Source: Candidatus Cryptobacteroides sp. (GTDB lineage Bacteria > Bacteroidota > Bacteroidia > Bacteroidales > UBA932). From it: 64,000 nucleotides of DNA. A program made the position numbers and the translations under genes. Shown here piece after piece: positions 1 through 64,000 of this stretch. The stretch is from positions 24,988 through 88,987 of the forward strand of contig JAZLLA010000053.1 of assembly GCA_045597895.1 (NCBI GenBank), given 5' to 3'. The notes under the pieces were generated by a model, which saw only the letters and a program-made list of their open reading frames with translations, was not told the origin of the DNA and made no database searches. How positions within the stretch are numbered: the first letter of the stretch is position 1; the number at the start of each line of letters is the position of its first letter.

Positions 1-895
1 GGAAGGCAAACCGCGCGGACTCGCAGAGGATGTCAGCGACGAGGAGAAGAAGGCCGCAAAGGCAGCCGTAAAGGAAAGCCAGAAGGAGTTCGTGAAGCAC
101 CTCGCTTCATACGCCGACTGCTATATCAACGACGCTTTCGGAACAGCACACCGCGCTCACGCTTCCACCGCCCTCATCGCCAAGTACTTCCCGAATGACA
201 AGATGTTCGGCTACCTGATGGAAGGCGAGATCAAGGCCATCGACAATGTCCTCAAGAACGCACAGCGTCCTTTCACTGCCATCATCGGCGGTTCCAAGGT
301 ATCCAGCAAGCTCGCAGTCCTCGAGAACATGCTCGAGAAGGTCGACAACCTCATCATCGGCGGCGGTATGGGTTATACCTTCATCAAGGCACAGGGCGGC
401 AAGATCGGTATCTCACTCCATGAGGATGACCTCATGCCACAGGCTCTCGAGATCCTCGCAAAGGCAAAGGAGAAGGGCGTAAACATCTTTATCTCACAGG
501 ATACCGTTATTGCTGACAGCTTCTCCAACGATGCAAACACCCAGGTGGTCCCTACCAACGACATCCCTGACGGATGGGAGGGAATGGATGCCGGCCCTAA
601 GTCCATCGAGGCTTGGGAGAAGGTTATCCTCGGCTCCAAGACCCTTCTCTGGAACGGTCCTGTAGGTGTATTCGAGATGCCTACCTTCGCCAAGGGTACG
701 CTCAAGATCGCCGAGCTCCTCGCTCAGGCCACCCAGGCTGGCGCATACTCCCTCGTAGGCGGCGGCGACTCTGTCGCAGCAGTCACCCAGATGGGTTATG
801 CAACCAAGGTCAGCTATGTCTCCACCGGCGGCGGCGCCATGCTCGAGGCTCTCGAGGGCAAGGACCTCCCTGGTATCGCAGCAGTCCGCGAATAA
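1..895 (+). CDS. pgk: phosphoglycerate kinase, C-terminal part (5' end lies outside the window)
   Basis: The frame is open from the window edge to TAA at 893-895. Motifs [34 protein letters not shown] and STGGGAMLE are classic PGK signatures. Confidence 0.9.
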
Positions 896-924
896 AGAAG
901 AAAAATTTCCCTATCTTTGCAGAT

Positions 925-3348
925 ATGGGAAACAGAATGATACTTACCGCTCTGAGCGTATGCGTCACATTGACTGCGTACGCTCAGAGTTCTTGTTTGA
1001 GGTATGACCGTCCTGCCTCGAGTTTCAACGAGGCCCTGCCGATAGGCAACGGCCACATAGGGGCTATGGTCTATGGCGGAGTCGAGGACGAGCTCCTGAA
1101 TCTGAACGAGTCCACCCTCTGGGGCGGCCACAAGGCCGATAACGACCCTCTCCCCGACGGGCGTGCCCAGCTGGAAAAGGTCCGCGAGGCGCTTTTCGCG
1201 GAAGACTGGGAGGGAGCCAGGGAGCTCCTCCCCCCTCTGCAGGGCCCCAATGCCTCTGCCTATCTTCCGATGGGCGACCTCCATATCAGACAATCCTTGA
1301 ATCCCGGCCGCGCCGAAGACTATCAGCGCACTCTGGACCTTGAGACTGCTGTCGCCGGCGTGAAGTTCACCGTGGGTGGTGTCGATTATTCCCGCGAGTA
1401 TTTCACATCATTCACCGACCGTGTCCTGGTGATAAGGCTGACCGCTTCGGAGAAAGGCATGCTGAATTTCTCCCTTGACGGTGATTCCCCTTGGCGCGGG
1501 GTCAGGGTCGAGGGCATCGCTGACGATGAGTTCACAGTAAGCGGCCAGCTCGGCTGGTATATGGGCTCCGACGGCCAGTATCCTTATATCTGGGTGGGTC
1601 CGGACGGAGGGAAAGGGATGCGCTACCAGTACAGGGTCAAGCTCGTCAAATGCGACGGCCAGTGCTACACGGCCCCCGGCCTTCGAGTCAGCCGCGCCAC
1701 CGAGGCGGTGATAATGGTTTCCGCCGCCACCAGCTTCAACGGCTTCGACCGTGACCCGGACATCTCCGGCGTGGATGAAAAGGCCTTGGCTATGCGTTTT
1801 CTCAATGAGGCTGCCGCCAAGAATCCCGTGGACCTGCTGACAGCGCACGTGGATGCCTACAGAGACCTCGCCGACCGTGTCCGGCTGGACCTCGGAACCG
1901 GCCAGCAGCCGGACTCTCTCACCACCGACCGCCGTCTCGCCCGCTATGCGGACGGAGAGCCGGACCCGGGCCTGGAGGAGCTCTACTTCCGTTTCGGGCG
2001 CTACCTGCTGATCAGCAGCACCAGCCCCGACGGTGTCCCGGCCAATCTCCAGGGCATCTGGAACAATTCCCGCTACCCGGCCTGGGGCTCGGAATACACC
2101 ACGAACATCAACCTTGAAATGAACTACTGGCCGGCCGAGCCCCTGGCCCTGTCCGAGCTCGCCGCGCCTCTGTTCCGCTTCATAAAGGACTGCTCGGTCA
2201 ACGGCACCGAAATCGCCGCCAACCTCTACGGAATGCGCGGCTGGACAGTCCACCACAACTCCGACATCTGGGCTACCGCCAATCCTGTCGGCGAGAAGGA
2301 GGGCGACCCGATGTGGGCCAACTGGGCGTTGGGAGGAGCCTGGCTCAGCCAGCACCTCTACGAGCACTACCGCTTCACGCTTGACCTGGATTTCCTGCGT
2401 GACACTGCATATCCGCTGATGAAGGGGGCCGGGGAGTTCCTGCTCGACTGGCTTATAGAGAAGGACGGAGAGTTCATCACCGCCCCTTCCACCTCCCCGG
2501 AAAATGCCTTCATCGACGATAATGGGAACAAGGGAGTGGTGACCATAGGCTCCGCGATGGACCTTGAAATCGCCTGGGACCTTCTGACCAGTCTTATTGA
2601 AGCCGGTGAAATACTTGACACTGACGCCCGGCTGCGTGAGAGATGGGCTGACGTGCGCTCCCGCCTCCATCCTCTTCAGATCGGGAGGAAGGGCAATCTC
2701 GTGGAGTGGTACAAGGACTGGGAGGACGTGGATCCGGAGCACCGTCACGTGTCCCATCTGTTCGCCCTTTATCCGGGGCGGGAGATATCCCCGCTGTCCA
2801 CTCCGGAACTTGCTGATGCCTGCAGGCGGGCCCTTGAACTCCGTGGAGATGGGGGCACCGGCTGGAGCAAGGCCTGGAAAATCTGCTTCTGGGCCCGCCT
2901 TTTCGACGGGGACCACTCGTATCTGATGTTCCGCGAGCTTCTGTCCAAATCCACTCTTCCGAATCTCTTTGACAATCATCCGCCGTTCCAGATTGACGGC
3001 AATTTCGGGAGCATCGCAGGATTGTCGGAGATGCTGCTGCAGAGTCAGAACGACGAGCTGCACCTGCTTCCGGCACTGCCTTCGGCGTGGCGGAAGGGCT
3101 CCGTGAGCGGCCTGCAGGGACGCGGAGCGTTCACTGTAGACCTGAGATGGAGCGACGGACGTCTGGAGGGTGCGACAGTATTGTCCCGGAAGGGAGGGGA
3201 GTGCAGGGTGAGGACTTCCTGTCCGGTGGCGGTCAGGCGCGCCGGCCGCGGGAAGATGGTTTCTTCGCAGACTGCCGCGGATGGCAAGTATTTTGTTACT
3301 GTGTTCCGGACTTCGGCGGGCGAGAAATATTCCCTTGTCGCGAATTAA
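925..3348 (+). CDS. glycoside hydrolase family 95-like enzyme (alpha-L-fucosidase type), secreted
   Basis: ATG at 925 follows the pgk stop. Signal peptide MILTALSVCVTLTAYAQS. Motifs LPIGNGHIGAMVYGG, NESTLW, ANLQGIWN, TTNINLEMNYWPAE, HRHVSHLFALYPG and GWSKAWKICFWARL match my memory of GH95. The 613-924 part of the tracked ORF overlaps pgk and is not coding. Confidence 0.75.
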   Translation: MGNRMILTALSVCVTLTAYAQSSCLRYDRPASSFNEALPIGNGHIGAMVYGGVEDELLNLNESTLWGGHKADNDPLPDGRAQLEKVREALFAEDWEGARELLPPLQGPNASAYLPMGDLHIRQSLNPGRAEDYQRTLDLETAVAGVKFTVGGVDYSREYFTSFTDRVLVIRLTASEKGMLNFSLDGDSPWRGVRVEGIADDEFTVSGQLGWYMGSDGQYPYIWVGPDGGKGMRYQYRVKLVKCDGQCYTAPGLRVSRATEAVIMVSAATSFNGFDRDPDISGVDEKALAMRFLNEAAAKNPVDLLTAHVDAYRDLADRVRLDLGTGQQPDSLTTDRRLARYADGEPDPGLEELYFRFGRYLLISSTSPDGVPANLQGIWNNSRYPAWGSEYTTNINLEMNYWPAEPLALSELAAPLFRFIKDCSVNGTEIAANLYGMRGWTVHHNSDIWATANPVGEKEGDPMWANWALGGAWLSQHLYEHYRFTLDLDFLRDTAYPLMKGAGEFLLDWLIEKDGEFITAPSTSPENAFIDDNGNKGVVTIGSAMDLEIAWDLLTSLIEAGEILDTDARLRERWADVRSRLHPLQIGRKGNLVEWYKDWEDVDPEHRHVSHLFALYPGREISPLSTPELADACRRALELRGDGGTGWSKAWKICFWARLFDGDHSYLMFRELLSKSTLPNLFDNHPPFQIDGNFGSIAGLSEMLLQSQNDELHLLPALPSAWRKGSVSGLQGRGAFTVDLRWSDGRLEGATVLSRKGGECRVRTSCPVAVRRAGRGKMVSSQTAADGKYFVTVFRTSAGEKYSLVAN

Positions 3349-3381
3349 TGTTATCTTTGTCGGACAAATCGATTGAAATCT

Positions 3382-4242
3382 ATGCTGGATTTGATGTTTG
3401 TGCACTGGCACGTTGACCCGGTGCTGTTCCATATCGGAAGCCTTGGTATCAGGTGGTACTCCCTTCTTTTCGTGTCGGGATTCATCATCGGATGGTACAT
3501 CTTCAGGGGGTTCTTTCGCAGGGAGGGTATTTCCGAGGACCTTCTGGACCCGCTTCTCTATACGCTTCTGATAGGCACTATCGTGGGAGCGAGGCTCGGG
3601 CACTGCCTTTTCTACCAGCCCGACTATTATCTCGGCAGCTGGCAGGGTTTCTGGGAGATATTCATGCCGTGGAAGGGCGGTCTCGCCAGCCACGGCGGAG
3701 CCATTGCCCTGATCCTGGCAATGTGGTGGTATGCAAGGCATTACGGGAAGAAAAACGACTTCGATTTCCTCTGGATAATGGACCATCTGTGCATCACGGT
3801 GGCGTTCGCCGGATGCCTTATCCGTCTGGGAAACCTCTTTAATTCAGAGATATACGGTGACGTGACGAACCTTCCTTGGGGATTCATCTTCGACCTCAGG
3901 GGCGAGACTGAGCCGAAGCATCCGACCCAGCTTTACGAGTCGCTGTCATACCTTGCACTCGGGCTCATACTCGTGTGGCTGTACAAGAAGAAGCTGGACA
4001 AGCTCCCTAGGGGCATTTTCTTCGGCCTCTTCCTCATCGGCTGCTTCGGGATGCGCTTCCTTATCGAGTTCATCAAGGAGCCTCAGGTGGGCTTCGAGGA
4101 GACGATGGTCCTGAATATGGGACAGCTGCTCTCGCTGCCGTTCATCATTGCCGGCATAGGCATACTGGTGATGGCTTTTGTGCGCAAGGTTCCGGCACGC
4201 GCGGTGCATGATGCCAGGGTGCGGAAGCCGCAGGGAAAATAA
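3382..4242 (+). CDS. lgt: prolipoprotein diacylglyceryl transferase
   Basis: Polytopic membrane protein with GIRWYSLLFVSGFIIGW, GARLGHCLFY, GGLASHGGAI and HPTQLYES motifs typical of Lgt. The first ATG is at 3382; the tracked ORF starts at a TTG at 3373. Confidence 0.85.
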   Translation: MLDLMFVHWHVDPVLFHIGSLGIRWYSLLFVSGFIIGWYIFRGFFRREGISEDLLDPLLYTLLIGTIVGARLGHCLFYQPDYYLGSWQGFWEIFMPWKGGLASHGGAIALILAMWWYARHYGKKNDFDFLWIMDHLCITVAFAGCLIRLGNLFNSEIYGDVTNLPWGFIFDLRGETEPKHPTQLYESLSYLALGLILVWLYKKKLDKLPRGIFFGLFLIGCFGMRFLIEFIKEPQVGFEETMVLNMGQLLSLPFIIAGIGILVMAFVRKVPARAVHDARVRKPQGK

Positions 4243-4269
4243 TTTTAAAATTTTTTATTAATTATTTGG

Positions 4270-4308
4270 AAGTTGTTGCAAATGGAACGATATTTGCAAC
4301 AACTTTTT
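4270..4308 (+). terminator. rho-independent terminator after lgt
   Basis: Perfect 14-bp stem AAGTTGTTGCAAAT (4270-4283) / ATTTGCAACAACTT (4292-4305) with an 8-nt loop, running into a T5 tract. Confidence 0.7.
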
Positions 4309-4340
4309 GTTGTGCAATAGATTATTGAGAATTATTACAT

Positions 4341-5780
4341 ATGAAGAAAACGTTAGTAGTCGCTGTCCTGCTGGGCTTTATGATTCCGCAGGCCGGTTTT
4401 TCGCAGGAAGTGCCGTCGGATGACGCCCCTACTGTCCTGACACTTGAGGACGCTGTCAGAATCGCCCTGAGCGAAAATGTGGCAGTCAAGGTGGCAGACA
4501 AGGAGATTGAAAGGAGCCAGTATGCCAGGAAAGGCTCATATGCAGCCCTTTTCCCTCAGGTGGACGGCTCGGTGTCATATTCCCGTACCATCAAGAAACA
4601 GGTAATGTACATGGACTTTGACATGAGCGCCATGGGTGGTGGCGGCATGGGCGGTGATACCGCCGATCCTGCCGAAGTTGCCACCCGCGCAGCCGATGCC
4701 AAGGCCAAGGGTACTACCCCCGGCGGTGGAATCGAGGTGGGCCGCTGGAATACTTATTCCGCCGGTATCACCGCTGGGATGCCGCTGGTGAATGCGCAGC
4801 TCTGGAAGAGCCTGAAGATTTCCGGCCAGGACGTGGAGCTTGCCGTTGAGAAGGCCCGCTCATCACGCCTTGAGACCGTGACCCAGGTGAAGCAGGCTTT
4901 CTATGGCGTCCTCCTGGCCAAGGAGGCTTTCAACGTCTACAAGGAGGTCTATGAGAACGCTCTCGCCAGTTTCGAGCAGACCGAGAAGAAGTACAAGGCT
5001 GAGAAGGCTTCCGAGCTGGAGTATCAGAGAGCCAAGTCCACCCTGCAGAACGCTATCCCTAACGTATACGATTCAGAGAACTCCATCTACCTCGGGCTCT
5101 GGCAGCTCAAGGCCGTGATGGGAATTGACCTTGATGACAATATCGACGTGGCCGGTTCCCTCGGGGATTTTGCCTCCCAGCTGCTTCAGGGCGTCGCTGT
5201 GGAGGACGGTATCTCCCTTTCCGACAACTCGGCCCTCCGTCAGCTCGCCATCCAGGCGGAAGAGCTGGCGAACAACATCAAGCTCCAGCAGTATGCGTCG
5301 CTTCCTTCACTGAACCTCCAGTTCTCTTACAGTCTCAACGCCATGACCAATGACTTCAAGTTCAGCGAATACAACTGGTCGCCTTATTCAGCGGTGGGTC
5401 TGAGCCTTTCAGTGCCGATCTTCGCCGGCGGCAAGCGTCTCAACGCCGTCCGCCAGGCCAGGGTCCAGTACGACGAGCTCAAGATGCAGAGCGACAACAC
5501 CGAGCGCCAGCTCCGTATCGCCATCCGCCAGTATCTCAGCCAGATGGAGACCTGTATGAAGAACTACGCTTCCGCTCAGATCGGAGTGGAGACCGCAAGG
5601 AAGGCGTACGAGATCGCTGTAAAGTCCTACAATCTCGGCAGCAGCACCATCACCGAGCTTAACAGCGCCCAGCTTGCGCTCACCCAGGCCCAGCTCGCAG
5701 AGTCCCAGGCCATTTACAATTTCGTAGTCGCCAGGGCTTCCCTCGAGCAGACCCTCGGAAACGATTTCACTGAAGAATAA
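4341..5780 (+). CDS. TolC-family outer membrane efflux protein
   Basis: Signal peptide, 479 aa, a two-fold coiled-coil/beta-barrel repeat pattern of the OEP family, and first position in an MFP-RND operon. Confidence 0.8.
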   Translation: MKKTLVVAVLLGFMIPQAGFSQEVPSDDAPTVLTLEDAVRIALSENVAVKVADKEIERSQYARKGSYAALFPQVDGSVSYSRTIKKQVMYMDFDMSAMGGGGMGGDTADPAEVATRAADAKAKGTTPGGGIEVGRWNTYSAGITAGMPLVNAQLWKSLKISGQDVELAVEKARSSRLETVTQVKQAFYGVLLAKEAFNVYKEVYENALASFEQTEKKYKAEKASELEYQRAKSTLQNAIPNVYDSENSIYLGLWQLKAVMGIDLDDNIDVAGSLGDFASQLLQGVAVEDGISLSDNSALRQLAIQAEELANNIKLQQYASLPSLNLQFSYSLNAMTNDFKFSEYNWSPYSAVGLSLSVPIFAGGKRLNAVRQARVQYDELKMQSDNTERQLRIAIRQYLSQMETCMKNYASAQIGVETARKAYEIAVKSYNLGSSTITELNSAQLALTQAQLAESQAIYNFVVARASLEQTLGNDFTEE

Positions 5781-5795
5781 AAACAGAACAATATA

Positions 5796-6839
5796 ATGAA
5801 AGCAGTAACAAGGACAATTCTTTTCGCTTCAATGGCAGCCCTCGCAGTGTCCTGCGCCGGCAAGAAGAACGCCCAGGAAGCGGCTCCGGCCGAGATGCAG
5901 GCCGTTGTGACCAATGTGGAAGTATACCAGACCAGGTATGAGGATGTGCCTCAGACGGAGGTCTATTCCACCAATATCCAGGCATACGCAGTCAACAACG
6001 TCGTGCCTCAGAGCGGTTCCAGAATCAAGAAGATCAATGTAGAGGTCGGCGACTTCGTGTCCAAGGGCCAGATCCTCGCCGAAATGGACCAGACCACCCT
6101 TCAGCAGACAAAGATGAAGCTTGACAACGACGCCGTCGAGCTCGCCCGTCTCAAGGAACTCTACGAGAGCGGCGCTCTCTCAAAGTCCGACTACGACGCA
6201 GCCCAGCTCGCTTTCAACGTCAGCAGCTCACAGTATGAAAACCTTTCCGAGAACGCCATCCTCCGTTCGCCTATCTCCGGAGTCATCACCGCTAGGAACT
6301 ATGATGCCGGCGATATGTACGCGATGTCCTCTCCTATCTATGTCGTCCAGCAGATCACTCCGGTCAAGCTCCTCGTAGCAATGTCCGAGACCGATTACTC
6401 GAAGATCGACACCGGCGACGTCGTGGAGATCACCACCGACGCCCTTGCCGACAAGCAGTTCACCGGAAAGATCAACAGGATCTATCCTACCATCGACCCT
6501 GCCACCCATACAGTTACCGTGGAGATCAGTGTCCCTAACAATGACAGGGTTCTCCGTCCGGGAATGTTCGCCCGCGTGAAGGTGACCTTCGGTGTCAACC
6601 ACAGCATCGTCATCCCTGACGTGGCGGTGGCCAAGCAGCAGGGTTCGGGCCAGAAGATGGCTTTCGTTGTCAATGGGGACAATACCGTCACCAGCAGGAT
6701 GATAACCCTCGGCCGCCATTTCGGCCAGATGTACGAGGTGCTCAACGGACTCGATGAAGGTGAAAGGATAGTGTCCAGAGGCCATACGGCCCTCAGGAGC
6801 GGTGATGAAGTCAACGTAATCAGAGAAGAAGCATTATGA
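5796..6839 (+). CDS. efflux RND transporter periplasmic adaptor (membrane fusion protein)
   Basis: Lipoprotein signal (LAVSCAG). Biotinyl-lipoyl-like hairpin motif GDFVSKGQILAEMD followed by a coiled coil and beta-barrel domains. The stop overlaps the RND permease start (ATGA). Confidence 0.8.
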   Translation: MKAVTRTILFASMAALAVSCAGKKNAQEAAPAEMQAVVTNVEVYQTRYEDVPQTEVYSTNIQAYAVNNVVPQSGSRIKKINVEVGDFVSKGQILAEMDQTTLQQTKMKLDNDAVELARLKELYESGALSKSDYDAAQLAFNVSSSQYENLSENAILRSPISGVITARNYDAGDMYAMSSPIYVVQQITPVKLLVAMSETDYSKIDTGDVVEITTDALADKQFTGKINRIYPTIDPATHTVTVEISVPNNDRVLRPGMFARVKVTFGVNHSIVIPDVAVAKQQGSGQKMAFVVNGDNTVTSRMITLGRHFGQMYEVLNGLDEGERIVSRGHTALRSGDEVNVIREEAL

Positions 6840-9800
6840 GCATATACAGGAAAGCGGTGAACAACCCCGTGACCACGGCATTGATTTTCATTGCCTTCGT
6901 GGTCTTCGGAGTGTTCTCCCTCGTTAAAATCTCAATCGCGCAGCTGCCGGACTTCGACGCGAACACCATCCTGGTGATGTCGTCCTATCCGGGACTCAGC
7001 GCCGCGGATATTGAAACGAACCTTACGAAGGTTCTTGAAAACACATTGAACGGTGTCAGTGACCTGAAGAGCATGACCTCCACTTCAAGGGAGAACACCG
7101 CCCTTATCCAGCTCGAGTTCCGTTATGGAATCGACATAGAGGAGGCCACCAACAACGTGCGTGACAAGCTGGATATGGTGAACTCGTCGCTGCCTGACGG
7201 CGCGACGGTTCCGGTCATCTTCAAGTTCAGTGCTGACGATATGCCTATCATGATCCTCTCGGCCACTGCCGAAGAGAGCCTTCCGGGACTGGACAAGATA
7301 CTTGACGACAAGATGGTGACTCCTCTTGCACGAGTCAACGGCGTAGGTACCGTATCAGTGACCGGTGCCCCTACCCGTGAAATCCAGGTTTACTGCGACC
7401 CTAACAAGCTTCAGGCTTACGGTCTGTCGGTAAGCACCATCTCCCAGATAATTGCCGCTGAAAACAGGAACGTCCCTTCAGGAAGCATCGACATCGGATC
7501 GGATTCGTATTCCCTCCGTGTCCAGAAGGAGTTCCAGGACCCTTCAGAGCTTCTTGACATAGTCCTCGGCTCAGTGGGTGGCAGAATCATCTACCTCCGT
7601 GATGTCGCCACGGTCCGTGACGGCAGCCAGGAGAAGGAGATGGAGTCCTACACCAACGGTGCCCGTTCTGCACAGATCATCATCCAGAAGCAGGCCGGTG
7701 CCAATACCGTCGATGTCATCAAGAGCGTGAAGAAGCAGCTCAAGGTCATCGAGAAGACCCTTCCTCCTGACATTCAGGTGACCACCGTCATCGACTCTTC
7801 CGACAATATCATCAACACTATCGATACCCTCAAGGAGACCATCCTCATCACGTTCATCGTGGTTATGCTCGTGGTGTTCATCTTCCTTGGAAGGTGGAGG
7901 GCGACTTTCATCATTGTCCTTTCCATCCCTATCGCCCTGCTTGCGTCGCTGGTTTATCTGTTTGCGACGGGCAATACCCTGAACATCATCTCGATGTCGG
8001 CCCTTTCGATTGCCATAGGTATGGTGGTGGACGATGCCATAGTGGTGCTGGAGAACGTTACGACGCATCTGGAGAGGAACGAGAAGCCGAAGGAGGCCGC
8101 TGTGCACGCCACTTCCGAAGTTGCCATCTCGGTTATCGCTTCCACCCTTACAATGCTCTGCGTGTTCCTGCCTCTCACTATGATGACCGGTATGGCCGGA
8201 CTGATGTTCAAGCAGCTGGGATGGATCGTCAGTATCATTATGATCGTGTCCACGACCGCGGCTCTGACCCTTGTCCCTATGCTCTGCTCCCGCTTCCTCA
8301 AGGCGGGTCCGAAGACAGGCAAGCTCCACGTCGCCATCTTCACTCCGATCAACAAATGCCTTGATGCCATTTCCAACGGTTACGCCAAGCTTATCGGCTG
8401 GTGCACCACCCACAGGGCAATAGTCATCGTTTCGGCGCTTGTAATATTCATATTCTCGCTCGTTGCATTCCTTCCTGGACTTGAGACCGAGTTCTTCCCT
8501 CGTTCCGACGAGGGCCGTCTCACAGTGAACGTCGAGCTTCCTGCCGGTACAGCCCAGGAGGTTACCGGAGAGTTCGCCCAGAGATTCTATGCTCAGATGA
8601 AGGAGGATATCCCGGAGATGGTCATCTGCAGTATGAGCTATGGTCAGGCCGATGCTTCCAACGCTTTCGCAAGCATGAGAAGTAACGGTTCCAACGTCCT
8701 TTCGTTCAACGTGAACATCGGCAGTATGGAGAAGCGCCAGCGCAGTTCGACCCAGATAGCCGATATCATCCGTGCCGACCTGAGGCAGTATCCTGAGGTC
8801 AAGAAGGCGCGTGTGAGCGAAGGTATGGGCGGTATGGGCGGCGCTTCCACCCTTGACCTTGAAATCTACGGATATGACTTCCAGACCACCGACGATGTGG
8901 CACAGATGCTCAAGGAGAAACTCTCCAGTGACCCTTGCTTCACCCAGGTGACTGTCAGCCGTGACGAATATACCCCTGAGTTCCAGGTGGACTTCGACAG
9001 AACGAAGCTTGCACTCAACGGTTTGAACTCGACTACCGCAGGTGCGGCCTTCAGTGCTGCGATGAGCGGCTCCACAAGTTCATACTACCGTGAGGAAGGA
9101 GAAGAGTACGGTATCAGGGTCCGTTATGCTCCTGAGTTCAGAACCAGCGTCGAGGATATCGAGAACATCATCCTTTACAATGCTGCCGGACGGGCAGTCA
9201 GAATGAAGGAGCTCGGCACCGTCGTCGAGGCGAAGGTTCCTCCTACCATCGAGAGGAAGGACCGTGAAAGAGTCATCACCGTGACCGGTATCGTGGCGGA
9301 CAAGGTGCCTCTCAGCAAGGCTGTCGAGTCGGCTCAGAAGACCATCGATTCCTCCAGCATTCCTTCAGAACTTTCTGTGGTTATCGCCGGAGACTATGAG
9401 GACCAGCAGGAAATGTTCGGAGACATGCTTCTCCTCATTGTCCTGATCATCATCCTTGTATATATGGTTATGGCATCGCAGTTCGAGTCGTTCATGAGTC
9501 CGTTCGTGATCATGTTCTCAGTGCCGTTCGCACTTACGGGTGTGCTTCTCGGTCTCTGGACTTCCGGAACAGCCCTTGGAGTCATGGCCCTCATCGGTAT
9601 CATCATCCTTCTCGGTATTGTAGTGAAGAACGGTATTGTGCTCATCGACTATACCATTCTCTGCCGTGAGAGAGGAATGAGCGCCATCGAGGCATCCGTG
9701 ACAGCTGCAAGAAGCCGTCTGCGCCCTATCCTTATGACCACCCTTACCACCGTGCTCGGTATGGTGCCTATGGCTGTCGGTCACGGAGAAGGTGCTGAGA

Positions 9801-9928
9801 TGTGGAACTCACTCGGTGTCACCGTCTGCTGGGGACTTTCAGTCTCTACATTGATCACCCTCGTCATCATCCCGACCATCTACTGCTCGTTCGCAGTAAG
9901 GCAGGAGAAGAAGAAATCAAAAGCATAA
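6836..9928 (+). CDS. efflux RND transporter permease (AcrB/HAE1-type)
   Basis: 1030 aa with 12-TM topology and two large periplasmic loops. Conserved TM4 region SIAIGMVVDDAIVVLEN and TM10-like GIVVKNGIVLIDY. Confidence 0.9.
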   Translation: MSIYRKAVNNPVTTALIFIAFVVFGVFSLVKISIAQLPDFDANTILVMSSYPGLSAADIETNLTKVLENTLNGVSDLKSMTSTSRENTALIQLEFRYGIDIEEATNNVRDKLDMVNSSLPDGATVPVIFKFSADDMPIMILSATAEESLPGLDKILDDKMVTPLARVNGVGTVSVTGAPTREIQVYCDPNKLQAYGLSVSTISQIIAAENRNVPSGSIDIGSDSYSLRVQKEFQDPSELLDIVLGSVGGRIIYLRDVATVRDGSQEKEMESYTNGARSAQIIIQKQAGANTVDVIKSVKKQLKVIEKTLPPDIQVTTVIDSSDNIINTIDTLKETILITFIVVMLVVFIFLGRWRATFIIVLSIPIALLASLVYLFATGNTLNIISMSALSIAIGMVVDDAIVVLENVTTHLERNEKPKEAAVHATSEVAISVIASTLTMLCVFLPLTMMTGMAGLMFKQLGWIVSIIMIVSTTAALTLVPMLCSRFLKAGPKTGKLHVAIFTPINKCLDAISNGYAKLIGWCTTHRAIVIVSALVIFIFSLVAFLPGLETEFFPRSDEGRLTVNVELPAGTAQEVTGEFAQRFYAQMKEDIPEMVICSMSYGQADASNAFASMRSNGSNVLSFNVNIGSMEKRQRSSTQIADIIRADLRQYPEVKKARVSEGMGGMGGASTLDLEIYGYDFQTTDDVAQMLKEKLSSDPCFTQVTVSRDEYTPEFQVDFDRTKLALNGLNSTTAGAAFSAAMSGSTSSYYREEGEEYGIRVRYAPEFRTSVEDIENIILYNAAGRAVRMKELGTVVEAKVPPTIERKDRERVITVTGIVADKVPLSKAVESAQKTIDSSSIPSELSVVIAGDYEDQQEMFGDMLLLIVLIIILVYMVMASQFESFMSPFVIMFSVPFALTGVLLGLWTSGTALGVMALIGIIILLGIVVKNGIVLIDYTILCRERGMSAIEASVTAARSRLRPILMTTLTTVLGMVPMAVGHGEGAEMWNSLGVTVCWGLSVSTLITLVIIPTIYCSFAVRQEKKKSKA

Positions 9929-9931
9929 ACA

Positions 9932-10225
9932 ATGAAAGCGATATTCATATCATACAACCAGGCTTACAACGAGGAGATCGTTGAAGTCCTTGAGGCCAAC
10001 GGCCAGCGCGGCTATACCGCCTGGCAGGACATCCAGGGAAGGGGAAGCGAAGACGGCATCCCGCATCTGGGGAACCATGCATGGCCTGAGATGAACCACG
10101 TCATCCTGACTGTCGTCGAAGATGGCAAGGTGGACGGGATACTCGCAGACCTTAGGGAAAGGGACCGTCAGTATGAGAAACTCGGCCTCCGCGCATTCGT
10201 ATGGACCGTTGACTCCATCATATAA
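9932..10225 (+). CDS. small transporter-associated protein (PG0541-like, P-II-type fold)
   Basis: 97-aa ORF starting 3 nt after the RND stop. It resembles the small protein I recall trailing Bacteroidota RND operons; the call rests on memory and synteny only. Confidence 0.45.
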   Translation: MKAIFISYNQAYNEEIVEVLEANGQRGYTAWQDIQGRGSEDGIPHLGNHAWPEMNHVILTVVEDGKVDGILADLRERDRQYEKLGLRAFVWTVDSII

Positions 10226-10240
10226 GGTCCGTCCTCAGAC

Positions 10241-10271
10241 TTTGGATTCCAATCATAAATTTTTATATTTG
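10241..10271 (+). promoter_or_regulatory. Bacteroides-type sigma-A promoter for trxA
   Basis: TTTG (10241-10244), 19 nt, then TATATTTG (10264-10271). This matches the TTTG / TAnnTTTG consensus and lies 40 nt upstream of the trxA ATG. Confidence 0.4.
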
Positions 10272-10286
10272 TGATTGGAATTTTTT
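10246..10286 (+). terminator. possible terminator hairpin after the efflux operon
   Basis: 10-bp stem ATTCCAATCA (10246-10255) / TGATTGGAAT (10272-10281) followed by a T run. The 16-nt loop is large, so the call is tentative. Confidence 0.4.
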
Positions 10287-10310
10287 ATTATGCCCTAATT
10301 CGCTTTGTTT

Positions 10311-10628
10311 ATGGCTACTGTGATTGACAACAACAATTTTTCGGAACTGGCCTCTGCTGGCCGGCCCCTTCTTATTGATTTCTGGGCGCCTTGGTGCGGC
10401 CCTTGCCGTATGATGTCCCCTGTTGTGGAGGAGCTCGCCCAGGAGTATGAGGGCCGTGTCATCATCGCGAAGTGCAACGTTGACGATGCGGAGGATGTGG
10501 CGGCACAGTTCAATATCAGGAACATCCCCACGCTTGTTCTTATGAAGGGCGGACAGCTTGTGGATAGATTCGTCGGGGTGGTGGCCAAGAAGGATATCGC
10601 GGACGCCCTGGAATCCATGCTTCGTTAG
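10311..10628 (+). CDS. trxA: thioredoxin
   Basis: 105 aa with the WAPWCGPCR active site and full thioredoxin fold pattern. ATG at 10311; the tracked ORF begins at an upstream TTG. Confidence 0.9.
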   Translation: MATVIDNNNFSELASAGRPLLIDFWAPWCGPCRMMSPVVEELAQEYEGRVIIAKCNVDDAEDVAAQFNIRNIPTLVLMKGGQLVDRFVGVVAKKDIADALESMLR

Positions 10629-10648
10629 AAAACTCAACCTACTGGAAT

Positions 10649-11257
10649 ATGAAAAGGATAATACTTACCGTTCTGGCAGCGATAATTGCCATTTCTGCAT
10701 CTGCAGGTGATTTCGGTGTAACCGCAGGTTTCACTTCATCCAAGGCTTCCTTGAAGGATATTGAACTCAATTCCGTCAGCCTCTATCATGTCGGTCTGAC
10801 CTACAGGCAGTCATTCCTCGGAGTGCTGGCACTTCAGCCTGAACTTCTCTATAATGTGAAGGGAACCACTCTGGACCATGGATTCAATGATGCCTCAGTC
10901 GACCTCAAGATGGGTTATCTCGAGGCTGGTCTTCAGCTTCAGGCCGGCGTTGACATCCTGATCGCCAGACTGTATGCTCTCGTTGAGCCATATGCCGGAT
11001 ATTGTGTGAACTCAAAGATTTCAGGTTCCGATGTCAAGGCTGATTTCCTGAACAACCTCGAGTACGGAATGGCGTTCGGCGGAGGCATAGAGCTCTTGCA
11101 GAAGGTACAGGTCAGCGCCAAGTATTTCAGGAATTTCGGTGAACTCAAAGGTACAAGTGCATCGCAGATAAAGGACGATGTTTCCGGTTTTGTACATAAC
11201 GCTCTGGACAAGAGCAATTATGGCGGAGTCCAGGTGTCATTCACTTTCTTGTTCTAA
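10649..11257 (+). CDS. outer membrane beta-barrel protein (small porin/OmpW-like family)
   Basis: Signal peptide MKRIILTVLAAIIAISASA, alternating amphipathic beta-strand pattern, and C-terminal aromatic end VSFTFLF. Confidence 0.5.
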   Translation: MKRIILTVLAAIIAISASAGDFGVTAGFTSSKASLKDIELNSVSLYHVGLTYRQSFLGVLALQPELLYNVKGTTLDHGFNDASVDLKMGYLEAGLQLQAGVDILIARLYALVEPYAGYCVNSKISGSDVKADFLNNLEYGMAFGGGIELLQKVQVSAKYFRNFGELKGTSASQIKDDVSGFVHNALDKSNYGGVQVSFTFLF

Positions 11258-11269
11258 CCGGAGCCTTGT

Positions 11270-12250
11270 ATGGATAGAACCGCTGTCATAGATTTTCTGG
11301 GAGATGACTGGAAAAGGACGATGGACCTGATCCACTCGTCCCTTGACAGCGATATTTCTTTGCTTAAGACCACGAATGAGTCGATATTGAGCCATTCCGG
11401 GAAGCAGCTGCGCCCTATGCTGTCCCTTCTTGTGGCGAAAGCCTGCAGCGACGGGGATCTGAAGGATGAGAGCATCCGTTATGCCGCCGCTGTGGAACTG
11501 CTCCACAATGCCACTCTGCTTCATGATGACGTGGCTGACGCCAGCGAAACAAGGCGCGGTGCGCCTACCGTTGCATCCACTCTCGGGAGTGTCCCGTCAG
11601 TGCTCATCGGCGATTTCTGGCTTGTGAAGGCAGTGGACCTGGTCCTGAATACCGGAGCGTACGGCAACGATGTGGCGGGACTGTTCGCGCAGACTCTCCG
11701 CCATCTTGCTGAAGGGGAGATGCTTCAGCTTCAGAAAGCTTTTTGCGGGGATACATCCGAGTCGGATTATTTTAAAATCATCTTCTCCAAGACGGCATCC
11801 CTTTTCGAGGCGGCCTGCCGCTCTGCCGCGATGTCTGTCGATGCTCCGGAGCCTGTACGCAAGGCGGTGGGGGAGTATGCGGTCAAACTGGGTCTCGCCT
11901 TCCAGATCAAGGATGATATTCTCGATTATGAGGGGGGCGATATCGGAAAGCCTGTCGGAGTGGACTTGAAGGAGCAGAAGATCACCCTGCCCTTGCTGGG
12001 GGCTTTCCACAACGCACCTGACGGGACTGAGAGGCTTGTGAGGCAGATGGTCTGCGGGATTCCGCAGCATCCGGAAAATGTAGAAAGGATCATTACGTTC
12101 GTAAAGGAATACAACGGAATGGAGTATGCCGTTGAAAAGCTCCATTCTCTGTGCGATGATGCGGCTGCGGCGCTGTCCGTCCTTCCGGACAGCCGCGCTA
12201 AGGAATACTTGAAGGATCTTGCATATTATACTGCTGACAGGAAGAAATGA
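11270..12250 (+). CDS. polyprenyl diphosphate synthase (trans-isoprenyl, long-chain type)
   Basis: First aspartate-rich motif LLHDDVAD, second FQIKDDILDY, and the GK.VG.DL motif. Confidence 0.85.
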   Translation: MDRTAVIDFLGDDWKRTMDLIHSSLDSDISLLKTTNESILSHSGKQLRPMLSLLVAKACSDGDLKDESIRYAAAVELLHNATLLHDDVADASETRRGAPTVASTLGSVPSVLIGDFWLVKAVDLVLNTGAYGNDVAGLFAQTLRHLAEGEMLQLQKAFCGDTSESDYFKIIFSKTASLFEAACRSAAMSVDAPEPVRKAVGEYAVKLGLAFQIKDDILDYEGGDIGKPVGVDLKEQKITLPLLGAFHNAPDGTERLVRQMVCGIPQHPENVERIITFVKEYNGMEYAVEKLHSLCDDAAAALSVLPDSRAKEYLKDLAYYTADRKK

Positions 12251-13332
12251 TCTTTGATGAAATACGGGGAAACGAAGATGTGAAGCGTGCCCTTGCCGGA
12301 ATGATCGACAGCGGCCGCATCCCTCACGCCATCATGCTCTATGAGAATGACGGCTGCGGTGCCATCTCCCTTGCCCTCGGATTCCTTGAAAGGCTTACCG
12401 GATCCCAGAAGGTCCGCAAGCTCATCCATCCTGACATCCATTTCATCTTTCCAGTCACCAAGGGAAGCAAGGTATCCACTGACAAGCCCACTTCCGAGTC
12501 GTACCTGACCTATTGGCGCGAGCTTGTGAGCGGTAACCCGTATTTCCTCGAGAGCGACCTCGGTGATGCTCTCGGCATAGAGGGCAAGTCCTCCCTGATA
12601 GCCATTGCGGAGGCGAAATTCATCATAGACAAGCTTTCCTTCCATTCGCTGGAGGGCGGCTGGAAGGCCGTGGTGGTCTATCTTCCCGAGAAAATGAACA
12701 AGGATACGGCGAACCGCCTGCTCAAGAGCATCGAGGAGCCGCCGGAGAAAACCCAGTTTATCTTCATCACCCACGCTCCCGAGAAGGTGCTGACGACCAT
12801 TTCTTCGAGATGCCAGGGTATCCGTGTGCTGCCATTGTCCCGTGAGGAGGTGGCTGCGGAGCTGGTGGAGCGTTTCGAACGGTCTGAAGAGCAGGCACGG
12901 GTGGCTGCGGAGCTGTCAGGCGGGAGCGTCGGGAAGGCATTGTCATATCTGGGAGCGGCGGAGGAGGTCGGGCAGGAGTTCGAGCTTTTCACTTCTCTGA
13001 TGCGCTCGCTGCTGGCGAAGGACCTTCTGGCCGCACAGGATGTCGCTGAGGCTCTGGCCTCGCTTCCTTCGCGCGAGAAGGCGAAAGCGTTCTGCAGCTA
13101 TGCGTCCGAGGGATTCAGGAAGGTCTTCATGGTCCAGCAGGGGCTGCCGCAGCTGGCGGGGATGTCGGCCCAGGAGGGCCCGGTGTTCGAGGGATATGCT
13201 TCGAAGCTGCGCAAATCGTTCTCCAGGAGTGCGGAACCGCTTCTGGACAGGGCTCAGTTCCTGATAGAAAGGAATATAAATCTTAAAATAATGTTCTGTG
13301 ACTTGGTCAACAGACTGTATACATTGGTATAA
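12247..13332 (+). CDS. holB: DNA polymerase III delta-prime subunit-like clamp-loader protein
   Basis: AAA+ clamp-loader pattern: RIPHAIMLYENDGCG, KAVVVYLPEKMN..ANRLLKSIEEPP..TQFIFIT, TISSRCQ. 4-nt overlap with the upstream gene. Confidence 0.65.
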   Translation: MIFDEIRGNEDVKRALAGMIDSGRIPHAIMLYENDGCGAISLALGFLERLTGSQKVRKLIHPDIHFIFPVTKGSKVSTDKPTSESYLTYWRELVSGNPYFLESDLGDALGIEGKSSLIAIAEAKFIIDKLSFHSLEGGWKAVVVYLPEKMNKDTANRLLKSIEEPPEKTQFIFITHAPEKVLTTISSRCQGIRVLPLSREEVAAELVERFERSEEQARVAAELSGGSVGKALSYLGAAEEVGQEFELFTSLMRSLLAKDLLAAQDVAEALASLPSREKAKAFCSYASEGFRKVFMVQQGLPQLAGMSAQEGPVFEGYASKLRKSFSRSAEPLLDRAQFLIERNINLKIMFCDLVNRLYTLV

Positions 13333-14592
13333 ATGGAAGACAACAAGAATAATGAGGCCGTCTGGTTCGACTGCAGCCGCGGATGCTCCACGACAGTCAA
13401 TCCTCAGACAAGCGAAATAGAATGCAACTATCGTCAGGGCTGCTGCAAGCTCAAGGACTACAACTGGTTGAGCGGCGTGCCTGCGACCGAGTGCACCGAT
13501 CTCTTCGAGGTCCGTTTCAAGAACACCAGGAAGGGAATCTATGTCAATGCCTCCGGCCAGAACGTCAAAACCGGTGACCTGGTCATCGTGGAGGCCACCA
13601 ACGGCCACGACCTCGGCATCATCACGCTTGAGGGACCGGTGGTGGCACGCCAGATGAAGTGCAAGGGCATCAACCCTGAGACCACTGAGTTCAAGAAGAT
13701 CTATCGCAAGGCCCGTCAGAACGACGTCGTGAAATGGCAGGAGGCCATTGCACGCGAGCAGGATACTATGATAAAGGCCCGCCGCATAGCCGCCGAGATG
13801 GGGCTTGAGATGAAGATCGGAGACGTGGAGTTCCAGGGCGACGGTACCAAGGCGATCTTCTACTACATCGCCGACGGCCGCGTGGACTTCCGCCAGCTCA
13901 TCAAGGTCTTCGCCGAGGAGTTCAGGATCAGGATCGAGATGAAGCAGATAGGCGCCCGCCAGGAGGCCGGCCTTATCGGAGGCCTCGGAGTCTGCGGCCG
14001 CGAGCTCTGCTGTGCGAACTATATCACCAACTTCCAGTCCATCACCACTTCCGCTGCGCGTTGCCAGGATCTCTCGCTGAATCCTCAGAAGCTCGCGGGT
14101 CAGTGCGGAAAGCTGAAGTGCTGCCTGAACTATGAGGTAGCGACATATCTTGACGCCCAGTCCCGCATCCCTAGAGTGAGCGAGCCTCTCGAGTTCGAAG
14201 ACGGGCAGGCGTTCCTTATGAAGACTGATATCCTTCGCGAAGTGATGTACTTCTCATATGACAAGTCTTCACTGTCGAATCTGTTCGCGCTTGACGCCAG
14301 CGAGGTCCGTGAGATAATCAAGATGAACCGCAACGGCATCAAGCCGGAGTCCCTCCAGACAGAGCCGGAGCCTGTTGCGCCCGAGTTCATCACATCCGTC
14401 GGCGATGACAGCATCACCCGCTTCGACCATCCTGAACGCAAGAAAGGGCGGGGCAGAGGTCGCGGCAAGGGTGGCAATGGCGGCAATGGCAACGGTGGCA
14501 ACAACCGGGGCCGTGGCAACGGCCATCGCGGTTCGCGCCAGGGCGGCCGTCAGGGTGGCAAACCTGAAAACAAACCGGAGAACAAGCAGTAG
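13333..14592 (+). CDS. PSP1 domain protein (RicT/YaaT-like) with a Gly/Arg/Asn-rich tail
   Basis: PSP1 core EFQGDGTKAIFYYIADGRVDFRQLIKVFAEEFRIRIEMKQIGARQ. Cys clusters CGRELCC and KLKCCL. C-terminal KKGRGRGRGKGGNGGNGNGGNNRGRGNGHRGSRQGGRQGG. Confidence 0.75.
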   Translation: MEDNKNNEAVWFDCSRGCSTTVNPQTSEIECNYRQGCCKLKDYNWLSGVPATECTDLFEVRFKNTRKGIYVNASGQNVKTGDLVIVEATNGHDLGIITLEGPVVARQMKCKGINPETTEFKKIYRKARQNDVVKWQEAIAREQDTMIKARRIAAEMGLEMKIGDVEFQGDGTKAIFYYIADGRVDFRQLIKVFAEEFRIRIEMKQIGARQEAGLIGGLGVCGRELCCANYITNFQSITTSAARCQDLSLNPQKLAGQCGKLKCCLNYEVATYLDAQSRIPRVSEPLEFEDGQAFLMKTDILREVMYFSYDKSSLSNLFALDASEVREIIKMNRNGIKPESLQTEPEPVAPEFITSVGDDSITRFDHPERKKGRGRGRGKGGNGGNGNGGNNRGRGNGHRGSRQGGRQGGKPENKPENKQ

Positions 14593-14601
14593 GGTGATTT
14601 C

Positions 14602-15096
14602 ATGAGATCAGGATTCCTGAACCGTATATTGGTGCTGCTGGTGGTGCTGCTGACAGCTTTTTCCTGCCGCGAGCCTGACACACAGGAGTGTTTCATCCCT
14701 TCGTCAGCTTTGGGTAGCGACGGGCTGTATCATTTCTCTGTGGACCTTTCTGATTCACTGGCGCTGTCCTATGACATTTCGTTCTATTCCAGAATAGATG
14801 GCAGCAGTTTGAAGATCGATGCTGCAAAGGATTTCCCTATGCTTGTCACCTGGGTTTCCCCTTCGGGACAGAGATATGGGGAAAAAGTCTATTTCGGTCT
14901 TCACGAGCCTTCGGAGGGGTCTGTTTTCTATTCCAGCCAGTACCGTATGCTGTATCTGAAGGACTTCCTTCCGAAGCATCGGGGTGTCTGGGGGCTTGAT
15001 GTGCGTGTGGACTGTCCCAGGAGCCTTTCCGGTTTCCGGGGACTGGGTATGATTTGTAAAACGAACAGAGAGGATGGGACACAAGAAACTGATTAA
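14602..15096 (+). CDS. small lipoprotein, probably GldH-like
   Basis: Lipobox LLTAFSC, 164 aa. It sits directly after holB-PSP1, as gldH does in other Bacteroidota. The call rests on synteny and size, not on a sharp motif. Confidence 0.45.
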   Translation: MRSGFLNRILVLLVVLLTAFSCREPDTQECFIPSSALGSDGLYHFSVDLSDSLALSYDISFYSRIDGSSLKIDAAKDFPMLVTWVSPSGQRYGEKVYFGLHEPSEGSVFYSSQYRMLYLKDFLPKHRGVWGLDVRVDCPRSLSGFRGLGMICKTNREDGTQETD

Positions 15097-15886
15097 GTTC
15101 GCTCAGAACGAGACATTCAAATGTTTGCTTCAGCCTTCTGCGGAGGAACTTCTTGCGGACGGGTATTTCCACCTTCGCGACCATTCCATCAAGGGGCGTT
15201 GGAACGAACTTATGTTCGACAGGCCGCGGCCGATAGTGCTGGAGCTTGGTTGCGGCAAGGGAGAGTATACCATCGATCTGGCCGAGCGCAATCCTGAGTT
15301 CAATTATATCGGTGTGGATATCAAGGGCGCGCGGCTTTGGAAGGGGGCAAAATATGCGACCGAGCACAGTCTGGGCAACGTCGCTTTCCTGCGTACGCGC
15401 ATCGAGTTCATCACCGCTTTCTTTGCTCCGGGGGAGGTGTCGGAGATATGGTTGACCTTTTCGGATCCTCAGTTCAAGAGTGAGAACAGCCGCCTGACTT
15501 CTCCTGTGTTCCTGGAGAAGTACCGTTCGTTCCTGGCTCCGGGTGGCATTGTCCATCTGAAGACTGACAGCCGTTTCCTCTATGAATATTCTTCCGCCGT
15601 AGTCAGTGCCAACTCTCTCCGTACCCTCGCATCCACTACAGACCTCTACGGCACGCCACATTTCGAGGGTAAAGATGCGCTGTATGAGGTGCAGACGTTC
15701 TATGAGAAGATGTTCCTGCAGCAGGGATACAAGATCACCTATCTTGAGTTCTGCATAGACCATGAGGGACCGTACGTGAGTCCCGAGTGGGACGAGGACT
15801 ACTGGCGCAGCGTCGAGGGACCGCGCCTCCTTTTCGGCCACGACTCCGCCGAAACCCGCCGTCAGAAGCTAAAAGCCGAAGACTAG
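15074..15886 (+). CDS. trmB: tRNA (guanine-N7)-methyltransferase
   Basis: SAM-binding LELGCGKGEYTIDLAE, the LTFSDPQFK motif (equivalent to the FPDPW motif), and YIGVDIKG. Confidence 0.85.
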   Translation: MGHKKLIKFAQNETFKCLLQPSAEELLADGYFHLRDHSIKGRWNELMFDRPRPIVLELGCGKGEYTIDLAERNPEFNYIGVDIKGARLWKGAKYATEHSLGNVAFLRTRIEFITAFFAPGEVSEIWLTFSDPQFKSENSRLTSPVFLEKYRSFLAPGGIVHLKTDSRFLYEYSSAVVSANSLRTLASTTDLYGTPHFEGKDALYEVQTFYEKMFLQQGYKITYLEFCIDHEGPYVSPEWDEDYWRSVEGPRLLFGHDSAETRRQKLKAED

Positions 15887-15999
15887 GCTCCTACGCCCTT
15901 CTGTGGCCATCATTCATCTTGCTTCCCGGCTTCCGCATATTGATACAACATCATGATATATGATGTCCCAACGAAAGACTCGGAACGGGCATCGCCTTT

Positions 16000-16113
16000 C
16001 TACGGCCTTGCATGGCGTATTGCTGCTCCAAGTGCCACTTTTTTTCTGGTATACGGATCACGTACTTGGCTCTCGCCCATATCTGTGGCTCATTCCTGTT
16101 CCAAGCCATTCGC
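16000..16113. repeat. 114-bp direct repeat, copy 1 (flanks the HUH gene)
   Basis: Aligns base by base with 17157-17270 with 4 mismatches (110/114) and no gaps. Confidence 0.9.
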
Positions 16114-16123
16114 GGAGAAAAAT

Positions 16124-17125
16124 ATGCAGAATGATATAATTCTAAAATATACCCCTATCTTCCCGATTGTTCAATTAGTTGGACCTATTATTTTAGCATA
16201 TGAAACAATGTGGGAAGATATGGAAGAGGAACCAATTGAGATCATTCATTTTCATTCGGACGGAAAACAGGCGCCGGGCCTTCATTTGTCGAAATCAGAT
16301 TTCGCTGCGTCCTTGAACAGGACGGCTGTTTGTGCTGCGGAGTTTCCGGATGTCACGATTGTGGCTTTTGATATTGAGGACACGCATTTTCATTTTGTAT
16401 TGAAATGTCGCAGGTCCAGAGGGTGGCTTATGATAGCTCTTTTCACTAAAATGACACATCGATATCTTTCTGAAACACGTGATGATGGATCATTCGATGG
16501 AAAAGTTGTATTCAGCGAAGACATTGTGGACACTGATGACTATTGCCAGAATGTCTGTGCATATACCGTTATTCAGCCAACAAAGGATGGGCAGCAGATA
16601 ATGCCGTTTGATTATCCGTGGGGATCCGGTCCTCTGTACTTCAGGTCTGAAAAGGTTATTCCTGTGTGGTTTGTGGACAGGGACGGGAAGGTGCAAACCC
16701 CTATGGCCATGGGCTCCCTTACGTCAAGGATGCGGAAGAAGTGGTTCCATACGCAGAAAAGTTTGCCTGGTAATTGGCTGGTTTGCAATGGACTGATTCT
16801 TCCGTCAAATTATGTTGATGTCAAACTGTGCGAGAGTATCTTCGGCACTTATAACAATTATCGGTATTGTTTGGCAAGAGCAAATGCGGATGAAGTGAAA
16901 AGAAGAATGGCCAGGGCCCGTGGGGTTTCCCTGCCCGATATTGAGATGCGGAGAGTCTGCATGGAGAAATGTTTTCAGGTATTTCATAAGAAGATGGTCC
17001 GTGAGCTGAATTCGATGGAGCGTCTTGAACTGGCCCGCCTGTTGCGGAAGCAGTACGTGATATCACATGCCCAATTGTCCAGACTGGTCCATATGCCATT
17101 GGAAGAAATCGAGAGATACATATAG
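16124..17125 (+). CDS. HUH / Y1 transposase-like protein (IS200/RAYT-like) with a C-terminal HTH-like tail
   Basis: His-hydrophobic-His in DIEDTHFHFVLK, and a downstream Tyr in NVCAYTVIQP at the position expected for the catalytic Tyr. Helix-rich tail ERLELARLLRKQYVISHAQLSRLV. AT-richer than its neighbours. The start is taken at the first ATG after repeat copy 1. Confidence 0.4.
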   Translation: MQNDIILKYTPIFPIVQLVGPIILAYETMWEDMEEEPIEIIHFHSDGKQAPGLHLSKSDFAASLNRTAVCAAEFPDVTIVAFDIEDTHFHFVLKCRRSRGWLMIALFTKMTHRYLSETRDDGSFDGKVVFSEDIVDTDDYCQNVCAYTVIQPTKDGQQIMPFDYPWGSGPLYFRSEKVIPVWFVDRDGKVQTPMAMGSLTSRMRKKWFHTQKSLPGNWLVCNGLILPSNYVDVKLCESIFGTYNNYRYCLARANADEVKRRMARARGVSLPDIEMRRVCMEKCFQVFHKKMVRELNSMERLELARLLRKQYVISHAQLSRLVHMPLEEIERYI

Positions 17126-17156
17126 GATAGATAGACTTGGAACAGACATCGTTGTC

Positions 17157-17270
17157 CTACGGCCTTGCATGGCGTATCGATGCTCCAAGTGCCACTTTTT
17201 TTCTGGTATACGGATCACGTACTTGGCTCTCGCCCATCTCTGTGGCCCATTCCTGTTCCAAGCCATTCGC
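17157..17270. repeat. 114-bp direct repeat, copy 2
   Basis: See copy 1; same orientation, 1157 bp downstream. Confidence 0.9.
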
Positions 17271-17446
17271 AGAGTGAGGGGAGATGCGGCATGAGCGTGG
17301 ACGGTGATGCTGGGGCACGGCAGGCATCAGGAGAGCCGACGGGCAGGAATGTGATATGGCCGGATGGTCAGGTAATATGTGAGGTCAAGGCAATCAGAGG
17401 AACCGGGTCTGGAATATGGAGCAGAGCGAATGACCAGTAGCAGGCG

Positions 17447-18778
17447 TCAAAAGCCGGGGAGGGAGAGGAGAACTGTGGGGATGAGAAGGAGGAAGCCTAG
17501 GGCCAGGAGGATCAGGACGTACCTCCATATCCAGCGTATCCATCGTGTGTAAGGGACCTTGGCCATGGCGAGGGCGGCGATGAGCACGCCCGAGGTGGGG
17601 GTGATCATATTGGTGAAACCGTCACCGAACTGGAAGGCGAGTACGGTGGCCTGGCGGCTGAGGCCGATGATGTCGGAGAAAGGTGCCATTATCGGCATCG
17701 TGATGGCGGCCTTGGCTGTGGCTGAAGGAATCAGCAGGTTTATGATGGCCTGGAGGCCGTACATTGCGGAAAGCGAAGCCAGAGGCGAACTTTCGCCCAG
17801 GTTGCTTTCGAGGGAGTGCAGTAAGGTGTCCATTATCCGGCCGTCCTGAAGGATGATGACTATTCCTGAGGCGAGACCCACGACCAATGCGGCGGAGAGG
17901 ATGTCCTTGGCCCCTGCGATGAATTCGTCAGCAATCCTGTTCGCGGAGTATCCTGCTGCGACGCCGCAGAGGATGCCCATCCCGAGGAACAGCGCCGAAA
18001 TCTCGGCCATATACCATTTCCAGCATACCACGCCCACTATCAGCATAATCACAGTTACCAGTAGAATCCCCAAAATCCATTTGTGGCGTCCTGTCATTTC
18101 AGCGGTTTCCTCATCCGCTGTATGTAAGGCGGGAGCCTCCTTCTTCACCCGCGACGCGTAGAAGAGGGTGAAGGTTATGAGCAATGCAGTGAGCACAGCC
18201 CAGCAGACGATGCGGTATTCCATACCGGAGAACATCGGCAGGCCGGACATTTCCTGTGCGATGCCCACCGTGAAAGGGTTCAGGAACGCGCTCGAGAAGC
18301 CTATGTTCGAAGCCACGTACACTACTAGCAGGCCCACGAGGGCATCATATCCCATCGAAATGGCCAGCGGCACGACTATCCCTACAAACGGAATCGTCTC
18401 CTCGCTCATCCCGAAGACTGCACCGCCCAGCGAGAACAATATGGCAATGCCTGCGAGGACAAGCCTGTCCCGCTTGCCGACGGCGCGGATGAACCGGCGG
18501 ATGCCGGAGTCCACCGCGCCGGTGGAGTTCAGCAGCCAGAACGCGCCTCCGACGATGAGGATGAAGACAATGATGCCTGCCTGCTTGATGAATCCGTTGT
18601 AAAGTGCGGAGAAGACCTGCCAGGTCTGAGGGACGGAACCGACCTTCTCGAACTGCGGCGCGGACTGCCCGTCAGTGATGTAATGCCCTCCCGGGACAAT
18701 CCAGGTGGCGATGGCGCTCAAAAGTATGAGTGCGGCTATGATGACGTAAGTATTCGGGAAGGCCTTCTTCTTCTTCAT
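17447..18778 (-). CDS. YfcC/DcuC-type anaerobic carrier family membrane transporter
   Basis: 443 aa with about 11-12 hydrophobic helices. The layout and motifs (GGAFWLLNSTGA, FQFGDGFTNMITPTSG) resemble YfcC-family carriers. Confidence 0.65.
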   Translation of the reverse strand: MKKKKAFPNTYVIIAALILLSAIATWIVPGGHYITDGQSAPQFEKVGSVPQTWQVFSALYNGFIKQAGIIVFILIVGGAFWLLNSTGAVDSGIRRFIRAVGKRDRLVLAGIAILFSLGGAVFGMSEETIPFVGIVVPLAISMGYDALVGLLVVYVASNIGFSSAFLNPFTVGIAQEMSGLPMFSGMEYRIVCWAVLTALLITFTLFYASRVKKEAPALHTADEETAEMTGRHKWILGILLVTVIMLIVGVVCWKWYMAEISALFLGMGILCGVAAGYSANRIADEFIAGAKDILSAALVVGLASGIVIILQDGRIMDTLLHSLESNLGESSPLASLSAMYGLQAIINLLIPSATAKAAITMPIMAPFSDIIGLSRQATVLAFQFGDGFTNMITPTSGVLIAALAMAKVPYTRWIRWIWRYVLILLALGFLLLIPTVLLSLPGF

Positions 18779-18783
18779 AGGCC

Positions 18784-19581
18784 TCAGACTTGGGTCCAGT
18801 GGATGGTGATGCCGTCGCGCTCCATTCCTCTGAACCAGGTCATCTGACGCTTGGCGAACTGGTGGATGGCGTTTGAAAGCAGGGTGAAGAGCTCTTCTTC
18901 CGAGAGTATCCCCAGGATGTGCTGCGTGACGAACTTGTATTCCAGACCGTAATATATCAGGTCTTCGGCAGCGATTCCGCTGTCCAGGAGCCCTTTGACT
19001 TCATCCACGAGCCCTTCCTTCAGGCGGGCGCGCAGGCGCGCGTCGATTTTCGCGTTCCGAGTGTCGCGGTCCACGAGGGTGCCGATGTAGTATGTGCTGT
19101 GTGGAAGGAGAGTGGGATCGACGGTAGGATTGTCCTTGTTGAAGTCGTATCCGCAGGTGGCGGCTTCGATGTAGAGGCCGGTTCCTCCGCAGAGGACGGG
19201 CACGCATCCGCGCTGACGGATATCCTGGTACACCTTTACGAAATCCTTCTGGTACTCATAGACATTGTATTTCGCCCCGGCGGGCTGGATGTCTATCATA
19301 TGGTAGGGGATCTCTCCGTATTCGCAGAGGTCCTTGCCCGTGCCTATGTCCATTCCGCGGTAGACCTGCCGTGAGTCGGCGGATATGATCTCTGCACTGA
19401 GGCCCATTCCGTTGAGGCAGCGTGCGAGCTGCACCGCATAGCGGGTCTTTCCCGAAGCGGTCGGGCCGAGGACGCAGACCAGGTCGCAGGAGCCGGAGCG
19501 CAGGGCATCGGCGATGGCATTGATATCGATGTCTTCGCTCTGCGGGAGTTCCGCGGTCATGGGGATATGGATCTTTGGCAT
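18784..19581 (-). CDS. miaA: tRNA dimethylallyltransferase
   Basis: P-loop GPTASGKT, SADSRQVYRGMDIGTGK, and the HH-type motif IPYHMID. At 265 aa it is somewhat short for MiaA. Confidence 0.8.
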   Translation of the reverse strand: MPKIHIPMTAELPQSEDIDINAIADALRSGSCDLVCVLGPTASGKTRYAVQLARCLNGMGLSAEIISADSRQVYRGMDIGTGKDLCEYGEIPYHMIDIQPAGAKYNVYEYQKDFVKVYQDIRQRGCVPVLCGGTGLYIEAATCGYDFNKDNPTVDPTLLPHSTYYIGTLVDRDTRNAKIDARLRARLKEGLVDEVKGLLDSGIAAEDLIYYGLEYKFVTQHILGILSEEELFTLLSNAIHQFAKRQMTWFRGMERDGITIHWTQV

Positions 19582-19617
19582 AGGGAGTGTTGGTGGTCAG
19601 TGTCGGTGGAACGGGGG

Positions 19618-20067
19618 TCAGCCTCGCTCCATTTCGCGCCTGATGTCTTTTTCCTTGATGGTCTGGCGCTTGTCGTATTCCTTCTTTCCCTTGGCCAGGG
19701 CGATGTGGAGCTTGGCGTAGCCGTTGTCGGCGATGTAGGCGCGGACGGCTATGATTGTGAGGCCCTTCTGCTTGACCGCCTGCTGGAGGTGGCGCAGTTC
19801 GCGCTTGGTCAGAAGGAGTTTGCGGTCGCGGGCTGGCTCGTGGGCGTTCCAGGAACCCCAGAAGTAGGTGGAGATGTTCATTCCCTTGACATAGAGCTCA
19901 CCGTTCACGAAATAGCAGAAGGAGTCCGCAAGCGAGGCTTTTCCCATACGCAGGCTCTTGATTTCGGTGCCGACCAGCACAATGCCGGCTTCGTACGTCT
20001 CGAGGAACTCGTAGTCGTGCGAAGCCCGGCGGTTGTTGATCTGTATCTTGCTCTTTGCCTTAGGCAT
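19618..20067 (-). CDS. smpB: SsrA-binding protein
   Basis: 149 aa with [36 protein letters not shown] and [13 protein letters not shown]. Confidence 0.9.
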
Positions 20068-20070
20068 ATT

Positions 20071-21351
20071 CTAAAGGTTGAATGCTTCCTTGATGGTTTC
20101 GACGCTGTCGAGCTTCTCCCAGCCGTAGAACTGGACTTCCTTCTCGATTTCGCGGCGGCCGAGACCGTCTCCGAGGTCGCGCTCAAGCTTGAGGACCTTG
20201 GTGAACGGGGCCTTTCCGAAGTGGCCGTATGCGGCGGTGTCGGCGTAGATAGGGTTGAGGAGCTGGAACTTCTCAGCTATCTTGGCCGGACGCAGGTCGA
20301 ATATTTCATTGATCTTCTCAGCGATCTCAGCGTCGGTCAGACCGGCCTTGGCCGTGCCGTAGCTGTTCACGAATACGCTGACAGGGCGTGCGACTCCGAT
20401 GGCGTAGGCGAGCTGGACGAGCATTTCGTCGGCTACTCCCGCTGCCACCATGTTCTTGGCGATGTATCTGGCTGCATAGGCTGCGCTGCGGTCCACCTTG
20501 GAAGGGTCCTTCCCTGAGAAGGCTCCGCCACCGTGTGCGCCCTTGCCGCCGTAGGTGTCGACGATGATCTTGCGGCCGGTGAGTCCGGTGTCTCCTGCAG
20601 GGCCTCCGATCACGAAGTTGCCGGTAGGATTGACAAAGAGCTTGTAATCACCCTGGAAGAGGGCGGCTGTCTGGGCCGGCAGGGACTTGATCAGGGCCGG
20701 CAGAACGATGGCGCGCACGTCGCGCTCGATGCGTGCGTGCATGGCCTCGACGCTGTCGAACTCGTCGTGCTGGGTGCTGAGCACTATGGTGTGGACGCGG
20801 ACCGGCTTTCCGGTCTGTCCGTCATATTCGATGGTGAACTGTGATTTTGCATCCGGACGGAGGTAGTCCATCACTCCCGGCTGGTTGTGACGGATGTCGG
20901 CGAGGATGATGAGAAGCTTGTGCGAAAGGGCGAGCGGCAGAGGCATGTACTCCTCTGTGTCGCGGCACGCGTAGCCGAACATCATTCCCTGGTCGCCGGC
21001 TCCCTGCTCCTCAGGGTCTTCGCGGACGACGCCCATGCGGATGTCGGCGCTCTGCTCGTGGATGGCCGAGAGCAGGCCGCAGCTCTGGCTGCTGAACATC
21101 AGCTCGGAAGAGTTGTATCCTATTTTTTCGATGACGTCACGTGCAGTCTTCTGGATGTCCACATATGCGTGGTCGGAGCGGACCTCTCCGCCCACTACTA
21201 CGAGTCCGGTGCTGCAGAAAGTCTCGCAGGCGACCTTGGCGGCTTCGTCCTGGCGGAGGAATTCGTCGAGTATTGCGTCTGAAATCTGGTCGGCGACTTT
21301 GTCCGGGTGTCCTTCCGATACTGATTCGGAAGTGAAAAGGTAGTTCTTCAT
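20071..21351 (-). CDS. metK: S-adenosylmethionine synthetase
   Basis: [32 protein letters not shown] and [16 protein letters not shown] signatures. Confidence 0.95.
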
Positions 21352-21394
21352 AATAAAAAATCTCCAGCGTTATATACACGTGGAGAGACACATA

Positions 21395-21473
21395 GAGCTA
21401 TATGATAAAATTTTAGCTTTTTTTTGTGTGGTTGCAAGCAATCAAATCAGTCCACGTTTCCGATGCAAAGGTA
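21395..21473 (-). promoter_or_regulatory. metK promoter plus possible SAM-II-like riboswitch leader
   Basis: On the minus strand: a -7 box TACCTTTG (plus coordinates 21466-21473) with TTTG 18 nt upstream. An approximately 105-nt leader then contains GAUUUGAUUGCUUGCAACCACACAAAAAAAAGCUAAAA. GCUU and AAGC can form the pseudoknot helix, and the A-rich AAAGCU string resembles my memory of the SAM-II consensus. Confidence 0.3.
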
Positions 21474-21543
21474 CATATTAAATATTAATTGCAAACTTTT
21501 TTTGATGAAATTGTTGAAAATCATATCAAATCCTTGGATTTTT

Positions 21544-21575
21544 TTTGGTGTATTTTTCAAAAACGCGTAATTTTG
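21544..21575 (+). promoter_or_regulatory. Bacteroides-type promoter for the TonB-dependent receptor operon
   Basis: TTTG (21544-21547), 20 nt, then TAATTTTG (21568-21575), 45 nt upstream of the ATG at 21620. Confidence 0.45.
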
Positions 21576-21619
21576 CACTTTATTGTTAAAGACAGTGATT
21601 ATATTATATATAAACCATT

Positions 21620-24600
21620 ATGCGTCAAACAATTAAAAGAGTTTTGGCCGCAATCGCGGCCATTCTGGTGGGTGTTTCTGCCTTCGCGCAGGTCACCACG
21701 TCTTCAATGAGCGGTAAAATATCTGATGCTCAGGGTGAATCCATCCCTGGTGCAGCGGTGGTCGCCGTTCACACTCCTTCAGGAACCCAGTATTATGCTG
21801 TAGCCAATGCTGAAGGTTATTTCAACATCAACGGTATGCGCGCCGGCGGTCCTTACTCCGTAGAAGTAAGCTGCCTCGGATACCAGTCAGTGACCTACAC
21901 TGACGTAACTCTTCAGCTTGCTGAAAACTATGCGCTCAATGCCACTATGGCAGATGATTCCGAGATGCTCTCCGAAGCCATCATCATCTCCACGGCAGCA
22001 TCCAAGTTCGCAGCTGAAAAGACCGGTGCATCCACCAACATCAACAGGGACCAGATCACCAGCCTCCCTACCGTCAGCCGTAACATCACCGATGTTACCA
22101 GACTTTCACCTTACGGTGGAAACGGTATGACCTTCATGGGTGCTGATGACCGTTCTTCAAACTTCACGGTCGATGGCGCAAACTTCAACAACAACTTCGG
22201 TCTTAGCGGTGACCTCCCTGGCGGCGGTAACCCTATCTCCATCGATGCCATCGAAGAAATGCAGGTCGTTATCTCTCCTTACGATGTACGCCAGACCAAC
22301 TTCATCGGCGGCGGTGTGAACGCTATCACCAAGTCCGGTACCAACACCACAAAGGGAAGCGCTTATGTATATCATAAGAACGAGTTCATGCGCGGTAACA
22401 CCGTTGCCGGCCTCGAGCTCGGAGACCGCAATGCTGACCGTACCACCACTTACGGTGCTACCCTCGGCGGCCCTATCATCAAGAACAAGCTCTTCTACTT
22501 CGTCAACTTCGAGTTCATCCCTCATCCTGAGGAGACTTCACGCTGGCAGGCTTCAGATGACGGTGTTGCCGACCCTGATCTCTACATTTCACGCGTGACC
22601 AAGTCCGACATGCAGAAAGTCAAGGATTTCGTGAAGGAAAAGTACGGCTATGACACCGGCTCCTACACCGATTTCAGCGGCAATGAGATGAATATGAAGG
22701 CTCTTGCCCGTATCGACTGGAACATCAACGACAACCATCACCTCGCTTTCCGTTACAACTACACCGTTTCCAAGGAGTGCAACTATACCAATGCATCTTC
22801 TTCAGACTGCGGACAGCGTGCCACTGAGGCCCGTATCGGTAAGTACTCAATGTCTTTCAGAAACTGCTTCTATACAATGAACAACCTTGTGAGCTCTTTC
22901 TCACTCGACCTGAACAGCCGTTTCTCAAACAACATCGTGAACCAGTTCCTGGCTACCTATTCAAAGCTTGACACTACCCGTGGAACCGATTCAGACTACT
23001 TCCCTCACGTGGATATCCTCGACGGAACAGGAACCATCACTCCGTACATGTCCCTCGGTTACGAGCTCTTCACATGGCAGAACGGTTACCATAACAACGT
23101 GTTCAACCTCAAGGATGACCTCACCATCTACAAGGGCGCCCACAAACTTACCGCCGGTCTCGCTTACGAGTACCAGATGGCTGACAACGCTTACCTCAGA
23201 AACGGTACAGGTTACTACCGTTACAACTCTCTCGAGGACTTCCTCACAGGAGCAACCCCTGAGACCGTTAACTTCACCTACGGTTACGAGAACCTCATGC
23301 GTGACGATCCTGCAAGCCGTGTAATGTATCACAAGGCCAGCATCTATGCTCAGGACGACTGGGATGTAACCCCAAGATTCAAGCTTACCGCTGGTGTCCG
23401 TATCGACGACTTCTTCTTCGATAACAGCAACATCATCACCAACCAGGCCGTTTACGACCTCGAGTATCCTGATGCTGACGGCAACATCCGCCACATCGAT
23501 ACCGGCAAGTGGCCAAAGGCCGTTCCTATCGTTTCCCCTCGTATCGGCTTCACCTGGGACGTTCTCGGTGACAAGAGCCTCAAGGTACGTGGAGGTACCG
23601 GTCTCTTCTCAGGACGTATTCCTCTCGTGTTCCTCACCAACATGCCTTCAAACTCTTCAATGAACCAGTATGCCGGTATCATCACCACCAAGTATAAGGA
23701 TGGTGTAGGCACTCCTGATCCTAACCTGGAGGCCTTCAAGGGCGGACTCATCACTGACAGAGAGGTAATGAGACAGAAATGGTATGACCTCGGCTATCCT
23801 AAGGAGATTTCTGCAGAAGACGGTAAGATCCCTTCAAAGCTCGCAGCAGTCGATCCTAACTTCAAGATGCCTCAGGTCTGGAAGACTTCCATCGCTATCG
23901 ATTATGCTTTCCCTACCTCATTCCCATTCACCGTTACTGTTGAAGGTATCTACAACAAGAACGTGAACGCTTCTACAATGGAAGACTGGAACATGATCCC
24001 TGTAGACGGATTTGCAAGGTTCAACGGTGCTGACAGCCGTCCTATCTATCCTGCAAACTACACTTATACCAAGTCTCCTGCATACGTACTTACCAATACC
24101 CATCTCGGATATGGCTATTCAGGGAACATCACTGTGAACATGGCTCCTGTCGAGGGCCTCAGCATCATGGCTGCATACACTCACACTGTTTCAAAGGAAC
24201 TTACTTCACTCCCTGGATCAGACCCTGCATCCATCTTCAACTATGTTCCTACCGTTGCGGGTCCTAACTATACTTCCCTGCATTCAGCACAGAACGTAAC
24301 TCCTGACCGTGTAGTGGCTTCCATTACCCACAACGACAGGAGCCACAACCACTTCGGCTTCATCTATGAGGCCTGGAGAGGCGGTTACAACTATTCATAT
24401 ATGCTTACCAACGATATGAACTCCGACAACTACAAGTACGATTCCCTCTTCATCCCTACCGAAGAGCAGGTCGCTAACGGTGAGTTCAGGTTCGTTTCTC
24501 CAGATGATGCCCAGCGTTTCATGGACTTCGTGAACAATGACCCATATCTCAGCAAGCACAAGGGCGAATATGCAGAAGGTTATGCAGTGTTCTCACCTTG

Positions 24601-24916
24601 GGTTCACAGAGTTGACTTCAGCTACAAGCACGATTTCCAGCTCAAGCTCGGTAATACCACCAACACCCTCCAGCTCAGCCTCGATGTCAAGAATCTTCTT
24701 AACCTCTTCAACTCAAGCTGGGGTGTAAGCAAGTACCTCAACCCTCAGATTGGTTCTGAGGCACGTATCCTTCAGTACGAAGGTGTGGACGCTGAAGGTT
24801 ATCCGACCTTCTCCACCCCTGGTGTCATCAATGGAAGCACCGAGACATTCGTTCACAACACAGGTATCGGCCAGTGCTGGTATGCATCCATCGGTATCAA
24901 GTATTTGTTCAACTAA
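21620..24916 (+). CDS. TonB-dependent outer membrane receptor with N-terminal carboxypeptidase-regulatory-like domain
   Basis: Signal peptide. CarboxypepD_reg-like GKISDAQGESIPGAAVV...GYFNINGMRAGGPYSVEVSCLGYQ. Plug region with ITSLPTVSRNITDV. 1098 aa of beta-barrel ending in an aromatic-rich terminal strand IGIKYLFN. Confidence 0.85.
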   Translation: MRQTIKRVLAAIAAILVGVSAFAQVTTSSMSGKISDAQGESIPGAAVVAVHTPSGTQYYAVANAEGYFNINGMRAGGPYSVEVSCLGYQSVTYTDVTLQLAENYALNATMADDSEMLSEAIIISTAASKFAAEKTGASTNINRDQITSLPTVSRNITDVTRLSPYGGNGMTFMGADDRSSNFTVDGANFNNNFGLSGDLPGGGNPISIDAIEEMQVVISPYDVRQTNFIGGGVNAITKSGTNTTKGSAYVYHKNEFMRGNTVAGLELGDRNADRTTTYGATLGGPIIKNKLFYFVNFEFIPHPEETSRWQASDDGVADPDLYISRVTKSDMQKVKDFVKEKYGYDTGSYTDFSGNEMNMKALARIDWNINDNHHLAFRYNYTVSKECNYTNASSSDCGQRATEARIGKYSMSFRNCFYTMNNLVSSFSLDLNSRFSNNIVNQFLATYSKLDTTRGTDSDYFPHVDILDGTGTITPYMSLGYELFTWQNGYHNNVFNLKDDLTIYKGAHKLTAGLAYEYQMADNAYLRNGTGYYRYNSLEDFLTGATPETVNFTYGYENLMRDDPASRVMYHKASIYAQDDWDVTPRFKLTAGVRIDDFFFDNSNIITNQAVYDLEYPDADGNIRHIDTGKWPKAVPIVSPRIGFTWDVLGDKSLKVRGGTGLFSGRIPLVFLTNMPSNSSMNQYAGIITTKYKDGVGTPDPNLEAFKGGLITDREVMRQKWYDLGYPKEISAEDGKIPSKLAAVDPNFKMPQVWKTSIAIDYAFPTSFPFTVTVEGIYNKNVNASTMEDWNMIPVDGFARFNGADSRPIYPANYTYTKSPAYVLTNTHLGYGYSGNITVNMAPVEGLSIMAAYTHTVSKELTSLPGSDPASIFNYVPTVAGPNYTSLHSAQNVTPDRVVASITHNDRSHNHFGFIYEAWRGGYNYSYMLTNDMNSDNYKYDSLFIPTEEQVANGEFRFVSPDDAQRFMDFVNNDPYLSKHKGEYAEGYAVFSPWVHRVDFSYKHDFQLKLGNTTNTLQLSLDVKNLLNLFNSSWGVSKYLNPQIGSEARILQYEGVDAEGYPTFSTPGVINGSTETFVHNTGIGQCWYASIGIKYLFN

Positions 24917-24934
24917 TCCGCAGCCAATTACAAT

Positions 24935-26500
24935 ATGAAATTCAGATTTTTTATTGCAGCAGCTCTTCTTCTTGGACTTGCAGTAGGTTGCGAGCAGCAG
25001 GAGATCAGCACACTTGACGAGATCCAGGTATCTCAGTCATATGCTTCCCTCGACGTAAATGGTGGATCTGCCACTATTGATATCACTGCCACAGAAAGCT
25101 GGCAGGTCGTTGAAAGTTCAGTTCCTTCCTGGCTTACCGTTTCACCTATGTCAGGTGCTGCAGGCCAGAGCAAGCTCTCCCTTTCAGCCAGTTCTACAAA
25201 GGCCACCAATGAGGCTGACATCCAGATCGTATGCGCAGGAAAGACCCAGCATATCAGCGTTATCCAGTTTGCACAGAAAGTTGACCCTGTCATCTCTTCT
25301 GTAGCTGCCGTGAACGCAGGTGCCGACGGCGTTACCTACCGTGTGAAGGGTGTTGTCTCTTCTTATGATGCAGGCAACTCCAATGCAGTCCTTTATGGAA
25401 ACTGGTATATTACCGATGAGACCGGTACCCTTTATATCTACGGTACCCTCGACAAAGGCGGTAACACAAAGGGCAACCCTCTCACTTCATGGGGTATCGA
25501 GGTCGGTGACGAGGTGACCATCGAAGGTCCTAAGTCCACCTACAATGGAACAGTGGAGCTCGTTGACGTAGCTGTCATCTCCATTACCAAGTCCCTTATC
25601 AAGGTTGACGAGGTTCCTGAGGAGCCAGTCGCTCTCGAGGGTGGTACATTCGACGTGAAGCTCACCTGCAAGGGTGACGGTGTCAGCGTAAACATTCCTG
25701 CAGAGGCCAAGTCATGGCTTTCAGTAACAGGTATCCAGACTTCAGGTACCACTGCTACCGTTACCTTCGTAGCAGCTCCTAACACAGGTGGAGACCGCTC
25801 GGTTGAACTTACCTTCGTTACCACATCTGCCGGCAAGACTTATTCTTCCGTTGCTACCATCGCTCAGGCCGGTGCTATCATCGACTGCACCATCGCCGAG
25901 TACCTCGAGGCCGCAGAGGATGACACCCAGTACCGCATCTCCGGTATCATCACCACCGTATCCTCGGATTCTGAGAAGTATGGTGCAAACCTTTACGTCA
26001 AGGACGCTACAGGTGAGACCTACGTTTATGGTACTACCGACAAGGATGGCAATGTCCAGACCCTTGCTTCATTCGGAGCAAAGGAGGGTGACATCGTCGA
26101 ATTGGTAGGAAAGAGATCTTCATACAAGGGCGTTCCTCAGATGGCCAATGGCGCACTCCAGTCATTCAAGACTGTCACCCCTGTCAAGGCTGCTGACGTT
26201 GACGCTCTTGCTGACGACGACAAGAACGACCCTCAGAACTACATCATGCTTCAAGGTGTCGTTGCCAAGAACCCTAACTATGACATCGCTCCTTACGGTA
26301 ATTTCGACCTCGTCGATGAAACCGGCGCTGTCCTTGTCTACGGTGTATCCACCGGATGGAAGGGTGAGACCAAGAAGTTCGACACTCTCGGCGTGAAGGA
26401 AGGTGACATCATTACTATCGTCGCTTACAAGACCTCCTACAAGGGCAATGCCCAGGTAGTCGGTATGTATGTCTCCCACGAATCCATTTCCACCCAGTAG
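24935..26500 (+). CDS. surface lipoprotein with two BACON-like domains and three OB-fold-like repeats
   Basis: Lipobox LGLAVGC. BACON-like ATIDITATESWQVVESSVPSWLTVSPMSGAAGQSKLSLS. Three repeats of the pattern YR(V/I).G......GN.Y..D.TG..Y(I/V)YG......GD.V....K..YKG, also present in the nuclease at 32376. Confidence 0.6.
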   Translation: MKFRFFIAAALLLGLAVGCEQQEISTLDEIQVSQSYASLDVNGGSATIDITATESWQVVESSVPSWLTVSPMSGAAGQSKLSLSASSTKATNEADIQIVCAGKTQHISVIQFAQKVDPVISSVAAVNAGADGVTYRVKGVVSSYDAGNSNAVLYGNWYITDETGTLYIYGTLDKGGNTKGNPLTSWGIEVGDEVTIEGPKSTYNGTVELVDVAVISITKSLIKVDEVPEEPVALEGGTFDVKLTCKGDGVSVNIPAEAKSWLSVTGIQTSGTTATVTFVAAPNTGGDRSVELTFVTTSAGKTYSSVATIAQAGAIIDCTIAEYLEAAEDDTQYRISGIITTVSSDSEKYGANLYVKDATGETYVYGTTDKDGNVQTLASFGAKEGDIVELVGKRSSYKGVPQMANGALQSFKTVTPVKAADVDALADDDKNDPQNYIMLQGVVAKNPNYDIAPYGNFDLVDETGAVLVYGVSTGWKGETKKFDTLGVKEGDIITIVAYKTSYKGNAQVVGMYVSHESISTQ

Positions 26501-26520
26501 AATACTAATCCATTCTCAAT

Positions 26521-26560
26521 AAGAAAAGAGGTCGGCTGATTCCAGCCGACCTCTTTTCTT
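26521..26560. terminator. bidirectional rho-independent terminator
   Basis: Perfect 18-bp stem AAGAAAAGAGGTCGGCTG / CAGCCGACCTCTTTTCTT with a 4-nt loop. The A/T tracts inside the arms give a U-tail on either strand. Confidence 0.85.
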
Positions 26561-26572
26561 ATGCTTAAAACC

Positions 26573-26609
26573 TCAATGGGTGGCGTAGAACTCCTCGAGC
26601 TTTGTGAAG
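26573..26609. repeat. 37-bp direct repeat, copy 1 (orphan duplicate of the esterase gene 3' end)
   Basis: TCAATGGGTGGCGTAGAACTCCTCGAGCTTtGTGAAG matches 27970-28006 with 1 mismatch. On the minus strand it would encode FTKLEEFYATH-stop, preceded by an in-frame stop. Confidence 0.9.
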
Positions 26610-26629
26610 ATTTACGAAACATACGATTC

Positions 26630-26980
26630 TTACTTTGTACGGGACAGGTAGTCGAGAATCCACTGTTTGAGGACAGGTATGTCATCAGTATATACTCTCC
26701 AGATTGTCTGGAACCTCACCCGATAATAATCATGTACCAGAATATGACGGAGGCCCTCAATCGCTTCCCAGTCTATTTCTGGATTTACTGTTACAAACTC
26801 TCTTGAAAGCATGTATGAACATTCTCCTATGTGTTGGACATTATAGGCAACAGCATGACATAGAATCTTGTCTGCGACAAAAGCATCTTCTGATTCAGTG
26901 TCCGCGAGAAATGATTCGATATTGTCAATAGCTTCGAGAATCAGTTCCAGGCGTGCCTGATCGTTGATTTTATTTCTCAT
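26630..26980 (-). CDS. hepT: HepT-like (DUF86) ribonuclease toxin
   Basis: 116 aa with the R-x4-H-x-Y motif in GLRHILVHDYY. 11-nt overlap with the upstream nucleotidyltransferase gene. Confidence 0.85.
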   Translation of the reverse strand: MRNKINDQARLELILEAIDNIESFLADTESEDAFVADKILCHAVAYNVQHIGECSYMLSREFVTVNPEIDWEAIEGLRHILVHDYYRVRFQTIWRVYTDDIPVLKQWILDYLSRTK

Positions 26981-27902
26981 AGACGAGGCGTTTATCTGTA
27001 TTTGCAGAAGAAATAGCTGCGGGAATCAGCTGCCCGTCTTCAATCAAATCGACTTCTCGTCCTACAATATTTTCGAGATCGAGCCGATACCTTATCCGTT
27101 TCAAAAGGGATTCATCGTAGGAATACTTAACAAGCAGATCCAAATCACTGTTTTCTGTCTCTTCGCATCTGGAGTAGGATCCGAACACCCAAGCTTTTTC
27201 AACTGGGATGGTCCTGAGATAATTCCGGATGTCTGAGAACATCTTTACCCGTCCCTGATCGACTCCATCCATCAATGATTGTATTTCCGCACGTTTGTTG
27301 CGGCGCCCGGCGTATCTTAATAACCGGCTCTGGTTGACAGTATATGTTTCAAAGCAGTATTGGAACTCTTTTTTCAAAGATACTGGATCCGTGTTCTCTG
27401 CAGCCATATCCACAAGGCTCTTTTCAATGGATGGAACAGGTACTCCGCCGTATAGGGAAAGAGGGGATTCGGAAACGAGAGGTTTGACTATTGTAATGCC
27501 GGAAATGTCAGCCATCGGGAATTCCGCTTCATTATCCCGAAATGCAAGGATGTGATGGGAACGAAGAATATTCACAACGTTGTCGATGTTGTGGTATGGG
27601 ACTTCAACAAAGACGTTTCCGTTTTTTTCGCTAAGGCAGAATGAAATGCCTTCTGCGTCATCCACCATGTTCCTATGGATATCGAGCAAGGCCTGCGAGA
27701 AACTGTATCGCATGTCCAGACCCTTCAATGTTCGGTATTTGCCTTTTCCGACAGCTTCAAGTCTGCCGGAGTCAATGAGCCTCCTTATTCTTGAGTACAC
27801 GGTCTGGGTGGGAACTCCGGGGAACAGTCTGAAGAAGTCAGAAGTCGTCATTTCAGATTTACCGTCCAGTAATATTTCGAGTTTCTTTTCCATACGCGTC
27901 AA
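26970..27902 (-). CDS. MNT-type nucleotidyltransferase antitoxin fused to an N-terminal AbiEi-like wHTH antitoxin module
   Basis: C-terminal 90 aa: GSYSRCEETENSDLDLLV (the G-S-x10-D-x-D Pol-beta NTase motif). N-terminal 215 aa: MTTSDFFRLFPGVPTQTVYSRIRRLIDSGRLEAVGKGKYRT (AbiEi_4-like wHTH) and VPVPSIEKSLVDMAAE (resembles the AbiEi S/TPE.xLLD motif). Confidence 0.75.
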   Translation of the reverse strand: MTRMEKKLEILLDGKSEMTTSDFFRLFPGVPTQTVYSRIRRLIDSGRLEAVGKGKYRTLKGLDMRYSFSQALLDIHRNMVDDAEGISFCLSEKNGNVFVEVPYHNIDNVVNILRSHHILAFRDNEAEFPMADISGITIVKPLVSESPLSLYGGVPVPSIEKSLVDMAAENTDPVSLKKEFQYCFETYTVNQSRLLRYAGRRNKRAEIQSLMDGVDQGRVKMFSDIRNYLRTIPVEKAWVFGSYSRCEETENSDLDLLVKYSYDESLLKRIRYRLDLENIVGREVDLIEDGQLIPAAISSANTDKRLVYEK

Positions 27903-27908
27903 AAATAC

Positions 27909-27949
27909 AAATAAATCGGCAAATACTATAAATATTTGCCGATTTATTT
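27909..27949. terminator. AT-rich bidirectional hairpin between the esterase operon end and the TA cassette
   Basis: Perfect 17-bp stem AAATAAATCGGCAAATA / TATTTGCCGATTTATTT with a 7-nt loop, flanked by A/T runs. Confidence 0.7.
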
Positions 27950-27969
27950 GCGATAGGAATTAATGTTAA

Positions 27970-28006
27970 TCAATGGGTGGCGTAGAACTCCTCGAGCTTG
28001 GTGAAG
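27970..28006. repeat. 37-bp direct repeat, copy 2 (true 3' end of the esterase gene)
   Basis: See 26573-26609; the copies are 1397 bp apart. Confidence 0.9.
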
Positions 28007-29526
28007 CAGTGGGAGTTGATGATCTCTTCCAGGCGGCGGTCGAAATTGTTCCTGACGGAAACCTCGCGGTCGAAGATGAAGCATTCGCCGTTCTCTGCTG
28101 TGTAGGCCTTCCATTCAGGCAGTCCTTCGACGTTAGGGTCACCGGTCCTGGCGAAATTGGACCAGGAGTCAGCCATCCTGTCGGCGAGGCGGTAGTCAAG
28201 CTCCGTAGGCTCCGGAAGGGCCCCTTTATGGAACTGAAGGGTGTTGAAGCAGAAGTTCAGTTCGTTTCCGTGTACGGAACCGTTGTCCACAGGGGATCTC
28301 CAAGTCCACATATAGACATAGGTCGGAGCCTGTCTCGTCTCAGCTACAGCGTCAGCGGTGATGATGGTCTTGGGTCTGAACATCATATCGATGGAGAGAA
28401 GGTCCTGAGGGGTGTAGTCCGGCCAGGCCTCTGCGAAGGCCTCGACATAGGCGTCGGTATCGTCTCCAAAGGTGGCCTGAAGCTCAGCCTTGGCCTCTTC
28501 AAGAGTCATTTTCTGTCCGTACCAGCGTCTCTGAAGTTCGTTGAAAGTGGTTCCGATCATCAGTGGAACATCGGACGAAATCTCTGCGAAATCAGGCTGG
28601 AACGGCTGCTGGAGCAGGGTTTCCCCGTCAGGTGAAGGTCCAAATCCCCACATCATCGGAGTACCCGGAGTGCGGGTTCCGATGCTGGCCGCCATTGCAC
28701 GCTGACCTGCTGCCACAAGCTCGCCGTAAGGCACGTCATTGAGTTTCTCCAGCTCATCTCCGCCGATACCGAGCTCGGCGACCACGGCGCGGCCGAGCTC
28801 CTCGGTCATCGCCTTGGTATTGACATTGAGGATGGTGCCGCTCATAATTATTGCCTTATGGAAGAGGCCCTTGGCTGCAGGCATGCACATAAGCGTGCCG
28901 ACCTTGCCGCCGCCTCCGGACTCACCGAAGATGGTTACGTTCGAAGGATCGCCGCCGAAAGCGGCAATATTGTCACGGATCCACTCGAGGGCCTGGACAA
29001 TGTCGAGCATTCCGACCATTCCGGAGTCCTTGTACTCAGGGCCGAAGGTGGAGAGGTCGAGGAAGCCGAGGATGTTCAGGCGGTGGTTGAGGCTGACGAG
29101 GACTACGTCCTTCTTTGCGAGGCCCATTCCAGGGCTGCCGGCAGCCGAGCCGGAGTCGAAGCCGCCGCCGTGGATCCAGAGCATCACAGGCTTGCTGGCC
29201 TTCGTGTCAGTGGTCCAGACGTTCAGAACGCAGGAGTTCTTTTCCGACATAATGCTGTCAGGCACCTCGCGCATGCCGCTTCCCTGCATCACTTGAGGGC
29301 CGAAATGGTCGCAGACCATCACGGTGTCCCATTTATCGACTGGAAGAGGCGGCATGAAGCGTTCCACCTTGGCATATGGGATGCCGAGGAAGGCCATCGT
29401 GCTATCCTGTTCTATTCCTTTGACGAGTCCGTCACGGGTGCGGACGATGAGCGGATCGGACGGTCCGCAGGAGCAAACAGCCGCAAGCGCGGCTGTTGCA
29501 ATAAGTATTGTCTTAAGTGATCTCAT
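27970..29526 (-). CDS. carboxylesterase/lipase type B family protein, secreted
   Basis: Signal peptide/lipobox (AAVCSCG). Oxyanion-hole motif WIHGGGF, nucleophile elbow GESGGG, and FLGIPYA at the N-terminus. Confidence 0.8.
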   Translation of the reverse strand: MRSLKTILIATAALAAVCSCGPSDPLIVRTRDGLVKGIEQDSTMAFLGIPYAKVERFMPPLPVDKWDTVMVCDHFGPQVMQGSGMREVPDSIMSEKNSCVLNVWTTDTKASKPVMLWIHGGGFDSGSAAGSPGMGLAKKDVVLVSLNHRLNILGFLDLSTFGPEYKDSGMVGMLDIVQALEWIRDNIAAFGGDPSNVTIFGESGGGGKVGTLMCMPAAKGLFHKAIIMSGTILNVNTKAMTEELGRAVVAELGIGGDELEKLNDVPYGELVAAGQRAMAASIGTRTPGTPMMWGFGPSPDGETLLQQPFQPDFAEISSDVPLMIGTTFNELQRRWYGQKMTLEEAKAELQATFGDDTDAYVEAFAEAWPDYTPQDLLSIDMMFRPKTIITADAVAETRQAPTYVYMWTWRSPVDNGSVHGNELNFCFNTLQFHKGALPEPTELDYRLADRMADSWSNFARTGDPNVEGLPEWKAYTAENGECFIFDREVSVRNNFDRRLEEIINSHCFTKLEEFYATH

Positions 29527-30977
29527 GGTCTCTGAGCGGTCTTAGGGGTGCCGAAGAATGAGGCCTCGGCGTCATTTTCATCGAGGCAGAACACCATGAA
29601 CTGGTCTTCGCCTTCGCAGACCTTCCAGTCTCCCTGAGGGTCGCTGTACTTGGCGAAGTTGGTCCAGGCGGTAAGCATCTTCTCGGAGAGGTCCCAGTCT
29701 CCCTGGGTCCAAGGCCTCCAGCAGTGCTTGAGGGACTTGAAGACGAACCAGAGGTCTGACGAGTGGAACGCTCCCTTCAGGTAGTCCTCTGGGTGTGAAC
29801 CGTCGTCCGGGAGAGGACGGGCGAACTGGTAGGCGAATGCCGGGTCGCCCTTCTCCTTCCTGTCCAGGCAGAAGGCTGCGATGCCCGGAGCCATGTTGCC
29901 GGCGTCATTGAGCGTGAAGCCGATCATATAAGGTACATCGGCGAGGTTTCCTTCCTTGGCGGCGGTGTCGAAATCCTGCTTGCAGACGTATCCGTCGATG
30001 ACAGGTGCGAACATTCCCATTCCGCCACGGAGCCCGTTGACGCGGTTGTAGATATTGACAAGGGAGAAGATCTCTTCGGTGGAGCAGGCTCTCATCTTTT
30101 CGATGGTGTCGAGACCGGCCCAGTCCATTATTTCCTTGTAGTGGGCGGCCTGCTGCTCGAGGGTCTGAGGCTGCATAGCCGGCATTGCAGGCATTCCAGG
30201 GATGGCAGGCATCGGCATCGCGAAACCCTGGGCGCTCATTATGACCGCCTTGTGGAAGAGGCCGCGGGCAATAGGGGACTCGCTGAGGGTCCTGACGCTG
30301 CGGCCGCCGCCGCTCTGTCCGAAGATGGTGACATTGTCAGGGTCGCCGCCGAACTGGGCGATATTGGCCTGGATCCACTTTAGAGCCTGGACCTGGTCCA
30401 TTATTCCGTAGTTTCCTGACGAGCCGTGCTCGTTCTCGGCGATGAGGTCAGGGTGTGACATGAATCCGAACATTCCGAGGCGGTAGTTGAAGGTCACGAG
30501 GACAACGTCCTTCGCGGCCCACTCCTCTCCGTCGAACTCAGGCTCGAAGCCCCAGCCTTCCTTGAGGCCGCCGCCGTGGATCCACAGGGCGACAGGGAGT
30601 TTCTTGTCAGTGGCTCCCGGCGCCTTGGTATATACGTTCAGGTAGAGGCAGTCCTCGCTGTATGCAGGCTCGTCGCCGTAGCCCCATTCTGTGGTGTAGC
30701 CGCCAGGGTAGTGTGTGACCTGGAAGCCCGGGTGGCCGAAGGTGTCGCAGACCTTGACCCCTTCCCAAGGGACTACCGGCTGAGGTTCTTTCCAGCGGAG
30801 GTCTCCGATAGGAGGCGCTGCGTAAGGGATGCCCTTGAAGATGGTGACTCCAGGGAGCTCGCCCTGGAGTCCCTGGACCTGTCCTCCTTCAATGGTGAGG
30901 ACGGGGCTGTTCTGTGCGGCCGTACATCCCGCGAGGAGCGCGATGACTGCCAGAAGGATGAATACTGTTCTTTTCAT
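29523..30977 (-). CDS. carboxylesterase type B family protein, secreted (paralogue)
   Basis: Lipobox LLAGC, FKGIPYAAPP, WIHGGG, GQSGGG. 4-nt overlap with the downstream esterase. Confidence 0.8.
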   Translation of the reverse strand: MKRTVFILLAVIALLAGCTAAQNSPVLTIEGGQVQGLQGELPGVTIFKGIPYAAPPIGDLRWKEPQPVVPWEGVKVCDTFGHPGFQVTHYPGGYTTEWGYGDEPAYSEDCLYLNVYTKAPGATDKKLPVALWIHGGGLKEGWGFEPEFDGEEWAAKDVVLVTFNYRLGMFGFMSHPDLIAENEHGSSGNYGIMDQVQALKWIQANIAQFGGDPDNVTIFGQSGGGRSVRTLSESPIARGLFHKAVIMSAQGFAMPMPAIPGMPAMPAMQPQTLEQQAAHYKEIMDWAGLDTIEKMRACSTEEIFSLVNIYNRVNGLRGGMGMFAPVIDGYVCKQDFDTAAKEGNLADVPYMIGFTLNDAGNMAPGIAAFCLDRKEKGDPAFAYQFARPLPDDGSHPEDYLKGAFHSSDLWFVFKSLKHCWRPWTQGDWDLSEKMLTAWTNFAKYSDPQGDWKVCEGEDQFMVFCLDENDAEASFFGTPKTAQRP

Positions 30978-30980
30978 AGG

Positions 30981-32294
30981 TTATTTCTTTTTCGATGGTA
31001 CAGGTGAAAGTCTGTAGACTGCCACGTCGTGGGATGCTACAGTGACGTTGAAGGTGTTGGAAACCATCTTGCCGCGGTTCTTGCCCTTGCCCTTCGAGAG
31101 TGTGTTCACAGGCTTGGCTTCAGGGTTCCAGAGATCCTTTACATTGTAATTCGTGCCGTTGAAATCGGTGGAGCGTCCGCTCAGGCTGTCCTCAAGGTCG
31201 AGGTCGGACCATTTGAGCACTACGTTGAGAGGGTCGGGGCCGCCGTTGAGGAGGCAGAATGCCCAGTCGCCGTTCTCCAGAGGCTTGAACCAGTACTGGA
31301 GGTCTCCGTCCTTCTTCAGCCTGAGGCCCTGGATGCCGAGAGGATCCTGGTCGATGGCGATGAGGTCCTTGTTGGTGATGGTGGCGAGGGTCTCCGGGGA
31401 CATTGCGGTGATGTCGTTGCCCAGGATCAGAGGGGCGGCCATCATGCACCACATGGCGAAGTGGGCGCGGTTCTCGGCATCGCTCAGTCCGTTGCCGACC
31501 TCGAGCATATCCGGGTCGTTCCAGTGGCCCGGACCTGCGTACTGGCGAAGAGGCTCGTTGAGGTCGATGATTTCGAGCACTCCGAGGGACCTCCAGCGAG
31601 GTCGGCCGTTCTCGTCGTAGGTGATAGGGTCGGCGAGGAAGTGGGCTCCGATGTCACCGGTGGTGCGCCAGGAGTGGCCCACCTCGGCTGCCCATTCCCA
31701 AGGCTTGTTGGAACCCCATTCGCACATGCTGAAGAAGATAGGGCGTCCGGCCTTGCGGAGGGCGTTGCGCATGAGGGTGTATGCACCCTTCGGGTCGATG
31801 TTGTTAGTGTAGCACCAGTCGTATTTCAGATAGTCCACACCCCACTGGGCATACATATAGGCGTCCTGGTACTCGTGTCCGAGGCTGCCGGTGTAGCAGG
31901 CGCAGGTATTGGTGCCGGCGTCGCTGTAGATTCCGAGCTTGATGCCCTTCGAGTGGAGATAGTTGGCCAGGGCCTTCATCCCGGAAGGGAACTTTGTGAG
32001 GTCCTCGTGGACGAATCCCTGCTCGTCACGCTCTCCGTGCCATCCGTCGTCGAGGTTCAGATATACATAGCCGGCATCCACCAGGCCGAGCTCGACCATC
32101 TGGTCGGCGGTAGCTTTGATGAGTTCTTCATTGATGTTTGTCTGGAACTTGTTCCAGGAGCTCCATCCCATCTGAGGGGTTTCTGCGAGGCCTTCCCATT
32201 TCGGGAGAGGTGCATCTGGACGTCTCTGGGCGTCAGCAGGCTGCGCGGTGGCCATTACAGCCAGGCACGCGAGGAGGAAGAATGTTCTTTTCAT
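30981..32294 (-). CDS. alpha-galactosidase, GH27 family
   Basis: Signal peptide, with MGWSSWNKF, YLNLDDGW, DYLKYDWC (catalytic Asp region) and FSMCEWG. Confidence 0.85.
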   Translation of the reverse strand: MKRTFFLLACLAVMATAQPADAQRRPDAPLPKWEGLAETPQMGWSSWNKFQTNINEELIKATADQMVELGLVDAGYVYLNLDDGWHGERDEQGFVHEDLTKFPSGMKALANYLHSKGIKLGIYSDAGTNTCACYTGSLGHEYQDAYMYAQWGVDYLKYDWCYTNNIDPKGAYTLMRNALRKAGRPIFFSMCEWGSNKPWEWAAEVGHSWRTTGDIGAHFLADPITYDENGRPRWRSLGVLEIIDLNEPLRQYAGPGHWNDPDMLEVGNGLSDAENRAHFAMWCMMAAPLILGNDITAMSPETLATITNKDLIAIDQDPLGIQGLRLKKDGDLQYWFKPLENGDWAFCLLNGGPDPLNVVLKWSDLDLEDSLSGRSTDFNGTNYNVKDLWNPEAKPVNTLSKGKGKNRGKMVSNTFNVTVASHDVAVYRLSPVPSKKK

Positions 32295-32334
32295 ATGGGT
32301 TATTGATTGGTTTCAGTTCATACAAATATAATGA

Positions 32335-32385
32335 TTTCTTTTTTCGTTTTATTGAAAATCAGTAACTTTACGGCCATGAAAAAGA
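32335..32385. repeat. 51-nt promoter/start-codon module, copy A
   Basis: TTTCTTTTTTCGTTTTATTGAAAATCAGTAACTTTACGGCCATGAAAAAGA aligns with 51651-51700 (one T indel, 2 substitutions). It includes the -7-like box TAACTTTA and the ATG of the nuclease gene. Confidence 0.85.
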
Positions 32386-33839
32386 TGCTGAAACCATTCG
32401 CAGCTGCAGCCCTTGCGCTACTTGCCTTCTCTTGCGGAGAACCTGAACCCGAGGTTGTCAAAGCTTCCTTGAACATTGAGACTAAATCAATTGATTTTCC
32501 TGCCGAGGGTGGCTCATCGACTATCACTTTTACTGCGAATATGAACTGGACAATCACTAGCGACTCGCAATGGCTTCAGTTCAGCCTTCAATCGGGCTCC
32601 GGCTCTGCATCGGCCCAGAATGTCTCTGTCAGTGCGCTTGTGAACGACGAGTATACAGTCAGGAAAGCCACTGTTTCCATCTCGGTGGGCAACATCTCCA
32701 AGAATGTGCTGGTAAGCCAGGCCGCGAAGGAGGATGAGGACGGCATACGGACATTGACTATCAAGGAGTTCAGAAACAAAAAGTCTGACAAGAACACCTT
32801 CTACAGAGTGGTCGCTCAGGTTGCTTCCATCGCCAACTATCAGTACGGCAACCTCTACCTTGTCGATGATACAGGCTATCTGTATGTCTACGGTCTGACC
32901 GCCACTAAGGTTGCGGAGAATGACCAGACTTTCGCATCCCTCGGCATCAAACCTGGGGACAGAATATCCCTCATAGGATATAGAAATGATTATCAGGGTG
33001 TTATCGAGGCCAGTGGATCCTATCTTGAAAAGGACACTCCGGGAAAATATGACGGATGGCGTGCTTCCAGTACGAAGGCCGGCTGGATGGAACTTCCTGC
33101 CACTTCTGACGCTGACGGTCACGACATTGCTGTGCATATGTTCCACTCTGACGGCTTGAACGGCAGAAGTTATTCCATTTACTGGGACTATGAGAACCGC
33201 GTTTCCCTCTGGGAGGCTTATCCTCTGTTTTTCAAGTCCAGAGGCACTGGCAGCCGCTCCGATGCCTGGGCGCTCAATCCGCTTATCCCGGAGGACAAAC
33301 AGTTCAATGTTTCCAAGAGCTCGTTCAGGACCGGCAACGGTGGCTCTTATGTCAGAGGCCATCAGGTCCCTTCAGCTGACAGGCTCAACTACAAGGACAA
33401 CCTCGACCTCTTCTTTTGCACCAACATATTCCCTCAGAATGCCGAATTCAATGAAGGCCTATGGAGTGACCTCGAAGAGGATGTCCGTATCTGGTCCAAC
33501 CAGTGTGACACCCTGTATGTGGTTACCGGAGTCGACGTCCAGGGCAGCACTACATATGTTCTCGACAATAATGGAGCTCATGTAACTGTCCCTACAGGTG
33601 CCTACAAGGCCGTTCTAAGATACTCGAAGAACGATGGCTACAGTGGTGCGGCATTCTATATGGAAAACAAGAAACCTGCAGGCGGCGTGACTGTCAAGTC
33701 CTCGTCGATGTCCATCAGAGACCTCGAGAAGAAGGTCGGAGTCGACTTCTTCGTGAACCTTCCTGTTGCCGTTGGCAATGACGAAGCCGCCGCAATCGAG
33801 TCTGCCGACCCTGCTACCCTCTCCTGGCTCTGGAACTAA
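32376..33839 (+). CDS. secreted DNA/RNA non-specific endonuclease with N-terminal BACON and OB-fold domains
   Basis: Lipobox LLAFSCG. BACON-like SSTITFTANMNWTITSDSQWLQFSLQSGSGSASAQNVSVS. OB-like FYRVVAQVASIANYQYGNLYLVDDTGYLYVYG...GDRISLIGYRNDYQG. NUC catalytic motif YVRGHQVPSADR and NIFPQNAEFNEGLW. Confidence 0.8.
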   Translation: MKKMLKPFAAAALALLAFSCGEPEPEVVKASLNIETKSIDFPAEGGSSTITFTANMNWTITSDSQWLQFSLQSGSGSASAQNVSVSALVNDEYTVRKATVSISVGNISKNVLVSQAAKEDEDGIRTLTIKEFRNKKSDKNTFYRVVAQVASIANYQYGNLYLVDDTGYLYVYGLTATKVAENDQTFASLGIKPGDRISLIGYRNDYQGVIEASGSYLEKDTPGKYDGWRASSTKAGWMELPATSDADGHDIAVHMFHSDGLNGRSYSIYWDYENRVSLWEAYPLFFKSRGTGSRSDAWALNPLIPEDKQFNVSKSSFRTGNGGSYVRGHQVPSADRLNYKDNLDLFFCTNIFPQNAEFNEGLWSDLEEDVRIWSNQCDTLYVVTGVDVQGSTTYVLDNNGAHVTVPTGAYKAVLRYSKNDGYSGAAFYMENKKPAGGVTVKSSSMSIRDLEKKVGVDFFVNLPVAVGNDEAAAIESADPATLSWLWN

Positions 33840-33917
33840 TACCAAACAGTCACAGATGCTGGTATCCGTGCTACCTTCTTTGGAATAAGAGCAAATTCCT
33901 ATATAGTATTAATCTTC

Positions 33918-33950
33918 AGCGTGGTCCCCTACAGGGTCGCGCTTTTTTTT
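33918..33950 (+). terminator. terminator after the nuclease gene
   Basis: Imperfect 10-bp stem (AGCGTGGTCC / GGGTCGCGCT, with G-U pairs) and a 5-nt loop, followed by T8. Confidence 0.5.
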
Positions 33951-34949
33951 ATGAAACTTATAATGAAGACAACCTCCAAATCTCAAATTCTTTTTTTTCC
34001 CTACATCGATGTTCTTGTACAAGTTCTTATTGTGGAAGGAAGGGTAGGAACTGCCCAGTCATATATAAAGGCCAAATCCAGTTTCCTCTGTTTTCTCAAA
34101 GAATCGGATAATATGGAAGAAGAATCCGTTAAGATAGAATCCATAGACAGTTTTATGATTGGAAGATACAACGGATATCTTCTTTCACGAGGGCTTGTCC
34201 GCAATAGCATTTCTTTTTACAACAGGGTGCTTCGTTCGATTTATAACAAGGCCGTAAAGCAATACCATCTGGTCGACAAGCGTCCGTTTGACCAGGTATA
34301 TACCGGTGTGGACAAAACAGTCAACAGGGCAATAAGAGAGAGCACAATTGCAAAACTCCTTGTATTGAATCTGTCATATGATAAAACTCTTGAAATGGTA
34401 AGAGATTTATTTGTGTTCAGCTATGCTGCTAGAGGGATGGCATTTGTCGACATTGCATATCTTAGGAAAGCGAACATCCACGGAAAATATATAACATATT
34501 GCAGGAAGAAGACAGGTACAAGATTGGAGATAAGAATAGAAGATCAAATCGATAAACTGATCAAGAAATATACCAATCCGAATAGTCAGTATGTCTTCCC
34601 GATTCTTGAAGGGGCATCATCAGATGACGAACAGGAGGTATATCGTCATTATCAGTCAAAACTGGCTTCTTTCAATAGAAAGTTAAAGACATTGGCATCA
34701 ATGGTTGATGAGCCGCTCAAACTGACTACATATGTAGCCCGGCACAGTTGGGCAACTGCGGCCAGAAATACAAACATTCCAATGAGCATAATCAGCGAGG
34801 GCCTGGGCCATAAAAGCGAGCGTACAACCAGAATATACCTCGCATCTTTTGATGAGAGTCTTATAGATGAAGCAAATGTGAAGCTTTTGAAGAGGATTGG
34901 ATATTTGTTCGTATCTATGAAAGAGACGAACAATGGCCTTGTAGATTAG
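33951..34949 (+). CDS. tyrosine site-specific recombinase (phage integrase family, Bacteroidales fimbrial-locus type)
   Basis: Catalytic box ARHSWATAA ... LGHKSERTTRIY (R..H-x-x-R..Y) and an N-terminal SAM-like core-binding region. AT-rich. Start at ATG 33951; alternatives are nearby. Confidence 0.85.
   Translation: MKLIMKTTSKSQILFFPYIDVLVQVLIVEGRVGTAQSYIKAKSSFLCFLKESDNMEEESVKIESIDSFMIGRYNGYLLSRGLVRNSISFYNRVLRSIYNKAVKQYHLVDKRPFDQVYTGVDKTVNRAIRESTIAKLLVLNLSYDKTLEMVRDLFVFSYAARGMAFVDIAYLRKANIHGKYITYCRKKTGTRLEIRIEDQIDKLIKKYTNPNSQYVFPILEGASSDDEQEVYRHYQSKLASFNRKLKTLASMVDEPLKLTTYVARHSWATAARNTNIPMSIISEGLGHKSERTTRIYLASFDESLIDEANVKLLKRIGYLFVSMKETNNGLVD
34914..34930. repeat. left arm of a 17-bp perfect inverted repeat (candidate inverton IRL)
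   Basis: TCTATGAAAGAGACGAA. Its exact reverse complement lies at 35049-35065. The arm sits inside the last codons of the recombinase gene. Confidence 0.85.
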
Positions 34950-35009
34950 TCAAACATTATACTTTTGAAATTAGCTCATTACAGAAAATGAAAATTTATC
35001 ACCAAAATG

Positions 35010-35041
35010 TTTGTTCTATCTTAAAATTTCCTATATATTTG
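35010..35041 (+). promoter_or_regulatory. consensus Bacteroides promoter inside the candidate invertible segment, facing the pilus-like operon
   Basis: TTTG (35010-35013), 20 nt, then TATATTTG (35034-35041), ending 7 nt before the right IR arm. A second -7-like box TACTTTTG lies at 34960-34967. Confidence 0.55.
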
Positions 35042-35048
35042 CCACTGT

Positions 35049-35065
35049 TTCGTCTCTTTCATAGA
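35049..35065. repeat. right arm of the 17-bp inverted repeat (candidate inverton IRR)
   Basis: TTCGTCTCTTTCATAGA is the reverse complement of 34914-34930. The spacer is 118 bp. Confidence 0.85.
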
Positions 35066-35300
35066 ACATGACAAACTGAACAGTGTGAAAATAGTGAGTT
35101 TTCCTGATTTTGGTTGACTCGATTACGTCTTATCTCTAGAAGAAGTGGTATTTGAAGGACGTTCAGTATCAGAAAGAGGGGGGATATAAGAATGGGCAGT
35201 GATATAGCTGCCCGTGTATTGTTGTTTCGTCGCGTTTGTTTGCTTGACTTTGTGCAATGGTAATATGTTTGATAGTCACAGAACACTGAAAACACTCATT

Positions 35301-35927
35301 ATGGAGAAGTCACTCCTTCTGGTGTTTATTCTGTTCAGCCTTCCGTTGTCTGCGCAGGAGGTCAAGGATTCTGTATCCGTTAGGGGCCCTTCTTCTCCAC
35401 AGGCAGAGAAGCGTGAGGAGCCTTCTAATAGCCGTGCAGAGTGCCGTTTGGGAACCAATATCCTGTATGATGTGGCCACTGTTGCCAATCTTTCACTGGA
35501 AATCGGTTTCGCCAGACGTGTGGCGCTTAATCTCTCCTCTGCTTTCAGTCCCTGGGACATCAAGCCAGACCTTAAATTCAGGGCCCTCCTTCTTCAGCCG
35601 GAGCTCCGTTGCTATCTTTCGAAGGGTTTCAAGGGGCACTATCTGGGCGCAGAGGGTCATTATGGATGGTACAATATCGCCATCTGCGATATGGACAGGT
35701 ATCAGGACAGGGACGGGAACACACCTCTATGGGGTGCGGGCCTCAGTTATGGATACGTCGTTTCATTCAACAGACATCTGGGTATGGACTTCAGTATCAG
35801 TGCCGGATACGCGAAACTTGTCTATGACTGCTTCTACAACATCGAGAACGGCGCAAAGTTTACCACGGTAACCCGTGAATGGTGGGGCCCCACCAGGATA
35901 GGGATGTCCATTTATTATCAGTTTTAA
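35301..35927 (+). CDS. DUF3575-family outer membrane beta-barrel protein
   Basis: Signal peptide MEKSLLLVFILFSLPLSAQE. The pattern LGTNILYDVATVANLSLEIGF...LLLQPELRCYL...GHYLGAEGHYGWYNI...GAGLSYGYV...WWGPTRIGMSIYYQF matches my memory of DUF3575, the first gene of many Bacteroidales fimbrial operons. Confidence 0.8.
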   Translation: MEKSLLLVFILFSLPLSAQEVKDSVSVRGPSSPQAEKREEPSNSRAECRLGTNILYDVATVANLSLEIGFARRVALNLSSAFSPWDIKPDLKFRALLLQPELRCYLSKGFKGHYLGAEGHYGWYNIAICDMDRYQDRDGNTPLWGAGLSYGYVVSFNRHLGMDFSISAGYAKLVYDCFYNIENGAKFTTVTREWWGPTRIGMSIYYQF

Positions 35928-35930
35928 GCC

Positions 35931-36971
35931 ATGAGGAGAATGACGTCCATACTTATGGCTTTGAGCCTTGCCACATTCTTTATCTGCTCCTGCGAGAAGA
36001 TACACGAGTTCCCTATGGAGGGGAGGGACATTGATCCTACAGAGATTGGAGCCGGTATCGACATCAGGTGCAAGGTCGAGGTTCCGGTACACGATATCAT
36101 CACGCGATCAGTGTTCTCGGACCCTCAGTCGCAGGCATCTGCTTCTGATTACGAGCGCCGTTATGTCGTGAATATATATGCAGCGGAATACACTGACACG
36201 TTGGTGGAGTCGCATACTGTATACCGCGAGGCGGAAGATGTCTCAGACCTTCTCATCGAAACGAAACTTCATGCGAGAAAGTACAGGCTGGTCGTCTGGA
36301 TGGATTATGTACGGAAGGATACTGGGCAGGACCTGTATTATCAGACAGGCGACGGCAAGATGCTGAACGCCATCCATCAGCCTTCTGCGCGCAGTTATCT
36401 TGCATGCAGCGATTTCAAGGACGCGCAGTCGTTCGTTTCGGATATCGATCTGACTTCCTATTCCGGAAAGTGGTTTGAGAGTGTGTCCATAACCGCTCCT
36501 CTTTCCCGTCCGGTAGCGAAAATCACCATCCTTGCAAGTGACTTCGAGGATTATGCTTCTTCCATAGGATACACGGGGCCGCTTTCAGCTCTGGCGGATG
36601 ACATAATCGTCGACGTCAGCTATGACGGGTACTATCCGACAGGCTTCAACGCCTTCACCGGCAAGCTGAATGACTCGGAACCGGGATACGGATTCAGTTC
36701 ATGCCTGACGTATCCTTATTCTTTGGACGGCATTGATTACACCCGTATGGGTTTCGACTATGTGTTCGTCAACAACGACAAGTCTTCCGTGACCCTCACT
36801 GTAAGGATCAAGTCCGGGAGCGGACAGTTCATCAATGAAATCAGTACCATCGTCGTTCCGGTGGAAAGGGGAAAGGAAACGGTGGTGATATATAAGTTCT
36901 TCACAAAGGAAAGTGTCCCTGGAATAGGTATCAATCCTGGATTTGACGGAGAGTTCAACGTATATGTATAG
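35931..36971 (+). CDS. FimB/Mfa2-like fimbrial anchor-type lipoprotein
   Basis: Lipobox FFICSC, 346 aa. Motifs YRLVVWMDYV, DLYYQT, DAQSF and LSRPVAKITILASD parallel the FWAD / DAFF / RPFAQLN motifs of the downstream paralogues and of the Mfa2 family. Confidence 0.55.
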   Translation: MRRMTSILMALSLATFFICSCEKIHEFPMEGRDIDPTEIGAGIDIRCKVEVPVHDIITRSVFSDPQSQASASDYERRYVVNIYAAEYTDTLVESHTVYREAEDVSDLLIETKLHARKYRLVVWMDYVRKDTGQDLYYQTGDGKMLNAIHQPSARSYLACSDFKDAQSFVSDIDLTSYSGKWFESVSITAPLSRPVAKITILASDFEDYASSIGYTGPLSALADDIIVDVSYDGYYPTGFNAFTGKLNDSEPGYGFSSCLTYPYSLDGIDYTRMGFDYVFVNNDKSSVTLTVRIKSGSGQFINEISTIVVPVERGKETVVIYKFFTKESVPGIGINPGFDGEFNVYV

Positions 36972-37701
36972 AAAGTCCTGCATATTGATAGCAATTGCTC
37001 TTGTACTGGTTTCCTGCAGCAAGGATCCGGTCGGGAGCGGGGTGGATACACGGTTCTGCGCTACCATAGAGCCCGAGGTCACCGTGCGTTCCGGTGTAGC
37101 GGAAGATGAGCCTGTCGTCGCTGACCACGCCATTCTTGAAATCTGGATGAACGGTTCCCTGAAGGTCCGTCAGGAGAAGGGAATGCAGCCGGGTGCGAAA
37201 CGGGTTGCATTTGATAATGTAAGGCTTGCCGGTGGACAGGACTATGATGTCTTCGTCTGGGTGGACTGCCAGGGATTCTATAAAACGGATGACTTGCGTA
37301 GCGTGAGCCTGAATGCTGAAACGAATTATGACGGAGGGACCCCTGGATTTGATGCTTTCTTCGCATACACGCAAATACACAGCAGCCAGGGTGGCGGTGT
37401 CTGCGATGTCGTTCTGAAAAGGCCGTTTGCCAGGCTGAACTTCAGTGCCGGTGTATCTTCGCCGGCAACGATCGGTTTTACGGCAGCCACCACGCTCGAC
37501 CTCAAAACCGGCGTGGTGTCAGGCTCCAGGGAATTCCAGTATACCATAGCTCCGACCGATTCCGGGGTGGCGGCATTCGATTATGTGTTTGCCGATGAGA
37601 GTCAGGGGCGGATGGATTATTCGTTTACTTTGGGCGGAGCTCAACCAATCACTGCTTCTATCCCGATAGAAAGGAATAAAGTAACAAATATCATAAAATA
37701 A
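36964..37701 (+). CDS. short pilin-fold lipoprotein (paralogue P3, divergent)
   Basis: Lipobox LVLVSC. Motifs VFVWVD, DAFFAY, LKRPFARLNF, FDYVFAD and ERNKVTNI. 8-nt overlap (ATGTATAG) with the upstream gene. Confidence 0.5.
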   Translation: MYRKSCILIAIALVLVSCSKDPVGSGVDTRFCATIEPEVTVRSGVAEDEPVVADHAILEIWMNGSLKVRQEKGMQPGAKRVAFDNVRLAGGQDYDVFVWVDCQGFYKTDDLRSVSLNAETNYDGGTPGFDAFFAYTQIHSSQGGGVCDVVLKRPFARLNFSAGVSSPATIGFTAATTLDLKTGVVSGSREFQYTIAPTDSGVAAFDYVFADESQGRMDYSFTLGGAQPITASIPIERNKVTNIIK

Positions 37702-37715
37702 GACCTTACCGAATT

Positions 37716-40700
37716 ATGAAAAACGCATTATTACTTCTCGCTTCCGCAGCGTTGCTCCTCGTGGGCTGTGCGAAGGAACCGGTTTCAGAGCAGGGCGGTG
37801 GGCTGACGGCAGTCACCTTTACTGCCGGATTCGAAAATGCAGCCGCTACGAGGGCGATTGCCGATAATGACGGCAACGGCGCAAATGTCACCCGCTGCAT
37901 TATGGAGATTTACTATGGAGATCAGCTCTACAAGCGCCTCGTGCAGCCTGTGTCCGCCCAGAAGGCGACATTCTCGGATGTTCCTGTAGTCGCAGGAAAG
38001 AAGTATCGCATTCTTTTCTGGGCCGACTGCGGCGACGGCCTTGAAGACAAGTACTTCGATGCTGATAACCTCAAGTCTGTCAAGCTCAAAAAGGATGCAT
38101 TCCTGACTGCGCTTAAGAGTAAGAACAATGACAAACTTGACGCATTCTTCTTCAGTGACGACTATACCGTGCCTCAGGGCGGCGGCAGTTACGATGCCAC
38201 TCTCACGCGTCCTTTCGCCCAGCTGAACATCATCACCACCGATGTGGGTGCAGACAACACCGTAACAGGCATCGACCTTCTTCCGGAGAAGGTTTCTGTC
38301 AGCTACACCGGGGCCAAAGAGATCAATGTCGCCACAGGCGAAGTGTCCGGCTCAGAGGCTTACGCATATGAGGCCTCCGTTTACGGCGAGTGGGCGACAG
38401 TAACTCCTACCCACAAGGAACTGACTCTCTCCATGGACTACATCCTCGCACCGGCAGAGAAGTCAATGATAGACGTGACCTTCAAGACAAAGAACGGTGA
38501 TGCGGTTGTGATGAACCACAGCCTGACCAATCTCCCTTGCCAGCGCAACTACCGCACCAACGTCAAGGGACAGCTCCTTACCGTCGGCGGCACCTGGACT
38601 GCAACGGTAACTCCGGACTGGACCGACTCTCGCAATGTCAACCTCAGGGAGGTGGAAGGCATAACCTCTCTCAACGAGGTGCTCGCTGTCGGCGCCAACG
38701 ACATTAAGGTCACTTTGCCTGCTACGTCTGACGGCTCGAAGGTTACCTTCACTTCTGTCAATAACCTTCAGGATATTGTCCTCAGCTTTGCGGGTTCAGG
38801 CCAGACAGTAACATTTACCAATGCTGACGGAGCGGCAGGCCCTAAGTCTCTGACTATCACCGCGCCGGAGGGCACCAGCCTTGTCTTCGAAAAGCCGCAG
38901 CAACACGTTGTCATCAACGGCACAAGCTATGATACCATTCAGGGTGCCTTCTCCGCCAACACCCTCGTCATCAGCGAAGGTGTGACTGTCGGGACCATCA
39001 AAATCACCGCCGGCGGACTTGAGATTCACGGAACTGTCAATACTATCGGCGAAGGCCTCACAAAAGATGTCAAGGTCCGCGAATGCGAAGACCTCAGCAC
39101 AAGCGTTTACAACGCGCTCAAGAATTACATCGACGCCCCTCAATACAAAGCTGTGCAGAACGGCGACAAATGGGATATCGTTGCTGCCGACAAGACCGCT
39201 ATGATAGGTGAGAACGTTTATTACAACATCACCGACGCATTGACAGCAGCCCAAAGTGGGCAGACCATAAAGCTTCTGATAGATCTTTCAGATACAGGTG
39301 TGATGAACCTCCCTGCGGGTGTCACCTTCGATGGCGACGGCCATCAGATTACCGGCGCTTCACCGATATATATCGCTGCTCAAGGCGGCACAGTGAAGAA
39401 CGTAGTCTTCAAGAATCTTCACAATGACAGCAACAAGCAGTCAGCTGCCTATGCCCAATCCCTTGCAGGCAAGGCCGAAATCTCCGGTTGTACTTTCGAT
39501 ATTTCCGACTGGGATGCCATCCAGATTACCACAAACTCTTCAAATGCCGAAATCGTCATCAAGGACAATGAGTTCAAGGCTGTTGATAAGACCGACAAGC
39601 AGAACCGCTTCATCCATATTCAGACAGACAACTATTCCAATGTTGATCTGAAGGCCGAAATTACAGGCAACAAGTTCTCAGGCATATACAACCTTCAGAA
39701 TGCTGCAATCGAGCTATATTGCCCGACCGATTTCAACAAGGTCAACATCTCAGGCAACTACCTTGACGGCAACAAGATTTCCGTATGTATAGCCAACAAG
39801 GAAAACGGTGCCTGGACAAATCATATTGAATCAGCCAAGAATTGGCTTGATGCAAACGGCCAGCCCGTAGCAATCAATGCTGCCATCAGAGCTGACGAAG
39901 CTGCAGAAAACATACTTCTCTGCACCACCCTTGAAGTCGCTCTCGAGGAATCAGCAAATTGGGCCGGCAGCCTCTGCATTCTGAACGAAACAGCTCTGCG
40001 CGAACTCTCAACCCTCGTGAATGGCGGAACCACTTTCGCGGGAAAGAAAGTTTCCCTTGTCAATGACATTGACCTCAAGAGCGTTCCTTTTACCCCGATT
40101 GGAAATGTTTCTTCTTATCCATCGGCTTCTTTTGCAGGAATTTTCGATGGAATGAACCACACTATCTCTAACCTTAAATGTACGGATAATACTCCAAATC
40201 ACGCTTGTGCCGCTTTGTTCGGAAGCATTTCTGGTAATAGCACAAGCGACTCGGGAACTGTTAAAAACTTGACGCTCAAGAATGTTGAAATAACAAGCAG
40301 CCATTATGCAGGTGGAATTGTCGCATACAGTTCTGCAAGTCCGCTTGTCATAGAGAATTGCAACATCAATGGAGGTACAATCACTTCAAGTCCTGAGTTG
40401 ATTGGAAGTACATTTGACAATGGTGATAAGGTTGGTGGCATTTTGGGTTATGCTGGTCAAGGAGGCAGTATTACAAACTGCGGAGTTCAGAACCTGACCA
40501 TTAAGGCATATCGTGACCTTGGAGGAATCGTGGGATATAACAAAAACAATATCAGCAATTGTTCAGTTGCAAACTGTGTTATTATCCAAGATAATACCAA
40601 TGCATATAAAAATGATGACATCACTACCTTTGGCGAAATAGTCGGCAATCAGGAAGTTGGAGAGTTGTCCAACAATACATACGACAACGTTATTATCAAA

Positions 40701-41528
40701 CGTATTCTCGCCGACGGTCTCATTTATACCAAAAACGCGAAGCTCTATGAGGTTTCCAAGGTGCCGGGTCTGCTTTATTTCCGTTATATGGTTACTGGCG
40801 GCAACACCTTTGCCGGCCAGACGGTGAAACTGTTGGAAGACCTCAACCTTGCATCCATTGACAATTATATTGGAACCAAGGGTAAATTCAGCGGCACCTT
40901 CGATGGTAACGGAAAAACAATCTCCAATCTAAAAATTTCAGGTGAGGCCAACAGCACTGCATTTTTCGGTAGTGTGTGGGAAGCAAACATCAAGGATCTC
41001 ACAATTTCAGGCGCCAATGTAACAAGCACCGGTGCAGACTACACAGGCATCCTTGCCGGCAATGGTTATGCTCATTTCGACAATTGTACTGTCAGCGGCA
41101 CCGTTTCAGGCGTAGAGCAGGTGGGTGCCATCATAGGATATCTCTCTTGCGGCCACATTAAGAATTGCAAGGTTGATGCTACAGTAAGTGGAACTTCACG
41201 TGTCGGTGTTCTTGCCGCTAAAGCAAATGTGGACAGTTCTTATGAGATTGAAGGTAACATCATAAAAGGCTCTGCAACTTCAGGGGATATCTATGCTGGA
41301 GGTGTTGTAGGCCAGATTATGTGCGGAACCGGAAAAGTATGGACCATCAAGAACAACTGCATTGATGCCACAGTCAGCAACGGTGGTTCTTTGATTGGCA
41401 ATGTCCGCAGCGGACAATGGGATGCCTTCCTAGCCGGTTATCAGGAGAACGTCACAGGTAACACCTGGACAGCATCAGGTAACTGCAAGATTACCGACGG
41501 TACAAATTCAGTAACAATCACTAAATAA
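37716..41528 (+). CDS. giant surface lipoprotein P4: type V pilin-fold base, conserved linker module, beta-helix-like region and two GLUG-type repeat modules
   Basis: Cys18 lipobox LLLVGC and Arg46 in ATRAIAD. Motifs FWAD, DAFF, LTRPFAQLNIITTD, MDYILA and QRNYRTNVKG in the first ~300 aa. Then ITAPEGTSLVFE...LEIHGTVN, the cap-like AMIGENVYYNITDALTAAQSGQTIKL, and repeated F.G.FDG.(N/G).TISNL plus GGIVAY/GGILGY/GGIVGY/GAIIGY strings. Confidence 0.6.
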   Translation: MKNALLLLASAALLLVGCAKEPVSEQGGGLTAVTFTAGFENAAATRAIADNDGNGANVTRCIMEIYYGDQLYKRLVQPVSAQKATFSDVPVVAGKKYRILFWADCGDGLEDKYFDADNLKSVKLKKDAFLTALKSKNNDKLDAFFFSDDYTVPQGGGSYDATLTRPFAQLNIITTDVGADNTVTGIDLLPEKVSVSYTGAKEINVATGEVSGSEAYAYEASVYGEWATVTPTHKELTLSMDYILAPAEKSMIDVTFKTKNGDAVVMNHSLTNLPCQRNYRTNVKGQLLTVGGTWTATVTPDWTDSRNVNLREVEGITSLNEVLAVGANDIKVTLPATSDGSKVTFTSVNNLQDIVLSFAGSGQTVTFTNADGAAGPKSLTITAPEGTSLVFEKPQQHVVINGTSYDTIQGAFSANTLVISEGVTVGTIKITAGGLEIHGTVNTIGEGLTKDVKVRECEDLSTSVYNALKNYIDAPQYKAVQNGDKWDIVAADKTAMIGENVYYNITDALTAAQSGQTIKLLIDLSDTGVMNLPAGVTFDGDGHQITGASPIYIAAQGGTVKNVVFKNLHNDSNKQSAAYAQSLAGKAEISGCTFDISDWDAIQITTNSSNAEIVIKDNEFKAVDKTDKQNRFIHIQTDNYSNVDLKAEITGNKFSGIYNLQNAAIELYCPTDFNKVNISGNYLDGNKISVCIANKENGAWTNHIESAKNWLDANGQPVAINAAIRADEAAENILLCTTLEVALEESANWAGSLCILNETALRELSTLVNGGTTFAGKKVSLVNDIDLKSVPFTPIGNVSSYPSASFAGIFDGMNHTISNLKCTDNTPNHACAALFGSISGNSTSDSGTVKNLTLKNVEITSSHYAGGIVAYSSASPLVIENCNINGGTITSSPELIGSTFDNGDKVGGILGYAGQGGSITNCGVQNLTIKAYRDLGGIVGYNKNNISNCSVANCVIIQDNTNAYKNDDITTFGEIVGNQEVGELSNNTYDNVIIKRILADGLIYTKNAKLYEVSKVPGLLYFRYMVTGGNTFAGQTVKLLEDLNLASIDNYIGTKGKFSGTFDGNGKTISNLKISGEANSTAFFGSVWEANIKDLTISGANVTSTGADYTGILAGNGYAHFDNCTVSGTVSGVEQVGAIIGYLSCGHIKNCKVDATVSGTSRVGVLAAKANVDSSYEIEGNIIKGSATSGDIYAGGVVGQIMCGTGKVWTIKNNCIDATVSNGGSLIGNVRSGQWDAFLAGYQENVTGNTWTASGNCKITDGTNSVTITK

Positions 41529-41537
41529 AATAAGACT

Positions 41538-44500
41538 ATGAAAAAAGTTTTTTTTCTTCTCGCTTCTGCAGCGCTTCTCATCGTGGGCTGCAACAAGGAG
41601 CAAATGTCCAATGGCACGGACGGCGGAATGATCACCGCCACCTTTACCGCCAATCTTGAAAGCGGAGTCGCCACCAGGGCTGTCGCTGACGGCGATGGTG
41701 CTGCTGCCAATGTCAACCGCTGTATTATGGAAATCTACTACGGTGATGCCCTCTATGCAAGGCAGATTGCCAAGGTTACGGACAAGCAGGCCACCTTTAA
41801 TGCTCAGGTAGTATCCAACAGAGGCTACACTGTTGCATTCTGGGCGGACCGCGTCGACGATGCAACTTCCGATACTGGTCTTGCAGCTGACAAGTATTAC
41901 AATACAGCATCTCTTAAGGAGATTACCTTCAAGAGCTCCTATGTCGGCAACGACGATGCACGTGATGCGTTCTTCGTATGCGAACCTTTCACGGTTAAGC
42001 AGACAGGAGGTGCATTCTCTGCAACGCTCAAGCGTCCGTTCGCCCAGATGAACGTCATCACCACCGATTGGGACAAGGTTACTACTGTAGAAGCCCTCAT
42101 ACCTGAGAAAGTGCAGGTCATCCTCAAGAACCCTATGGTCAAGTTCAACGCCGTTACCGGCGAGGCGTCTGCTGACGCGAACACTCCTTCCTTGACCTAT
42201 ACTGCAGCTGTTTACACTGCACCTGTTCCTGAAGAGCCCGTATCTACAACCGAAAAGACCCTCTCAATGGATTATCTCTTCGCTTCTGCAGATAAAGCCG
42301 TCATCGACATCGACTGGAAGGCCCTCCACGGCAGCGATACCGATGTAGAGCACACTTTCGCAGCAGTTCCTTACCAGCGCAACTACCGCACCAACATCAA
42401 GGGAGCCCTCCTTACAACCCAGGGCCAGTGGACAGTAGAGATTGATCCGCTTTGGGATTCACTCAATGACGGAAGCAAGGATATCAATGTTTACTACACA
42501 ACGGTAAATGAGGCTTCTGAAGTCAAAGGTGTTATCGAGGACAAGAAAGAAGATACAACCAAGGACGGACAGCCGATTTCCGTGACCATCAACAATGAAG
42601 TCGGAGGCCCGACCAACGACGATATCATCATTCCTGACAATACTCCTAAGGAAAAAACTCCTGAAATTATCCTAGACTTCAAGAAATTGTCGGCCGGTGC
42701 TCAGATTGTGATTCGTGACGAAGAGCATCCGAGAGATGCGGATGATGCTGCAAATGGTGCCAAAGAGTATGAAGGCGAAGTTGTAGTAATCGTACCTGAA
42801 GGAACCACTGCAACTCAGGTGAAGATTCTCACCAGCAAGTCAACCGTCACCGTACGTGGTGAGTATGGCACCGTTATCGCTTCTTGCGCACCTCAGACCA
42901 TTATCGTTGAGAAGGAAACCGTTATCGAAACTCTCGAAGTGATGAAGGGTAATGTGGAAGTTTACGGAAGGGTTAATTCTATTGTCAATAAAACTGCTGA
43001 GACAGAAGATGCTAAAGAATTAGTCTATGTTTACCTCTTCCAGGGTTCTACCTGGACGAAAGTTGAGACAGAAAAGAATGAGAAACTCGTTCCTCTTTAC
43101 CCTGTAGCCAAAGTTGGAGATAATATCTATTTCTCTGTCAAAGAGGCTCTTGCAGCTGTAAAGGCTGGTGATGTACTCACTCTGGTTTCAGATGCCACAC
43201 TTGATAAGAAACTTGTCATCAACGGTGGCAAGGACTTCACCCTTGACCTTGGTGGAAAGACCCTCACCGGTCGTGTAAATGTTGACGGCGCCAAATTGGT
43301 TGTGAAGAACGGTACAATCAATGCCGGTTCCTTCAATCAGGCATTGAACGTATACGGCTCAAAGGACCCTCAGTATAAGGATGGTATTTATTCATATGTG
43401 AAAGTTGAAAGCGATGTCATCCTTGACGGTGCAGTTTGCGCTCTTGGCATAATGAGCGTCAATGGAGATACATATTATCCTCTTGCATATGGTGTAAAGG
43501 TTGATTTCTATGGAAAGGCTTTGAACGTTCCTGCACAGGTAAGTGGGAACATTGGATTTGACAATTACAAGGCTAATATAGGCAATATTGACATTTCTGC
43601 CAATCTTCCTGCCGGAATCAGTGCTCCGAGCAAGGCGATGAGCCTCTACGGTCCCGTTGTAAACATTTATGGAGAAATGAGAAGCACTTATGCTCAAGAA
43701 GAGTGCCAGGCATTCATTCTAAGCGGCATGGCCCGCGTTAACGTTTATGATGGTGCATACATTGAGGGGGCTGAGGGCTTTGCAATGAAGTCCGGCAACT
43801 TGCACGTATATGGTGGAACCATCAAATCCAATGGCTCAAAAATAGATCCTGTCCAGGCTGTGAACAGCGGAGCCGAGGCATCAGGTGCTGCTATTTCAAT
43901 CACCAGCTACTATACTCACGATTTGTTTGAAGATAGGGCAAAAATACAGGTAAACATTGAAGGTGGTGAAATCCTGGCAGATAATAATGCCGCCCTTCTT
44001 GTGACACATTCTTATGCGGAATCCAAGCCTGTTGCCCTCAAGCAGGGTGTTGATCTTGCTATCAACGGAGGAAAGTTCACCAGCGGTTCAGGCATCCCTG
44101 TTATTTTTATCGACAATGCTGCAGAAGGCGACGCATTTGCAATGCCTGCCAAATTCATCTCCGGTGGCCAGTACAACAAGGCTCCTGAAGCCGGCTACAT
44201 TGCAGATGGCAAGAAAGCCGAACAGGATACTCATGGAAATTGGGAGATTGTGATGGATGAGCTCGCAACTGTCAATGGTATTAAATATGCTACTGTTCAA
44301 GAAGCCATTGAGGCAGCCAATACAGGTGATGTCATCAATGTCTATGGAACAACAAATTTCACCAAGTCTGATGACGGTTTCTGCTATGTCGATGCTACCA
44401 ACAAAACAGGACGACTCGTGCTTGTGGAACTTGTCAATGAAGGAAGCCCTACAACAAACGCTTCGCTGAAGGTAAATACTGCTCCTGCTGTAAATTCAAT

Positions 44501-45200
44501 GACATTCCAGACATTGTGGCTGGGCAGTGCAAGTCGTCTTGACGCTCCCGGCTCGTATCTGAAGAGTGGTGATGTGCTGGTGTTGCCAGCAAAGACTATG
44601 TACCTCAATAATGGCCCTATATATGATATGTATGGCGATATAACATTATTGGGAAAGAAAGGGAAAACTGTAATTAAACCGTGGGGAAGCCCTTCTTCGA
44701 AAGCACGTTTCTTCCGTCTGTATAATCGTTATAAAGCGAATATTGAAAATAAGATTATTTATCATTTCAATTTCAGAAATGTAACTTTTGACGGGGAACT
44801 GAAAAATAATGGTGAGAATCTGTTTATCGTAACTTGCTACAACATACAGATTAATATGGATGGTTGTACTGTTAAGAATTTCCCTGGAAGTGTCTTCAGC
44901 ATTTGGGCAAATGATGCTCTTAGTGATTCTTCATTCCCTACTAGAGAAGATAATGCTGGTGTTGAAGTAAATATCACCAATTCCACATTGACAGGAAACG
45001 GACGGCTGGTTAGATATGATTGCATACCAACTCAGTCAGATGTTAGCGCAAGTCTTAATAAGTATGGATTCATCCACGTGAATTATGATGCAAACTCTGT
45101 AGTGAATTGTACGGAAATGTACAATTTCAACGAAGTCACCGCCAAGGGTCAAGGCAACTGTCTCTTGAATGGTGTTGATGTTAGACCTGCAGATAACTAA
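41538..45200 (+). CDS. giant surface lipoprotein P5: pilin-fold base, conserved linker module and two beta-helix-like head modules
   Basis: Cys18 LLIVGC and Arg47 in ATRAVAD. Motifs FWAD, DAFF, LKRPFAQMNVITTD, MDYLFA and QRNYRTNIKG. Then the cap-like AKVGDNIYFSVKEALAAVKAGDVLTL and ATVNGIKYATVQEAIEAANTGDVINV. Module end GYIADGKKAEQDTHGNWEIV. Confidence 0.6.
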   Translation: MKKVFFLLASAALLIVGCNKEQMSNGTDGGMITATFTANLESGVATRAVADGDGAAANVNRCIMEIYYGDALYARQIAKVTDKQATFNAQVVSNRGYTVAFWADRVDDATSDTGLAADKYYNTASLKEITFKSSYVGNDDARDAFFVCEPFTVKQTGGAFSATLKRPFAQMNVITTDWDKVTTVEALIPEKVQVILKNPMVKFNAVTGEASADANTPSLTYTAAVYTAPVPEEPVSTTEKTLSMDYLFASADKAVIDIDWKALHGSDTDVEHTFAAVPYQRNYRTNIKGALLTTQGQWTVEIDPLWDSLNDGSKDINVYYTTVNEASEVKGVIEDKKEDTTKDGQPISVTINNEVGGPTNDDIIIPDNTPKEKTPEIILDFKKLSAGAQIVIRDEEHPRDADDAANGAKEYEGEVVVIVPEGTTATQVKILTSKSTVTVRGEYGTVIASCAPQTIIVEKETVIETLEVMKGNVEVYGRVNSIVNKTAETEDAKELVYVYLFQGSTWTKVETEKNEKLVPLYPVAKVGDNIYFSVKEALAAVKAGDVLTLVSDATLDKKLVINGGKDFTLDLGGKTLTGRVNVDGAKLVVKNGTINAGSFNQALNVYGSKDPQYKDGIYSYVKVESDVILDGAVCALGIMSVNGDTYYPLAYGVKVDFYGKALNVPAQVSGNIGFDNYKANIGNIDISANLPAGISAPSKAMSLYGPVVNIYGEMRSTYAQEECQAFILSGMARVNVYDGAYIEGAEGFAMKSGNLHVYGGTIKSNGSKIDPVQAVNSGAEASGAAISITSYYTHDLFEDRAKIQVNIEGGEILADNNAALLVTHSYAESKPVALKQGVDLAINGGKFTSGSGIPVIFIDNAAEGDAFAMPAKFISGGQYNKAPEAGYIADGKKAEQDTHGNWEIVMDELATVNGIKYATVQEAIEAANTGDVINVYGTTNFTKSDDGFCYVDATNKTGRLVLVELVNEGSPTTNASLKVNTAPAVNSMTFQTLWLGSASRLDAPGSYLKSGDVLVLPAKTMYLNNGPIYDMYGDITLLGKKGKTVIKPWGSPSSKARFFRLYNRYKANIENKIIYHFNFRNVTFDGELKNNGENLFIVTCYNIQINMDGCTVKNFPGSVFSIWANDALSDSSFPTREDNAGVEVNITNSTLTGNGRLVRYDCIPTQSDVSASLNKYGFIHVNYDANSVVNCTEMYNFNEVTAKGQGNCLLNGVDVRPADN

Positions 45201-45210
45201 CATAACTTTT

Positions 45211-45240
45211 TCCCGGGCGGGCCTGACCGCCCGACCGGGA
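45211..45240. repeat. GC-rich hairpin after P5 (member of a 3-copy intergenic hairpin family)
   Basis: TCCCGGGCGG GCCTGA CCGCCCG(AC)CGGGA: a 7-bp core stem plus an outer TCC/GGA. Related to 45715-45736 and 49382-49411. Confidence 0.6.
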
Positions 45241-45353
45241 TCCAAAGGAAACATAACAAATCAAATCAACAAAATAGCATGACCGGGCGTATCCATAACA
45301 TAACGAGAGCCACCTGCAGGCAAGCAGGCGGCTCCCGAACGGATGGGAAGAAG

Positions 45354-45698
45354 ATGGTTCAATTACCGTCTCCGGTAATGGGCTTTGACGTAAACCTTGC
45401 GGCCATTAACCACTCGGAAGTGGCCTCTGACACGGACCGGTTTGCGGCGAGACTCATCCTCACAGACTATCGTAAGGCGCTCTCTCGTGTTCTTAATTGT
45501 AAGGGCAATTTTCATAATATTGAAATTTTTAAGTCTGAGAACAAGGAGCGGCTTGAAATAGAGTACTCCATCCGTTTAGACAAAAACAGGACACCTATTC
45601 AAAATGAATCAAATGTCCTGTTGTACTTAGAGCACGAGAGCTTGCCTCCTCTCGACTTAAAATCGCCTTACGGGTGTAAAGGTATGAACAAATATTAA
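45354..45698 (+). CDS. orphan hypothetical ORF inside the 500-bp P5-P6 spacer (coding status doubtful)
   Basis: Open frame (139 aa from 45279, 114 aa from 45354) with no signal peptide and no motif I recognise. Its codon usage is A/T-ending, unlike its neighbours. Confidence 0.2.
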   Translation: MVQLPSPVMGFDVNLAAINHSEVASDTDRFAARLILTDYRKALSRVLNCKGNFHNIEIFKSENKERLEIEYSIRLDKNRTPIQNESNVLLYLEHESLPPLDLKSPYGCKGMNKY

Positions 45699-45714
45699 TA
45701 ATTCAAAATTTCCC

Positions 45715-45736
45715 CTTCCGGGCTTGACCGCCCGGG
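45715..45736. repeat. GC-rich hairpin (partial copy) before P6
   Basis: CCGGGC TTGACC GCCCGG followed by GAGCAAATAGAAA. The 16-nt core CGGGCtTGACCGCCCG repeats 45218-45233 exactly 500 bp upstream, with 1 mismatch. Confidence 0.6.
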
Positions 45737-45780
45737 AGCAAATAGAAAGAAAACAGATTATAGAAAACCAAAAAACGAAT

Positions 45781-48700
45781 ATGAAAAAAACTTTGTTACT
45801 TCTTGCTTCAGCAGCGCTTCTCATTGTGGGCTGCAACAAGGAACAGGTCGCAGAGAATGTGGCCGGTGAAGGTTTACAGACCGTAAGTTTCACCGTAGGT
45901 GTAGAATCAATTGCAACCAGAGCCGTTGATGACAATGACGGTAAAGCCGCTAACATCAACCAATGGGTGATACAGGTTATGGATTCGGATGGTGGAGTAT
46001 ATCATCATAAGGCAGAAAGCGGCGAATTGGGAAATACAACTCACACCTTCAATGTCCCTCTCGTCAAAGGCCAGACCTATAACATTCTTTTCTGGGCTGA
46101 TACCAAGGACAGTTATGTAGTTACAGACCTTCGCCAGGTAAAACGTTCTGAGAAAACATACCTCAAGGCAAACGCCGACAGCCTCGACGCTTTCAGTGCA
46201 GTGGTCAAGGATTTCTCCACCACTGTCGCCTCTAAGAAGGACATCACCCTCAAGCGCCCCTTCGCTCAGCTCAACGTCGTGTTCACAGACCTGAAGAAGC
46301 TGTATGAGACGATGAATAATTCTGATGAGTATGCAAAGTTCAAACCCGTTGACTTTGTTGCAAAGGCAAAGGTTCCTACAGAATTCAACGTGTTTACCCA
46401 GGAGGCCGGTGCCCCTGCAGAGACCGCTCTTGTAATGACAGCCGCTAAGGATTATCTTGGCAACTATACTTCCCATCGTGCCAAGGAGACTCTCTATATG
46501 GACTACATCTTTGCCTCCAAGGACACCAAGGACGTAGTTGACATCGACTTCTCCTTCGTGTCAAAGGGTGTTTCCATCGCACACAACTTCACATCCATAC
46601 CTTTCCAGCGCAACTTCCGCACCAACATCCTCGGTGAGTTCATGAGTGCAGGCGCCCAGTGGAATGTTAAGGTTGATCCTATCTGGTCAACTCCTGAATA
46701 TGATGTTCCGTTCCTTGCGGCTTCAACAATTGCTGAAGCTCAGAGCTATATTGCACCTGAAGCTGAAGGAACACAGACGTCAAAGGTCGTGGATCTTTCC
46801 AAAGCCACCATTACTGCGGAAGACATTGATGACGAAGATAATACAATCAAGTTTGAGTTGACGACCCATTCTCCTGCCGATATGGTCAACTTCACCCTTC
46901 CTGCAATCCCACAAGATGTTATCGATGCAGGTTGCACAGGTTGGAAGATTACTTACGAAGAAGGATATCCTACTAAGAATGTAAACGTAACCGCTCCTGA
47001 AGGAACTAATGTGACCATTGAAGCACCGGATTCGCATGTAACTCTGAATGGTACTGAGTATGAGCAGGTTACTGCCTCTACCGGTGACAAAACTCTTGTC
47101 GTTCCTGCAGGCGTAACTATTGATAAACTTATCGTCAAGAAGGGTGCCGTAGAGATCCACGGAACTGTCAACCACCTTACCGTTACCCCTGAAGAAGGTA
47201 AAGAAGTTGTCTTCCGCGCTTGCGAAGGCCTGAGCGCAGATGTATTTGCAGCCATCAAGGGAGAAGGTCACGACTATATCGATTATCCTATGTACACCTA
47301 CGAGCTTGTCGGTGAGAAATACAACATCTACAAACTCCCTGTAGTCGCTATGATCGGTGAGGCTGAGTATCCTTCAATCGCCGCAGCTCTTGCAGCTGTT
47401 CCTGCAGACAACACTGAGCTTGTTACCATCAAAGTGATGAGCGACGTGGCTATCAATTCAAGCTCTCTTGCAATCAACAAGAATAACGTCGTCCTCGATG
47501 GTCAGGGTCATACAATCGCTATCGATGAGACTGATGCCAGCCTTGATCCGTATCTTGTAGATGGAACTAGTAAGAGATATGGCAGTTTCCAGATGATTAA
47601 AGTATCAGGTAATGATGTTATTCTCAAGAATATGACTCTAGACAGCAGGAATTACCGTGGAGCTTCTCTTGCCACTACCTGTGGAGGCAAGAATGTTTCC
47701 TATGAGAACATTATCTACAAGGGCCTTGGTTCTGGGCACTATTATGGTTCTGCTGGCGGTGATGGTACTTTGAAATTCAAGAATTGTACATTCGAAACTC
47801 ACGGATATGCTATCCACACTGCAGAATGTCAATCTGTACTCGAAGTTTCAGACTGCGAAATCCATGGTTGGGTTTCCTATGGTGACAAAACAAAGAGTGC
47901 AACATTCACAAATACACACTTCTATTCAACTACGGATCAATACAATGGCGTTATTGCTACAATTCGTCCTTATTGCGCTACTACCTTTACCAATTGCACT
48001 TTCTCAAAAGAGTATTTGTCAAAATACAAATATGATGGCTTGACTGTAAGAAGCAATGTTGTTGTGTCTCTTAAAGGCTGTTCCGTTGAAGATGGCGAAC
48101 TTTGTGATATCGCCAACTTCACTGGCGATGATCCTTGGATTGACGGTGGCGTAATGGCTATCGATGCTACCGGCAACGCTACCAACGGCTTCACCGCAGG
48201 TACATTCGTAGCAAAGCAGGCAGAGGACATCAAGGTTTCATCCTTGTCAGAGTTGAAGACTGTTGAGGGAAAGCAGTATGTATATAAGGTTTCTGTTATT
48301 CCTGTTGCAAAGATAGGTGAAACTGAGTATGAAACCCTGCAGGCCGCTTTTGATGCCGTTCCTGACGGAACAAAAACCACTATCACTCTTATTGCCGATG
48401 CTAAGGCCGCAACTCTTGGAGACAAGAACAACATCGGAGCAAAGACTGTTATTCTCAACCTCAACGGCCACAGTATCACAGGCTATATGAGAGGCATCAC
48501 CGCTTTGACAGGCTCCACTTCTCTCGATGGTGCAACCCTGATCAACTATGCCAACCTCACCATCAATGGAGAGGGTACAATCGGTGATCTTGAAGGAGAT
48601 TATCATCACAATGCTCTTGTAAACATGTCTGATGGCACTAACCTAACAATTAATGGTGGAACATTTGTGGCAAAGAGCTGCTGCGTATACCACTATTCTG

Positions 48701-49374
48701 CAAGCAGTCAGGCCAATACCGCTTCTATTAATATCAATGGAGGCAACTTCAAGGCATATGAAAATGCAGCGACCAATAAATACGTGTTCGGTATCGGTGG
48801 AAAATCAGGCCAGACCCTAACATTCGACTATAAGAATGCATCAGCAGAAGGTGCAAAAGGTATCTACTGCAGCCTTGCCGGTACGGCAATCAATGTTCAC
48901 TCAGGTTCAATCACAGCTGATATCAATGCCATCAATCTGAGTATGGGCAAGAATGTTACCATAAATATCGATGGCGGCAAATTGGAGACTTTGGATTCAG
49001 AAAGTCATGCCAATAATTATATGTCGAATGGGTCATATGCGGGATCATCACTTCCTATTTTTGCCAGCGCATTCGGTAGCGAGAATGTCGTTTGTAACAT
49101 AAGCGGTGGAGAATTTATCTATCCTTATTACTCTTGGCAGAGTAGTGGAACCAAACCTGCAACCTGGGAGCGTGTAATCAACGCTGGTGTGGGCATTACC
49201 AGCAACGTGGCCAATGCCAACATTACTGCATCCCTCACCGGCGGTACCTATTCAACCAACCAGATGCTTTCCGACATCACAAATGATCAGTCTGCGGCAT
49301 CAGGAATTGTAGCAGAAGGCTACACCTGCAAGAATAATGGCGACGGTACCTGGACAGTGGTAGCAGCTAACTAA
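45781..49374 (+). CDS. giant surface lipoprotein P6: pilin-fold base, conserved linker module and two beta-helix-like head modules
   Basis: Cys18 LLIVGC and Arg47 in ATRAVDD. Motifs FWAD, DAFS, LKRPFAQLNVVFTD, MDYIFA and QRNFRTNILG. Then VTAPEGTNVTIE...VEIHGTVN, and the cap-like AMIGEAEYPSIAAALAAV and AKIGETEYETLQAAFDAV. Terminal AEGYTCKNNGDGTWTVVAAN. Confidence 0.6.
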   Translation: MKKTLLLLASAALLIVGCNKEQVAENVAGEGLQTVSFTVGVESIATRAVDDNDGKAANINQWVIQVMDSDGGVYHHKAESGELGNTTHTFNVPLVKGQTYNILFWADTKDSYVVTDLRQVKRSEKTYLKANADSLDAFSAVVKDFSTTVASKKDITLKRPFAQLNVVFTDLKKLYETMNNSDEYAKFKPVDFVAKAKVPTEFNVFTQEAGAPAETALVMTAAKDYLGNYTSHRAKETLYMDYIFASKDTKDVVDIDFSFVSKGVSIAHNFTSIPFQRNFRTNILGEFMSAGAQWNVKVDPIWSTPEYDVPFLAASTIAEAQSYIAPEAEGTQTSKVVDLSKATITAEDIDDEDNTIKFELTTHSPADMVNFTLPAIPQDVIDAGCTGWKITYEEGYPTKNVNVTAPEGTNVTIEAPDSHVTLNGTEYEQVTASTGDKTLVVPAGVTIDKLIVKKGAVEIHGTVNHLTVTPEEGKEVVFRACEGLSADVFAAIKGEGHDYIDYPMYTYELVGEKYNIYKLPVVAMIGEAEYPSIAAALAAVPADNTELVTIKVMSDVAINSSSLAINKNNVVLDGQGHTIAIDETDASLDPYLVDGTSKRYGSFQMIKVSGNDVILKNMTLDSRNYRGASLATTCGGKNVSYENIIYKGLGSGHYYGSAGGDGTLKFKNCTFETHGYAIHTAECQSVLEVSDCEIHGWVSYGDKTKSATFTNTHFYSTTDQYNGVIATIRPYCATTFTNCTFSKEYLSKYKYDGLTVRSNVVVSLKGCSVEDGELCDIANFTGDDPWIDGGVMAIDATGNATNGFTAGTFVAKQAEDIKVSSLSELKTVEGKQYVYKVSVIPVAKIGETEYETLQAAFDAVPDGTKTTITLIADAKAATLGDKNNIGAKTVILNLNGHSITGYMRGITALTGSTSLDGATLINYANLTINGEGTIGDLEGDYHHNALVNMSDGTNLTINGGTFVAKSCCVYHYSASSQANTASININGGNFKAYENAATNKYVFGIGGKSGQTLTFDYKNASAEGAKGIYCSLAGTAINVHSGSITADINAINLSMGKNVTINIDGGKLETLDSESHANNYMSNGSYAGSSLPIFASAFGSENVVCNISGGEFIYPYYSWQSSGTKPATWERVINAGVGITSNVANANITASLTGGTYSTNQMLSDITNDQSAASGIVAEGYTCKNNGDGTWTVVAAN

Positions 49375-49381
49375 TCTTTTT

Positions 49382-49411
49382 TCCCGGGCGGGCGATCAAG
49401 CCCGCCCGGGA
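49382..49411. repeat. GC-rich perfect hairpin after P6
   Basis: TCCCGGGCGGGC GATCAA GCCCGCCCGGGA (12-bp stem) followed by GCAAATTGAAA, the same tail as the copy at 45737. Confidence 0.8.
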
Positions 49412-49437
49412 GCAAATTGAAACGAAGAACTATATTT

Positions 49438-50349
49438 ATGAAAAAATCATTATTTGCGATTGCTTCTATGGCACTCCTGCTTGCGGGGTGTGCCAAGGAA
49501 CAGATATCAAGCCCGGCAGGTGATGGGCAGACCGTCAAGGTGAGCGTCATGGCGCAGTTGCAGAACGGCGGCCAGACCAGGGCCACCTGGGACCATGATG
49601 GTGAAGGTGCGCTTGTGGACCACTGGATTATGGAGGTCTATGATGCTCAGGGATTGCTTTTCGATCGTCAGGAAAAAAGCGGGCAGTCCGGCCTTACAAA
49701 CACATTCGAGCTGGCTCTCATAAAGAACCAGACCTATAAGTTCGCCTTCTGGGCGGACACGAAGGATATGTACGACACAGCCGACCTTCGTGCCGTCAAG
49801 ACGGTTTCCCGCAAGGCTGGCCGCGACAGCAGGGACGCATTCTTTGCAGCGAAGGAGTATACTTCCACAAAGAGCGAGACTCTCACGGCGGAACTTTACC
49901 GCCCGTTCGCACAGATCAATGTCGTGACTCTCGATCTCGACAAGATTTATAAGCAGATGGAAGCGGCAGAGACGACTGCGAATTATGACAAGTTTATTCC
50001 TACCGAGATCAAACTCACAGGTGAGACATACAACCAGTTCAATGTTCTGACCGGAGAGGTCTCGGATGTCCAGTCGTATGTGCTCAACCTTGCAAGCTGC
50101 TATGCCGATTATGCCGCACACGCTGAGGTAAGCACCATTTTCATGGATTATGTATTCGCCAAGACTGAAAAAGAGCTCAAGGATCTTTCCTTCTCTTTCG
50201 TCTCAAATAAAGTACCTGTCTCATACAGCTTTGCGAATGTCCCTGTCCAGCGCAACTACCGTACGAACATCACCGGCAACCTGCTCAGTTATGACGCTGA
50301 GTGGTCAGTGGAAATCATTCCTGCCTGGCTGGGAACCCACGAGTACTAA
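49438..50349 (+). CDS. short pilin-fold lipoprotein P7 (headless paralogue)
   Basis: Cys18 LLLAGC and Arg48 in QTRATWD. Motifs FWAD, DAFF, LYRPFAQINVVTLD, MDYVFA and QRNYRTNITG. It ends right after WSVEIIPAWLG. Confidence 0.6.
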   Translation: MKKSLFAIASMALLLAGCAKEQISSPAGDGQTVKVSVMAQLQNGGQTRATWDHDGEGALVDHWIMEVYDAQGLLFDRQEKSGQSGLTNTFELALIKNQTYKFAFWADTKDMYDTADLRAVKTVSRKAGRDSRDAFFAAKEYTSTKSETLTAELYRPFAQINVVTLDLDKIYKQMEAAETTANYDKFIPTEIKLTGETYNQFNVLTGEVSDVQSYVLNLASCYADYAAHAEVSTIFMDYVFAKTEKELKDLSFSFVSNKVPVSYSFANVPVQRNYRTNITGNLLSYDAEWSVEIIPAWLGTHEY

Positions 50350-50383
50350 TGGTCAGAGCTTCGATAGATAAACGTTTCAATTT

Positions 50384-51331
50384 ATGAAAAACAAGATATT
50401 GATCATTGCTTCAGCTGCACTTCTGTTTACCGGGTGCGCTAAAGAGAACATACCTGGCAGTGAAGGCACAGTGAAAGTATGTGTGACCGCTCAGGTTCAG
50501 AATGCTACAGACCCTTCGACAAGGGCATCGTGGGACAATGACGGCAAGGGCTCCAAGGTTGATCACTGGGTTGTCGAGGTAAGGGACATCCTCGATATGG
50601 AGACCGTCTATTACCACGCAGAGAAGACCGGCGACGAGGGCGTTCTCGAGCAGACCTTCGACCTTTATCTCATCCCTGAACACACTTATGACATCGCTTT
50701 CTGGGCTGACAGGGCCGAATGCTACAATACTGAAGACCTTACAGCCGTAGAGTGCAAGGATGTGACAAAGATTGGCAACTCAGACGATTTCGACGGATTC
50801 TTCAGGTGTGTCCGCCATGTTGTGGACGGAGACGATAAGCTCTCCGCACGCCTGTATCGCTCTTTCGCCCAGGTCAATGTCGTCACTACCGATCTCCCGA
50901 AACTGAAGTCTTCAACCACTCCTGAGGCTTATGCCCTCTATGAGCCTGTGGACTATTCCTTCAAGCTGACCGTTCCTACTGTACTCAATGCCTTTACAGG
51001 TGAGACTTCCGGTGAGGAGGAGATCACTATCACTCCGGAGGATGATGTCAATCATTGCTACGGTGACTATGACACTGCCTCGGAGATTACGACCCTCTAT
51101 ATGGTTTATGTCCTCACGAGCAAGCCGACGAGCATTTGGGACAAGGATGTCCGTGATATTGATTTTGCATTCAATACCGGTGATGTGGAACTTGCTTATG
51201 ACTTCAAGAATATACCTCTGAAGAGAAACTTCCGTACCAATATCATCGGATCCTTCATGACCAACACTCTCAAGTGGACTGTTGAAGTCGTTCCAGACTG
51301 GCTCGGTGAGATACCTTCCTTATATTTTTGA
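50384..51331 (+). CDS. short pilin-fold lipoprotein P8 (headless paralogue)
   Basis: Cys18 LLFTGC and Arg47 in STRASWD. Motifs FWAD, DGFF, LYRSFAQVNVVTTD and KRNFRTNIIG. It ends after WTVEVVPDWLG. Confidence 0.6.
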   Translation: MKNKILIIASAALLFTGCAKENIPGSEGTVKVCVTAQVQNATDPSTRASWDNDGKGSKVDHWVVEVRDILDMETVYYHAEKTGDEGVLEQTFDLYLIPEHTYDIAFWADRAECYNTEDLTAVECKDVTKIGNSDDFDGFFRCVRHVVDGDDKLSARLYRSFAQVNVVTTDLPKLKSSTTPEAYALYEPVDYSFKLTVPTVLNAFTGETSGEEEITITPEDDVNHCYGDYDTASEITTLYMVYVLTSKPTSIWDKDVRDIDFAFNTGDVELAYDFKNIPLKRNFRTNIIGSFMTNTLKWTVEVVPDWLGEIPSLYF

Positions 51332-51492
51332 AAACTGACAGCCGTCAAAAAGTTTTTTTACAAACAGCAATCTGCGCACTCTTCTTCTACAGAAATCGAA
51401 CACACATTTTTGCACATACACACGCACACACATATTAATTGCATCATAGCACATCGTCAATGGGTGCGCAGCATTGCTTTTTTTGATTGATA

Positions 51493-51636
51493 ATGGCCTT
51501 GAAAATCATTGTTTCCGTTATCCTTGGACTGCTTATCCTGCTTATCCTTATCCTGCTGGTGGTTCTTTATGCCTCCAGTAAGGGAGAGCGCATCATCGAA
51601 TCCTCATTTCACGACCGATTTCAGCGAAAGCAATAG
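51493..51636 (+). CDS. possible 47-aa single-pass membrane peptide
   Basis: Manual translation: MALKIIVSVILGLLILLILILLVVLYASSKGERIIESSFHDRFQRKQ-stop. It has one strongly hydrophobic helix and a charged tail, and is below the length cutoff of the ORF track. Confidence 0.3.
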   Translation: MALKIIVSVILGLLILLILILLVVLYASSKGERIIESSFHDRFQRKQ

Positions 51637-51650
51637 CTGACAAATGTTTT

Positions 51651-51700
51651 TTTCTTTTTCGTTTTGTTGAAAATCAGTAACTTTACGGCTATGAAAAAGA
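51651..51700. repeat. 50-nt promoter/start-codon module, copy B
   Basis: TTTCTTTTTCGTTTTGTTGAAAATCAGTAACTTTACGGCTATGAAAAAGA; see copy A at 32335-32385. It includes the ATG of the M3 peptidase gene. Confidence 0.85.
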
Positions 51701-53709
51701 CACTTATCATCCCCGCACTTCTGTTAGCTATGACCGCTTGCACTGAAGAAACCCGCGTGAACCCGTTCCTCGAGGACTGGGACACCCCTTACGGAATCCC
51801 TCCGTTCGACAGGATCGAATACTCCGACTATATCCCTGCCATCAAGGCCGGAATCGAGCAGGAGGACGCTGAGATCCAGGCCATCATCGACAACCAGGAG
51901 GCTCCGACCTTCGACAATGTCATCGCCGCCATGGAAAACGCCGGCTCCATCCTCGCGAAGGTCGGCGGAGTCCTCTACAACGTCGCTGAGACCGAGAACT
52001 GCCCTGAGCTCGAGGCCATCATCGAGGAGGCCACCCCTCTGGAGTCCGAGCACAGCGACAATATCTATATGAACAAGGCCCTCTACGAGAAAGTCGCCGC
52101 CGTCTACAACGCTGACCAGAGCGGTCTCACCCGCGAGCAGCAGATGGTCCTCAAGAAGAAGTACGAGGCCTTCGAGCGCAACGGCATCGGCCTCCCAGAA
52201 GACAAGCAGGCCCGCCTGCGCGAGATCAATTCCGAAACCTCGATGAAGACCAACAAACTCGGCAACAACATTCTCGCCGAGTCCAACGCCTTCAAGGAGA
52301 AATTCGGCATCAGCGTCTCCGCCTATCCGACCGCAATGACCACCACCGAGGACAGGTCCCTCCGTGAGGAGATGTTCAAGGCCTACTCCTCCCGCGGCCA
52401 CAACGGCAATGAATATGACAACCGCCAGCTCGTCCTCGACATTATGCGCCTGCGCATCGAGAAGGCTCAGATAATGGGCTATGACACTCCTGCAGCCTTC
52501 ATCCTCGAGCCGAAGATGGCCCACGACGCCGCTACCGTCGATGCATTCCTCGACGGCATAATGAAGGCTTCGGTGGCTAAGGCCAAGGAGGAAATCGCCG
52601 ACATGCAGAAAGTTATGGACGAGGACGTGAAGGCAGGCCTTCTCCCATCCGGCTCGAAGATCGAGCCTTGGGACTGGTGGTACTATGCCGAGAAGGTCCG
52701 CAAGGCCAAATATGACCTCGACGAGGAGCTCACCAAGCCATATTTCGAGATCCACAATGTCCAGAAGGGCGTTTTCGAAGCCGCCCACACCCTCTATGGC
52801 GTGAACTTCGAGAAGCTCGAGGACCTCAGCCTCTTCAATGACGCTGCAGAAGCCTGGAAGCTCACCTACGACGACGGTTCCCTCATCGGTATCTTCATCT
52901 GCGACTACTTCCCTCGCGACTCCAAGCGCGGAGGCGCCTGGATGAACAACATCCGCGAGCAGTATGTCGACGCCGAGGGCAATGAGATCCGCCCTATCAT
53001 CGTCAATATCACCAACTTCACCTCTCCGGACGAGAACGGCGTGGCCCTTCTCACCGTCGATGAGGTGCAGACAGCGTTCCACGAGTTCGGCCACGCCCTC
53101 CACGGGTTCCTCAGCAAGTGCCGTTATCCATCAGTCAGCGGCACCTCCGTCACCCGCGACTTCGTCGAGACCTTCTCACAGTTCAATGAGAACTGGGCTT
53201 TCCAGCCTGAACTCCTGGCCAAGTACGCCGTCCACTATCAGACCGGTGAGGTCATCCCTCAGGAACTCGTGGACAAGATCATCGCTGCCTCCAAGTTCAA
53301 CCAAGGCTTCATGACCACCGAGCTCTGCGCTGCATCCATCCTCGATATGAAGTGGCACGAGCTCACCTCCGTCGACGGGATCGACATCGATGAGTTCGAG
53401 GCCAAGGTGTGCAAGGAGATGGGTCTGATCGACGAGATCATCCCGCGCTACCGCACCACCTACTTCAACCATATCTTCTCCAGCGGCTATTCCGCAGGCT
53501 ACTACGGATATCTCTGGGCTGAAGTGCTGGACAAGGATGCCTTCTCCATCTTCGAAGAGAACGGAGTATGGGATCTCGAACTTGCTAAGAAATTCAAGGA
53601 GACCTTCCTTGAGAAGGGTGGTGGCGAAGAGCCTATGACCCTTTACAAGTCATTCGCCGGCCGCGAGCCTGACTCACAGGCCTTCCTCCGCGGCCGCGGC
53701 CTCCTCTAG
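51691..53709 (+). CDS. dcp: M3-family zinc metallopeptidase (peptidyl-dipeptidase Dcp-like), lipoprotein
   Basis: Lipobox LLAMTAC, zinc motif FHEFGHALHG, downstream E in ETFSQFNENW, and about 670 aa as in Dcp/oligopeptidase A. Confidence 0.8.
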   Translation: MKKTLIIPALLLAMTACTEETRVNPFLEDWDTPYGIPPFDRIEYSDYIPAIKAGIEQEDAEIQAIIDNQEAPTFDNVIAAMENAGSILAKVGGVLYNVAETENCPELEAIIEEATPLESEHSDNIYMNKALYEKVAAVYNADQSGLTREQQMVLKKKYEAFERNGIGLPEDKQARLREINSETSMKTNKLGNNILAESNAFKEKFGISVSAYPTAMTTTEDRSLREEMFKAYSSRGHNGNEYDNRQLVLDIMRLRIEKAQIMGYDTPAAFILEPKMAHDAATVDAFLDGIMKASVAKAKEEIADMQKVMDEDVKAGLLPSGSKIEPWDWWYYAEKVRKAKYDLDEELTKPYFEIHNVQKGVFEAAHTLYGVNFEKLEDLSLFNDAAEAWKLTYDDGSLIGIFICDYFPRDSKRGGAWMNNIREQYVDAEGNEIRPIIVNITNFTSPDENGVALLTVDEVQTAFHEFGHALHGFLSKCRYPSVSGTSVTRDFVETFSQFNENWAFQPELLAKYAVHYQTGEVIPQELVDKIIAASKFNQGFMTTELCAASILDMKWHELTSVDGIDIDEFEAKVCKEMGLIDEIIPRYRTTYFNHIFSSGYSAGYYGYLWAEVLDKDAFSIFEENGVWDLELAKKFKETFLEKGGGEEPMTLYKSFAGREPDSQAFLRGRGLL

Positions 53710-54566
53710 AGGCTGGAGCCGTAGAGAAGCAGAGCCATACCTATAAGGAGAATGCCCAGATCCAGGGCCTTCTCCTTAATTTTATGCTCCTTGAAGACGA
53801 TGGCGCCGAGCACGAAGGTCACGACGACCGAGCAGCGGCGGAGCAGTGAGACGACAGAAAGGAGAGCGTCATCCTGCTTCAGGGCGAAGAAATAAAGCAT
53901 ATCGGCTCCGGTGATGAAGACGGCGATAAGGAGTATCCTCCAGTCCCAGTGGAACCTTTCCCTGTCCTGACCGTCCTTGATAGCCTTGAACGCTATGCAC
54001 AGGAGCAGCAGGACCGTGATGTAGAAGTTGCTCCAGCTCTGTACGAACAGGGCTTCCATATCGAACAGGATATACTTGTCATACAGGGCGCTGGCCACTC
54101 CGGAGAAGATGGATACGGCCATGGCGGCGATGCCTTTGCTCTCTGAGAAACGTATTCCCTCCTTCTTGCTGATTCCGCTCAGGAGGATGATGGCCAGCAG
54201 GGCGAATGCGACTCCCCCCCACTGCCATCCATTAAGCCTCTCCGCAAAGAAGATGATGGAGAATATCACCACAAAGAACGGTCTGGAGGCCTTCAGAGTG
54301 CTGCAGGTGGTGATAGGAAGCAGTTTCAAGCCTATCAGCCCGCTGACCCAGGAAGTGGTGACGAGCACTCCCTTCAGCATCAGATGCCAATGGTCGCTCC
54401 AGCTGCCCGCTGTCAGGCAGGGGCAAAGGAAAAGTGTTGAGAGGGCGGTAGCGCCCAGCAGAACCCAGAGTACGCTGTTGTTCTTCAGCGCCTGCTTCTT
54501 GAAAACGTCATAAATGCCCAGCATCAACGCTGAGCCCAGTGTCATCCAAAGCCACATACCTTCCAA
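53706..54566 (-). CDS. EamA/DMT-family transporter
   Basis: 286 aa with 10 hydrophobic helices in a two-fold EamA repeat arrangement. Confidence 0.7.
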   Translation of the reverse strand: MEGMWLWMTLGSALMLGIYDVFKKQALKNNSVLWVLLGATALSTLFLCPCLTAGSWSDHWHLMLKGVLVTTSWVSGLIGLKLLPITTCSTLKASRPFFVVIFSIIFFAERLNGWQWGGVAFALLAIILLSGISKKEGIRFSESKGIAAMAVSIFSGVASALYDKYILFDMEALFVQSWSNFYITVLLLLCIAFKAIKDGQDRERFHWDWRILLIAVFITGADMLYFFALKQDDALLSVVSLLRRCSVVVTFVLGAIVFKEHKIKEKALDLGILLIGMALLLYGSSL

Positions 54567-54569
54567 CGG

Positions 54570-55565
54570 TTAAAGTGTCTGTCCGCCGATGAACTCCCTC
54601 ATGATGGAGGTAGGAGGGACGGCTGCGATTTCATTAGGTTTGAGTGCCACTACGTGTGCGAGGAAGTCCAGCATCCGGCGTGCCTTCTCATAGGCAGGGG
54701 AGGACTCGGACACTTCATAGAGAAGCGGCTCTGCGTAGTATTCCAGCAGAGGAAGGTCATATAGGGTGGATGAATTGAACACCACTTCGGCATTCTCCTC
54801 GAACGGGAATATGTTCCTGGTCTCTCCGCGTCTGACGCTCGGCCAGAGAAGCAGGGTCTTCTCAGGTGAGATGCCGCGGGTGCGGTTGTCACGCACGATG
54901 CGGCGCAGGAGCCTCTTGTCGGTGGTGGAGTTGTGCACCTTCTCTCCTCCCGGGAGGGCCGAGAGTGCTGAGATGTAGATTCTGAATATCCTGTTCCGGT
55001 CCACTCCCGGGGTAAGTTCAGGATTGAGGGCGTGGATGCCTTCCATCATAAGGATGTCGCGTTCGCCGAGCCTCATCTTCCTGTTCTTTTCGAATACTGT
55101 CGTGCCCGACTTGAAGTCATATCTGGGGATGATGACCTCGCGGCCTGCGAGAAGGTCGTTGAGGTTCGAGTTCAGAAGCTCGATGTTCATTGCTCCGAGG
55201 GCTTCGAAATCGTACTCGCCCTTTTCGTCCTTAGGGGTCTGCTCGCGCGGCACGAAATAGTTGTCCAGCTCGATCACCTTCGGGCTGAGCCCCAGGACGC
55301 GGCATTGCTGTGCGATGCGCAGCGACGAGGATGTCTTGCCGCTGGAGGATGGGCCGGACATCATTACGATGCTGGCTTCGTGCTTGCGCCAGGAGATCTG
55401 GTTGGCCGCTTCGGCGTATTTGCGTTCCTGACGGGCCTCGCAGAGGTTGATCAGATCTATTCCCTTGCCCTGGTTCAGGACTTCATTGAGTTTGTCGATG
55501 GTGTCGATGCCTACTGCAGAGCACCAGTCTGCGTATTCTTGCCTTGCGGCTTCAATCTTTGTCAT
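54570..55565 (-). CDS. P-loop nucleoside/uridine kinase-like protein
   Basis: Walker A MSGPSSSGKTSS in the middle of a 331-aa protein, with PRK/uridine-kinase-like LDNYF and MMEGIHALNP motifs. Confidence 0.55.
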   Translation of the reverse strand: MTKIEAARQEYADWCSAVGIDTIDKLNEVLNQGKGIDLINLCEARQERKYAEAANQISWRKHEASIVMMSGPSSSGKTSSSLRIAQQCRVLGLSPKVIELDNYFVPREQTPKDEKGEYDFEALGAMNIELLNSNLNDLLAGREVIIPRYDFKSGTTVFEKNRKMRLGERDILMMEGIHALNPELTPGVDRNRIFRIYISALSALPGGEKVHNSTTDKRLLRRIVRDNRTRGISPEKTLLLWPSVRRGETRNIFPFEENAEVVFNSSTLYDLPLLEYYAEPLLYEVSESSPAYEKARRMLDFLAHVVALKPNEIAAVPPTSIMREFIGGQTL

Positions 55566-58423
55566 AACAGTATCTCCTTTAGGAATGGTCCTGTGACTGA
55601 GGCCGGATTCTGGGCGAGCTCCTCAGGAGTACCGGACGCGATGATGCGTCCGCCCCTGGCTCCGCCTTCCGGACCCATGTCCAGTATGTAGTCGACGCTC
55701 TTCAGAACGTCGAGGTTGTGTTCGATGATTATTACGGTGTTTCCCTGGTCCACCAGCTTCTGGAGCACTCCCATCAGCACTTTTATATCCTCGAAGTGGA
55801 GGCCCGTGGTAGGCTCGTCGAGGATGTAGAGGGTGTTGCCGGTGGCGCTCTTGAAGAGCTCGGCCGCCAGTTTCATACGCTGGCTCTCTCCTCCGGAAAG
55901 GGTGACTGCGGACTGTCCCAGGTGTATGTACCCCAGGCCCACGTCCACCAGCGCCTTGAGTTTCTGGGCTATCTTAGGGATGCTCTTGAAGAACTCGTAG
56001 GCTTCGCTGACCGGCATTTCCAGGACGTCGCTGATGCTCTTGCCCTTGTATTTGACAGCGAGGGTGTCCTCCTTGTAGCGGAGGCCGCGGCATTCTTCGC
56101 AGACGACATTGACCGATGGGAGGAAGTTCATCTCGATGACTCTGATGCCGGCGCCCTTGCACTCCTCGCAGCGGCCTCCGGCGACGTTGAAGGAGAAACG
56201 GCCGGCGTTGAAGCCGCGGACCTTTGCGTCCGGGGTGTCCTCGAAGAGGGCGCGGATGTCATTGAAGACGCCGGTGAAGGTGGCGGGGTTAGAGCGCGGG
56301 CTGCGTCCTATAGGGCTCTGGTCTATTTCGATGAGCTTGTCGATGTTGTTGTCTCCGGCTATCGCTCTGTATGGGAGGGGCTTCTGCTTCGAGCGGTAGA
56401 ACTTGTTCATCAGGATAGGCATCAGCGTCTCGTTCACCAGGGTGGATTTGCCGCTTCCGCTGACTCCGGCGACTCCTATGAGGCAGCCGAGAGGGAAGTG
56501 GGCGTCGACGTCCTTCAGGTTGTTTCCGCTTGCTCCCAGGATGCTGAGCGTCAGTCCGTTGCCCTTCCTCCTGACCTTCGGCACCTCAATCTCCTTCTTT
56601 CCGGACAGATACTCCAATGTAGTTGACGGCTTTGACGGGGGGTAGTAGCCCTCTGAAAATCGTGCCACCCTCGGCATCGTAAGAGGGAGGGGCCCAGCGT
56701 CAGCTGGGAGGGGTCCTGCGGAGCAGGACATTTTCAGAGGGCTACTACCCTCCGTCAAAGAACCTGAGAAGCAGATTTCGCCGCCGCCAGCACCGGCTCC
56801 GGGACCGACGTCGACGAGCCAGTCGGCCGAGAGCATTGTCTCCAGGTCGTGCTCCACGACGATGACGGTATTGCCCTCGTCGCGAAGCTTCTTGAGCGAA
56901 GCGATCAGTTTGCGGTTGTCACGCTGGTGCAGTCCGATCGAAGGCTCGTCAAGGATGTAGATCACATTGACAAGCTTCGAACCGATCTGGGTGGCGAGGC
57001 GTATGCGCTGGCTCTCACCGCCGGACAGAGACGCAGTCGGACGGTCCAGGGACAGGTACTCCAGCCCCACGTCCATCAGGAAATCCACCCGGTCGGTAAG
57101 TTCCTTGAGGATGTCCCTTGCGATAGCGTTCTCGCGGGCATTGAACTTCGCAGGAAGCGAAGCCAGCCAGGTTTTCAACTCTGAAATCTCCATCGCGGAA
57201 ACCTCCGAGATGGTCTTTGAGTCTATCTTGAAGTAGTTTGTATTCTCATTGAGACGGGTCCCGTGGCATACCGGGCACTCGATCTTGTCCTCGATATCAT
57301 CCACCACGCCGTTCCAGCACACCATTTCCGCCGAACTGCCCTCCCCGATGCGCACTAGCTCGTCGGAGCCGAAGACCAGCAGGGTCACAGTCTCGTCGGA
57401 GAGCTCTGAGACAGGGTCGTATAGGGAGAATCCATGCTTGCGGGATATGGCGCGCACCGTTTCGCATTTGCGGTTTTCCCGCAGCTTGCCCAGAGGCGCG
57501 ATGCCTCCGGCGGCGATGCTCAGCGAGCGGTCGGGGATGATCGTGTCGATATTGACATCGACTATCTTTCCCAGTCCCTTGCAGTGAGGGCAGTAGCCCT
57601 CCGGGCTGTTGAAGGAGAAACTGTGCGGCGCCGGCTCCTGGAGGGAGATGCCGCTGTCCGGGTCGACCAGATGCTTCGAGAAGTGCTGAAGCTCTCCGGT
57701 TTCGATGTCCAGGATGGCGAGCGCTCCTTTGCCGATGCTGAGGGCGTTGATGACGGAGTCCTTGATGCGTTTTTCGTCTCCCGAGCCGGGCTTGAGCTTG
57801 TCCACTACGACCTCGATGAAATGGGCCTTGTAGCGGTCAAGGGCATCCACGTCGTTCAGCGCGAGGATTTCGCCGTCGATGCGGACCTGGGCGAACCCGC
57901 GCTTGCGCAGCTGGTCGAAGAGCTCGCGGTAGTGGCCCTTGCGGCCGCGCACCATAGGGGAGAGGAGGATGCACTTCCTTCCATTGTAGCGCTCCATTAT
58001 CAGCTCGACGATCTGGGTGTCGCTGTAGCGCACCATCTCCTTGCCGGTGACGGGGGAGTAGGCGCGTGACGCCCTGGCGTAGAGCAGACGCAGGAAATCG
58101 TATATCTCGGTGATGGTTCCCACCGTGGAACGGGGATTGGAACCGACGGTCTTCTGTTCGATGGCGATGATAGGGCTCAGCCCCGTGATGTTCTCCACCT
58201 CGGGCTTCTCGAGTATGCCCATGAAATGCTTCGCGTAAGGGGACAGGGTGTTCATATAGCGCCTCTGGCCCTCCGCGTATATGGTGTCGAAGGCAAGGGA
58301 TGACTTTCCGCTGCCGCTGAGTCCGGTTATCACTACGAACTTGTGGCGCGGGATCCTGAGGTCCGCGTCCTTGAGGTTGTGCGCCTTCGCGCCTTCGATG
58401 ATTATGTATTCTTCGTTATCCAT
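55562..58423 (-). CDS. uvrA: excinuclease ABC subunit A (UvrA family) carrying an in-frame insertion in the inter-module linker
   Basis: Walker A GLSGSGKSSLAFDT and GVSGSGKSTL. ABC signatures LSGGESQRIRLA and LSGGESQRMKLA. Zn modules CPHCKGLG, CPVCHG and CEECKGAG. Start taken at MDNEEYIIIEG (ATGGATAA overlap with the upstream MBL gene). Confidence 0.88.
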   Translation of the reverse strand: MDNEEYIIIEGAKAHNLKDADLRIPRHKFVVITGLSGSGKSSLAFDTIYAEGQRRYMNTLSPYAKHFMGILEKPEVENITGLSPIIAIEQKTVGSNPRSTVGTITEIYDFLRLLYARASRAYSPVTGKEMVRYSDTQIVELIMERYNGRKCILLSPMVRGRKGHYRELFDQLRKRGFAQVRIDGEILALNDVDALDRYKAHFIEVVVDKLKPGSGDEKRIKDSVINALSIGKGALAILDIETGELQHFSKHLVDPDSGISLQEPAPHSFSFNSPEGYCPHCKGLGKIVDVNIDTIIPDRSLSIAAGGIAPLGKLRENRKCETVRAISRKHGFSLYDPVSELSDETVTLLVFGSDELVRIGEGSSAEMVCWNGVVDDIEDKIECPVCHGTRLNENTNYFKIDSKTISEVSAMEISELKTWLASLPAKFNARENAIARDILKELTDRVDFLMDVGLEYLSLDRPTASLSGGESQRIRLATQIGSKLVNVIYILDEPSIGLHQRDNRKLIASLKKLRDEGNTVIVVEHDLETMLSADWLVDVGPGAGAGGGEICFSGSLTEGSSPLKMSCSAGPLPADAGPLPLTMPRVARFSEGYYPPSKPSTTLEYLSGKKEIEVPKVRRKGNGLTLSILGASGNNLKDVDAHFPLGCLIGVAGVSGSGKSTLVNETLMPILMNKFYRSKQKPLPYRAIAGDNNIDKLIEIDQSPIGRSPRSNPATFTGVFNDIRALFEDTPDAKVRGFNAGRFSFNVAGGRCEECKGAGIRVIEMNFLPSVNVVCEECRGLRYKEDTLAVKYKGKSISDVLEMPVSEAYEFFKSIPKIAQKLKALVDVGLGYIHLGQSAVTLSGGESQRMKLAAELFKSATGNTLYILDEPTTGLHFEDIKVLMGVLQKLVDQGNTVIIIEHNLDVLKSVDYILDMGPEGGARGGRIIASGTPEELAQNPASVTGPFLKEILL
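56630..56760. mobile_element. 131-bp palindromic (MITE/RPE-like) element inside the uvrA coding sequence
   Basis: 31-nt terminal inverted repeats CTTTGACGGgGGGTAGTAGCCCTCTGAAAAT (56630-56660) / ATTTTCAGAGGGCTACTACCCtCCGTCAAAG (56730-56760) with 1 mismatch. The 69-nt core carries small hairpins (CCCAGC/GCTGGG, GTCCTGC/GCAGGAC). It is read through in frame as ...LTEGSSPLKMSCSAGPLPADAGPLPLTMPRVARFSEGYYPPSK... Confidence 0.65.
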
Positions 58424-59117
58424 TGAGTTCGATTCCGTCCTGCTCCCAGTCGATTCCGTCCTGCTCGGGCTCATTGAACGGCTCCAGGAAAGGGTTGTGG
58501 GTCCTCTCGTCAGCTATGTTGGTCGGAGCGCCGTGGCCGGGGAGCACGTCGGTGGATCCCGGGAGCCCCATTATTCTGTCCATAATGGAGACGATCAGGT
58601 CGTCATAGTTGCAGCACTCCAGGTCGGTGCGGCCTATGGTGCCCCTGAAGAGGGTGTCGCCGCTGAAGAGGAGCCCCTCCTTTTCATTGTACCAGCAGAT
58701 GCCGCCGGGGGAGTGGCCCGGGGTGGCGATGGCCTTCCACTGCTCTCCTATAAGGGTCAGGACGTCGCCGTCGTTCACCGGTTCGGTCTTCAGGGCCGCA
58801 GGGTCGAAGGTGAAGCCGAAGCGGTGCGCCACCTTGCCGTGGATTTCCATCACTTCCGCGTCCCTGGGGCTCATATATGCCTTTATCCCGTAGCGCTTGC
58901 AGAAATCCGCGGCCCCGAGGACGTGGTCCACGTGCCCGTGGGTGATGATGACAGCCTCCGGCACCAGGCCTTCCTTCTCGATGAATGAGGAGAGGGCTCC
59001 GGCTTCCTTTGCGTCGCTGTAACCCGGGTCCACGATGAGAGCCTGACGGGCATCGTTCCATACCACCCAGCAGTTGACTTCGAAGACATTGAAATGAAAA
59101 TAGGAGATATTGAGCAT
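58416..59117 (-). CDS. MBL-fold metallo-hydrolase (glyoxalase II-like)
   Basis: THGHVDH metal motif, with downstream GHSPGG and LPGH motifs. 233 aa. Confidence 0.8.
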   Translation of the reverse strand: MLNISYFHFNVFEVNCWVVWNDARQALIVDPGYSDAKEAGALSSFIEKEGLVPEAVIITHGHVDHVLGAADFCKRYGIKAYMSPRDAEVMEIHGKVAHRFGFTFDPAALKTEPVNDGDVLTLIGEQWKAIATPGHSPGGICWYNEKEGLLFSGDTLFRGTIGRTDLECCNYDDLIVSIMDRIMGLPGSTDVLPGHGAPTNIADERTHNPFLEPFNEPEQDGIDWEQDGIELNG

Positions 59118-59191
59118 ATTAATCCTTTAGGTTCTGCAAAAATAAGAAAAAGCTTGCTAAATTTGCTGAAATAACCGAAAATACACCACAT

Positions 59192-59809
59192 ATGCATATA
59201 GGAATTGCGGGAAACATAGGTAGCGGAAAGACCACTCTGACCGGTATGCTGGCCGAGCATTACGGCTGGACTCCGAGATATGAGTCGGTTATGTTCAATC
59301 CTTACCTCGAGGACTACTACAAGGACATCCCGCGCTGGTCGTTCGCTCTGGAGACTTATTTCCTGAAGCAGCGTTTCAAGGACGTGCTGGAAATCGAAAA
59401 GACCGACGGGGTCATCATCCAGGACAGGACCATCTTCGAGGGCGTGAACATCTTCGTGGCGAACAACAGGGCGCTGGGAAACCTTTCCGAGAGGGATTAT
59501 GAAACCTTCATGGAGCTTTTCCATCTGATGATGTCCCTTGTCAAGGCGCCCGACCTTCTGATCTATCTCAGGTCCTCCATTCCACATCTGGTGTCGCAGA
59601 TCCAGAAGCGAGGCCGTGACTATGAGCAGTTTATGAGCATAGAGTATCTTACGGGCCTCAACGACCGCTATGAGGCGTGGATCAAGTCCTACGAGGCCCC
59701 TGTCCTCGTCATAGATACCGACAATCTTGACTTCAAGAACAGGCCTGAGGACTTTTCGTTCATCACGGACAAGATTGACGCCCGTCTGTATGGGTTGTTC
59801 TCCAAATAA
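59192..59809 (+). CDS. deoxynucleoside kinase
   Basis: P-loop IAGNIGSGKTTL with FNPYLEDYY, QDRTIFEG and an RGR-containing lid QKRGRDYE. 205 aa. Confidence 0.8.
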   Translation: MHIGIAGNIGSGKTTLTGMLAEHYGWTPRYESVMFNPYLEDYYKDIPRWSFALETYFLKQRFKDVLEIEKTDGVIIQDRTIFEGVNIFVANNRALGNLSERDYETFMELFHLMMSLVKAPDLLIYLRSSIPHLVSQIQKRGRDYEQFMSIEYLTGLNDRYEAWIKSYEAPVLVIDTDNLDFKNRPEDFSFITDKIDARLYGLFSK

Positions 59810-59844
59810 TTGTTAACTTTGTAAGTTACTTAATAATTAGAGCT

Positions 59845-60471
59845 ATGCATATTGCAATCGCAGGAAATATCGGAAGCGGAAAAACGACCCTGACCAAGAT
59901 GCTGGCCGCCCACTACGGGTGGACACCGAAGTTCGAGTCCGTGGATTTCAATCCGTATCTCGCCGATTATTACGAGGATATGGAGCGCTGGTCGTTCAAC
60001 CTCCAGATATATTTTCTGAACAAGCGTTTCAAGGATATAGTGGACATATCCAAGCAGGACGACATAGTGATCCAGGACCGCACCATCTATGAGGATGCGC
60101 GTATCTTCGCCCCGAACCTTCACAGCATGGGACTTATGAGCACCCGTGATTTCGAGAACTATTCGGACCTCTTCGACCTGATGATGTCGATGGTGAATCC
60201 GCCTGACCTCCTGATATATCTCAAGTCATCCATCCCTAACCTCGTGGCCCAGATCCAGAAGCGCGGCCGCGAGTATGAGAAAGGTATAAGGATCGACTAC
60301 CTGACAGGTCTGAACGACAGATACAATGAATGGATCGACAACTACGAGGGCAATCTTCTCATCGTAGATGCCGACAATATCAAGTTCGGTAACCGTCCTG
60401 AGGATTTCGAGAAGGTCACCGATATGATCGATGCCCAGCTCTTCGGTCTGTTCCCTCCGGAGAAGGCGTAA
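59845..60471 (+). CDS. deoxynucleoside kinase (tandem paralogue)
   Basis: Same motif set as the upstream gene (IAGNIGSGKTTL, FNPYLADYY, QDRTIYED, QKRGREYE). 208 aa. Confidence 0.8.
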   Translation: MHIAIAGNIGSGKTTLTKMLAAHYGWTPKFESVDFNPYLADYYEDMERWSFNLQIYFLNKRFKDIVDISKQDDIVIQDRTIYEDARIFAPNLHSMGLMSTRDFENYSDLFDLMMSMVNPPDLLIYLKSSIPNLVAQIQKRGREYEKGIRIDYLTGLNDRYNEWIDNYEGNLLIVDADNIKFGNRPEDFEKVTDMIDAQLFGLFPPEKA

Positions 60472-60480
60472 AAAGAAAGA

Positions 60481-60508
60481 GACCGCGCCATTCCCCAAAA
60501 GCGCGGTC
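60481..60508. terminator. possible terminator hairpin after the kinase pair
   Basis: 8-bp GC stem GACCGCGC / GCGCGGTC with a 12-nt loop. There is no clear T tract on the plus strand. Confidence 0.3.
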
Positions 60509-60689
60509 CCCGTATATAAAACGAACTTAACAAATAGACACGGAACGGGAATTCCGATGTCCAGAACAAAGTTAGTCAGATTTCCGACATGCGCAATGAT
60601 TTTTGTCCGAAATTTTATAGTTTTTGGGGCGTTTTGTTGTAATTTTTCAGGAAATCACTTTTGTGAATCAGACATAAGACCATAAAGAA

Positions 60690-61979
60690 ATGACCGGAAA
60701 GAAAACCAATACCGTTGCGATTGTGACGATGTGCTTCATCTTCGCAATGATTTCTTTCGTGACCAATATGGCCGCTCCTTTCGGAAACATCTGGAAGGGG
60801 CAGTACAGTTGGGCCGGTATGATGGGCAACGCCATGAATTTCCTGGCATATCTCTTTATGGGCATCCCTGCCGGGAAAATGCTTGTCAAGGTGGGTTACA
60901 AGAAGACCACCCTCATCGCCCTTGCGGTCGGCTTCCTCGGCATCGTGATCCAGTGGCTCTCCAGCCGGGCCTTCCTCGGCGGCAGCGCCATCTACGTATA
61001 TCTTCTGGGTGCGTTTGTATGCGGTTTCTGTGTATGCATGCTCAACACCGCAGTCAACCCTATGCTCCATATCCTCGGCGGAAACGGAAACAAGGGCAAC
61101 CAGTACATCCAGATAGGCGGTACGCTCAATTCTCTAACAGGCACCCTTACGCCGTTCCTGGTGGGTGTCCTCATAGGCACGGTCACATCCGGCACTTCGA
61201 TGAAGGATGTGGCTCCTTTGCTCTTCATCGCAATGGCCGTGTTCGCAATAGCGTTCGTCATCATTTCCTTTGTCAGGATTCCGGAGCCCGCTCTGGAACG
61301 CAGTGCCGCAGAATATGAGCACAGTCCTTGGAACTTCCGTCACTGGGTTCTCGGAATCATCGCCATCTTCTTCTACGTGGGCATCGAGGTCGGTATCCCG
61401 TCGCAGCTGAACTTCTTCCTTGCCGACCCTGACGGCAACGGAGCCTTCCCCGCCGGATTCGTCGGAGCGGCGGCCATCGGCGGTGCAGCCGCTGCAATGT
61501 ACTGGCTCCTTATGATGTTCGGCCGTTTCGCCAGCTCCATCATATCGGGAAAGGTCAGCCTCAAGGTTCAGATGGCTGTCGTCAGCGCAGTCGCCATCGC
61601 TCTGGTGGTCGCGGGTATCTTTATGCCGAAGGACATTCTGTTGAAGATGCCGGGATTCATCGCCGGCCAGGGCTTCTGCATGAACCTTGTTCCGCTCAGC
61701 GCACTGCTCTTCTGCCTATGCGGCCTCTGCACCTCGGTGATGTGGGGATGCATCTTCAATCTCGCCATCGAGGGGCTTGGCAAGTATACTGAGCAGGCTT
61801 CAGGCATCTTCATGGTGATGGTGGTCGGTGGCGCAATAATGCCCGCCATCCAGGAGTTCATCGCAAACAGGGCAGGCTACATGCAGTCATACTGGCTTGT
61901 GGTCGCTATGCTCTGCTACCTCTTCTTCTATGCAGTCCGGGGCTGCAGGAACGTTAACACGGATATACCAGTTGAATAA
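60690..61979 (+). CDS. MFS sugar transporter (glucose/galactose or fucose permease-like)
   Basis: 429 aa, 12 TM. The N-terminal FIFAMISFVTNMAAPF and NPM..ILGG patterns are typical of the FucP/GluP subfamily. It is adjacent to a glucokinase. Confidence 0.75.
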   Translation: MTGKKTNTVAIVTMCFIFAMISFVTNMAAPFGNIWKGQYSWAGMMGNAMNFLAYLFMGIPAGKMLVKVGYKKTTLIALAVGFLGIVIQWLSSRAFLGGSAIYVYLLGAFVCGFCVCMLNTAVNPMLHILGGNGNKGNQYIQIGGTLNSLTGTLTPFLVGVLIGTVTSGTSMKDVAPLLFIAMAVFAIAFVIISFVRIPEPALERSAAEYEHSPWNFRHWVLGIIAIFFYVGIEVGIPSQLNFFLADPDGNGAFPAGFVGAAAIGGAAAAMYWLLMMFGRFASSIISGKVSLKVQMAVVSAVAIALVVAGIFMPKDILLKMPGFIAGQGFCMNLVPLSALLFCLCGLCTSVMWGCIFNLAIEGLGKYTEQASGIFMVMVVGGAIMPAIQEFIANRAGYMQSYWLVVAMLCYLFFYAVRGCRNVNTDIPVE

Positions 61980-61985
61980 TAGCAT

Positions 61986-62948
61986 ATGGACAAGAATTTT
62001 GTAGTAGGAGTTGACGTAGGCGGACAGACCACCAAGATAGGTGTGGTGGACGCCCGTGGCGAGGTACTCGCCCAGACAGTCATCCGTTCGGATACATTCG
62101 GGTCTGATGCCGGCGCTTACATCAAGGCGCTGGCAGCGGCCATCCTCGGCGTCATCAAGGATGCAGGCAAGGAGGATCAGATCCGTGGCGTCGGCGTCGG
62201 TGCTCCTAACGGAAACTATTATACCGGGACGGTGGCTTTCGCACCGAACCTCGCCTGGGCTGCAAACGGCTCGGTGGACTTCGCGAGGATGCTCACCGAC
62301 GGGCTCGGCGGCATACCTGTTTCCCTTACCAATGATGCCAATGCCGCAGCCGTCGGCGAAATGACCTACGGTGCAGTCAGGGGAATGAAGAATTTCATAA
62401 TGATCACCCTCGGCACCGGTGTCGGCAGCGGAATCGTTATTGACGGGAAGGTGGTCTACGGACACGACGGATTCGCCGGTGAGCTCGGGCATACCAATGT
62501 CGTCCGCTACAACGGCCGTACCTGCGGCTGCGGAAAGACCGGCTGTCTCGAGGCTTACTGCTCCGCCATCGGCGTGGCCCGCACGGCGCGCGAGTGGCTC
62601 GAGTCCAGCGAAGAGCCTTCAATGCTCCGCGACTGTGAGAATATCACCTCCAAGGACGTATATGATGCCGCCAAGGCCGGTGACGCGATGGCTCTCCGGA
62701 TCTTCGACTACACAGGAACCCTCCTGGGCCGTTCGTTCGCCGATTTCATCGCCTTCAGCGCTCCTGAGGCCATCGTCCTGTTCGGCGGCCTTGCCCGCTC
62801 GAAGGAGTTCCTCTATGAGCCGATGCTCAAGGCAATGAACGCGAATGTCCTCAGCATCTGGAAGGACAAGGTCAAGATAGTGTTCTCCCAGCTCAAGGAA
62901 TCCGACGCCGCCATCCTCGGCGCTTCGGCCCTTGCGTGGGAGCTTTAA
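61986..62948 (+). CDS. ROK-family glucokinase
   Basis: N-terminal VGVDVGGQTTKIG, ROK signature LGTGVGSGIVIDGKV, and zinc motif CGCGKTGCLEAY. Confidence 0.85.
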   Translation: MDKNFVVGVDVGGQTTKIGVVDARGEVLAQTVIRSDTFGSDAGAYIKALAAAILGVIKDAGKEDQIRGVGVGAPNGNYYTGTVAFAPNLAWAANGSVDFARMLTDGLGGIPVSLTNDANAAAVGEMTYGAVRGMKNFIMITLGTGVGSGIVIDGKVVYGHDGFAGELGHTNVVRYNGRTCGCGKTGCLEAYCSAIGVARTAREWLESSEEPSMLRDCENITSKDVYDAAKAGDAMALRIFDYTGTLLGRSFADFIAFSAPEAIVLFGGLARSKEFLYEPMLKAMNANVLSIWKDKVKIVFSQLKESDAAILGASALAWEL

Positions 62949-62989
62949 TGAAATACAATCCAAACAAATAAACAAACAATTAAAAAACA

Positions 62990-63763
62990 ATGAAAGCAAG
63001 AAAATTCCTTATCGCCGCTCTCGCACTGAGCATGGCAACAGTCGCTTGTTCACAGAACAGCACAGTACTTCCTGACGGAACCAATGCAAAGGACCTCCTT
63101 CCTAGCAAGGCCCAGGTCGATTCAGTCAGCTACCTCCTCGGTATCAACTTCGGAAGCTTCCTCAAAGGCTACAACTTCGGTGACGACCTCAACTATGCTG
63201 AAATGAAGAAGGGTATCGTCGACTTCATCAACGCAGAAGGAAACCAGAACGACACCAACTTCGTAAAGCAGTTCAAGATCAATCCTGAACTCATGAACGA
63301 CCTCTTCAACAGCTTCCTCGAGAAGAGAAGCGAGTACACCAACGCCGTCAACAAGGCCGAGGCTGCCGCTTTCTTCGCAGAGAACCTCAAGAACGAAGGC
63401 GTACAGCAGACTGAAAGCGGTCTCCAGTACCAGATCATCGAGGCCGGTAACGATGTTAAGCCGGGTCCTCAGGACACCGTAGTGGTACGTTACAAGGGAG
63501 CTCTTGTAGACGGTACCGTATTTGACGAGGTCCCTGCCGGTGCAGAGCCTATCAGCCTTGTCCTCAACAGGGTCATCCCAGGATGGACCGAGGGCATGCA
63601 GCTCATCGGCGAAGGTGGAAAGGCCAAGCTCTACATCCCTTCAGAACTCGGTTACGGCGAGCGTGGAGCCAACGGCATCGAGCCTAACTCAACCCTCGTA
63701 TTCGACATTGAACTCGTAGAGGTTCACCCTTACGTTGAGCCTGCAGCTGAGGACGCTGAGTAA
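62990..63763 (+). CDS. FKBP-type peptidyl-prolyl cis-trans isomerase (FkpA/Mip-like), lipoprotein
   Basis: Signal/lipobox SMATVAC, an N-terminal dimerisation-like helices region, and the FKBP core VVVRYKGALVDGTVFD...VIPGWTEGMQL...KLYIPSELGYGERG. Confidence 0.85.
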   Translation: MKARKFLIAALALSMATVACSQNSTVLPDGTNAKDLLPSKAQVDSVSYLLGINFGSFLKGYNFGDDLNYAEMKKGIVDFINAEGNQNDTNFVKQFKINPELMNDLFNSFLEKRSEYTNAVNKAEAAAFFAENLKNEGVQQTESGLQYQIIEAGNDVKPGPQDTVVVRYKGALVDGTVFDEVPAGAEPISLVLNRVIPGWTEGMQLIGEGGKAKLYIPSELGYGERGANGIEPNSTLVFDIELVEVHPYVEPAAEDAE

Positions 63764-63769
63764 TCCGGT

Positions 63770-64000
63770 ATGACACTCGAACTTGAAGGAAAAGTAAAGA
63801 CCAAGCTCCCTGCACAGGGCGGTACAAGCGCCCGCGGTGCATGGACAAGGCAGGATTTCGTCGTGGAGTACCAGGACGGAAACTATCCTGCCGAGGCCTG
63901 TTTCTCTGCTTGGGGACAGGACAGGGTGGATGAACTCGCACGCTTCGAGGTGGGTGATGCCGTGAAGGTGTCATTCAACATCAAGGCCCGTGAGTATTCC
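63770..64000 (+). CDS. DUF3127-like small protein (3' end outside the window)
   Basis: Manual translation MTLELEGKVKTKLPAQGGTSARGAWTRQDFVVEYQDGNYPAEACFSAWGQDRVDEL... matches my memory of the Bacteroidota DUF3127 pattern. The frame is open to the window edge. Confidence 0.55.
   Translation, partial: MTLELEGKVKTKLPAQGGTSARGAWTRQDFVVEYQDGNYPAEACFSAWGQDRVDELARFEVGDAVKVSFNIKAREYS

Follow-up and report, generated by a model that had tools for sequence, protein, structure and literature searches.

Between a tyrosine recombinase gene and a group of pilus-like genes of Candidatus Cryptobacteroides sp. lies a short A+T-rich segment flanked by an inverted repeat, and the question raised by this locus is whether the segment acts as a switch, carrying a promoter that can be turned towards the downstream genes or away from them. 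The locus was analyzed within a window of 64,000 nucleotides (all positions given here are those of the window), taking as starting point a sequence-only reading that had proposed such an invertible promoter. We consider it highly probable that the 152-bp cassette works as an invertible promoter of the site-specific type (inverton), served by the recombinase encoded just upstream, and that it gates the pilus-like operon.

A Perfect Inverted Repeat Flanks an A+T-Rich Segment

The elements of the cassette are the following:

34914..34930, + strand: left inverted-repeat arm, TCTATGAAAGAGACGAA; inversion junctions map to this arm
34931..35048, no strand assigned: invertible segment of 118 bp, present as its reverse complement between unchanged flanks in X1, X12, X5, X22, L003, L004, and L005
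35049..35065, + strand: right inverted-repeat arm, TTCGTCTCTTTCATAGA; the right core site is degenerate in its outer half

The two arms paired at 17 of 17 positions, with 118 nt between them and 152 bp for the whole cassette, and the inner segment contained 73% A+T in a window whose overall composition was 52% G+C. Coordinates, pairing, and composition were thus all as the sequence-only reading had described them for a perfect 17-bp repeat around a 118-bp AT-rich segment. No other match to the 17-mer was found in the 64 kb beyond the two arms, even when up to three mismatches were allowed. Perfect inverted repeats of at least 17 bp with spacers of 20–500 nt appeared twice in the window and never in 100 dinucleotide shuffles, which agrees with the earlier statement that such a repeat is unlikely to arise by chance. 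The other qualifying repeat of the window is an unrelated element inside uvrA; its interpretation as an intragenic recoding inverton was rejected because of a stop in the flipped frame.

The nearest genome record was a Candidatus Cryptobacteroides sp. MAG (Bacteroidales), in which cassette and flanks were identical over about 415 bp and had the same orientation. A scan of genome contigs with the single recombinase protein retrieved one locus only, from the same species, and the exact pattern covering both arms (ATGAAAGAGACGAA-N100-130-TTCGTCTCTTTCAT) gave no matches in the metagenome contigs scanned.

Promoter Motifs inside the Cassette

Two promoter-like elements were located between the arms:

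34960..34967, + strand: second -7-like box, TACTTTTG, a weak candidate limited to the window and the sister species
35010..35041, + strand: Bacteroidetes-type promoter motif, with -33 TTTG at 35010-35013, a 20-nt spacer, and -7 TATATTTG at 35034-35041

The full sigma-A-type motif TTTG-N20-TATATTTG, which follows the pattern TTTG / TAnnTTTG, was found at 35010-35041 (+), just inside the right arm as had been claimed; its -7 box stops 7 nt short of this arm and faces the downstream operon, and a transcription start would be expected at about 35047-35050, at the edge of the arm. The window contained four full motifs of the Bacteroidetes type, where chance alone would give 0.3. Because the motif points toward the DUF3575/pilin genes, the window copy was assigned to the ON orientation, in line with the sequence-only reading. 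The second -7-like box, also put forward there, is indeed present at 34960-34967, but its conservation was restricted to the sister species and no good -33 element accompanies it, TTTG being absent from -33; in the more distant loci L006, L008, and L009 the box was missing at that position.

Both Orientations Occur in Assembled Sequences

Orientation was read from assembled metagenome contigs, and as assembly drops rare variants, minority states are invisible in these data. In X1, a gut metagenome containing the same species (95-100% identity), contigs joined position 34914 to 35066 and position 34930 to 35048, with the two parts on opposite strands and 17 letters in common. Both flipped junctions are represented by these joins, and none of the X1 contigs displayed the orientation of the window. 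The ON orientation was represented in the window's species by the window itself and by the MAG L001.

In a sister species, with a recombinase 88% identical and a syntenic locus, both states were also found. Among its loci, L002 was ON and L003, L004, and L005 were flipped; among the runs, X12 and X5 were flipped and X7, X13, X8-X11, X23, and X24 were ON. In a further run of this species, X22, the contig breaks coincided exactly with the arms, and each of the four junctions was present, in a proportion of around 50:50 (left side, 35.9 for ON-left and 27.9 for OFF-left vs. 62.7 for the left flank; right side, 25.6 for ON-right and 33 for OFF-right vs. 58.1 for the right flank, as depths). Junctions of both orientations appeared as well in X4, with an ON-left depth of 9.1 beside a left flank of 23.6, plus an OFF-right contig. 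The ON-right and OFF-left contigs of X22 carried different bases at 35044-35049, and for this reason the 50:50 mix may correspond to two co-resident haplotypes and not to one switching clone.

The segment truly inverts, and the breakpoints are inside the arms. Flipped-orientation junctions, which the sequence-only reading had named among its criteria, were found at the arms in assembled contigs from both the window's species and the sister species.

Recombinase Gene, Core Sites, and Position of the Crossover

The gene preceding the cassette and the site contained in its 3' end are:

33951..34949, + strand: tyrosine recombinase gene (Pfam Phage_int_SAM_5 and Phage_integrase), 332 aa in this orientation, exact protein P0001
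34905..34933, no strand assigned: left core recombination site, dyad TTGTTCGTaTCT-ATGAA-AGAGACGAACAA, a near-perfect palindrome inside the last recombinase codons

The recombinase gene is on the same strand as the cassette and directly upstream of it. Its start is ATG 33951, where the exact protein P0001 begins, and not GTG 33921. The catalytic residues R161, K187, R264, H287, and Y296 are intact and were invariant in an alignment of 14 sequences of the recombinase clade. With the arm at 34914-34930 and the stop codon at 34947-34949, the left arm falls within the last codons of the gene, as first noticed in the sequence, and inversion of the window copy would give a predicted protein of 335 aa in which the tail ...KETNNGLVD is changed to ...KETKQWQIYRKF. 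The anticipated rewriting of the C-terminus was seen in real proteins, P0007 and P0014, coming from flipped assemblies. Recombinase tails of the sister species read ...KETNNGHVD or ...KETKLFQIYRKN (...VSMKETNNGHVD vs. ...VSMKETKLFQIYRKN or ...KETKLP), the divergence starting inside the arm; the residues QIY of the flipped tail arise when the reverse-complemented -7 box is translated in the frame of the recombinase. A C-terminal extension, ...VS[LFM][KR]ETN, is common to recombinases P0015-P0025 (49-56% identical) and is absent from more distant homologues.

The dyad anatomy of the left core site was the same in the relatives L006, L007, L008, and L009. Core sites have the form (G)TTCGTCTCT, an asymmetric spacer of 3-5 nt and AGAGACGAA(C), and each arm of the repeat is the inner half of such a dyad. 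The right site has the inner half and the spacer in common with the left one, and its outer half is degenerate. At arm position 15 the sister species has G in one arm and T in the other, and this base was located on opposite sides in L002 and in the flipped L004, with the outer flanks staying in place. The innermost 3 bp move with the segment, and strand exchange is therefore placed within the common outer 14 bp; by inference from the site anatomy, it would occur around the asymmetric spacer ATGAA, in agreement with a core site of the tyrosine-recombinase type.

The Layout Is Conserved in Relatives

A comparison of the arms in related genomes had been proposed, and it revealed that arms and promoter position are conserved and that the two arms change together within a locus. 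The relatives with about 55% identity (L006-L010) kept the inverted repeat with its left arm in the last recombinase codons. Four clade loci were compared (L006, L007, L008, and L009/L010), and in all four the left arm encodes the VS[LFM][KR]ETN tail. The cassette measured 151-158 bp in L006, L008, and L009, with the right arm about 120 nt downstream. Central spacers varied between clade loci (TTTAA, GCA, TAC, and AAC), being identical in both arms of any one locus. A -7 box (TACCTTTG, TAAATTTG, or TATATTTG) occurred at a near-constant offset from one arm, and its position 4-16 nt inside that arm was conserved; it was directed toward the recombinase in L006, L007, and L009 and away from it in L008.

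More distant relatives, recovered from metagenomes (38-49% identity), had the site downstream of the recombinase gene in an otherwise similar layout: 33 out of 80 loci presented an inverted repeat just after the gene and a -7 box 4-16 nt from an arm, which indicates that a recombinase with an adjacent promoter inverton is common in this part of the family. The -7 box faced the recombinase in 29 of these 33 loci and the opposite direction in the remaining 4, and L050 and L052 displayed an identical inverted repeat in opposite orientations. Judging from the direction of the predicted promoters, OFF is the usual assembled state among relatives and the ON state of the window is a minority one.

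Leader and Downstream Operon

The region downstream of the switch comprises:

35066..35264, + strand: leader from the switch to the first gene, about 200 nt, with a terminator-like hairpin at 35192-35215
35265..35927, + strand: DUF3575 protein with signal peptide, first gene of the operon (Pfam PF12099, E = 2e-36)
35931..36971, + strand: DUF6562 lipoprotein with type V pilin-like fold (Pfam PF20200, E = 4e-70; AF2 pLDDT 82; Foldseek)
36964..37701, + strand: second, shorter DUF6562 lipoprotein (Pfam and signal-peptide reading)
37716..41528, + strand: lipoprotein of 1270 aa with a pilin-like DUF6562 domain at the N-terminus and an adhesin-like GLUG / M26-N-like region
41538..45200, + strand: 1220-aa lipoprotein, N-terminal DUF6562; last gene before a 523-nt gap
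45781..51331, + strand: three more DUF6562 genes, one product being about 1200 aa long and containing a pectate-lyase-like adhesive domain, the other two about 310 aa

Part of the leader (59 nt, 35092-35150) was missing in the sister species. The hairpin at 35192-35215 is followed by a T-rich tract, which is interrupted. Leader and cassette gave no credible family match against Rfam, and the fold of the leader was unremarkable (z-score -1.6). A further full motif, TTTG-N21-TATGTTTG, is situated at 35239-35271, just upstream of ATG 35301. Its -7 box contains ATG 35265, the start of the DUF3575 gene conserved in the sister species (ATG 35301 is not), and its -33 element reads TTCG in that species. 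This motif was therefore rated as probably fortuitous.

The 523-nt gap after the fifth gene holds a G+C-rich hairpin, and the three DUF6562 genes beyond it are candidate members of the same transcription unit. A second inverton before the 45781 gene was also searched for: no -7 box was found in 45201-45790, and no dyad site elsewhere in the window.

The AlphaFold2 model of the first DUF6562 protein (35931-36971; pLDDT 82) matched the Bacteroidales type V pilin superfamily, whose fold is made of two beta-sandwich domains. Foldseek matches in the PDB included 3pay, 3up6, 4qdg, 5nfi (the Mfa2 anchor), and 5nf4 (the Mfa3 tip), with E values from 1e-9 to 4e-7, and the top 26 were all members of the Bacteroidales pilin superfamily (probability 1.0, TM-scores of about 0.3-0.5). 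Type V pilins are made as lipoprotein precursors and undergo Arg-specific maturation, a cut behind a conserved Arg/Lys uncovering the groove used for polymerisation. A lipobox-like ...(G/S)C was present in all seven DUF6562 ORFs and a TRA motif 20-30 residues past the Cys in five of them, a placement that would fit this route, the cleavage itself being predicted. The designation of pilus-like operon is thus supported. PDB sequence searches with DUF3575 and DUF6562 were empty or returned noise, and NCBIfam held no name for any of the cargo proteins.

Type V pili polymerise from distinct anchor, stalk, and tip/accessory subunits. Several DUF6562 paralogues differing in size coexist at the locus, and the giant members look like tip adhesins; Mfa5 of Porphyromonas gingivalis is a precedent for a large tip adhesin in type V pili. 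The sequence-only reading had called the cargo very unusual. The families are uncharacterized, but the description was overstated, as the cargo is recognizably type V pilus-like and large tip adhesins have a precedent.

Proposed Switch

In the mechanism that we propose, the recombinase would bind and pair both core sites, and strands would be exchanged within the outer 14 bp (TCTATGAAAGAGAC), reversing the 118-bp segment. In the ON state, which is that of the window, TTTG-N20-TATATTTG would fire across the right arm and through the 200-nt leader into the type V pilus-like operon, serving DUF3575, two DUF6562 lipoproteins of pilin fold, and two adhesin-like proteins of about 1200 aa. In the OFF state the promoter would be directed against the recombinase gene, entering its 3' end in antisense, and the predicted product of this gene would end in ...KETKQWQIYRKF in place of ...KETNNGLVD. 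The cassette most likely turns the pilus/adhesin operon on and off. Strong comparative evidence together with precedent points to these probable roles of recombinase and promoter, and we infer catalysis by the linked recombinase, transcription of the operon under the control of orientation, and frequent switching within a clone.

Alternative Explanations

The two orientations could be fixed strain differences left by rare past inversions instead of the product of active, frequent phase variation. The bases at 35044-35049 that distinguish the ON and OFF junction contigs of X22 are compatible with two haplotypes, most runs showed a single orientation, and contig assembly, by losing rare variants, hides minority states. 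Against this, both orientations recur independently (in the window's species, in one haplotype of the sister species, where L002 is ON and L004 OFF with identical inner sequence, and between L050 and L052), and the breakpoints lay in the arms every time. The arms, moreover, differ from locus to locus and have yet stayed complementary, a pattern that demands ongoing selection for recombination, and homologous systems switch in culture (PMC12940148, PMC4611039). We regard fixed strain differences as quite unlikely. Even less can be said for the repeat as the ends of a small transposable-element remnant or as a long-range terminator of the recombinase gene. A+T-rich segments of around 150 bp flanked by inverted repeats can be MITEs, and a different element of MITE-like kind sits in uvrA in the same window; however, the window has no further copy of the 17-mer, the cassette invariably accompanies the recombinase clade in the same position, it has been seen inverted in place and never absent or elsewhere, and a loop of 118 nt makes a poor terminator, all of which renders this explanation most improbable.

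It is also conceivable that the cassette inverts without simply gating the operon, if the hairpin at 35192-35215 stops most transcripts or the fixed motif at 35239-35271 drives the operon, inversion then mainly tuning a leader RNA or the expression of the recombinase. A terminator-like hairpin with a T-rich tract does lie between the promoter and the first gene, but the tract is interrupted and the leader fold ordinary (z = -1.6). Similarly, the full TTTG-N21-TATGTTTG motif near ATG 35301 could give expression independent of orientation, but the conserved ATG 35265 falls within its -7 box, and the sister species has TTCG in place of the -33 element. At about 200 nt the leader is unusually long beside those of L006, L007, and L008, where the next gene begins within about 20 nt past the right arm; nevertheless, characterized Bacteroides invertons combine long leaders with strong ON/OFF control, the intergenic region of BT1927 reaching 887 bp (PMC4611039). 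On balance, inversion without gating seems unlikely, and the gated promoter inverton is the reading retained below.

Comparison with Known Invertible Systems

The same architecture has been experimentally established in Bacteroidales (PMC12940148, PMC4611039, bioRxiv 10.1101/521070). In Phocaeicola vulgatus, the Tsr protein BVU2684 is encoded upstream of an invertible promoter for the Mfa1-type (type V) fimbrial locus BVU2678-2683; ON and OFF expression are more than 100-fold apart, and inversion needs Tsr proteins (PMC12940148). The locus analyzed here resembles it in having a tyrosine recombinase directly upstream, short inverted repeats around a promoter, and a type V pilus operon, predicted in the present case, downstream. 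It differs in the repeat (TACTTNNNANGTAANNGAA in P. vulgatus vs. TCTATGAAAGAGACGAA here), in the cargo (annotated Mfa1/Mfa2 vs. DUF3575/DUF6562), and in the location of the left site inside the recombinase ORF.

In Bacteroides thetaiotaomicron, a tyrosine recombinase adjoins the invertible promoter at BT1927 and at seven paralogous S-layer loci (PMC4611039; bioRxiv 10.1101/521070). The sites of the BT1927 type and of Tsr26 from Bacteroides fragilis are imperfect 17-nt palindromes whose central trinucleotide varies, and OFF is the majority state (PMC4611039; bioRxiv 10.1101/521070). The locus-specific recombinase next to an invertible promoter is shared with the present locus, and the dyad anatomy with both the present locus and L009 (GTCTCTC-AAC-GAGAGAC). 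In contrast, the site consensus is GTTAC-N7-GTAAC in that group (PMC4611039) and TCT-N5-AGAGAC here, the element measures 256-301 bp there and 152 bp here, and the cargo there is an S-layer lipoprotein and an OmpA-like barrel, pilins being found here. Membership among the S-layer invertons of BT1927/Tsr26 type was rejected, the arms being TCTATGAAAGAGACGAA and the downstream genes DUF3575 and DUF6562. The locus is most probably a further Tsr-type promoter inverton of Bacteroidales, a class with segments of about 100-400 bp between the repeats, and the mechanism is not new.

Outside this group, fimS of Escherichia coli is also a short promoter cassette that drives a fimbrial operon and is inverted by tyrosine recombinases (FimB/FimE), but it has 9-bp inverted repeats, a 314-bp element, a sigma-70 promoter, chaperone-usher pili, two recombinases, and a dependence on IHF and Lrp, and its recombinases have only the superfamily in common with the one described here. 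In the orientational control of FimE, the recombinase transcript enters the switch and its fate depends on orientation; the 3' end of the recombinase gene in our locus, which changes with orientation, is a parallel case. Within this clade, where the left site is absorbed into the recombinase ORF, a flip would turn the promoter, swap the tail, and, in the OFF state, leave a presumably strong promoter antisense to the gene; that this constitutes an orientation-sensing feedback is a tentative idea with a small chance of being right. The orientation-dependent tail and the OFF-state antisense promoter form the one feature that may go beyond known systems, a possible but unsupported distinction. The Mpi invertons of B. 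fragilis, from the same bacterial order, are likewise short promoter cassettes flanked by inverted repeats and linked to phase-variable surface structures; they differ in their serine recombinase acting globally in trans, in their repeats, and in their capsule cargo with upxY/upxZ. The consensus of Mpi inverton repeats is ARACGTWCGT, and this consensus was absent from the arms when these were read by eye.

Biological Meaning

The locus extends surface phase variation of the Bacteroides type to the uncultured gut genus Candidatus Cryptobacteroides. No mention of DUF6562 was found in the literature searched, in which DUF3575 was named by four papers; a pilin fold behind a phase switch would provide the first functional handle on DUF6562, suggesting variable pili for adhesion that carry very large tip-like adhesins. 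The mapped core sites and the natural ON and OFF alleles could be used directly to build locked-ON and locked-OFF constructs and to score the locus in metagenomes. Should the level or the directionality of the recombinase depend on which tail isoform is made or on antisense transcription, the switch would have a built-in feedback that senses its own orientation. Such a feedback, if true, would be the Bacteroidales counterpart of the orientational control of FimE, with the ON-to-OFF and OFF-to-ON rates set independently.

Recombinase gene and its 5' side

Directly upstream of the recombinase gene lies the following feature:
33918-33950: strong hairpin resembling a terminator, with a run of eight Ts (T8), directly before the recombinase start codon (ATG at 33951)

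This hairpin abuts the ATG, leaving no space for a promoter between the two, and transcription of the recombinase must come from upstream of the hairpin or pass through it. When the gene was compared with its counterpart in a MAG of the same species (L001), the invertible cassette and the recombinase 3' end were identical to those of the window, yet the whole recombinase displayed only 93% identity (L001:4961-5944 vs. window 33963-34949); this combination suggests mosaic divergence or recombination inside the gene.

Other elements in the window

In the array of DUF6562 pilin-like genes downstream of the inverton, the second half (45781-51331) is set apart from the first by a gap of 523 nt (45201-45723), which opens with a G+C-rich hairpin (CCCGGGCGGGCC...) and within which no TAnnTTTG box (the Bacteroidetes -7 element) was found.

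A second inverted repeat was located inside a coding sequence:
56630-56760: palindromic element in a uvrA-like ORF (55562-58474, - strand)

Its perfect 21-bp arms (56640-56660 and 56730-56750) are separated by a spacer of 69 nt and reach around 31 bp when pairing need not be perfect. The repeat is in frame and, compared with solved UvrA structures, adds about 40 amino acids to the protein. Inversion of the segment would introduce a stop, and a recoding inverton was therefore rejected. In four metagenomes, the contig depth of the repeat core (56654-56738) was 50-100 times that of the uvrA flanks, and metagenome contigs joined this core to many different flanks; the repeat thus resembles a palindromic element of the MITE/REP-like kind with a very high copy number, one that an essential repair gene accommodates without loss of its reading frame.

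SAM-II was the sole Rfam family matched across the window, with one riboswitch aptamer at 21403-21461 on the - strand (58 bits, E = 1.5e-8, over the Rfam gathering threshold).

Genes behind homologous invertons in relatives

Three loci carrying relatives of the recombinase and a homologous inverton presented the following genes downstream of it:
L007:4641-5123: gene with a SAM-like domain only (Phage_int_SAM_5), directly downstream
L008:7162-7641: gene with a SAM-like domain only (Phage_int_SAM_5), directly downstream
L006:3123-6146: gated genes for a HATPase_c protein, then a DUF3575 protein (438 aa) and a DUF5119 protein

The first gene after the inverton in L007 and L008 encodes a product of about 160 amino acids with the integrase N-terminal SAM-like domain alone, without a catalytic domain, which could be a recombinase-derived, phase-variable DNA-binding regulator. 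The L006 cargo indicates that the pairing of DUF3575 with a possibly pilin-like protein recurs behind the same recombinase clade, with differing partner families.

Follow-up and report, generated by a model that had tools for sequence, protein, structure and literature searches.

An uncultured gut member of the Bacteroidales with a putative phase-variable surface-adhesin operon of type V pilin-fold DUF6562 lipoproteins

Operon layout and upstream region

The window, i.e. the whole stretch of 64,000 nucleotides analysed, belongs to an uncultured gut Bacteroidales bacterium. Positions 35301-51331 contain one DUF3575 barrel gene (P1) followed by seven lipoprotein genes (P2-P8), all on the plus strand; the open reading frames found match the positions and co-orientation given in the original prediction exactly. 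Intergenic gaps from P1 to P8 range from -8 to 63 nt, with the exception of P5-P6 (580 nt). A glycoside hydrolase and an esterase are encoded near the locus. The features are:

33921..34949, plus strand: tyrosine recombinase gene (Pfam Phage_int_SAM_5, E 1.7e-11; Phage_integrase, E 4.5e-11)
34914..35065, no strand: inverton, a 118-nt segment between perfect inverted repeats of 17 nt at 34914-34930 and 35049-35065
35301..35927, plus strand: P1, DUF3575 outer-membrane beta-barrel (Pfam E 1.4e-36)
35931..36971, plus strand: P2, 346-aa base-type DUF6562 lipoprotein (E 3.6e-70)
36964..37701, plus strand: P3, 245-aa tail-less DUF6562 paralogue (E 4.6e-8)
37716..41528, plus strand: P4, 1270-aa chimera (DUF6562 E 3.8e-21)
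41538..45200, plus strand: P5, 1220-aa chimera (DUF6562 E 1.6e-28)
45201..45780, plus strand: P5-P6 spacer with GC-rich hairpins at 45212-45240 and 45716-45742
45781..49374, plus strand: P6, 1197-aa chimera (AlphaFold model, Foldseek and Pfam)
49438..50349, plus strand: P7, 303-aa headless pilin (DUF6562 E 1.4e-16; AlphaFold model)
50384..51331, plus strand: P8, 315-aa headless pilin (DUF6562 E 1.4e-10)

P1 possesses a signal peptide and ends in YYQF; the HMM search returned DUF3575, as first proposed. The P5-P6 spacer holds a 139-aa unannotated ORF (45279-45698), and the same hairpin recurs after P6 (49384-49410).

The recombinase gene, whose likely start is the ATG at 33951, overlaps the left inverted repeat with its 3' end. 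In four related loci (L032, L039, L044, L059) a homologous recombinase precedes the DUF3575 gene, and every one of these recombinase-bearing loci also has an equivalent repeat pair (17-30 nt, spaced 122-189 nt). The 118-nt segment contains a promoter-like motif, TTTG at 35010 followed by TATATTTG at 35034-35041, called with what we take to be the Bacteroides-type consensus. It points toward the operon, i.e. the ON orientation; a scan of 34900-35300 for TAnnTTTG gave three matches on the plus and none on the minus strand. Since a second promoter-like motif (35264-35271) sits outside the inverton, control by inversion may be incomplete. Tsr-controlled Mfa1-type fimbriae of Phocaeicola vulgatus provide a precedent for phase variation here (PMC12940148).

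DUF6562 paralogues

All of P2-P8 score over the Pfam DUF6562 gathering threshold, and none of the operon's genes matches the FimA or Mfa1 Pfam families, in line with the original prediction. That prediction counted six paralogues, P3-P8, beside a separate Mfa2-type anchor, P2. The paralogy is upheld by Pfam and BLASTP (pairwise E 1e-10 to 1e-76 among P3-P8, far beyond chance); the number is seven, P2 being the strongest DUF6562 match of all (hhalign probability 99.9% for the P2 type against the P7-like profile). The lipobox Cys is located at residue 18 in P3-P8, as noted earlier, and at 18-21 across P2-P8. The shared motif set described from the sequence recurs in the alignment with small deviations in P6 (DAFS), P8 (RSFAQ, MVYVLT, KRNFRTN) and P3 (FVWVD, RPFAR, ERNKVTN).

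P2 possesses Cys21 with an IHEFP motif directly behind it, T58-R59-S60 and the C-terminal tail GIGINPGFDGEFNVYV; a C-DVHEFPE motif further supports its base-type class. P2-like proteins (330-395 aa) occur as a single copy per operon and always come directly behind DUF3575; the best 120 relatives are 326-368 aa long and none is fused. P3 (ATG at 36964, alternative TTG at 36943) carries Cys18 and R42; it stops 5 residues past ERNKVTN and so has no last motif. Tail-less proteins of 275-290 aa are found at the P3 position in L039, L041 and L045, and a 268-aa gene in L077.

Type V pilin fold

P2-P8 are lipoproteins with a two-domain type V pilin fold. For the AlphaFold model of P7 (pLDDT 86.1), the best 20 Foldseek matches in the PDB are all Bacteroidales type V pilins. 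Pilin matches of P7 and P6 (pLDDT 76.9) comprise Mfa2 (5nfi), Mfa3 (5nf4), Mfa4 (5dhm), FimA (6kmf/4q98) and JCSG pilins (E 5.6e-9 to 1e-5, probability 1.0), the P6 N-domain reaching E 1.8e-8. TM-scores against solved pilins are modest (0.42-0.56), which counts against the explanation favoured below. DUF6562 relatives from all three size classes obtain 25-31 bits on Pfam Mfa2 (cut-off 21.2), and one homologue of P7 is listed at NCBI under the name "FimB/Mfa2 family fimbrial subunit"; the window's own proteins gave no PF08842 match in the Pfam search at E up to 0.1. Placement of the DUF6562 N-domain in the type V pilin superfamily, nearest to Mfa2/FimB, is supported, because Foldseek matches only type V pilins and some relatives pass the Mfa2 threshold; models and scores thus bear out the superfamily originally proposed.

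Long paralogues and their heads

Pfam, the P6 model and Foldseek agree with the original view of P4-P6 as chimeras of a pilin domain and about 900 further residues, and the heads are beta-helices. The pilin domain of P4 (residues ~1-305; Cys18, T45-R46-A47, tail WTATVTPDW) is followed first by a neck and then by a beta-helix and GLUG repeats; in the head, Pfam detects Glug in four stretches (E 1.4e-9), besides Peptidase_M26_N-like and weak Beta_helix matches. P5 (Cys18, T46-R47-A48, tail WTVEIDPLW) has a head without annotation; one beta-helix-cap motif lies at residue 526 and a second at residue 912. In P6 (Cys18, T46-R47-A48, tail 291-302 with WNVKVDPIW), the model comprises a disordered linker (300-308), a beta-rich neck (311-500), a right-handed parallel beta-helix (~505-880) and a second module (841-1197).

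Judged from sequence comparison, the heads are modular and swapped between near-identical genomes. The sister genome L004 carries a P4 orthologue of 94% identity and, at the place of P5, a 43%-identical allele. Residues 1-904 of P5 share 65% identity with 1113-aa proteins bearing another C-terminal module, and the C-terminal modules of P6 and P0130 match at 85% identity, the N-parts being unlike. The earlier description of the three as alternative adhesins is not supported; they share an operon and the single invertible promoter in front of it.

The P6 helix matches pectin methylesterase folds in Foldseek (8tne, 1gq8; TM 0.53-0.58), and a weak Pectinesterase match (E 4e-5, 22.9 bits) remains below its 27-bit cut-off. 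Together with the neighbouring glycoside hydrolase and esterase, these matches would suit a surface-tethered glycan-processing system, with pectin esterases or lyases instead of adhesins on a pilin-fold pedestal. We regard this as very improbable: the Pectinesterase match is confined to positions 3-102 of a 298-position profile, the above-threshold Pfam match is Pectate_lyase_5, a "pectate lyase-like adhesive domain" (27.7 bits), and strain-to-strain head swapping resembles antigenic or adhesive cassettes. Furthermore, a motif scan of P4-P6 revealed no QDT[LVI], D[FYW][IVL][FWY]G or vWiDH, which we take to be the catalytic signatures of CE8 pectin esterases.

Candidate processing site, tail and assembly

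On balance, the locus is probably a phase-variable surface-adhesin operon of a divergent, uncharacterised type V pilus branch, with a strand-exchange mechanism and fused distal adhesins. The invertible promoter, now facing the operon, would turn the whole set ON or OFF, and the subunits would reach the cell surface as exported lipoproteins. An Arg/Lys-specific protease would cleave the [ST]-[RK]-A loop, freeing the subunit from its lipid and opening the anchor-strand groove, into which a neighbouring subunit would insert its C-terminal tail (protease-mediated strand exchange).

All seven of P2-P8 have an N-terminal anchor strand and, in the loop behind it, a basic residue. This residue, preceded by T or S and followed by A, is kept among the long homologues (66/66), the P7-like (48/48) and the P2-like proteins (41/43); in the P7 and P6 models it lies in a low-pLDDT loop right behind the predicted anchor strand. 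Its position corresponds to R46 of FimA and R49 of Mfa1 (PMC13655056) and to R43 of BfrT (bioRxiv 10.1101/2024.11.15.621889). The long, short and P2-like classes share the conserved tail pattern h-x-[IV]-x-[IV]-x-P-x-[FWY], which P3 lacks; W302 is invariant in the 66 long homologues and W294 is present in at least 90% of them.

Several features count against the favoured explanation. The tail is a low-confidence coil and not a strand in the P7 and P6 models, and it is internal in P4-P6; work on Mfa1 indicates that strand exchange starts from a free C-terminus (PMC13655056). The basic site occurs in every subunit class, and there is therefore no classical uncleaved anchor. This, and conservation in 41/43 P2-like proteins within the common family, also speaks against P2 as a separate Mfa2-type anchor. 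A bottle-brush fibre, in which the giants and P7/P8 polymerise via internal tails with a head on every stalk subunit and the DUF3575 barrel, not an uncleaved pilin, as membrane anchor, would accommodate the cleavage-type site in all classes, a tail motif equally conserved in long and short proteins, and a barrel that is the sole other gene family kept across the compared loci. It seems improbable: an internal donor strand is without precedent, and only ~10 disordered linker residues follow the tail.

Returning to strand exchange with distal adhesins, we infer the following subunit roles. P2, single per operon and adjoining the barrel gene, would form the cell-proximal base with DUF3575, and P4-P6 would be distal tip-type subunits displaying the ~900-residue heads. 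P3, being tail-less, could only accept a strand and would therefore be a cap. Headless P7 and P8 may be short stalk or adaptor subunits. P7 has Cys18, an anchor strand (~32-41), a flexible loop containing T47-R48-A49, and a core to about residue 280, followed by the tail EWSVEIIPAWLGTHEY; P8 (Cys18, T46-R47-A48, tail KWTVEVVPDWLGEIPSLYF) shares 41% identity with P7 and 39% with the P6 N-domain, and the same short-gene pair is found behind the long genes of L001, L002 and L004. The original statement that a stalk pilin is missing was an argument from size only: P7/P8 have the full set of hallmarks by which a polymerising type V pilin is recognised in sequence, from the lipobox and anchor strand to the R/K site and the C-terminal tail, and solved stalk pilin chains (271-357 residues) are of similar size.

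Distribution in relatives

DUF6562 comprises 7,872 clusters at 50% identity and is a large, widespread, unstudied branch of the type V pilus family. Our literature search yielded no paper describing the family, which fits the earlier impression of an undescribed architecture; the concept of modular type V tip adhesins is nonetheless established (bioRxiv 10.1101/2024.11.15.621889). The architecture is common rather than singular: 119 of the best 150 family representatives exceed 400 aa, and the comparative survey recovered the same operon order across Bacteroidales. In 31 of 51 complete arrays, a DUF3575 gene sits immediately upstream of the first DUF6562 gene; a single P2-like protein comes next and is followed by between one and five long fusions. 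As most related operons consist of barrel, P2-like protein and long fusions only, the device is probably a very short fibril of base and adhesin, not a long polymer.

Two counts weigh against fibre formation: an extra short subunit, and with it a candidate stalk, is absent from 21 of the 31 barrel-linked arrays, and 14 long genes stand alone without barrel or P2-like gene. Both would suit stand-alone surface lipoprotein adhesins, each on its own lipid or shed, with the pilin fold as no more than a pedestal, neither strand exchange nor a fibre, and DUF3575 and P2 serving export or stabilisation. The ubiquitous basic site with no classical anchor and the non-strand tail of the models agree with such adhesins, and the pilin-like BovT and BfiT stay out of pili (bioRxiv 10.1101/2024.11.15.621889). 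We consider this possible but rather unlikely, since the conserved [ST]-[RK]-A loop and strand-like tail are hard to account for without processing and strand exchange, barrel and P2-like genes are strictly coupled to long genes in the 31 arrays, and the recurrent tail-less P3-like class suggests distinct acceptor-only and donor roles.

Comparison with known systems

The type V pili of Porphyromonas gingivalis (FimA-E, Mfa1-5) share with the present locus lipoprotein precursors, the two-beta-sandwich pilin fold, an N-terminal anchor strand, a basic protease-site loop, a C-terminal strand-like tail, several paralogous subunits per operon and a giant accessory subunit (Mfa5). In contrast, the locus lacks a FimA- or Mfa1-family stalk gene, all subunits being DUF6562; its base-type subunit keeps the basic site, which Mfa2/FimB do not; a DUF3575 barrel gene comes first; adhesive heads are fused in cis to the pilin domain; and the gene order is base, giants, short pilins.

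The Bacteroides DGR tip adhesins BfrT, BthT and BunT likewise combine a signal peptide and lipobox with a cleavable Arg, N- and C-terminal pilin domains and, at the C-terminus, a ligand-binding domain, and are encoded downstream of base/stalk genes; R43 processing and surface exposure were shown by experiment (bioRxiv 10.1101/2024.11.15.621889). They differ in having small variable ligand-binding domains instead of 900-residue beta-helix heads, and in belonging to another pilin family; the present locus has no DGR, but whole-module or whole-gene replacement between strains.

Pfam Mfa2 (PF08842; FimB/Mfa2 anchors, formerly DUF1812), a sister family to DUF6562, is nearest by sequence and fold, with 3gf8 and 5nfi among the top Foldseek matches of P7/P6, but DUF6562 keeps the cleavage-type basic residue and most of its best-scoring set carries long C-terminal fusions. 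In Phocaeicola vulgatus and Bacteroides fragilis, phase-variable Mfa1-type fimbriae (PMC12940148) also have a tyrosine recombinase gene directly upstream and a short invertible promoter between inverted repeats driving a type V pilus operon; the repeat sequence differs, and Mfa1 and Mfa2 stand there in place of DUF3575 and DUF6562. Known beta-helix adhesin modules (Pectate_lyase_5, GLUG, IgA1-protease M26 N-region) are matched by P4 and P6, the latter also modelled as a beta-helix, but are carried here on a lipoprotein pilin domain.

Organization of the locus

The operon is composed of a DUF3575 outer-membrane barrel gene (P1) followed by seven lipoprotein genes (P2-P8), and it is preceded by a recombinase gene and a pair of inverted repeats:

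33921-34949, + strand, tyrosine recombinase gene
34914-34930 and 35049-35065, perfect 17-nt inverted repeat pair, enclosing 118 nt
35301-35927, + strand, P1, DUF3575 barrel gene
35931-51331, + strand, P2-P8, seven lipoprotein genes

Operon genes are spaced by -8 to 63 nt, with the sole exception of P5-P6, which are 580 nt apart. The G+C content of the locus region is 43-52%, against 55-60% in the flanks, where genes are metabolic (carboxylesterase, alpha-galactosidase, a BACON-endonuclease lipoprotein, M3 peptidase, EamA transporter and a kinase). The BACON-endonuclease lipoprotein (32379-33839), directly upstream of the recombinase, combines BACON domains with a DNA/RNA non-specific endonuclease (E 1.1e-29).

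A ~50-nt direct repeat, TTTTTTCGTTTT(A/G)TTGAAAATCAGTAACTTTACGGC(C/T)ATGAAAAAGA, occurs in two copies (32335-32386 and 51650-51701; chance expectation 0 matches). The 19.3 kb that it brackets comprise the BACON-endonuclease gene, the recombinase and the entire operon. At the endonuclease gene and at the M3 peptidase gene alike, the repeat covers the 5' UTR together with the start codon; it could be an island boundary, a duplication or a shared regulatory leader. The P5-P6 gap (45201-45780), the operon's only large intergenic space, contains an ORF of 139 aa (45279-45698) with zero matches in Pfam. GC-rich hairpins of the CCCGGGCGGGC...GCCCGCCCGGG type are located on either side of this ORF (45212-45240 and 45716-45742), and the hairpin recurs after P6 (49384-49410). 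The gap may represent a small insertion, or an mRNA processing or attenuation element.

Putative promoter inversion

The combination of a recombinase and a repeat-flanked segment with a putative promoter is present in the window and likewise in L032, L039, L044 and L059, related loci from other genomes; inverted repeats of 17-30 nt, 122-189 nt apart, were found in 4/4 related loci with a recombinase upstream of the barrel gene. In the window, TTTG-N20-TATATTTG stands on the + strand of the invertible segment, directed toward the operon, and the opposite strand has nothing comparable. From the Bacteroides-type promoter consensus, we read the inverton as standing in the ON orientation. A second -7 motif of this type, TATGTTTG (35264-35271), with TTTG boxes at 35235-35249, is located outside the inverton, 30 nt upstream of the P1 start, and transcription may not depend on the invertible promoter alone. 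Tsr-controlled promoter inversion of Mfa1-type fimbriae has been demonstrated experimentally in Phocaeicola vulgatus (PMC12940148).

Family membership

All seven lipoproteins exceed the gathering score (25 bits) of DUF6562 (PF20200), with 237 bits for P2, 33.3 for P3, 76.3 for P4, 100.5 for P5, 68.9 for P6, 61.3 for P7 and 41.6 for P8, and BLASTP E-values among P3-P8 of 1e-10 to 1e-76 make their paralogy statistically secure. The motif set listed in the original prediction recurs in the paralogues with minor deviations. Its count of six paralogues has to be raised to seven, as P2, the 346-aa unfused protein following the barrel and then regarded as an "Mfa2/FimB-like anchor", belongs to DUF6562 like the other six and is the best match to the family (E 3.6e-70). 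Profiles of P2-like and P7-like proteins match each other over their full length with 99.9% probability.

P1 scores 125.9 bits on DUF3575 (PF12099; cut-off 21.1 bits), and relatives of 186-459 aa also match this family, the long ones with an extra N-terminal region. Many DUF3575 proteins in related operons (L013, L018, L077 and others) are 405-459 aa long, with about 240 additional N-terminal residues before the barrel and, in one case, a weak OmpA-like match; P1 of the window is the short, 208-aa form. NCBIfam holds no family for any of P1-P8.

Among window proteins PF08842 (Mfa2) has no match at E up to 0.1, and P2-P8 lack Pfam or NCBIfam matches to the FimA/Mfa1 stalk families (PF06321, Mfa1). 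Pfam Mfa2 is matched by 8/48 relatives, and P_gingi_FimA by 1/48 at E 0.12. Short, long and P2-like relatives reach 25-31 bits on Mfa2 (cut-off 21.2), one P2-like protein aligning to profile positions 42-270 of 277. Since these relatives, rather than the window proteins, pass the Mfa2 cut-off, and since structural matches are to pilins (see below), DUF6562 is a sister family of Mfa2/FimB within the type V pilin superfamily and not a member of PF08842. NCBI names some of its members "FimB/Mfa2 family fimbrial subunit".

Predicted fold

Searches of PDB sequences with profiles of the paralogues, of P7-like and P2-like proteins and with the three heads of the giant proteins P4-P6 gave nothing significant (best 3gf8, E 0.12-0.6), and no member of DUF6562 has a solved structure, so that the family is linked to pilins by its fold and by the bridging Pfam matches. 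The AlphaFold model of P7, one of the short paralogues, was built from 48 sequences (mean pLDDT 86). Searched with Foldseek against the PDB, it finds exclusively Bacteroidales type V pilins among the 20 best matches (E 5.6e-9 to 1e-5, probability 1.0), including the Mfa2 anchor 5nfi, Mfa4 5dhm and several JCSG pilins, with polymerised FimA 6kmf at rank 22. The full-length model of P6 (pLDDT 77) likewise has Bacteroidales type V pilins as its top 25 matches (probability 1.0), and residues ~30-300 match the same structures as P7, besides Mfa3 5nf4 and FimA 4q98. Both predicted structures contain two beta-sandwich (transthyretin-like) domains, with TM scores to solved pilins of 0.42-0.56. The models and the bridging Pfam matches of relatives place the shared N-domain within the type V pilin/Mfa2 superfamily, as originally predicted.

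Pilin hallmarks

Type V pilins travel to the surface as lipoproteins. A protease cleaves them at a conserved Arg, located in the loop that follows the N-terminal anchor strand, and the next subunit inserts its C-terminal donor strand in place of the anchor strand; the cleavage site is absent from anchors, and donor strands are absent from tip pilins (PMC13655056; DGR preprint, bioRxiv 10.1101/2024.11.15.621889). A lipobox Cys follows the hydrophobic signal peptide at position 18 in P3-P8 and 21 in P2, and is found in 112/120 long, 39/44 P2-like and 32/41 short relatives. The P7 model has its first (anchor) strand at about residues 33-42, followed by a low-pLDDT loop carrying T-R-A, and T/S-R/K-A is generally located in such a low-confidence loop after the predicted first strand. 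The basic residue is kept in 66/66 long homologues (52 K, 14 R) and in 48/48 P7-like proteins, as well as in the same column of 41/43 P2-like proteins (R 37, K 4), with P2 itself reading T58-R59-S60. An interpretation of P2 as a classical anchor was dropped: a regular expression (25/39) had suggested that the basic site is often missing, and the alignment gave the 41/43 above. PF08842 anchors are devoid of the Arg/Lys site (PMC13655056), whereas P2 and P2-like proteins retain it.

The loop also bears an extended motif, T-[KR]-A-x-x-D-x-D-G-x-A, at residues ~45-56 of P4-P8 and homologues (in P6, window positions 45916-45951), with T in 62, K/R in 66, A in 65, the two D in 64 and 63, and G in 65 of the 66 close relatives of the giants. 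This motif in a predicted-flexible loop looks like the recognition site of a dedicated protease or a functional new N-terminus.

After the last core strand (QRNYRTN motif), P2 and P4-P8 each have a tail of the pattern h-x-[IV]-x-[IV]-x-P-x-[FWY], which is conserved across the long, short and P2-like classes. The chain ends 10-12 residues past the tail in P2, P7 and P8; in P4-P6 the tail is internal, and P3, of 245 aa, stops before it. Because the models place the tail as a low-confidence coil (pLDDT 46-79), its donor role is one that we infer from sequence. Tail-less proteins of 268-290 aa fill the P3 position in four other loci (L039, L041, L045, L077), so P3 belongs to a recurrent class and is no pseudogene. 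The only candidate for a natural tandem pilin fusion (P0145), which would test strand complementation, was rejected as it looks mis-called or frameshifted.

Giant heads and their exchange

The giants P4, P5 and P6 (~1,200 aa) have the pilin domain and a neck in common, up to residue ~500-550, and are divergent beyond. The head of P4 has a weak Beta_helix match, four GLUG stretches (E 1.4e-9) and a likeness to the IgA1 protease N-region; that of P5 possesses two helix-cap motifs and no family match. P6 is above threshold for "pectate lyase-like adhesive domain" and models as a right-handed beta-helix like those of pectin methylesterases (TM 0.53-0.58), a likeness that would suit a role as surface enzymes. 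The CE8 motifs QDT[LVI] and D[FYW][IVL][FWY]G have zero matches in P4-P6, however, and the Pfam Pectinesterase match is below cut-off and covers profile positions 3-102 of 298 only. With esterase and lyase catalytic signatures missing, the enzyme reading of the P6 helix was rejected, and a surface enzyme role is considered highly improbable. Pfam matches of P4-P6 contain no type IX secretion C-terminal sorting domain at E up to 0.1 (up to 1 for segments).

The heads are modular: P6 shares residues 841-1197 (85% identity) with the C-terminus of a protein that differs over its first 800 residues, and P5 shares residues 1-904 (65% identity) with 1113-aa proteins that end in a different C-terminal module. 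The closest public genome, a Candidatus Cryptobacteroides sp. MAG (L004), is 95-99% identical to the window in shared parts, and P4 (94%), P7 (99%) and P8 (91%) have close counterparts. The counterparts of P5 and P6 are different alleles (43% and 35% identical), the replacement having its left breakpoint ~210 nt into P5 and its right one at the start of P7. Over their first 65-70 nt, which encode signal peptide and lipobox, P4, P5, P6 and both L004 alleles are conserved in DNA sequence (87-94%, synonymous positions included), with the rest of the genes diverging:

37716-37785, 41538-41607 and 45781-45850, conserved 5' stretch in the window
2676-2740 and 6467-6531, conserved 5' stretch in L004

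This stretch could serve as a recombination substrate.

Distribution and gene order in relatives

A profile of the seven N-domains detects 7,872 cluster representatives at 50% identity, 2,817 of them with E < 1e-30. The best 150 of the 7,872 comprise 31 proteins of up to 400 aa, 21 of 401-700 aa, 34 of 701-1000 aa and 64 of more than 1000 aa. More than 576 confirmed loci, counted with a single peptide pattern, occur in species-representative genomes, almost all of them Bacteroidales; hosts include Muribaculaceae, Rikenellaceae/Alistipes, Prevotellaceae, Paludibacteraceae and the Cryptobacteroides MAG lineage (up to 99% nucleotide identity to the window). Typical operons are also found in bins named Wujia, Spirochaetota, Acutalibacteraceae, Roseburia faecis, Butyricicoccaceae and Treponemataceae (L012, L019, L020, L026, L055, L062, L067), all from one "cleanbin" series; these Firmicutes- and spirochaete-named loci are probably binning errors, i.e. 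mis-binned contigs. The architecture, first taken to be singular, is thus widespread across relatives.

Only the DUF6562 and DUF3575 families are conserved among 76 loci. Arrays were counted where complete within a locus (51, the window's own included). DUF3575 is directly upstream in 31/51, and in 31/31 of these the next gene encodes a P2-like protein of 330-395 aa, followed by one to five long fusions. The commonest barrel-linked form consists of barrel, P2-like gene and one long gene (13 arrays), and 21/31 possess no further short subunit; lone long genes make up 14/51 arrays. Fusions are absent from P2-like proteins, the best 120 of which measure 326-368 aa, and a distinctive C-DVHEFPE motif, right after the lipidated Cys, is common to them. 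An independently gene-called contig has the same gene order. The most elaborate arrangements seen are those of the window, with three giants and two headless genes, and of L060, and a trailing pair of short genes is common to the window, L001, L002 and L004. L060 (MAG Bacteroidales RGIG8520, 1678-19500) is larger than the window's operon, with at least five giant fusions of 911-1098 aa in a row besides short members.

Proposed assembly

The best-supported interpretation is a phase-variable, type V-pilus-like adhesin system with P4-P6 as distal adhesin subunits. The base would consist of P2 and the DUF3575 barrel, P7 and P8 may serve as short stalk or as adaptor, and P3 would act as strand acceptor only. 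The original prediction that a stalk pilin is missing is not established, because P7 and P8 possess all sequence features that a polymerising pilin needs. As most related operons lack an extra short subunit, the core device probably amounts to a fibril of very few subunits, made of base and adhesin. P4-P6 have the layout demonstrated experimentally for the DGR-diversified tip adhesins of Bacteroides, in which a lipobox and a cleavable basic residue are combined with pilin domains and a C-terminal binding module (bioRxiv 10.1101/2024.11.15.621889).

Two features fit the textbook scheme poorly: every class keeps the basic site, which leaves no classical anchor, and the giants retain an internal tail. 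Rival readings remain on this account. Stand-alone lipoprotein adhesins, for which strand exchange would play no part, are a minority reading, albeit one to be taken seriously. Alternatively, DUF6562 operons might represent a stalk-less and anchor-less type V assembly, in which all subunits including the base are processed, the DUF3575 barrel holds the fibre or adhesin, and giants might donate their internal tails, with heads on every subunit; we regard this as rather unlikely. If true, it would provide the first function for DUF3575 and a second assembly logic for type V pili. Less likely still is a bottle-brush fibre, in which the giants would polymerise through their internal tails and the barrel would hold the fibre.

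Comparison with known type V systems

Among the adhesive fibres of Bacteroidales, the dominant Gram-negative gut order, type V pili are the principal ones, and to our knowledge nearly all that is understood of their assembly comes from two Porphyromonas gingivalis systems. Our literature search returned no paper mentioning DUF6562, and DUF3575 only in gene tables. With its domain already catalogued as DUF6562, the system is a real, widespread and uncharacterised variant of a known one. If the proposed mechanism of the phase-variable adhesin system holds, it would explain adhesive-surface variation in many uncultured gut Bacteroidales and provide first functions for DUF3575 and DUF6562. In contrast to textbook type V systems, all subunits derive here from one pilin family, a DUF3575 outer-membrane barrel comes first in the operon (31/51 complete arrays), a classical stalk and an uncleaved anchor appear to be missing, and the adhesins are fused in cis, exchanged by modules between near-identical strains and placed under a putative ON/OFF promoter switch.

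Follow-up and report, generated by a model that had tools for sequence, protein, structure and literature searches.

Phage tail fibres and tailspikes carry a conserved N-terminal attachment domain and horizontally swapped beta-helix receptor-binding heads. Polymorphic toxins of the CdiA-CT and Rhs kinds keep a conserved body and vary in the C-terminal tip, which comes after a short conserved motif, for example VENN or PxxxxDPxGL. Type V pili are assembled by donor-strand exchange, and their tip pilins have no free C-terminal donor strand (PMC13655056). In P. gingivalis the tip gene mfa5 was found to be the most variable, with five genotypes independent of mfa1 and with two alleles in some strains (PMC13390158). 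In the Bacteroides tip adhesins BfrT, BthT and BunT, diversification is aimed at the head, and their loci have ties to mobility genes and to horizontal transfer (bioRxiv 10.1101/2024.11.15.621889).

The locus described here lies in a window (the whole stretch of DNA analysed, 64,000 nt) of Candidatus Cryptobacteroides, contig JAZLLA010000053.1, in which three giant genes, P4, P5 and P6, are adjacent. All three encode lipoproteins and are paralogs; they probably serve as surface adhesins in a Bacteroidales operon of the type V pilus kind. The overall reading that we consider likely is that they are tip adhesins of a type V pilus whose diversity comes from modular recombination. Comparison with relatives shows sticky heads, and sometimes whole genes, exchanged like cassettes on pilus-type anchors.

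Layout of the locus and the pilin base

The operon follows an integrase gene and contains, in order, a DUF3575 gene, short DUF6562 pilins, the three giants and two further short pilins (Table 1). DUF6562 (PF20200) was detected in P2 to P8 at 237, 33, 76, 100, 69, 61 and 42 bits, respectively, all above the Pfam gathering threshold of 25 bits, with the DUF3575 and integrase domains upstream; the literature searched makes no mention of DUF6562. P2 may be a stalk subunit, and P3, which is 27% identical to the bases of P4 and P7 (blastp), is a candidate anchor or accessory subunit. P7 shares 41% identity with the P6 base, and P8 shares 39% with the P6 base and 41% with P7. The position of the DUF3575 gene is conserved in the relatives L001, L002 and L080. 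The integrase is mosaic against L001, with 85% identity over 34402-34701 between flanks of about 99%, and a perfect 17-nt inverted repeat lies between the integrase and the operon. The first GC-rich palindromic element coincides with a cassette border, with homology to L080 back at 45213, and the third lies close to the return of homology to L001 at about 49434. Neighbour genes encode glycan-related enzymes (melibiase, carboxylesterase).

Table 1. Features of the locus; positions are those of the window.
Feature	Position	Strand	Evidence
Tyrosine recombinase (integrase), locus head	33921..34949	+	Pfam Phage_int_SAM_5 + Phage_integrase; GC3 0.42
DUF3575 protein, operon gene 1	35214..35927	+	Pfam PF12099, E 2e-36
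P2, short DUF6562 pilin-family protein	35931..36971	+	Pfam PF20200, E 4e-70
P3, short DUF6562-related lipoprotein	36943..37701	+	Pfam PF20200, E 5e-8
P4	37716-41528	+	ORF
P4 base (signal peptide, anchor strand, conserved Arg, pilin fold)	37716..38600	+	Pfam DUF6562 aa 52-310
P4 second conserved module (~aa 296-545) and first beta-helix-like module (~aa 546-760)	38601..39995	+	Motifs
P4 GLUG module 1	39996..40715	+	Pfam Glug E 7e-10, 39.1 bits (aa 761-1000)
P4 GLUG module 2	40716..41528	+	Pfam Glug E 6e-4, 20.4 bits (aa 1001-1270), cut-off 20.5
P5	41538-45200	+	ORF
P5 base (pilin domain)	41538..42437	+	Pfam DUF6562
P5 second module (to ~43097) and beta-helix head	42438..44252	+	AF2/Foldseek
P5 terminal head module	44253..45200	+	Most AT-rich part, GC3 0.37
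GC-rich palindromic element, 3 copies	45207..45252, 45708-45753, 49378-49423	.	Repeat search (family D4, pairs I1 and I13)
P6	45781-49374	+	ORF; true start ATG at 45781
P6 base (pilin domain)	45781..46680	+	AF2 model and Foldseek to type V pilins
P6 second module and beta-helix head 1 (pectate-lyase or pectin-methylesterase-like)	46681..48285	+	Pfam, Foldseek
P6 head 2	48286..49374	+	Strand-rich model, pLDDT <60
P7, short pilin-only paralog without head	49438..50349	+	Pfam DUF6562
P8, short pilin-only paralog without head	50384..51331	+	Pfam DUF6562

The three reading frames of the original prediction stand except for the start of P6. The TTG at 45724 was rejected as the start codon; translation from the ATG (N-terminus MKKTLLLLASAALLIVGC) fits a 1197-aa database protein at 100%.

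All three giants begin with a lipoprotein signal peptide, MKK..LLLASAALL(L/I)VGC. In an alignment of 59 sequences, C18 is nearly invariant and T46, A48, D51, D53 and G54 are conserved. The motif A(T)TRA(V/I) stands at residue 46 of P4-P6, with conserved T46 and A48 flanks, after a predicted strand at aa 32-41; the basic residue near 46 (Arg or Lys) would be the protease maturation site after the anchor strand. The base, about 300 aa with a two-lobed pilin fold, ends in QRN(Y/F)RTN..G..(L/M)....W, of which QRNYRTN is encoded at 38541-38561 in P4 and at 42375-42395 in P5, and QRNFRTN at 46606-46626 in P6. The AF2 model of P6 (pLDDT 76) is confident over aa 60-870 and shows a low-confidence linker at aa 292-308, followed by about 900 residues. 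Foldseek matched its N-terminal part to 3gf8, 3pay, 4qdg, 3r4r, 5nf4 (Mfa3), 5nfi (Mfa2) and 5dhm (Mfa4), with E values of 7e-8 to 5e-4, probability 1.00 and TM-scores on the target of 0.41-0.54, so that P6 is modelled with the two transthyretin-like beta-sandwich domains of the type V pilin superfamily. The giants had been described as sharing the same base: P4, P5 and P6 indeed align over the first 530-690 aa, but their bases are paralogs with only 31-34% identity.

Head modules and composition

After the base, each giant continues with a spacer module of about 200 aa and then two or three heads of the right-handed beta-helix or GLUG type. The motifs reported for the spacer were recovered as ITAPEGT, VIVPEGT and VTAPEGT and as LEIHGTVN, VEVYGRVN and VEIHGTVN, along with the cap strings AMIGENVY, AKVGDNIY, ATVNGIKY, AMIGEAEY and AKIGETEY and the end strings at aa 885 of P5 and aa 1179 of P6; RECEDLS and RACEGLS were also found, but P5 has no such string. 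The segment W.V.(V/I).P.W, with which the short pilins P7 and P8 end, is kept in the giants, so it is conceivable that the giants provide a donor strand and belong to the stalk.

P4 does end in two GLUG modules as proposed, the second falling just short of the Pfam cut-off of this family (PF07581, also present in the N-terminal region of the M26 IgA1 protease), and its aa 546-760 match Beta_helix weakly (E 0.019). The claim of beta-helix heads in P5 and P6 held for head 1 of P6 and, on weaker evidence (Foldseek only), for the head region of P5. Residues 521-835 of P6 matched Pectate_lyase_5 (PF20585; 30.9 bits, E 3e-7, cut-off 24.3) and Beta_helix (PF13229; 29.4 bits, E 7e-7, cut-off 25.9), and the Foldseek matches of this head were pectin methylesterases, including 1gq8, 2ntb and 8tne. 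The modelled head region of P5 matched only beta-helix proteins, and weak matches of the P5 heads include the P22, CBA120 and K1 tailspikes. Modelled at low confidence, the last modules of P5 and P6 are only candidate beta-helices. No Pfam match was obtained for the P5 terminal module; in a set of 1.84 billion proteins only 11 representative clusters matched it, most of them not in DUF6562 architectures.

The composition break within each giant was confirmed by sliding-window G+C and GC3. GC3 falls significantly from 0.63 to 0.44 in P4, from 0.57 to 0.40 in P5 and from 0.56 to 0.42 in P6, next to housekeeping genes at 0.70-0.80. For P4 and P5 the best change-point exceeded all 500 permutations; for P6 it equalled the largest of 500 permuted values and was exceeded by none. 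The break had been placed after about 500 aa; it lies at codon 700 in P4, 364 (42630) in P5 and 294 (46663) in P6. In P5 and P6 it thus comes at the end of the pilin domain (~aa 300-360), before the second module and not after it. By module, GC3 is about 0.61 over 38601-39995 of P4, about 0.35-0.40 in its first GLUG module and 0.44 over 42438-44252 of P5. Total G+C in 300-nt windows is about 0.51-0.57 before the drop and about 0.42-0.47 after it, the lowest windows reaching 0.34-0.39, and in P6 the drop is slight; hand counts on 60-nt lines had the direction right but overstated the size.

The GC3 expected from amino-acid content is flat at 0.72-0.76 in all segments and the heads were observed at 0.37-0.44, so the shift is not an amino-acid effect. 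Of 85 giants at 77 loci, 76 have a higher GC3 in the base than in the head (Wilcoxon p 3e-11), and the GC3 of heads follows that of the host (r = 0.81). A single low-GC donor is not indicated, because heads are lower in GC3 across hosts of very different G+C. As part of the reading favoured above, the step in synonymous-site G+C likely marks the border between a slowly turning-over base and rapidly exchanged heads, which would behave as an AT-richer accessory gene pool rather than as a graft from one low-GC donor.

Mosaics in relatives and their interpretation

A strain comparison for head swapping, as suggested originally, did find swaps in relatives, and the resulting mosaics in L080, L083, L001 and L002 bear out the idea of heads exchanged cassette-like on a resident base. 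The comparators are metagenome assemblies, MAGs or Logan contigs (NCBI, ENA, Logan), in which linkage across near-identical stretches could be chimeric. L001 belongs to the same species, with flanks 97-100% identical, and yet has no DNA similarity to the window over 41746-49434, after which it is collinear again; mature P5 and P6 are replaced outright, from P5 codon 47 to the P6 end, the divergence in P5 beginning at 41678, directly after the Arg46 codon. Leading into P4, L001 shows only 6 mismatches over 37000-38600; within P4, dense divergence sets in at 38579, and 175 mismatches fall in 38579-40094 with near-identical sequence on both sides, at 40095-40721 on the far side. DNA identity between L080 and the window is about 88%. 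The P5 pilin base of L080 reaches 86.5% DNA identity as far as 42436 (92-98% in amino acids), but from 42436 to the P5 stop no DNA similarity remains and the head is unrelated; similarity is also absent over 40103-40707 of the first GLUG module of P4. In L083, which comes from the same sample as L080 (SRR19135263) and may or may not share a genome with it, P6 is 98-100% identical except for a 1.5-kb internal module (46764-48260) at 50-87%. L002, a more distant locus, has syntenic bases, g1, g2 and g3 matching those of P4, P5 and P6 at 69, 71 and 73%, but its heads stand one gene further on: the middle of P4 (73%) is in g2 and that of P5 (79%) in g3.

Across the family, one head was found on unrelated bases and one base with unrelated heads, with discordant module-wise identity in P0004, P0003, P0058, P0123, P0051, P0074, P0096 and P0010. 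P0003 is about 85% identical to P4 except in GLUG 1 (40-52%), and P0058 matches P5 at 86% over aa 1-50 and 92-98% over aa 51-300. P0123-P0128 share the second module and beta-helix head of P5 at 80-90%, on bases of only 24-40% identity, and lack its terminal head module; head 2 of P6 is 85% identical in P0051 (base about 30% identical, aligned at 41%) and 78% in P0074 (base aligned at 55%). These alignments show the genes to be mosaics, in which DNA of other strains and species has taken the place of one module, of an entire head or of an entire mature gene. Heads are thus exchanged as first proposed, but not on a 500-aa unit: the exchangeable base is the pilin domain of about 300 aa, the second module is itself exchangeable, and whole mature genes and bases are also replaced (L001).

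Junctions recur after the Arg codon, after the QRNYRTN-coding stretch (21/21 nt identical between P4 and P5), at head-module borders (e.g. nt 40095-40103) and at the palindromic element after the stops; the signal-peptide DNA of the giants is 70-86% identical over 76 nt. A mechanism is proposed in which homologous or homeologous recombination at short conserved stretches would exchange modules, and selection would retain only in-frame chimeras broken at domain boundaries. The conserved DNA is only a candidate recombination handle, because selection on chimeras alone predicts domain-border breakpoints. The base would plug the giant into a pilus, or onto its tip, by protease-mediated strand exchange, and the heads would bind ligands, probably glycans. 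Assembly into pili is a prediction, and the tip is the putative position of the giants.

On function, an unlikely alternative is that the giants are free-standing surface lipoproteins, beta-helix lyases or esterases, for which the pilin-like domain is a mere stalk. It agrees with the pectin methylesterases, PL6 alginate lyases and GH55 among the Foldseek matches, with a Pfam Pectinesterase match and with the glycan-related neighbour genes. The Pectinesterase match, however, stays below its cut-off (22.9 bits, cut-off 27) and covers profile positions 1-100 only; Pfam's best assignment is to Pectate_lyase_5, an adhesive family, and both the operon context (DUF3575 and five further DUF6562 proteins) and the conserved Arg after the anchor strand suit pilus assembly. 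This alternative touches function only, and modular exchange is compatible with it.

Programmed switching within the cell, by the adjacent recombinase or by gene conversion from silent copies in shufflon or pilE/pilS style, is quite improbable. The tyrosine recombinase at the locus head, the 17-nt repeat, the palindromic elements around P6 (inverted repeat I1) and the one-register head shift in L002 would suit it. The giants, however, are all complete ORFs in one orientation with their own signal peptides, tblastn of the heads found no silent or further copies in the 64-kb window, and the replaced segments, for which the locus offers no donor, have their matches in other genomes (65-90% identity). 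All genes share one strand, and inverted repeats are limited to the intergenic palindromes and the 17-nt pair upstream of the operon. Direct repeats within genes are at most 76 nt and lie in coding motifs, the longest in 33800-51700 being the signal-peptide stretch. For a DGR, Pfam revealed no RT domain among the locus proteins, and no template/variable repeat pair was seen.

That the mosaics are assembly artefacts, chimeric contigs of co-occurring strains, is highly improbable, even though every comparator is a MAG or Logan contig and several switches adjoin near-identity, as at 40095-40721 in L001. Junctions between unalignable DNA share only ~20-25 nt (42436 in L080), an overlap that k-mer assemblers such as k141 could not cross, identical module borders turn up in independent NCBI, ENA and Logan samples, and all chimeras keep long intact reading frames. 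Vertical inheritance without exchange, the step reflecting protein constraint or codon preference of beta-helix domains, can draw on the lower head GC3 in 76/85 members with hosts of all G+C levels as a systematic effect, but is hardly tenable given the flat expected GC3, the mosaics in L001, L080, L083 and L002, and aa 300-700 of P4, which keep GC3 0.61 with the same module types as P5 and P6.

Comparison with known systems

Adhesins diversified by modular recombination, the reading preferred here, resemble type V accessory and tip pilins (P. gingivalis Mfa3/Mfa4/Mfa5 and FimC-E; Bacteroides BovFim1C-type) in their lipoprotein precursor and in a predicted anchor strand with a conserved Arg after it. 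They also share the double beta-sandwich fold, with Foldseek matches to Mfa2, Mfa3, Mfa4 and Bacteroides structural-genomics pilins, and an operon with paralogs. They differ in size (1200-1270 aa, of which 900 aa are beta-helix and GLUG modules fused behind the pilin domain), in standing as three giant genes in tandem on a DUF6562 base and, from Mfa5, in having no von Willebrand domain.

BfrT, BthT and BunT, which are diversified by DGRs, are built likewise, with a pilin-type domain at the N-terminus, a third domain as connector and a head that binds ligands. Their diversification is adenine-directed mutagenesis of C-type lectin heads; here whole modules are replaced, the heads are beta-helix or GLUG, and no reverse transcriptase is present at the locus.

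As in polymorphic toxins, a short invariant motif, QRNYRTN, stands immediately before the divergence point, and the tips are exchanged among strains and AT-richer than the body. Unlike those systems, the giants have neither toxin/immunity pairs nor orphan tip cassettes, and they carry large adhesin-type modules with several junctions per gene. From phage tailspikes they are set apart by a cellular operon with no phage genes nearby, by pilin-fold bases and by lipoprotein export. With tailspikes they share a conserved adaptor joined to an exchangeable right-handed beta-helix, mosaic identity and breakpoints at domain borders.

Module architecture of the giant lipoproteins

The giants P4, P5 and P6, each a lipoprotein with a DUF6562 pilin-fold base, a spacer and one or more beta-helix or GLUG heads, are encoded in an operon-like block (Table) flanked by genes for a BACON endonuclease and an M3 peptidase. 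Read from its ATG, P6 carries the lipoprotein signal MKKTLLLLASAALLIVGC, and its product matches a database protein at 100% identity. The contig collection lists both P5 and P6 exactly (100%), on an NCBI contig of 101,633 nt; an exact look-up there found no P4 protein, and the source record may have a different call for the P4 gene, or none.

Table. Genes, repeats and third-position composition breaks of the pilus locus (GC3, G+C at third codon positions)
Feature	Position (nt)	Strand	Remarks
Tyrosine recombinase gene	33921-34949		first gene of the operon-like block
17-nt inverted repeat	34914-34930; 35049-35065		perfect, TCTATGAAAGAGACGAA; arms 118 nt apart
DUF3575 protein gene	35214-35927		second in the block
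P2 and P3	between the DUF3575 gene and the three giants		short DUF6562 proteins
P4	37716-41528	+	long ORF, 1270 aa
P4 GC3 change-point	39816		codon 700; 0.63 before, 0.44 after
P5	41538-45200	+	long ORF, 1220 aa
P5 GC3 change-point	42630		codon 364; 0.57 before, 0.40 after
Palindromic element	45207-45252		after P5 stop
Insert	45253-45707		450 nt, between two palindromic elements
ORF in insert	45279-45698		139 aa
Palindromic element	45708-45753		before P6 start
P6	ORF opens TTG 45724; start ATG 45781	+	1197 aa
P6 GC3 change-point	46663		codon 294; 0.56 before, 0.42 after
Palindromic element	49378-49423		after P6 stop
P7 and P8	after the three giants		short DUF6562 proteins, closing the block

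By blastp, the giants align over aa 1-547/1-578 (P4/P5, 34% identity), aa 1-687/20-769 (P4/P6, 31%) and aa 1-531/20-536 (P5/P6, 33%). The original prediction of a single shared N-terminal base of about 500 aa thus stands as to length, the common region being at least 500 aa, but the giants are three old paralogs at 31-34% identity rather than bearers of one base; the motif strings that it quoted were all found in P4-P6. Pfam assigns DUF6562 to aa ~50-310 of each giant, Pectate_lyase_5 and Beta_helix to aa 521-835 of P6, and GLUG to both terminal modules of P4, as had been proposed, the second only at threshold; no Pfam match was obtained for the second module (the spacer), the P5 terminal module or the ORF in the insert. 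The AlphaFold2 model of P6 (mean pLDDT 76) is confident over aa 60-870, with a disordered linker at aa 292-308. Foldseek pairs its N-terminal part with type V pilins (Bacteroides structural-genomics pilins, Mfa3, Mfa2 and Mfa4) and its first head with pectin methylesterases, and a P5 model covering aa 296-1220 with right-handed beta-helix proteins only; model confidence is low for the last modules of both P5 and P6. The place of the GLUG modules varies among family members: they follow the pilin domain immediately, follow the spacer, or lie at the C-terminus.

The signal peptide MKKxLLLLASAALL(L/I)VGC(A/N)KE (37716-37780, 41538-41602 and 45781-45845) is among the best-conserved parts of the family across genera, with K2, K3, L14, G17, C18, K20 and E21 near-invariant. 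Such conservation is unusual for signal peptides; its cause may be a signal for surface export, recombinational homogenisation, or the two combined.

Between the genes, a GC-rich palindromic element (TTTTTCCCGGGCGGGC...GCCCGCCCGGGAGCAAAT) occurs three times, and again in the conspecific strain L001 (GCA_045598165.1) at about 16290-16344; it is not a canonical intrinsic terminator, since its T-run stands before the hairpin. The homology of L001 and of L080, a locus from a related species, to the window resumes at these elements. G+C of the insert reaches 0.53, and its first ~100 nt are 89% conserved in L080.

Composition of bases and heads

Measured in 300-nt windows, the 5' parts of the giant genes have a G+C of about 0.51-0.57 and the 3' parts one of about 0.42-0.47, dipping to 0.34-0.39; third codon positions give a clearer signal. 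Change-points of GC3 were placed by maximum likelihood and compared with 500 permutations; those of P4 and P5 exceed all 500, and that of P6 only equals the largest permuted value, being exceeded by none. The predicted composition break is therefore real but lies elsewhere than after about 500 aa: P5 and P6 break at the end of the pilin domain, ahead of the second module, and P4 breaks before its GLUG modules.

An artefact of amino-acid composition is ruled out, because the GC3 expected from amino-acid content under the codon usage of the window's housekeeping genes (GC3 0.70-0.80) is 0.72-0.76 in every segment; the drop is thus synonymous. That the step is the footprint of one low-GC donor of heads is likewise unsupported, since the closest relatives of the window heads are AT-rich even in hosts with GC3 of 0.66-0.72 (loci L081, L082 and L085) and head GC3 tracks host GC3 (r = 0.81, 77 loci). 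Among 85 giants from these 77 loci of many Bacteroidales, base GC3 is above head GC3 in 76 (mean difference 0.069, Wilcoxon p 3e-11), the mean deficit against host GC3 being 0.013 for bases and 0.076 for heads; the step is unusually large in Cryptobacteroides loci. Often-exchanged accessory DNA is generally AT-richer than the core, and the observed series (core 0.74, pilin bases about 0.6, heads about 0.42) fits this rule. The pilus locus is not the sole compositionally atypical stretch of the window, because GC3 is also low, at 0.47-0.55, in ORFs 15953-17125, 24935-26500 and 26970-27902. The integrase gene has a GC3 of 0.42, well under the housekeeping range, and is itself mosaic against L001, with 85% identity over 34402-34701 and ~99% on either side.

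Exchange of heads, spacers, bases and whole genes

Comparison of loci and homologs supports the prediction of exchangeable heads on pilin bases and extends it, as spacers, bases and whole genes are also exchanged. L001 is collinear with the window over 29002-41746 at 97% identity and again after 49434 at 95-99%, with no DNA similarity over 41746-49434, where the genes it has in place of P5 and P6 encode proteins of 1242 and 1170 aa, align best to P5 and P6 in the N-terminal part only (44% and 35% identity), and carry GLUG and beta-helix modules in a different order. Divergence at P5 starts at nt 41678, immediately 3' of the codon for Arg46, the conserved Arg after the N-terminal anchor strand, so that signal peptide and anchor strand are kept and the entire mature protein is replaced. 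Within P4, a block at 38579-40094 holds 175 mismatches against L001, flanked by only 2 in the left 1.3 kb and 2 in the right 600 nt; it starts 18 nt past the stretch coding for QRNYRTN, the motif that ends the pilin base.

L080, at ~88% DNA identity, aligns over 35151-40103 and 40707-42436 and is unalignable over 40103-40707 (P4 GLUG-1) and 42436-45213 (all of P5 past the pilin domain), resuming at 45213 in the palindromic element 3' of the P5 stop. Over most of aa 1-300 its counterpart of P5 shows 92-98% identity, which then drops below 40%; this is literally the window's base bearing another head. In L083, which comes from the same sample, identity to P6 is 98-100% except over 46764-48260 (spacer and beta-helix 1), where it is 50-87%. 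The more distant locus L002 has five giants, the first three of which match the bases of P4, P5 and P6 in order (69, 71 and 73%); the second bears the P4 middle (73%) and the third the P5 middle (79%), so that bases are syntenic and heads are offset by one gene.

Database homologs are equally discordant. P6 head 2 is 85% identical in P0051, with a base of ~30%, and 78% in P0074, with a base alignment (aa 20-691) of 55%, and P6 beta-helix 1 recurs in P0096 (84-96%) and P0010 (72-92%), both without head 2. P5 aa 350-900 is found at 80-90% in P0123-P0128, which have bases of 24-40% and lack the P5 tail, and the P4 middle and tail at 60-88% in P0004, with base and GLUG-1 at 37-56%. Together with the mosaics of L001, L080, L083 and L002, these identities show that heads are not co-inherited with their bases. 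Giants of the family are widespread, numbering hundreds in Cryptobacteroides, Muribaculaceae, Alistipes, Paludibacteraceae, Prevotella and others; a scan of JGI metagenomes found no relatives of the P4 base and so no further conspecific strains there. No paper mentioning DUF6562 was found in the literature searched, so the giant family is unstudied, and none was found on the shuffling of beta-helix pilins.

For the P5 terminal module (GC3 0.37), a set of 1.84 billion proteins yielded only 11 representative relatives, none of them a DUF6562 protein except the P5 ortholog. The best, at 49-50% identity, are surface proteins of other, non-pilin architectures, and one adjoins ecfT-truA and a DUF4368 gene, a neighbourhood which we take to be Firmicutes-like. 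These few sequences, with inferred taxonomy, hint at a head pool wider than Bacteroidales. P0228 and P0232, distant relatives of the P5 tail (44253-45197), terminate in RRK preceded by a Pro/Glu-rich spacer and a hydrophobic stretch, a predicted C-terminal membrane anchor of a style that differs from Bacteroidales lipoproteins; the module thus seems to circulate among very different surface-protein architectures.

Junctions, proposed mechanism and comparison with known tip variation

Junctions recur 3' of the Arg codon and of the QRNYRTN stretch, at ~40095-40103, and where a palindromic element follows P5 and P6, and the replacing DNA in the mosaics matches other genomes. We infer that recombination would use short conserved stretches, because P4 and P5 agree at 21/21 nt of the QRNYRTN coding DNA and signal-peptide DNA is 70-86% identical over 76 nt; chimeras broken at domain borders would then be kept by selection, and the two contributions are inseparable here. 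It is doubtful that the locus is a purpose-built combinatorial adhesin platform, in which conserved DNA joints (the signal-peptide/anchor-strand coding region, the QRNYRTN coding stretch, the beta-helix cap strings and the palindromic intergenic element) would be selected recombination handles capturing heads from a pool across Bacteroidales or even phyla.

Programmed switching is unlikely, since all genes lie on one strand and neither silent head copies in the 64-kb window nor a DGR (diversity-generating retroelement) at the locus were found; silent cassettes were rejected for the window, and DGR and shufflon mechanisms were tested at the locus and rejected.

The 17-nt inverted repeat lies upstream of the DUF3575 gene, with its arms on either side of the integrase stop codon, and encloses TAnnTTTG-like strings (TACTTTTG, TATATTTG) facing the operon. 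The segment, in the same orientation in L001, is a candidate invertible promoter switch that would be served by the adjoining tyrosine recombinase.

The adhesive fibres of Bacteroidia in gut and mouth are chiefly type V pili, whose tips determine what a cell binds. Should the heads have host or dietary glycans or other microbes as ligands, strain-level differences in gut colonisation would have a major source in head reassortment, and the junction rules could guide engineers to head-swap sites. P4-P6 are putative pilus tip adhesins, judging from predicted fold, lipobox, operon context, the Arg that follows the anchor strand, the published rule by which a donor strand is dispensable in tip pilins (PMC13655056), and the precedents of head-bearing, hypervariable type V tip adhesins (bioRxiv 10.1101/2024.11.15.621889) and of the variable type V tip of mfa5 genotypes (PMC13390158). 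Two routes to tip variation were already known, one allelic (mfa5 genotypes, PMC13390158) and one by DGR mutagenesis (bioRxiv 10.1101/2024.11.15.621889); a third would be the reassortment seen here, in which strains and species exchange beta-helix/GLUG heads, spacers, pilin bases and whole genes at a handful of recurring junctions. In conclusion, the kind of protein, the tip adhesin of type V pili, is already known, and it would be represented here by an unstudied, widespread family.
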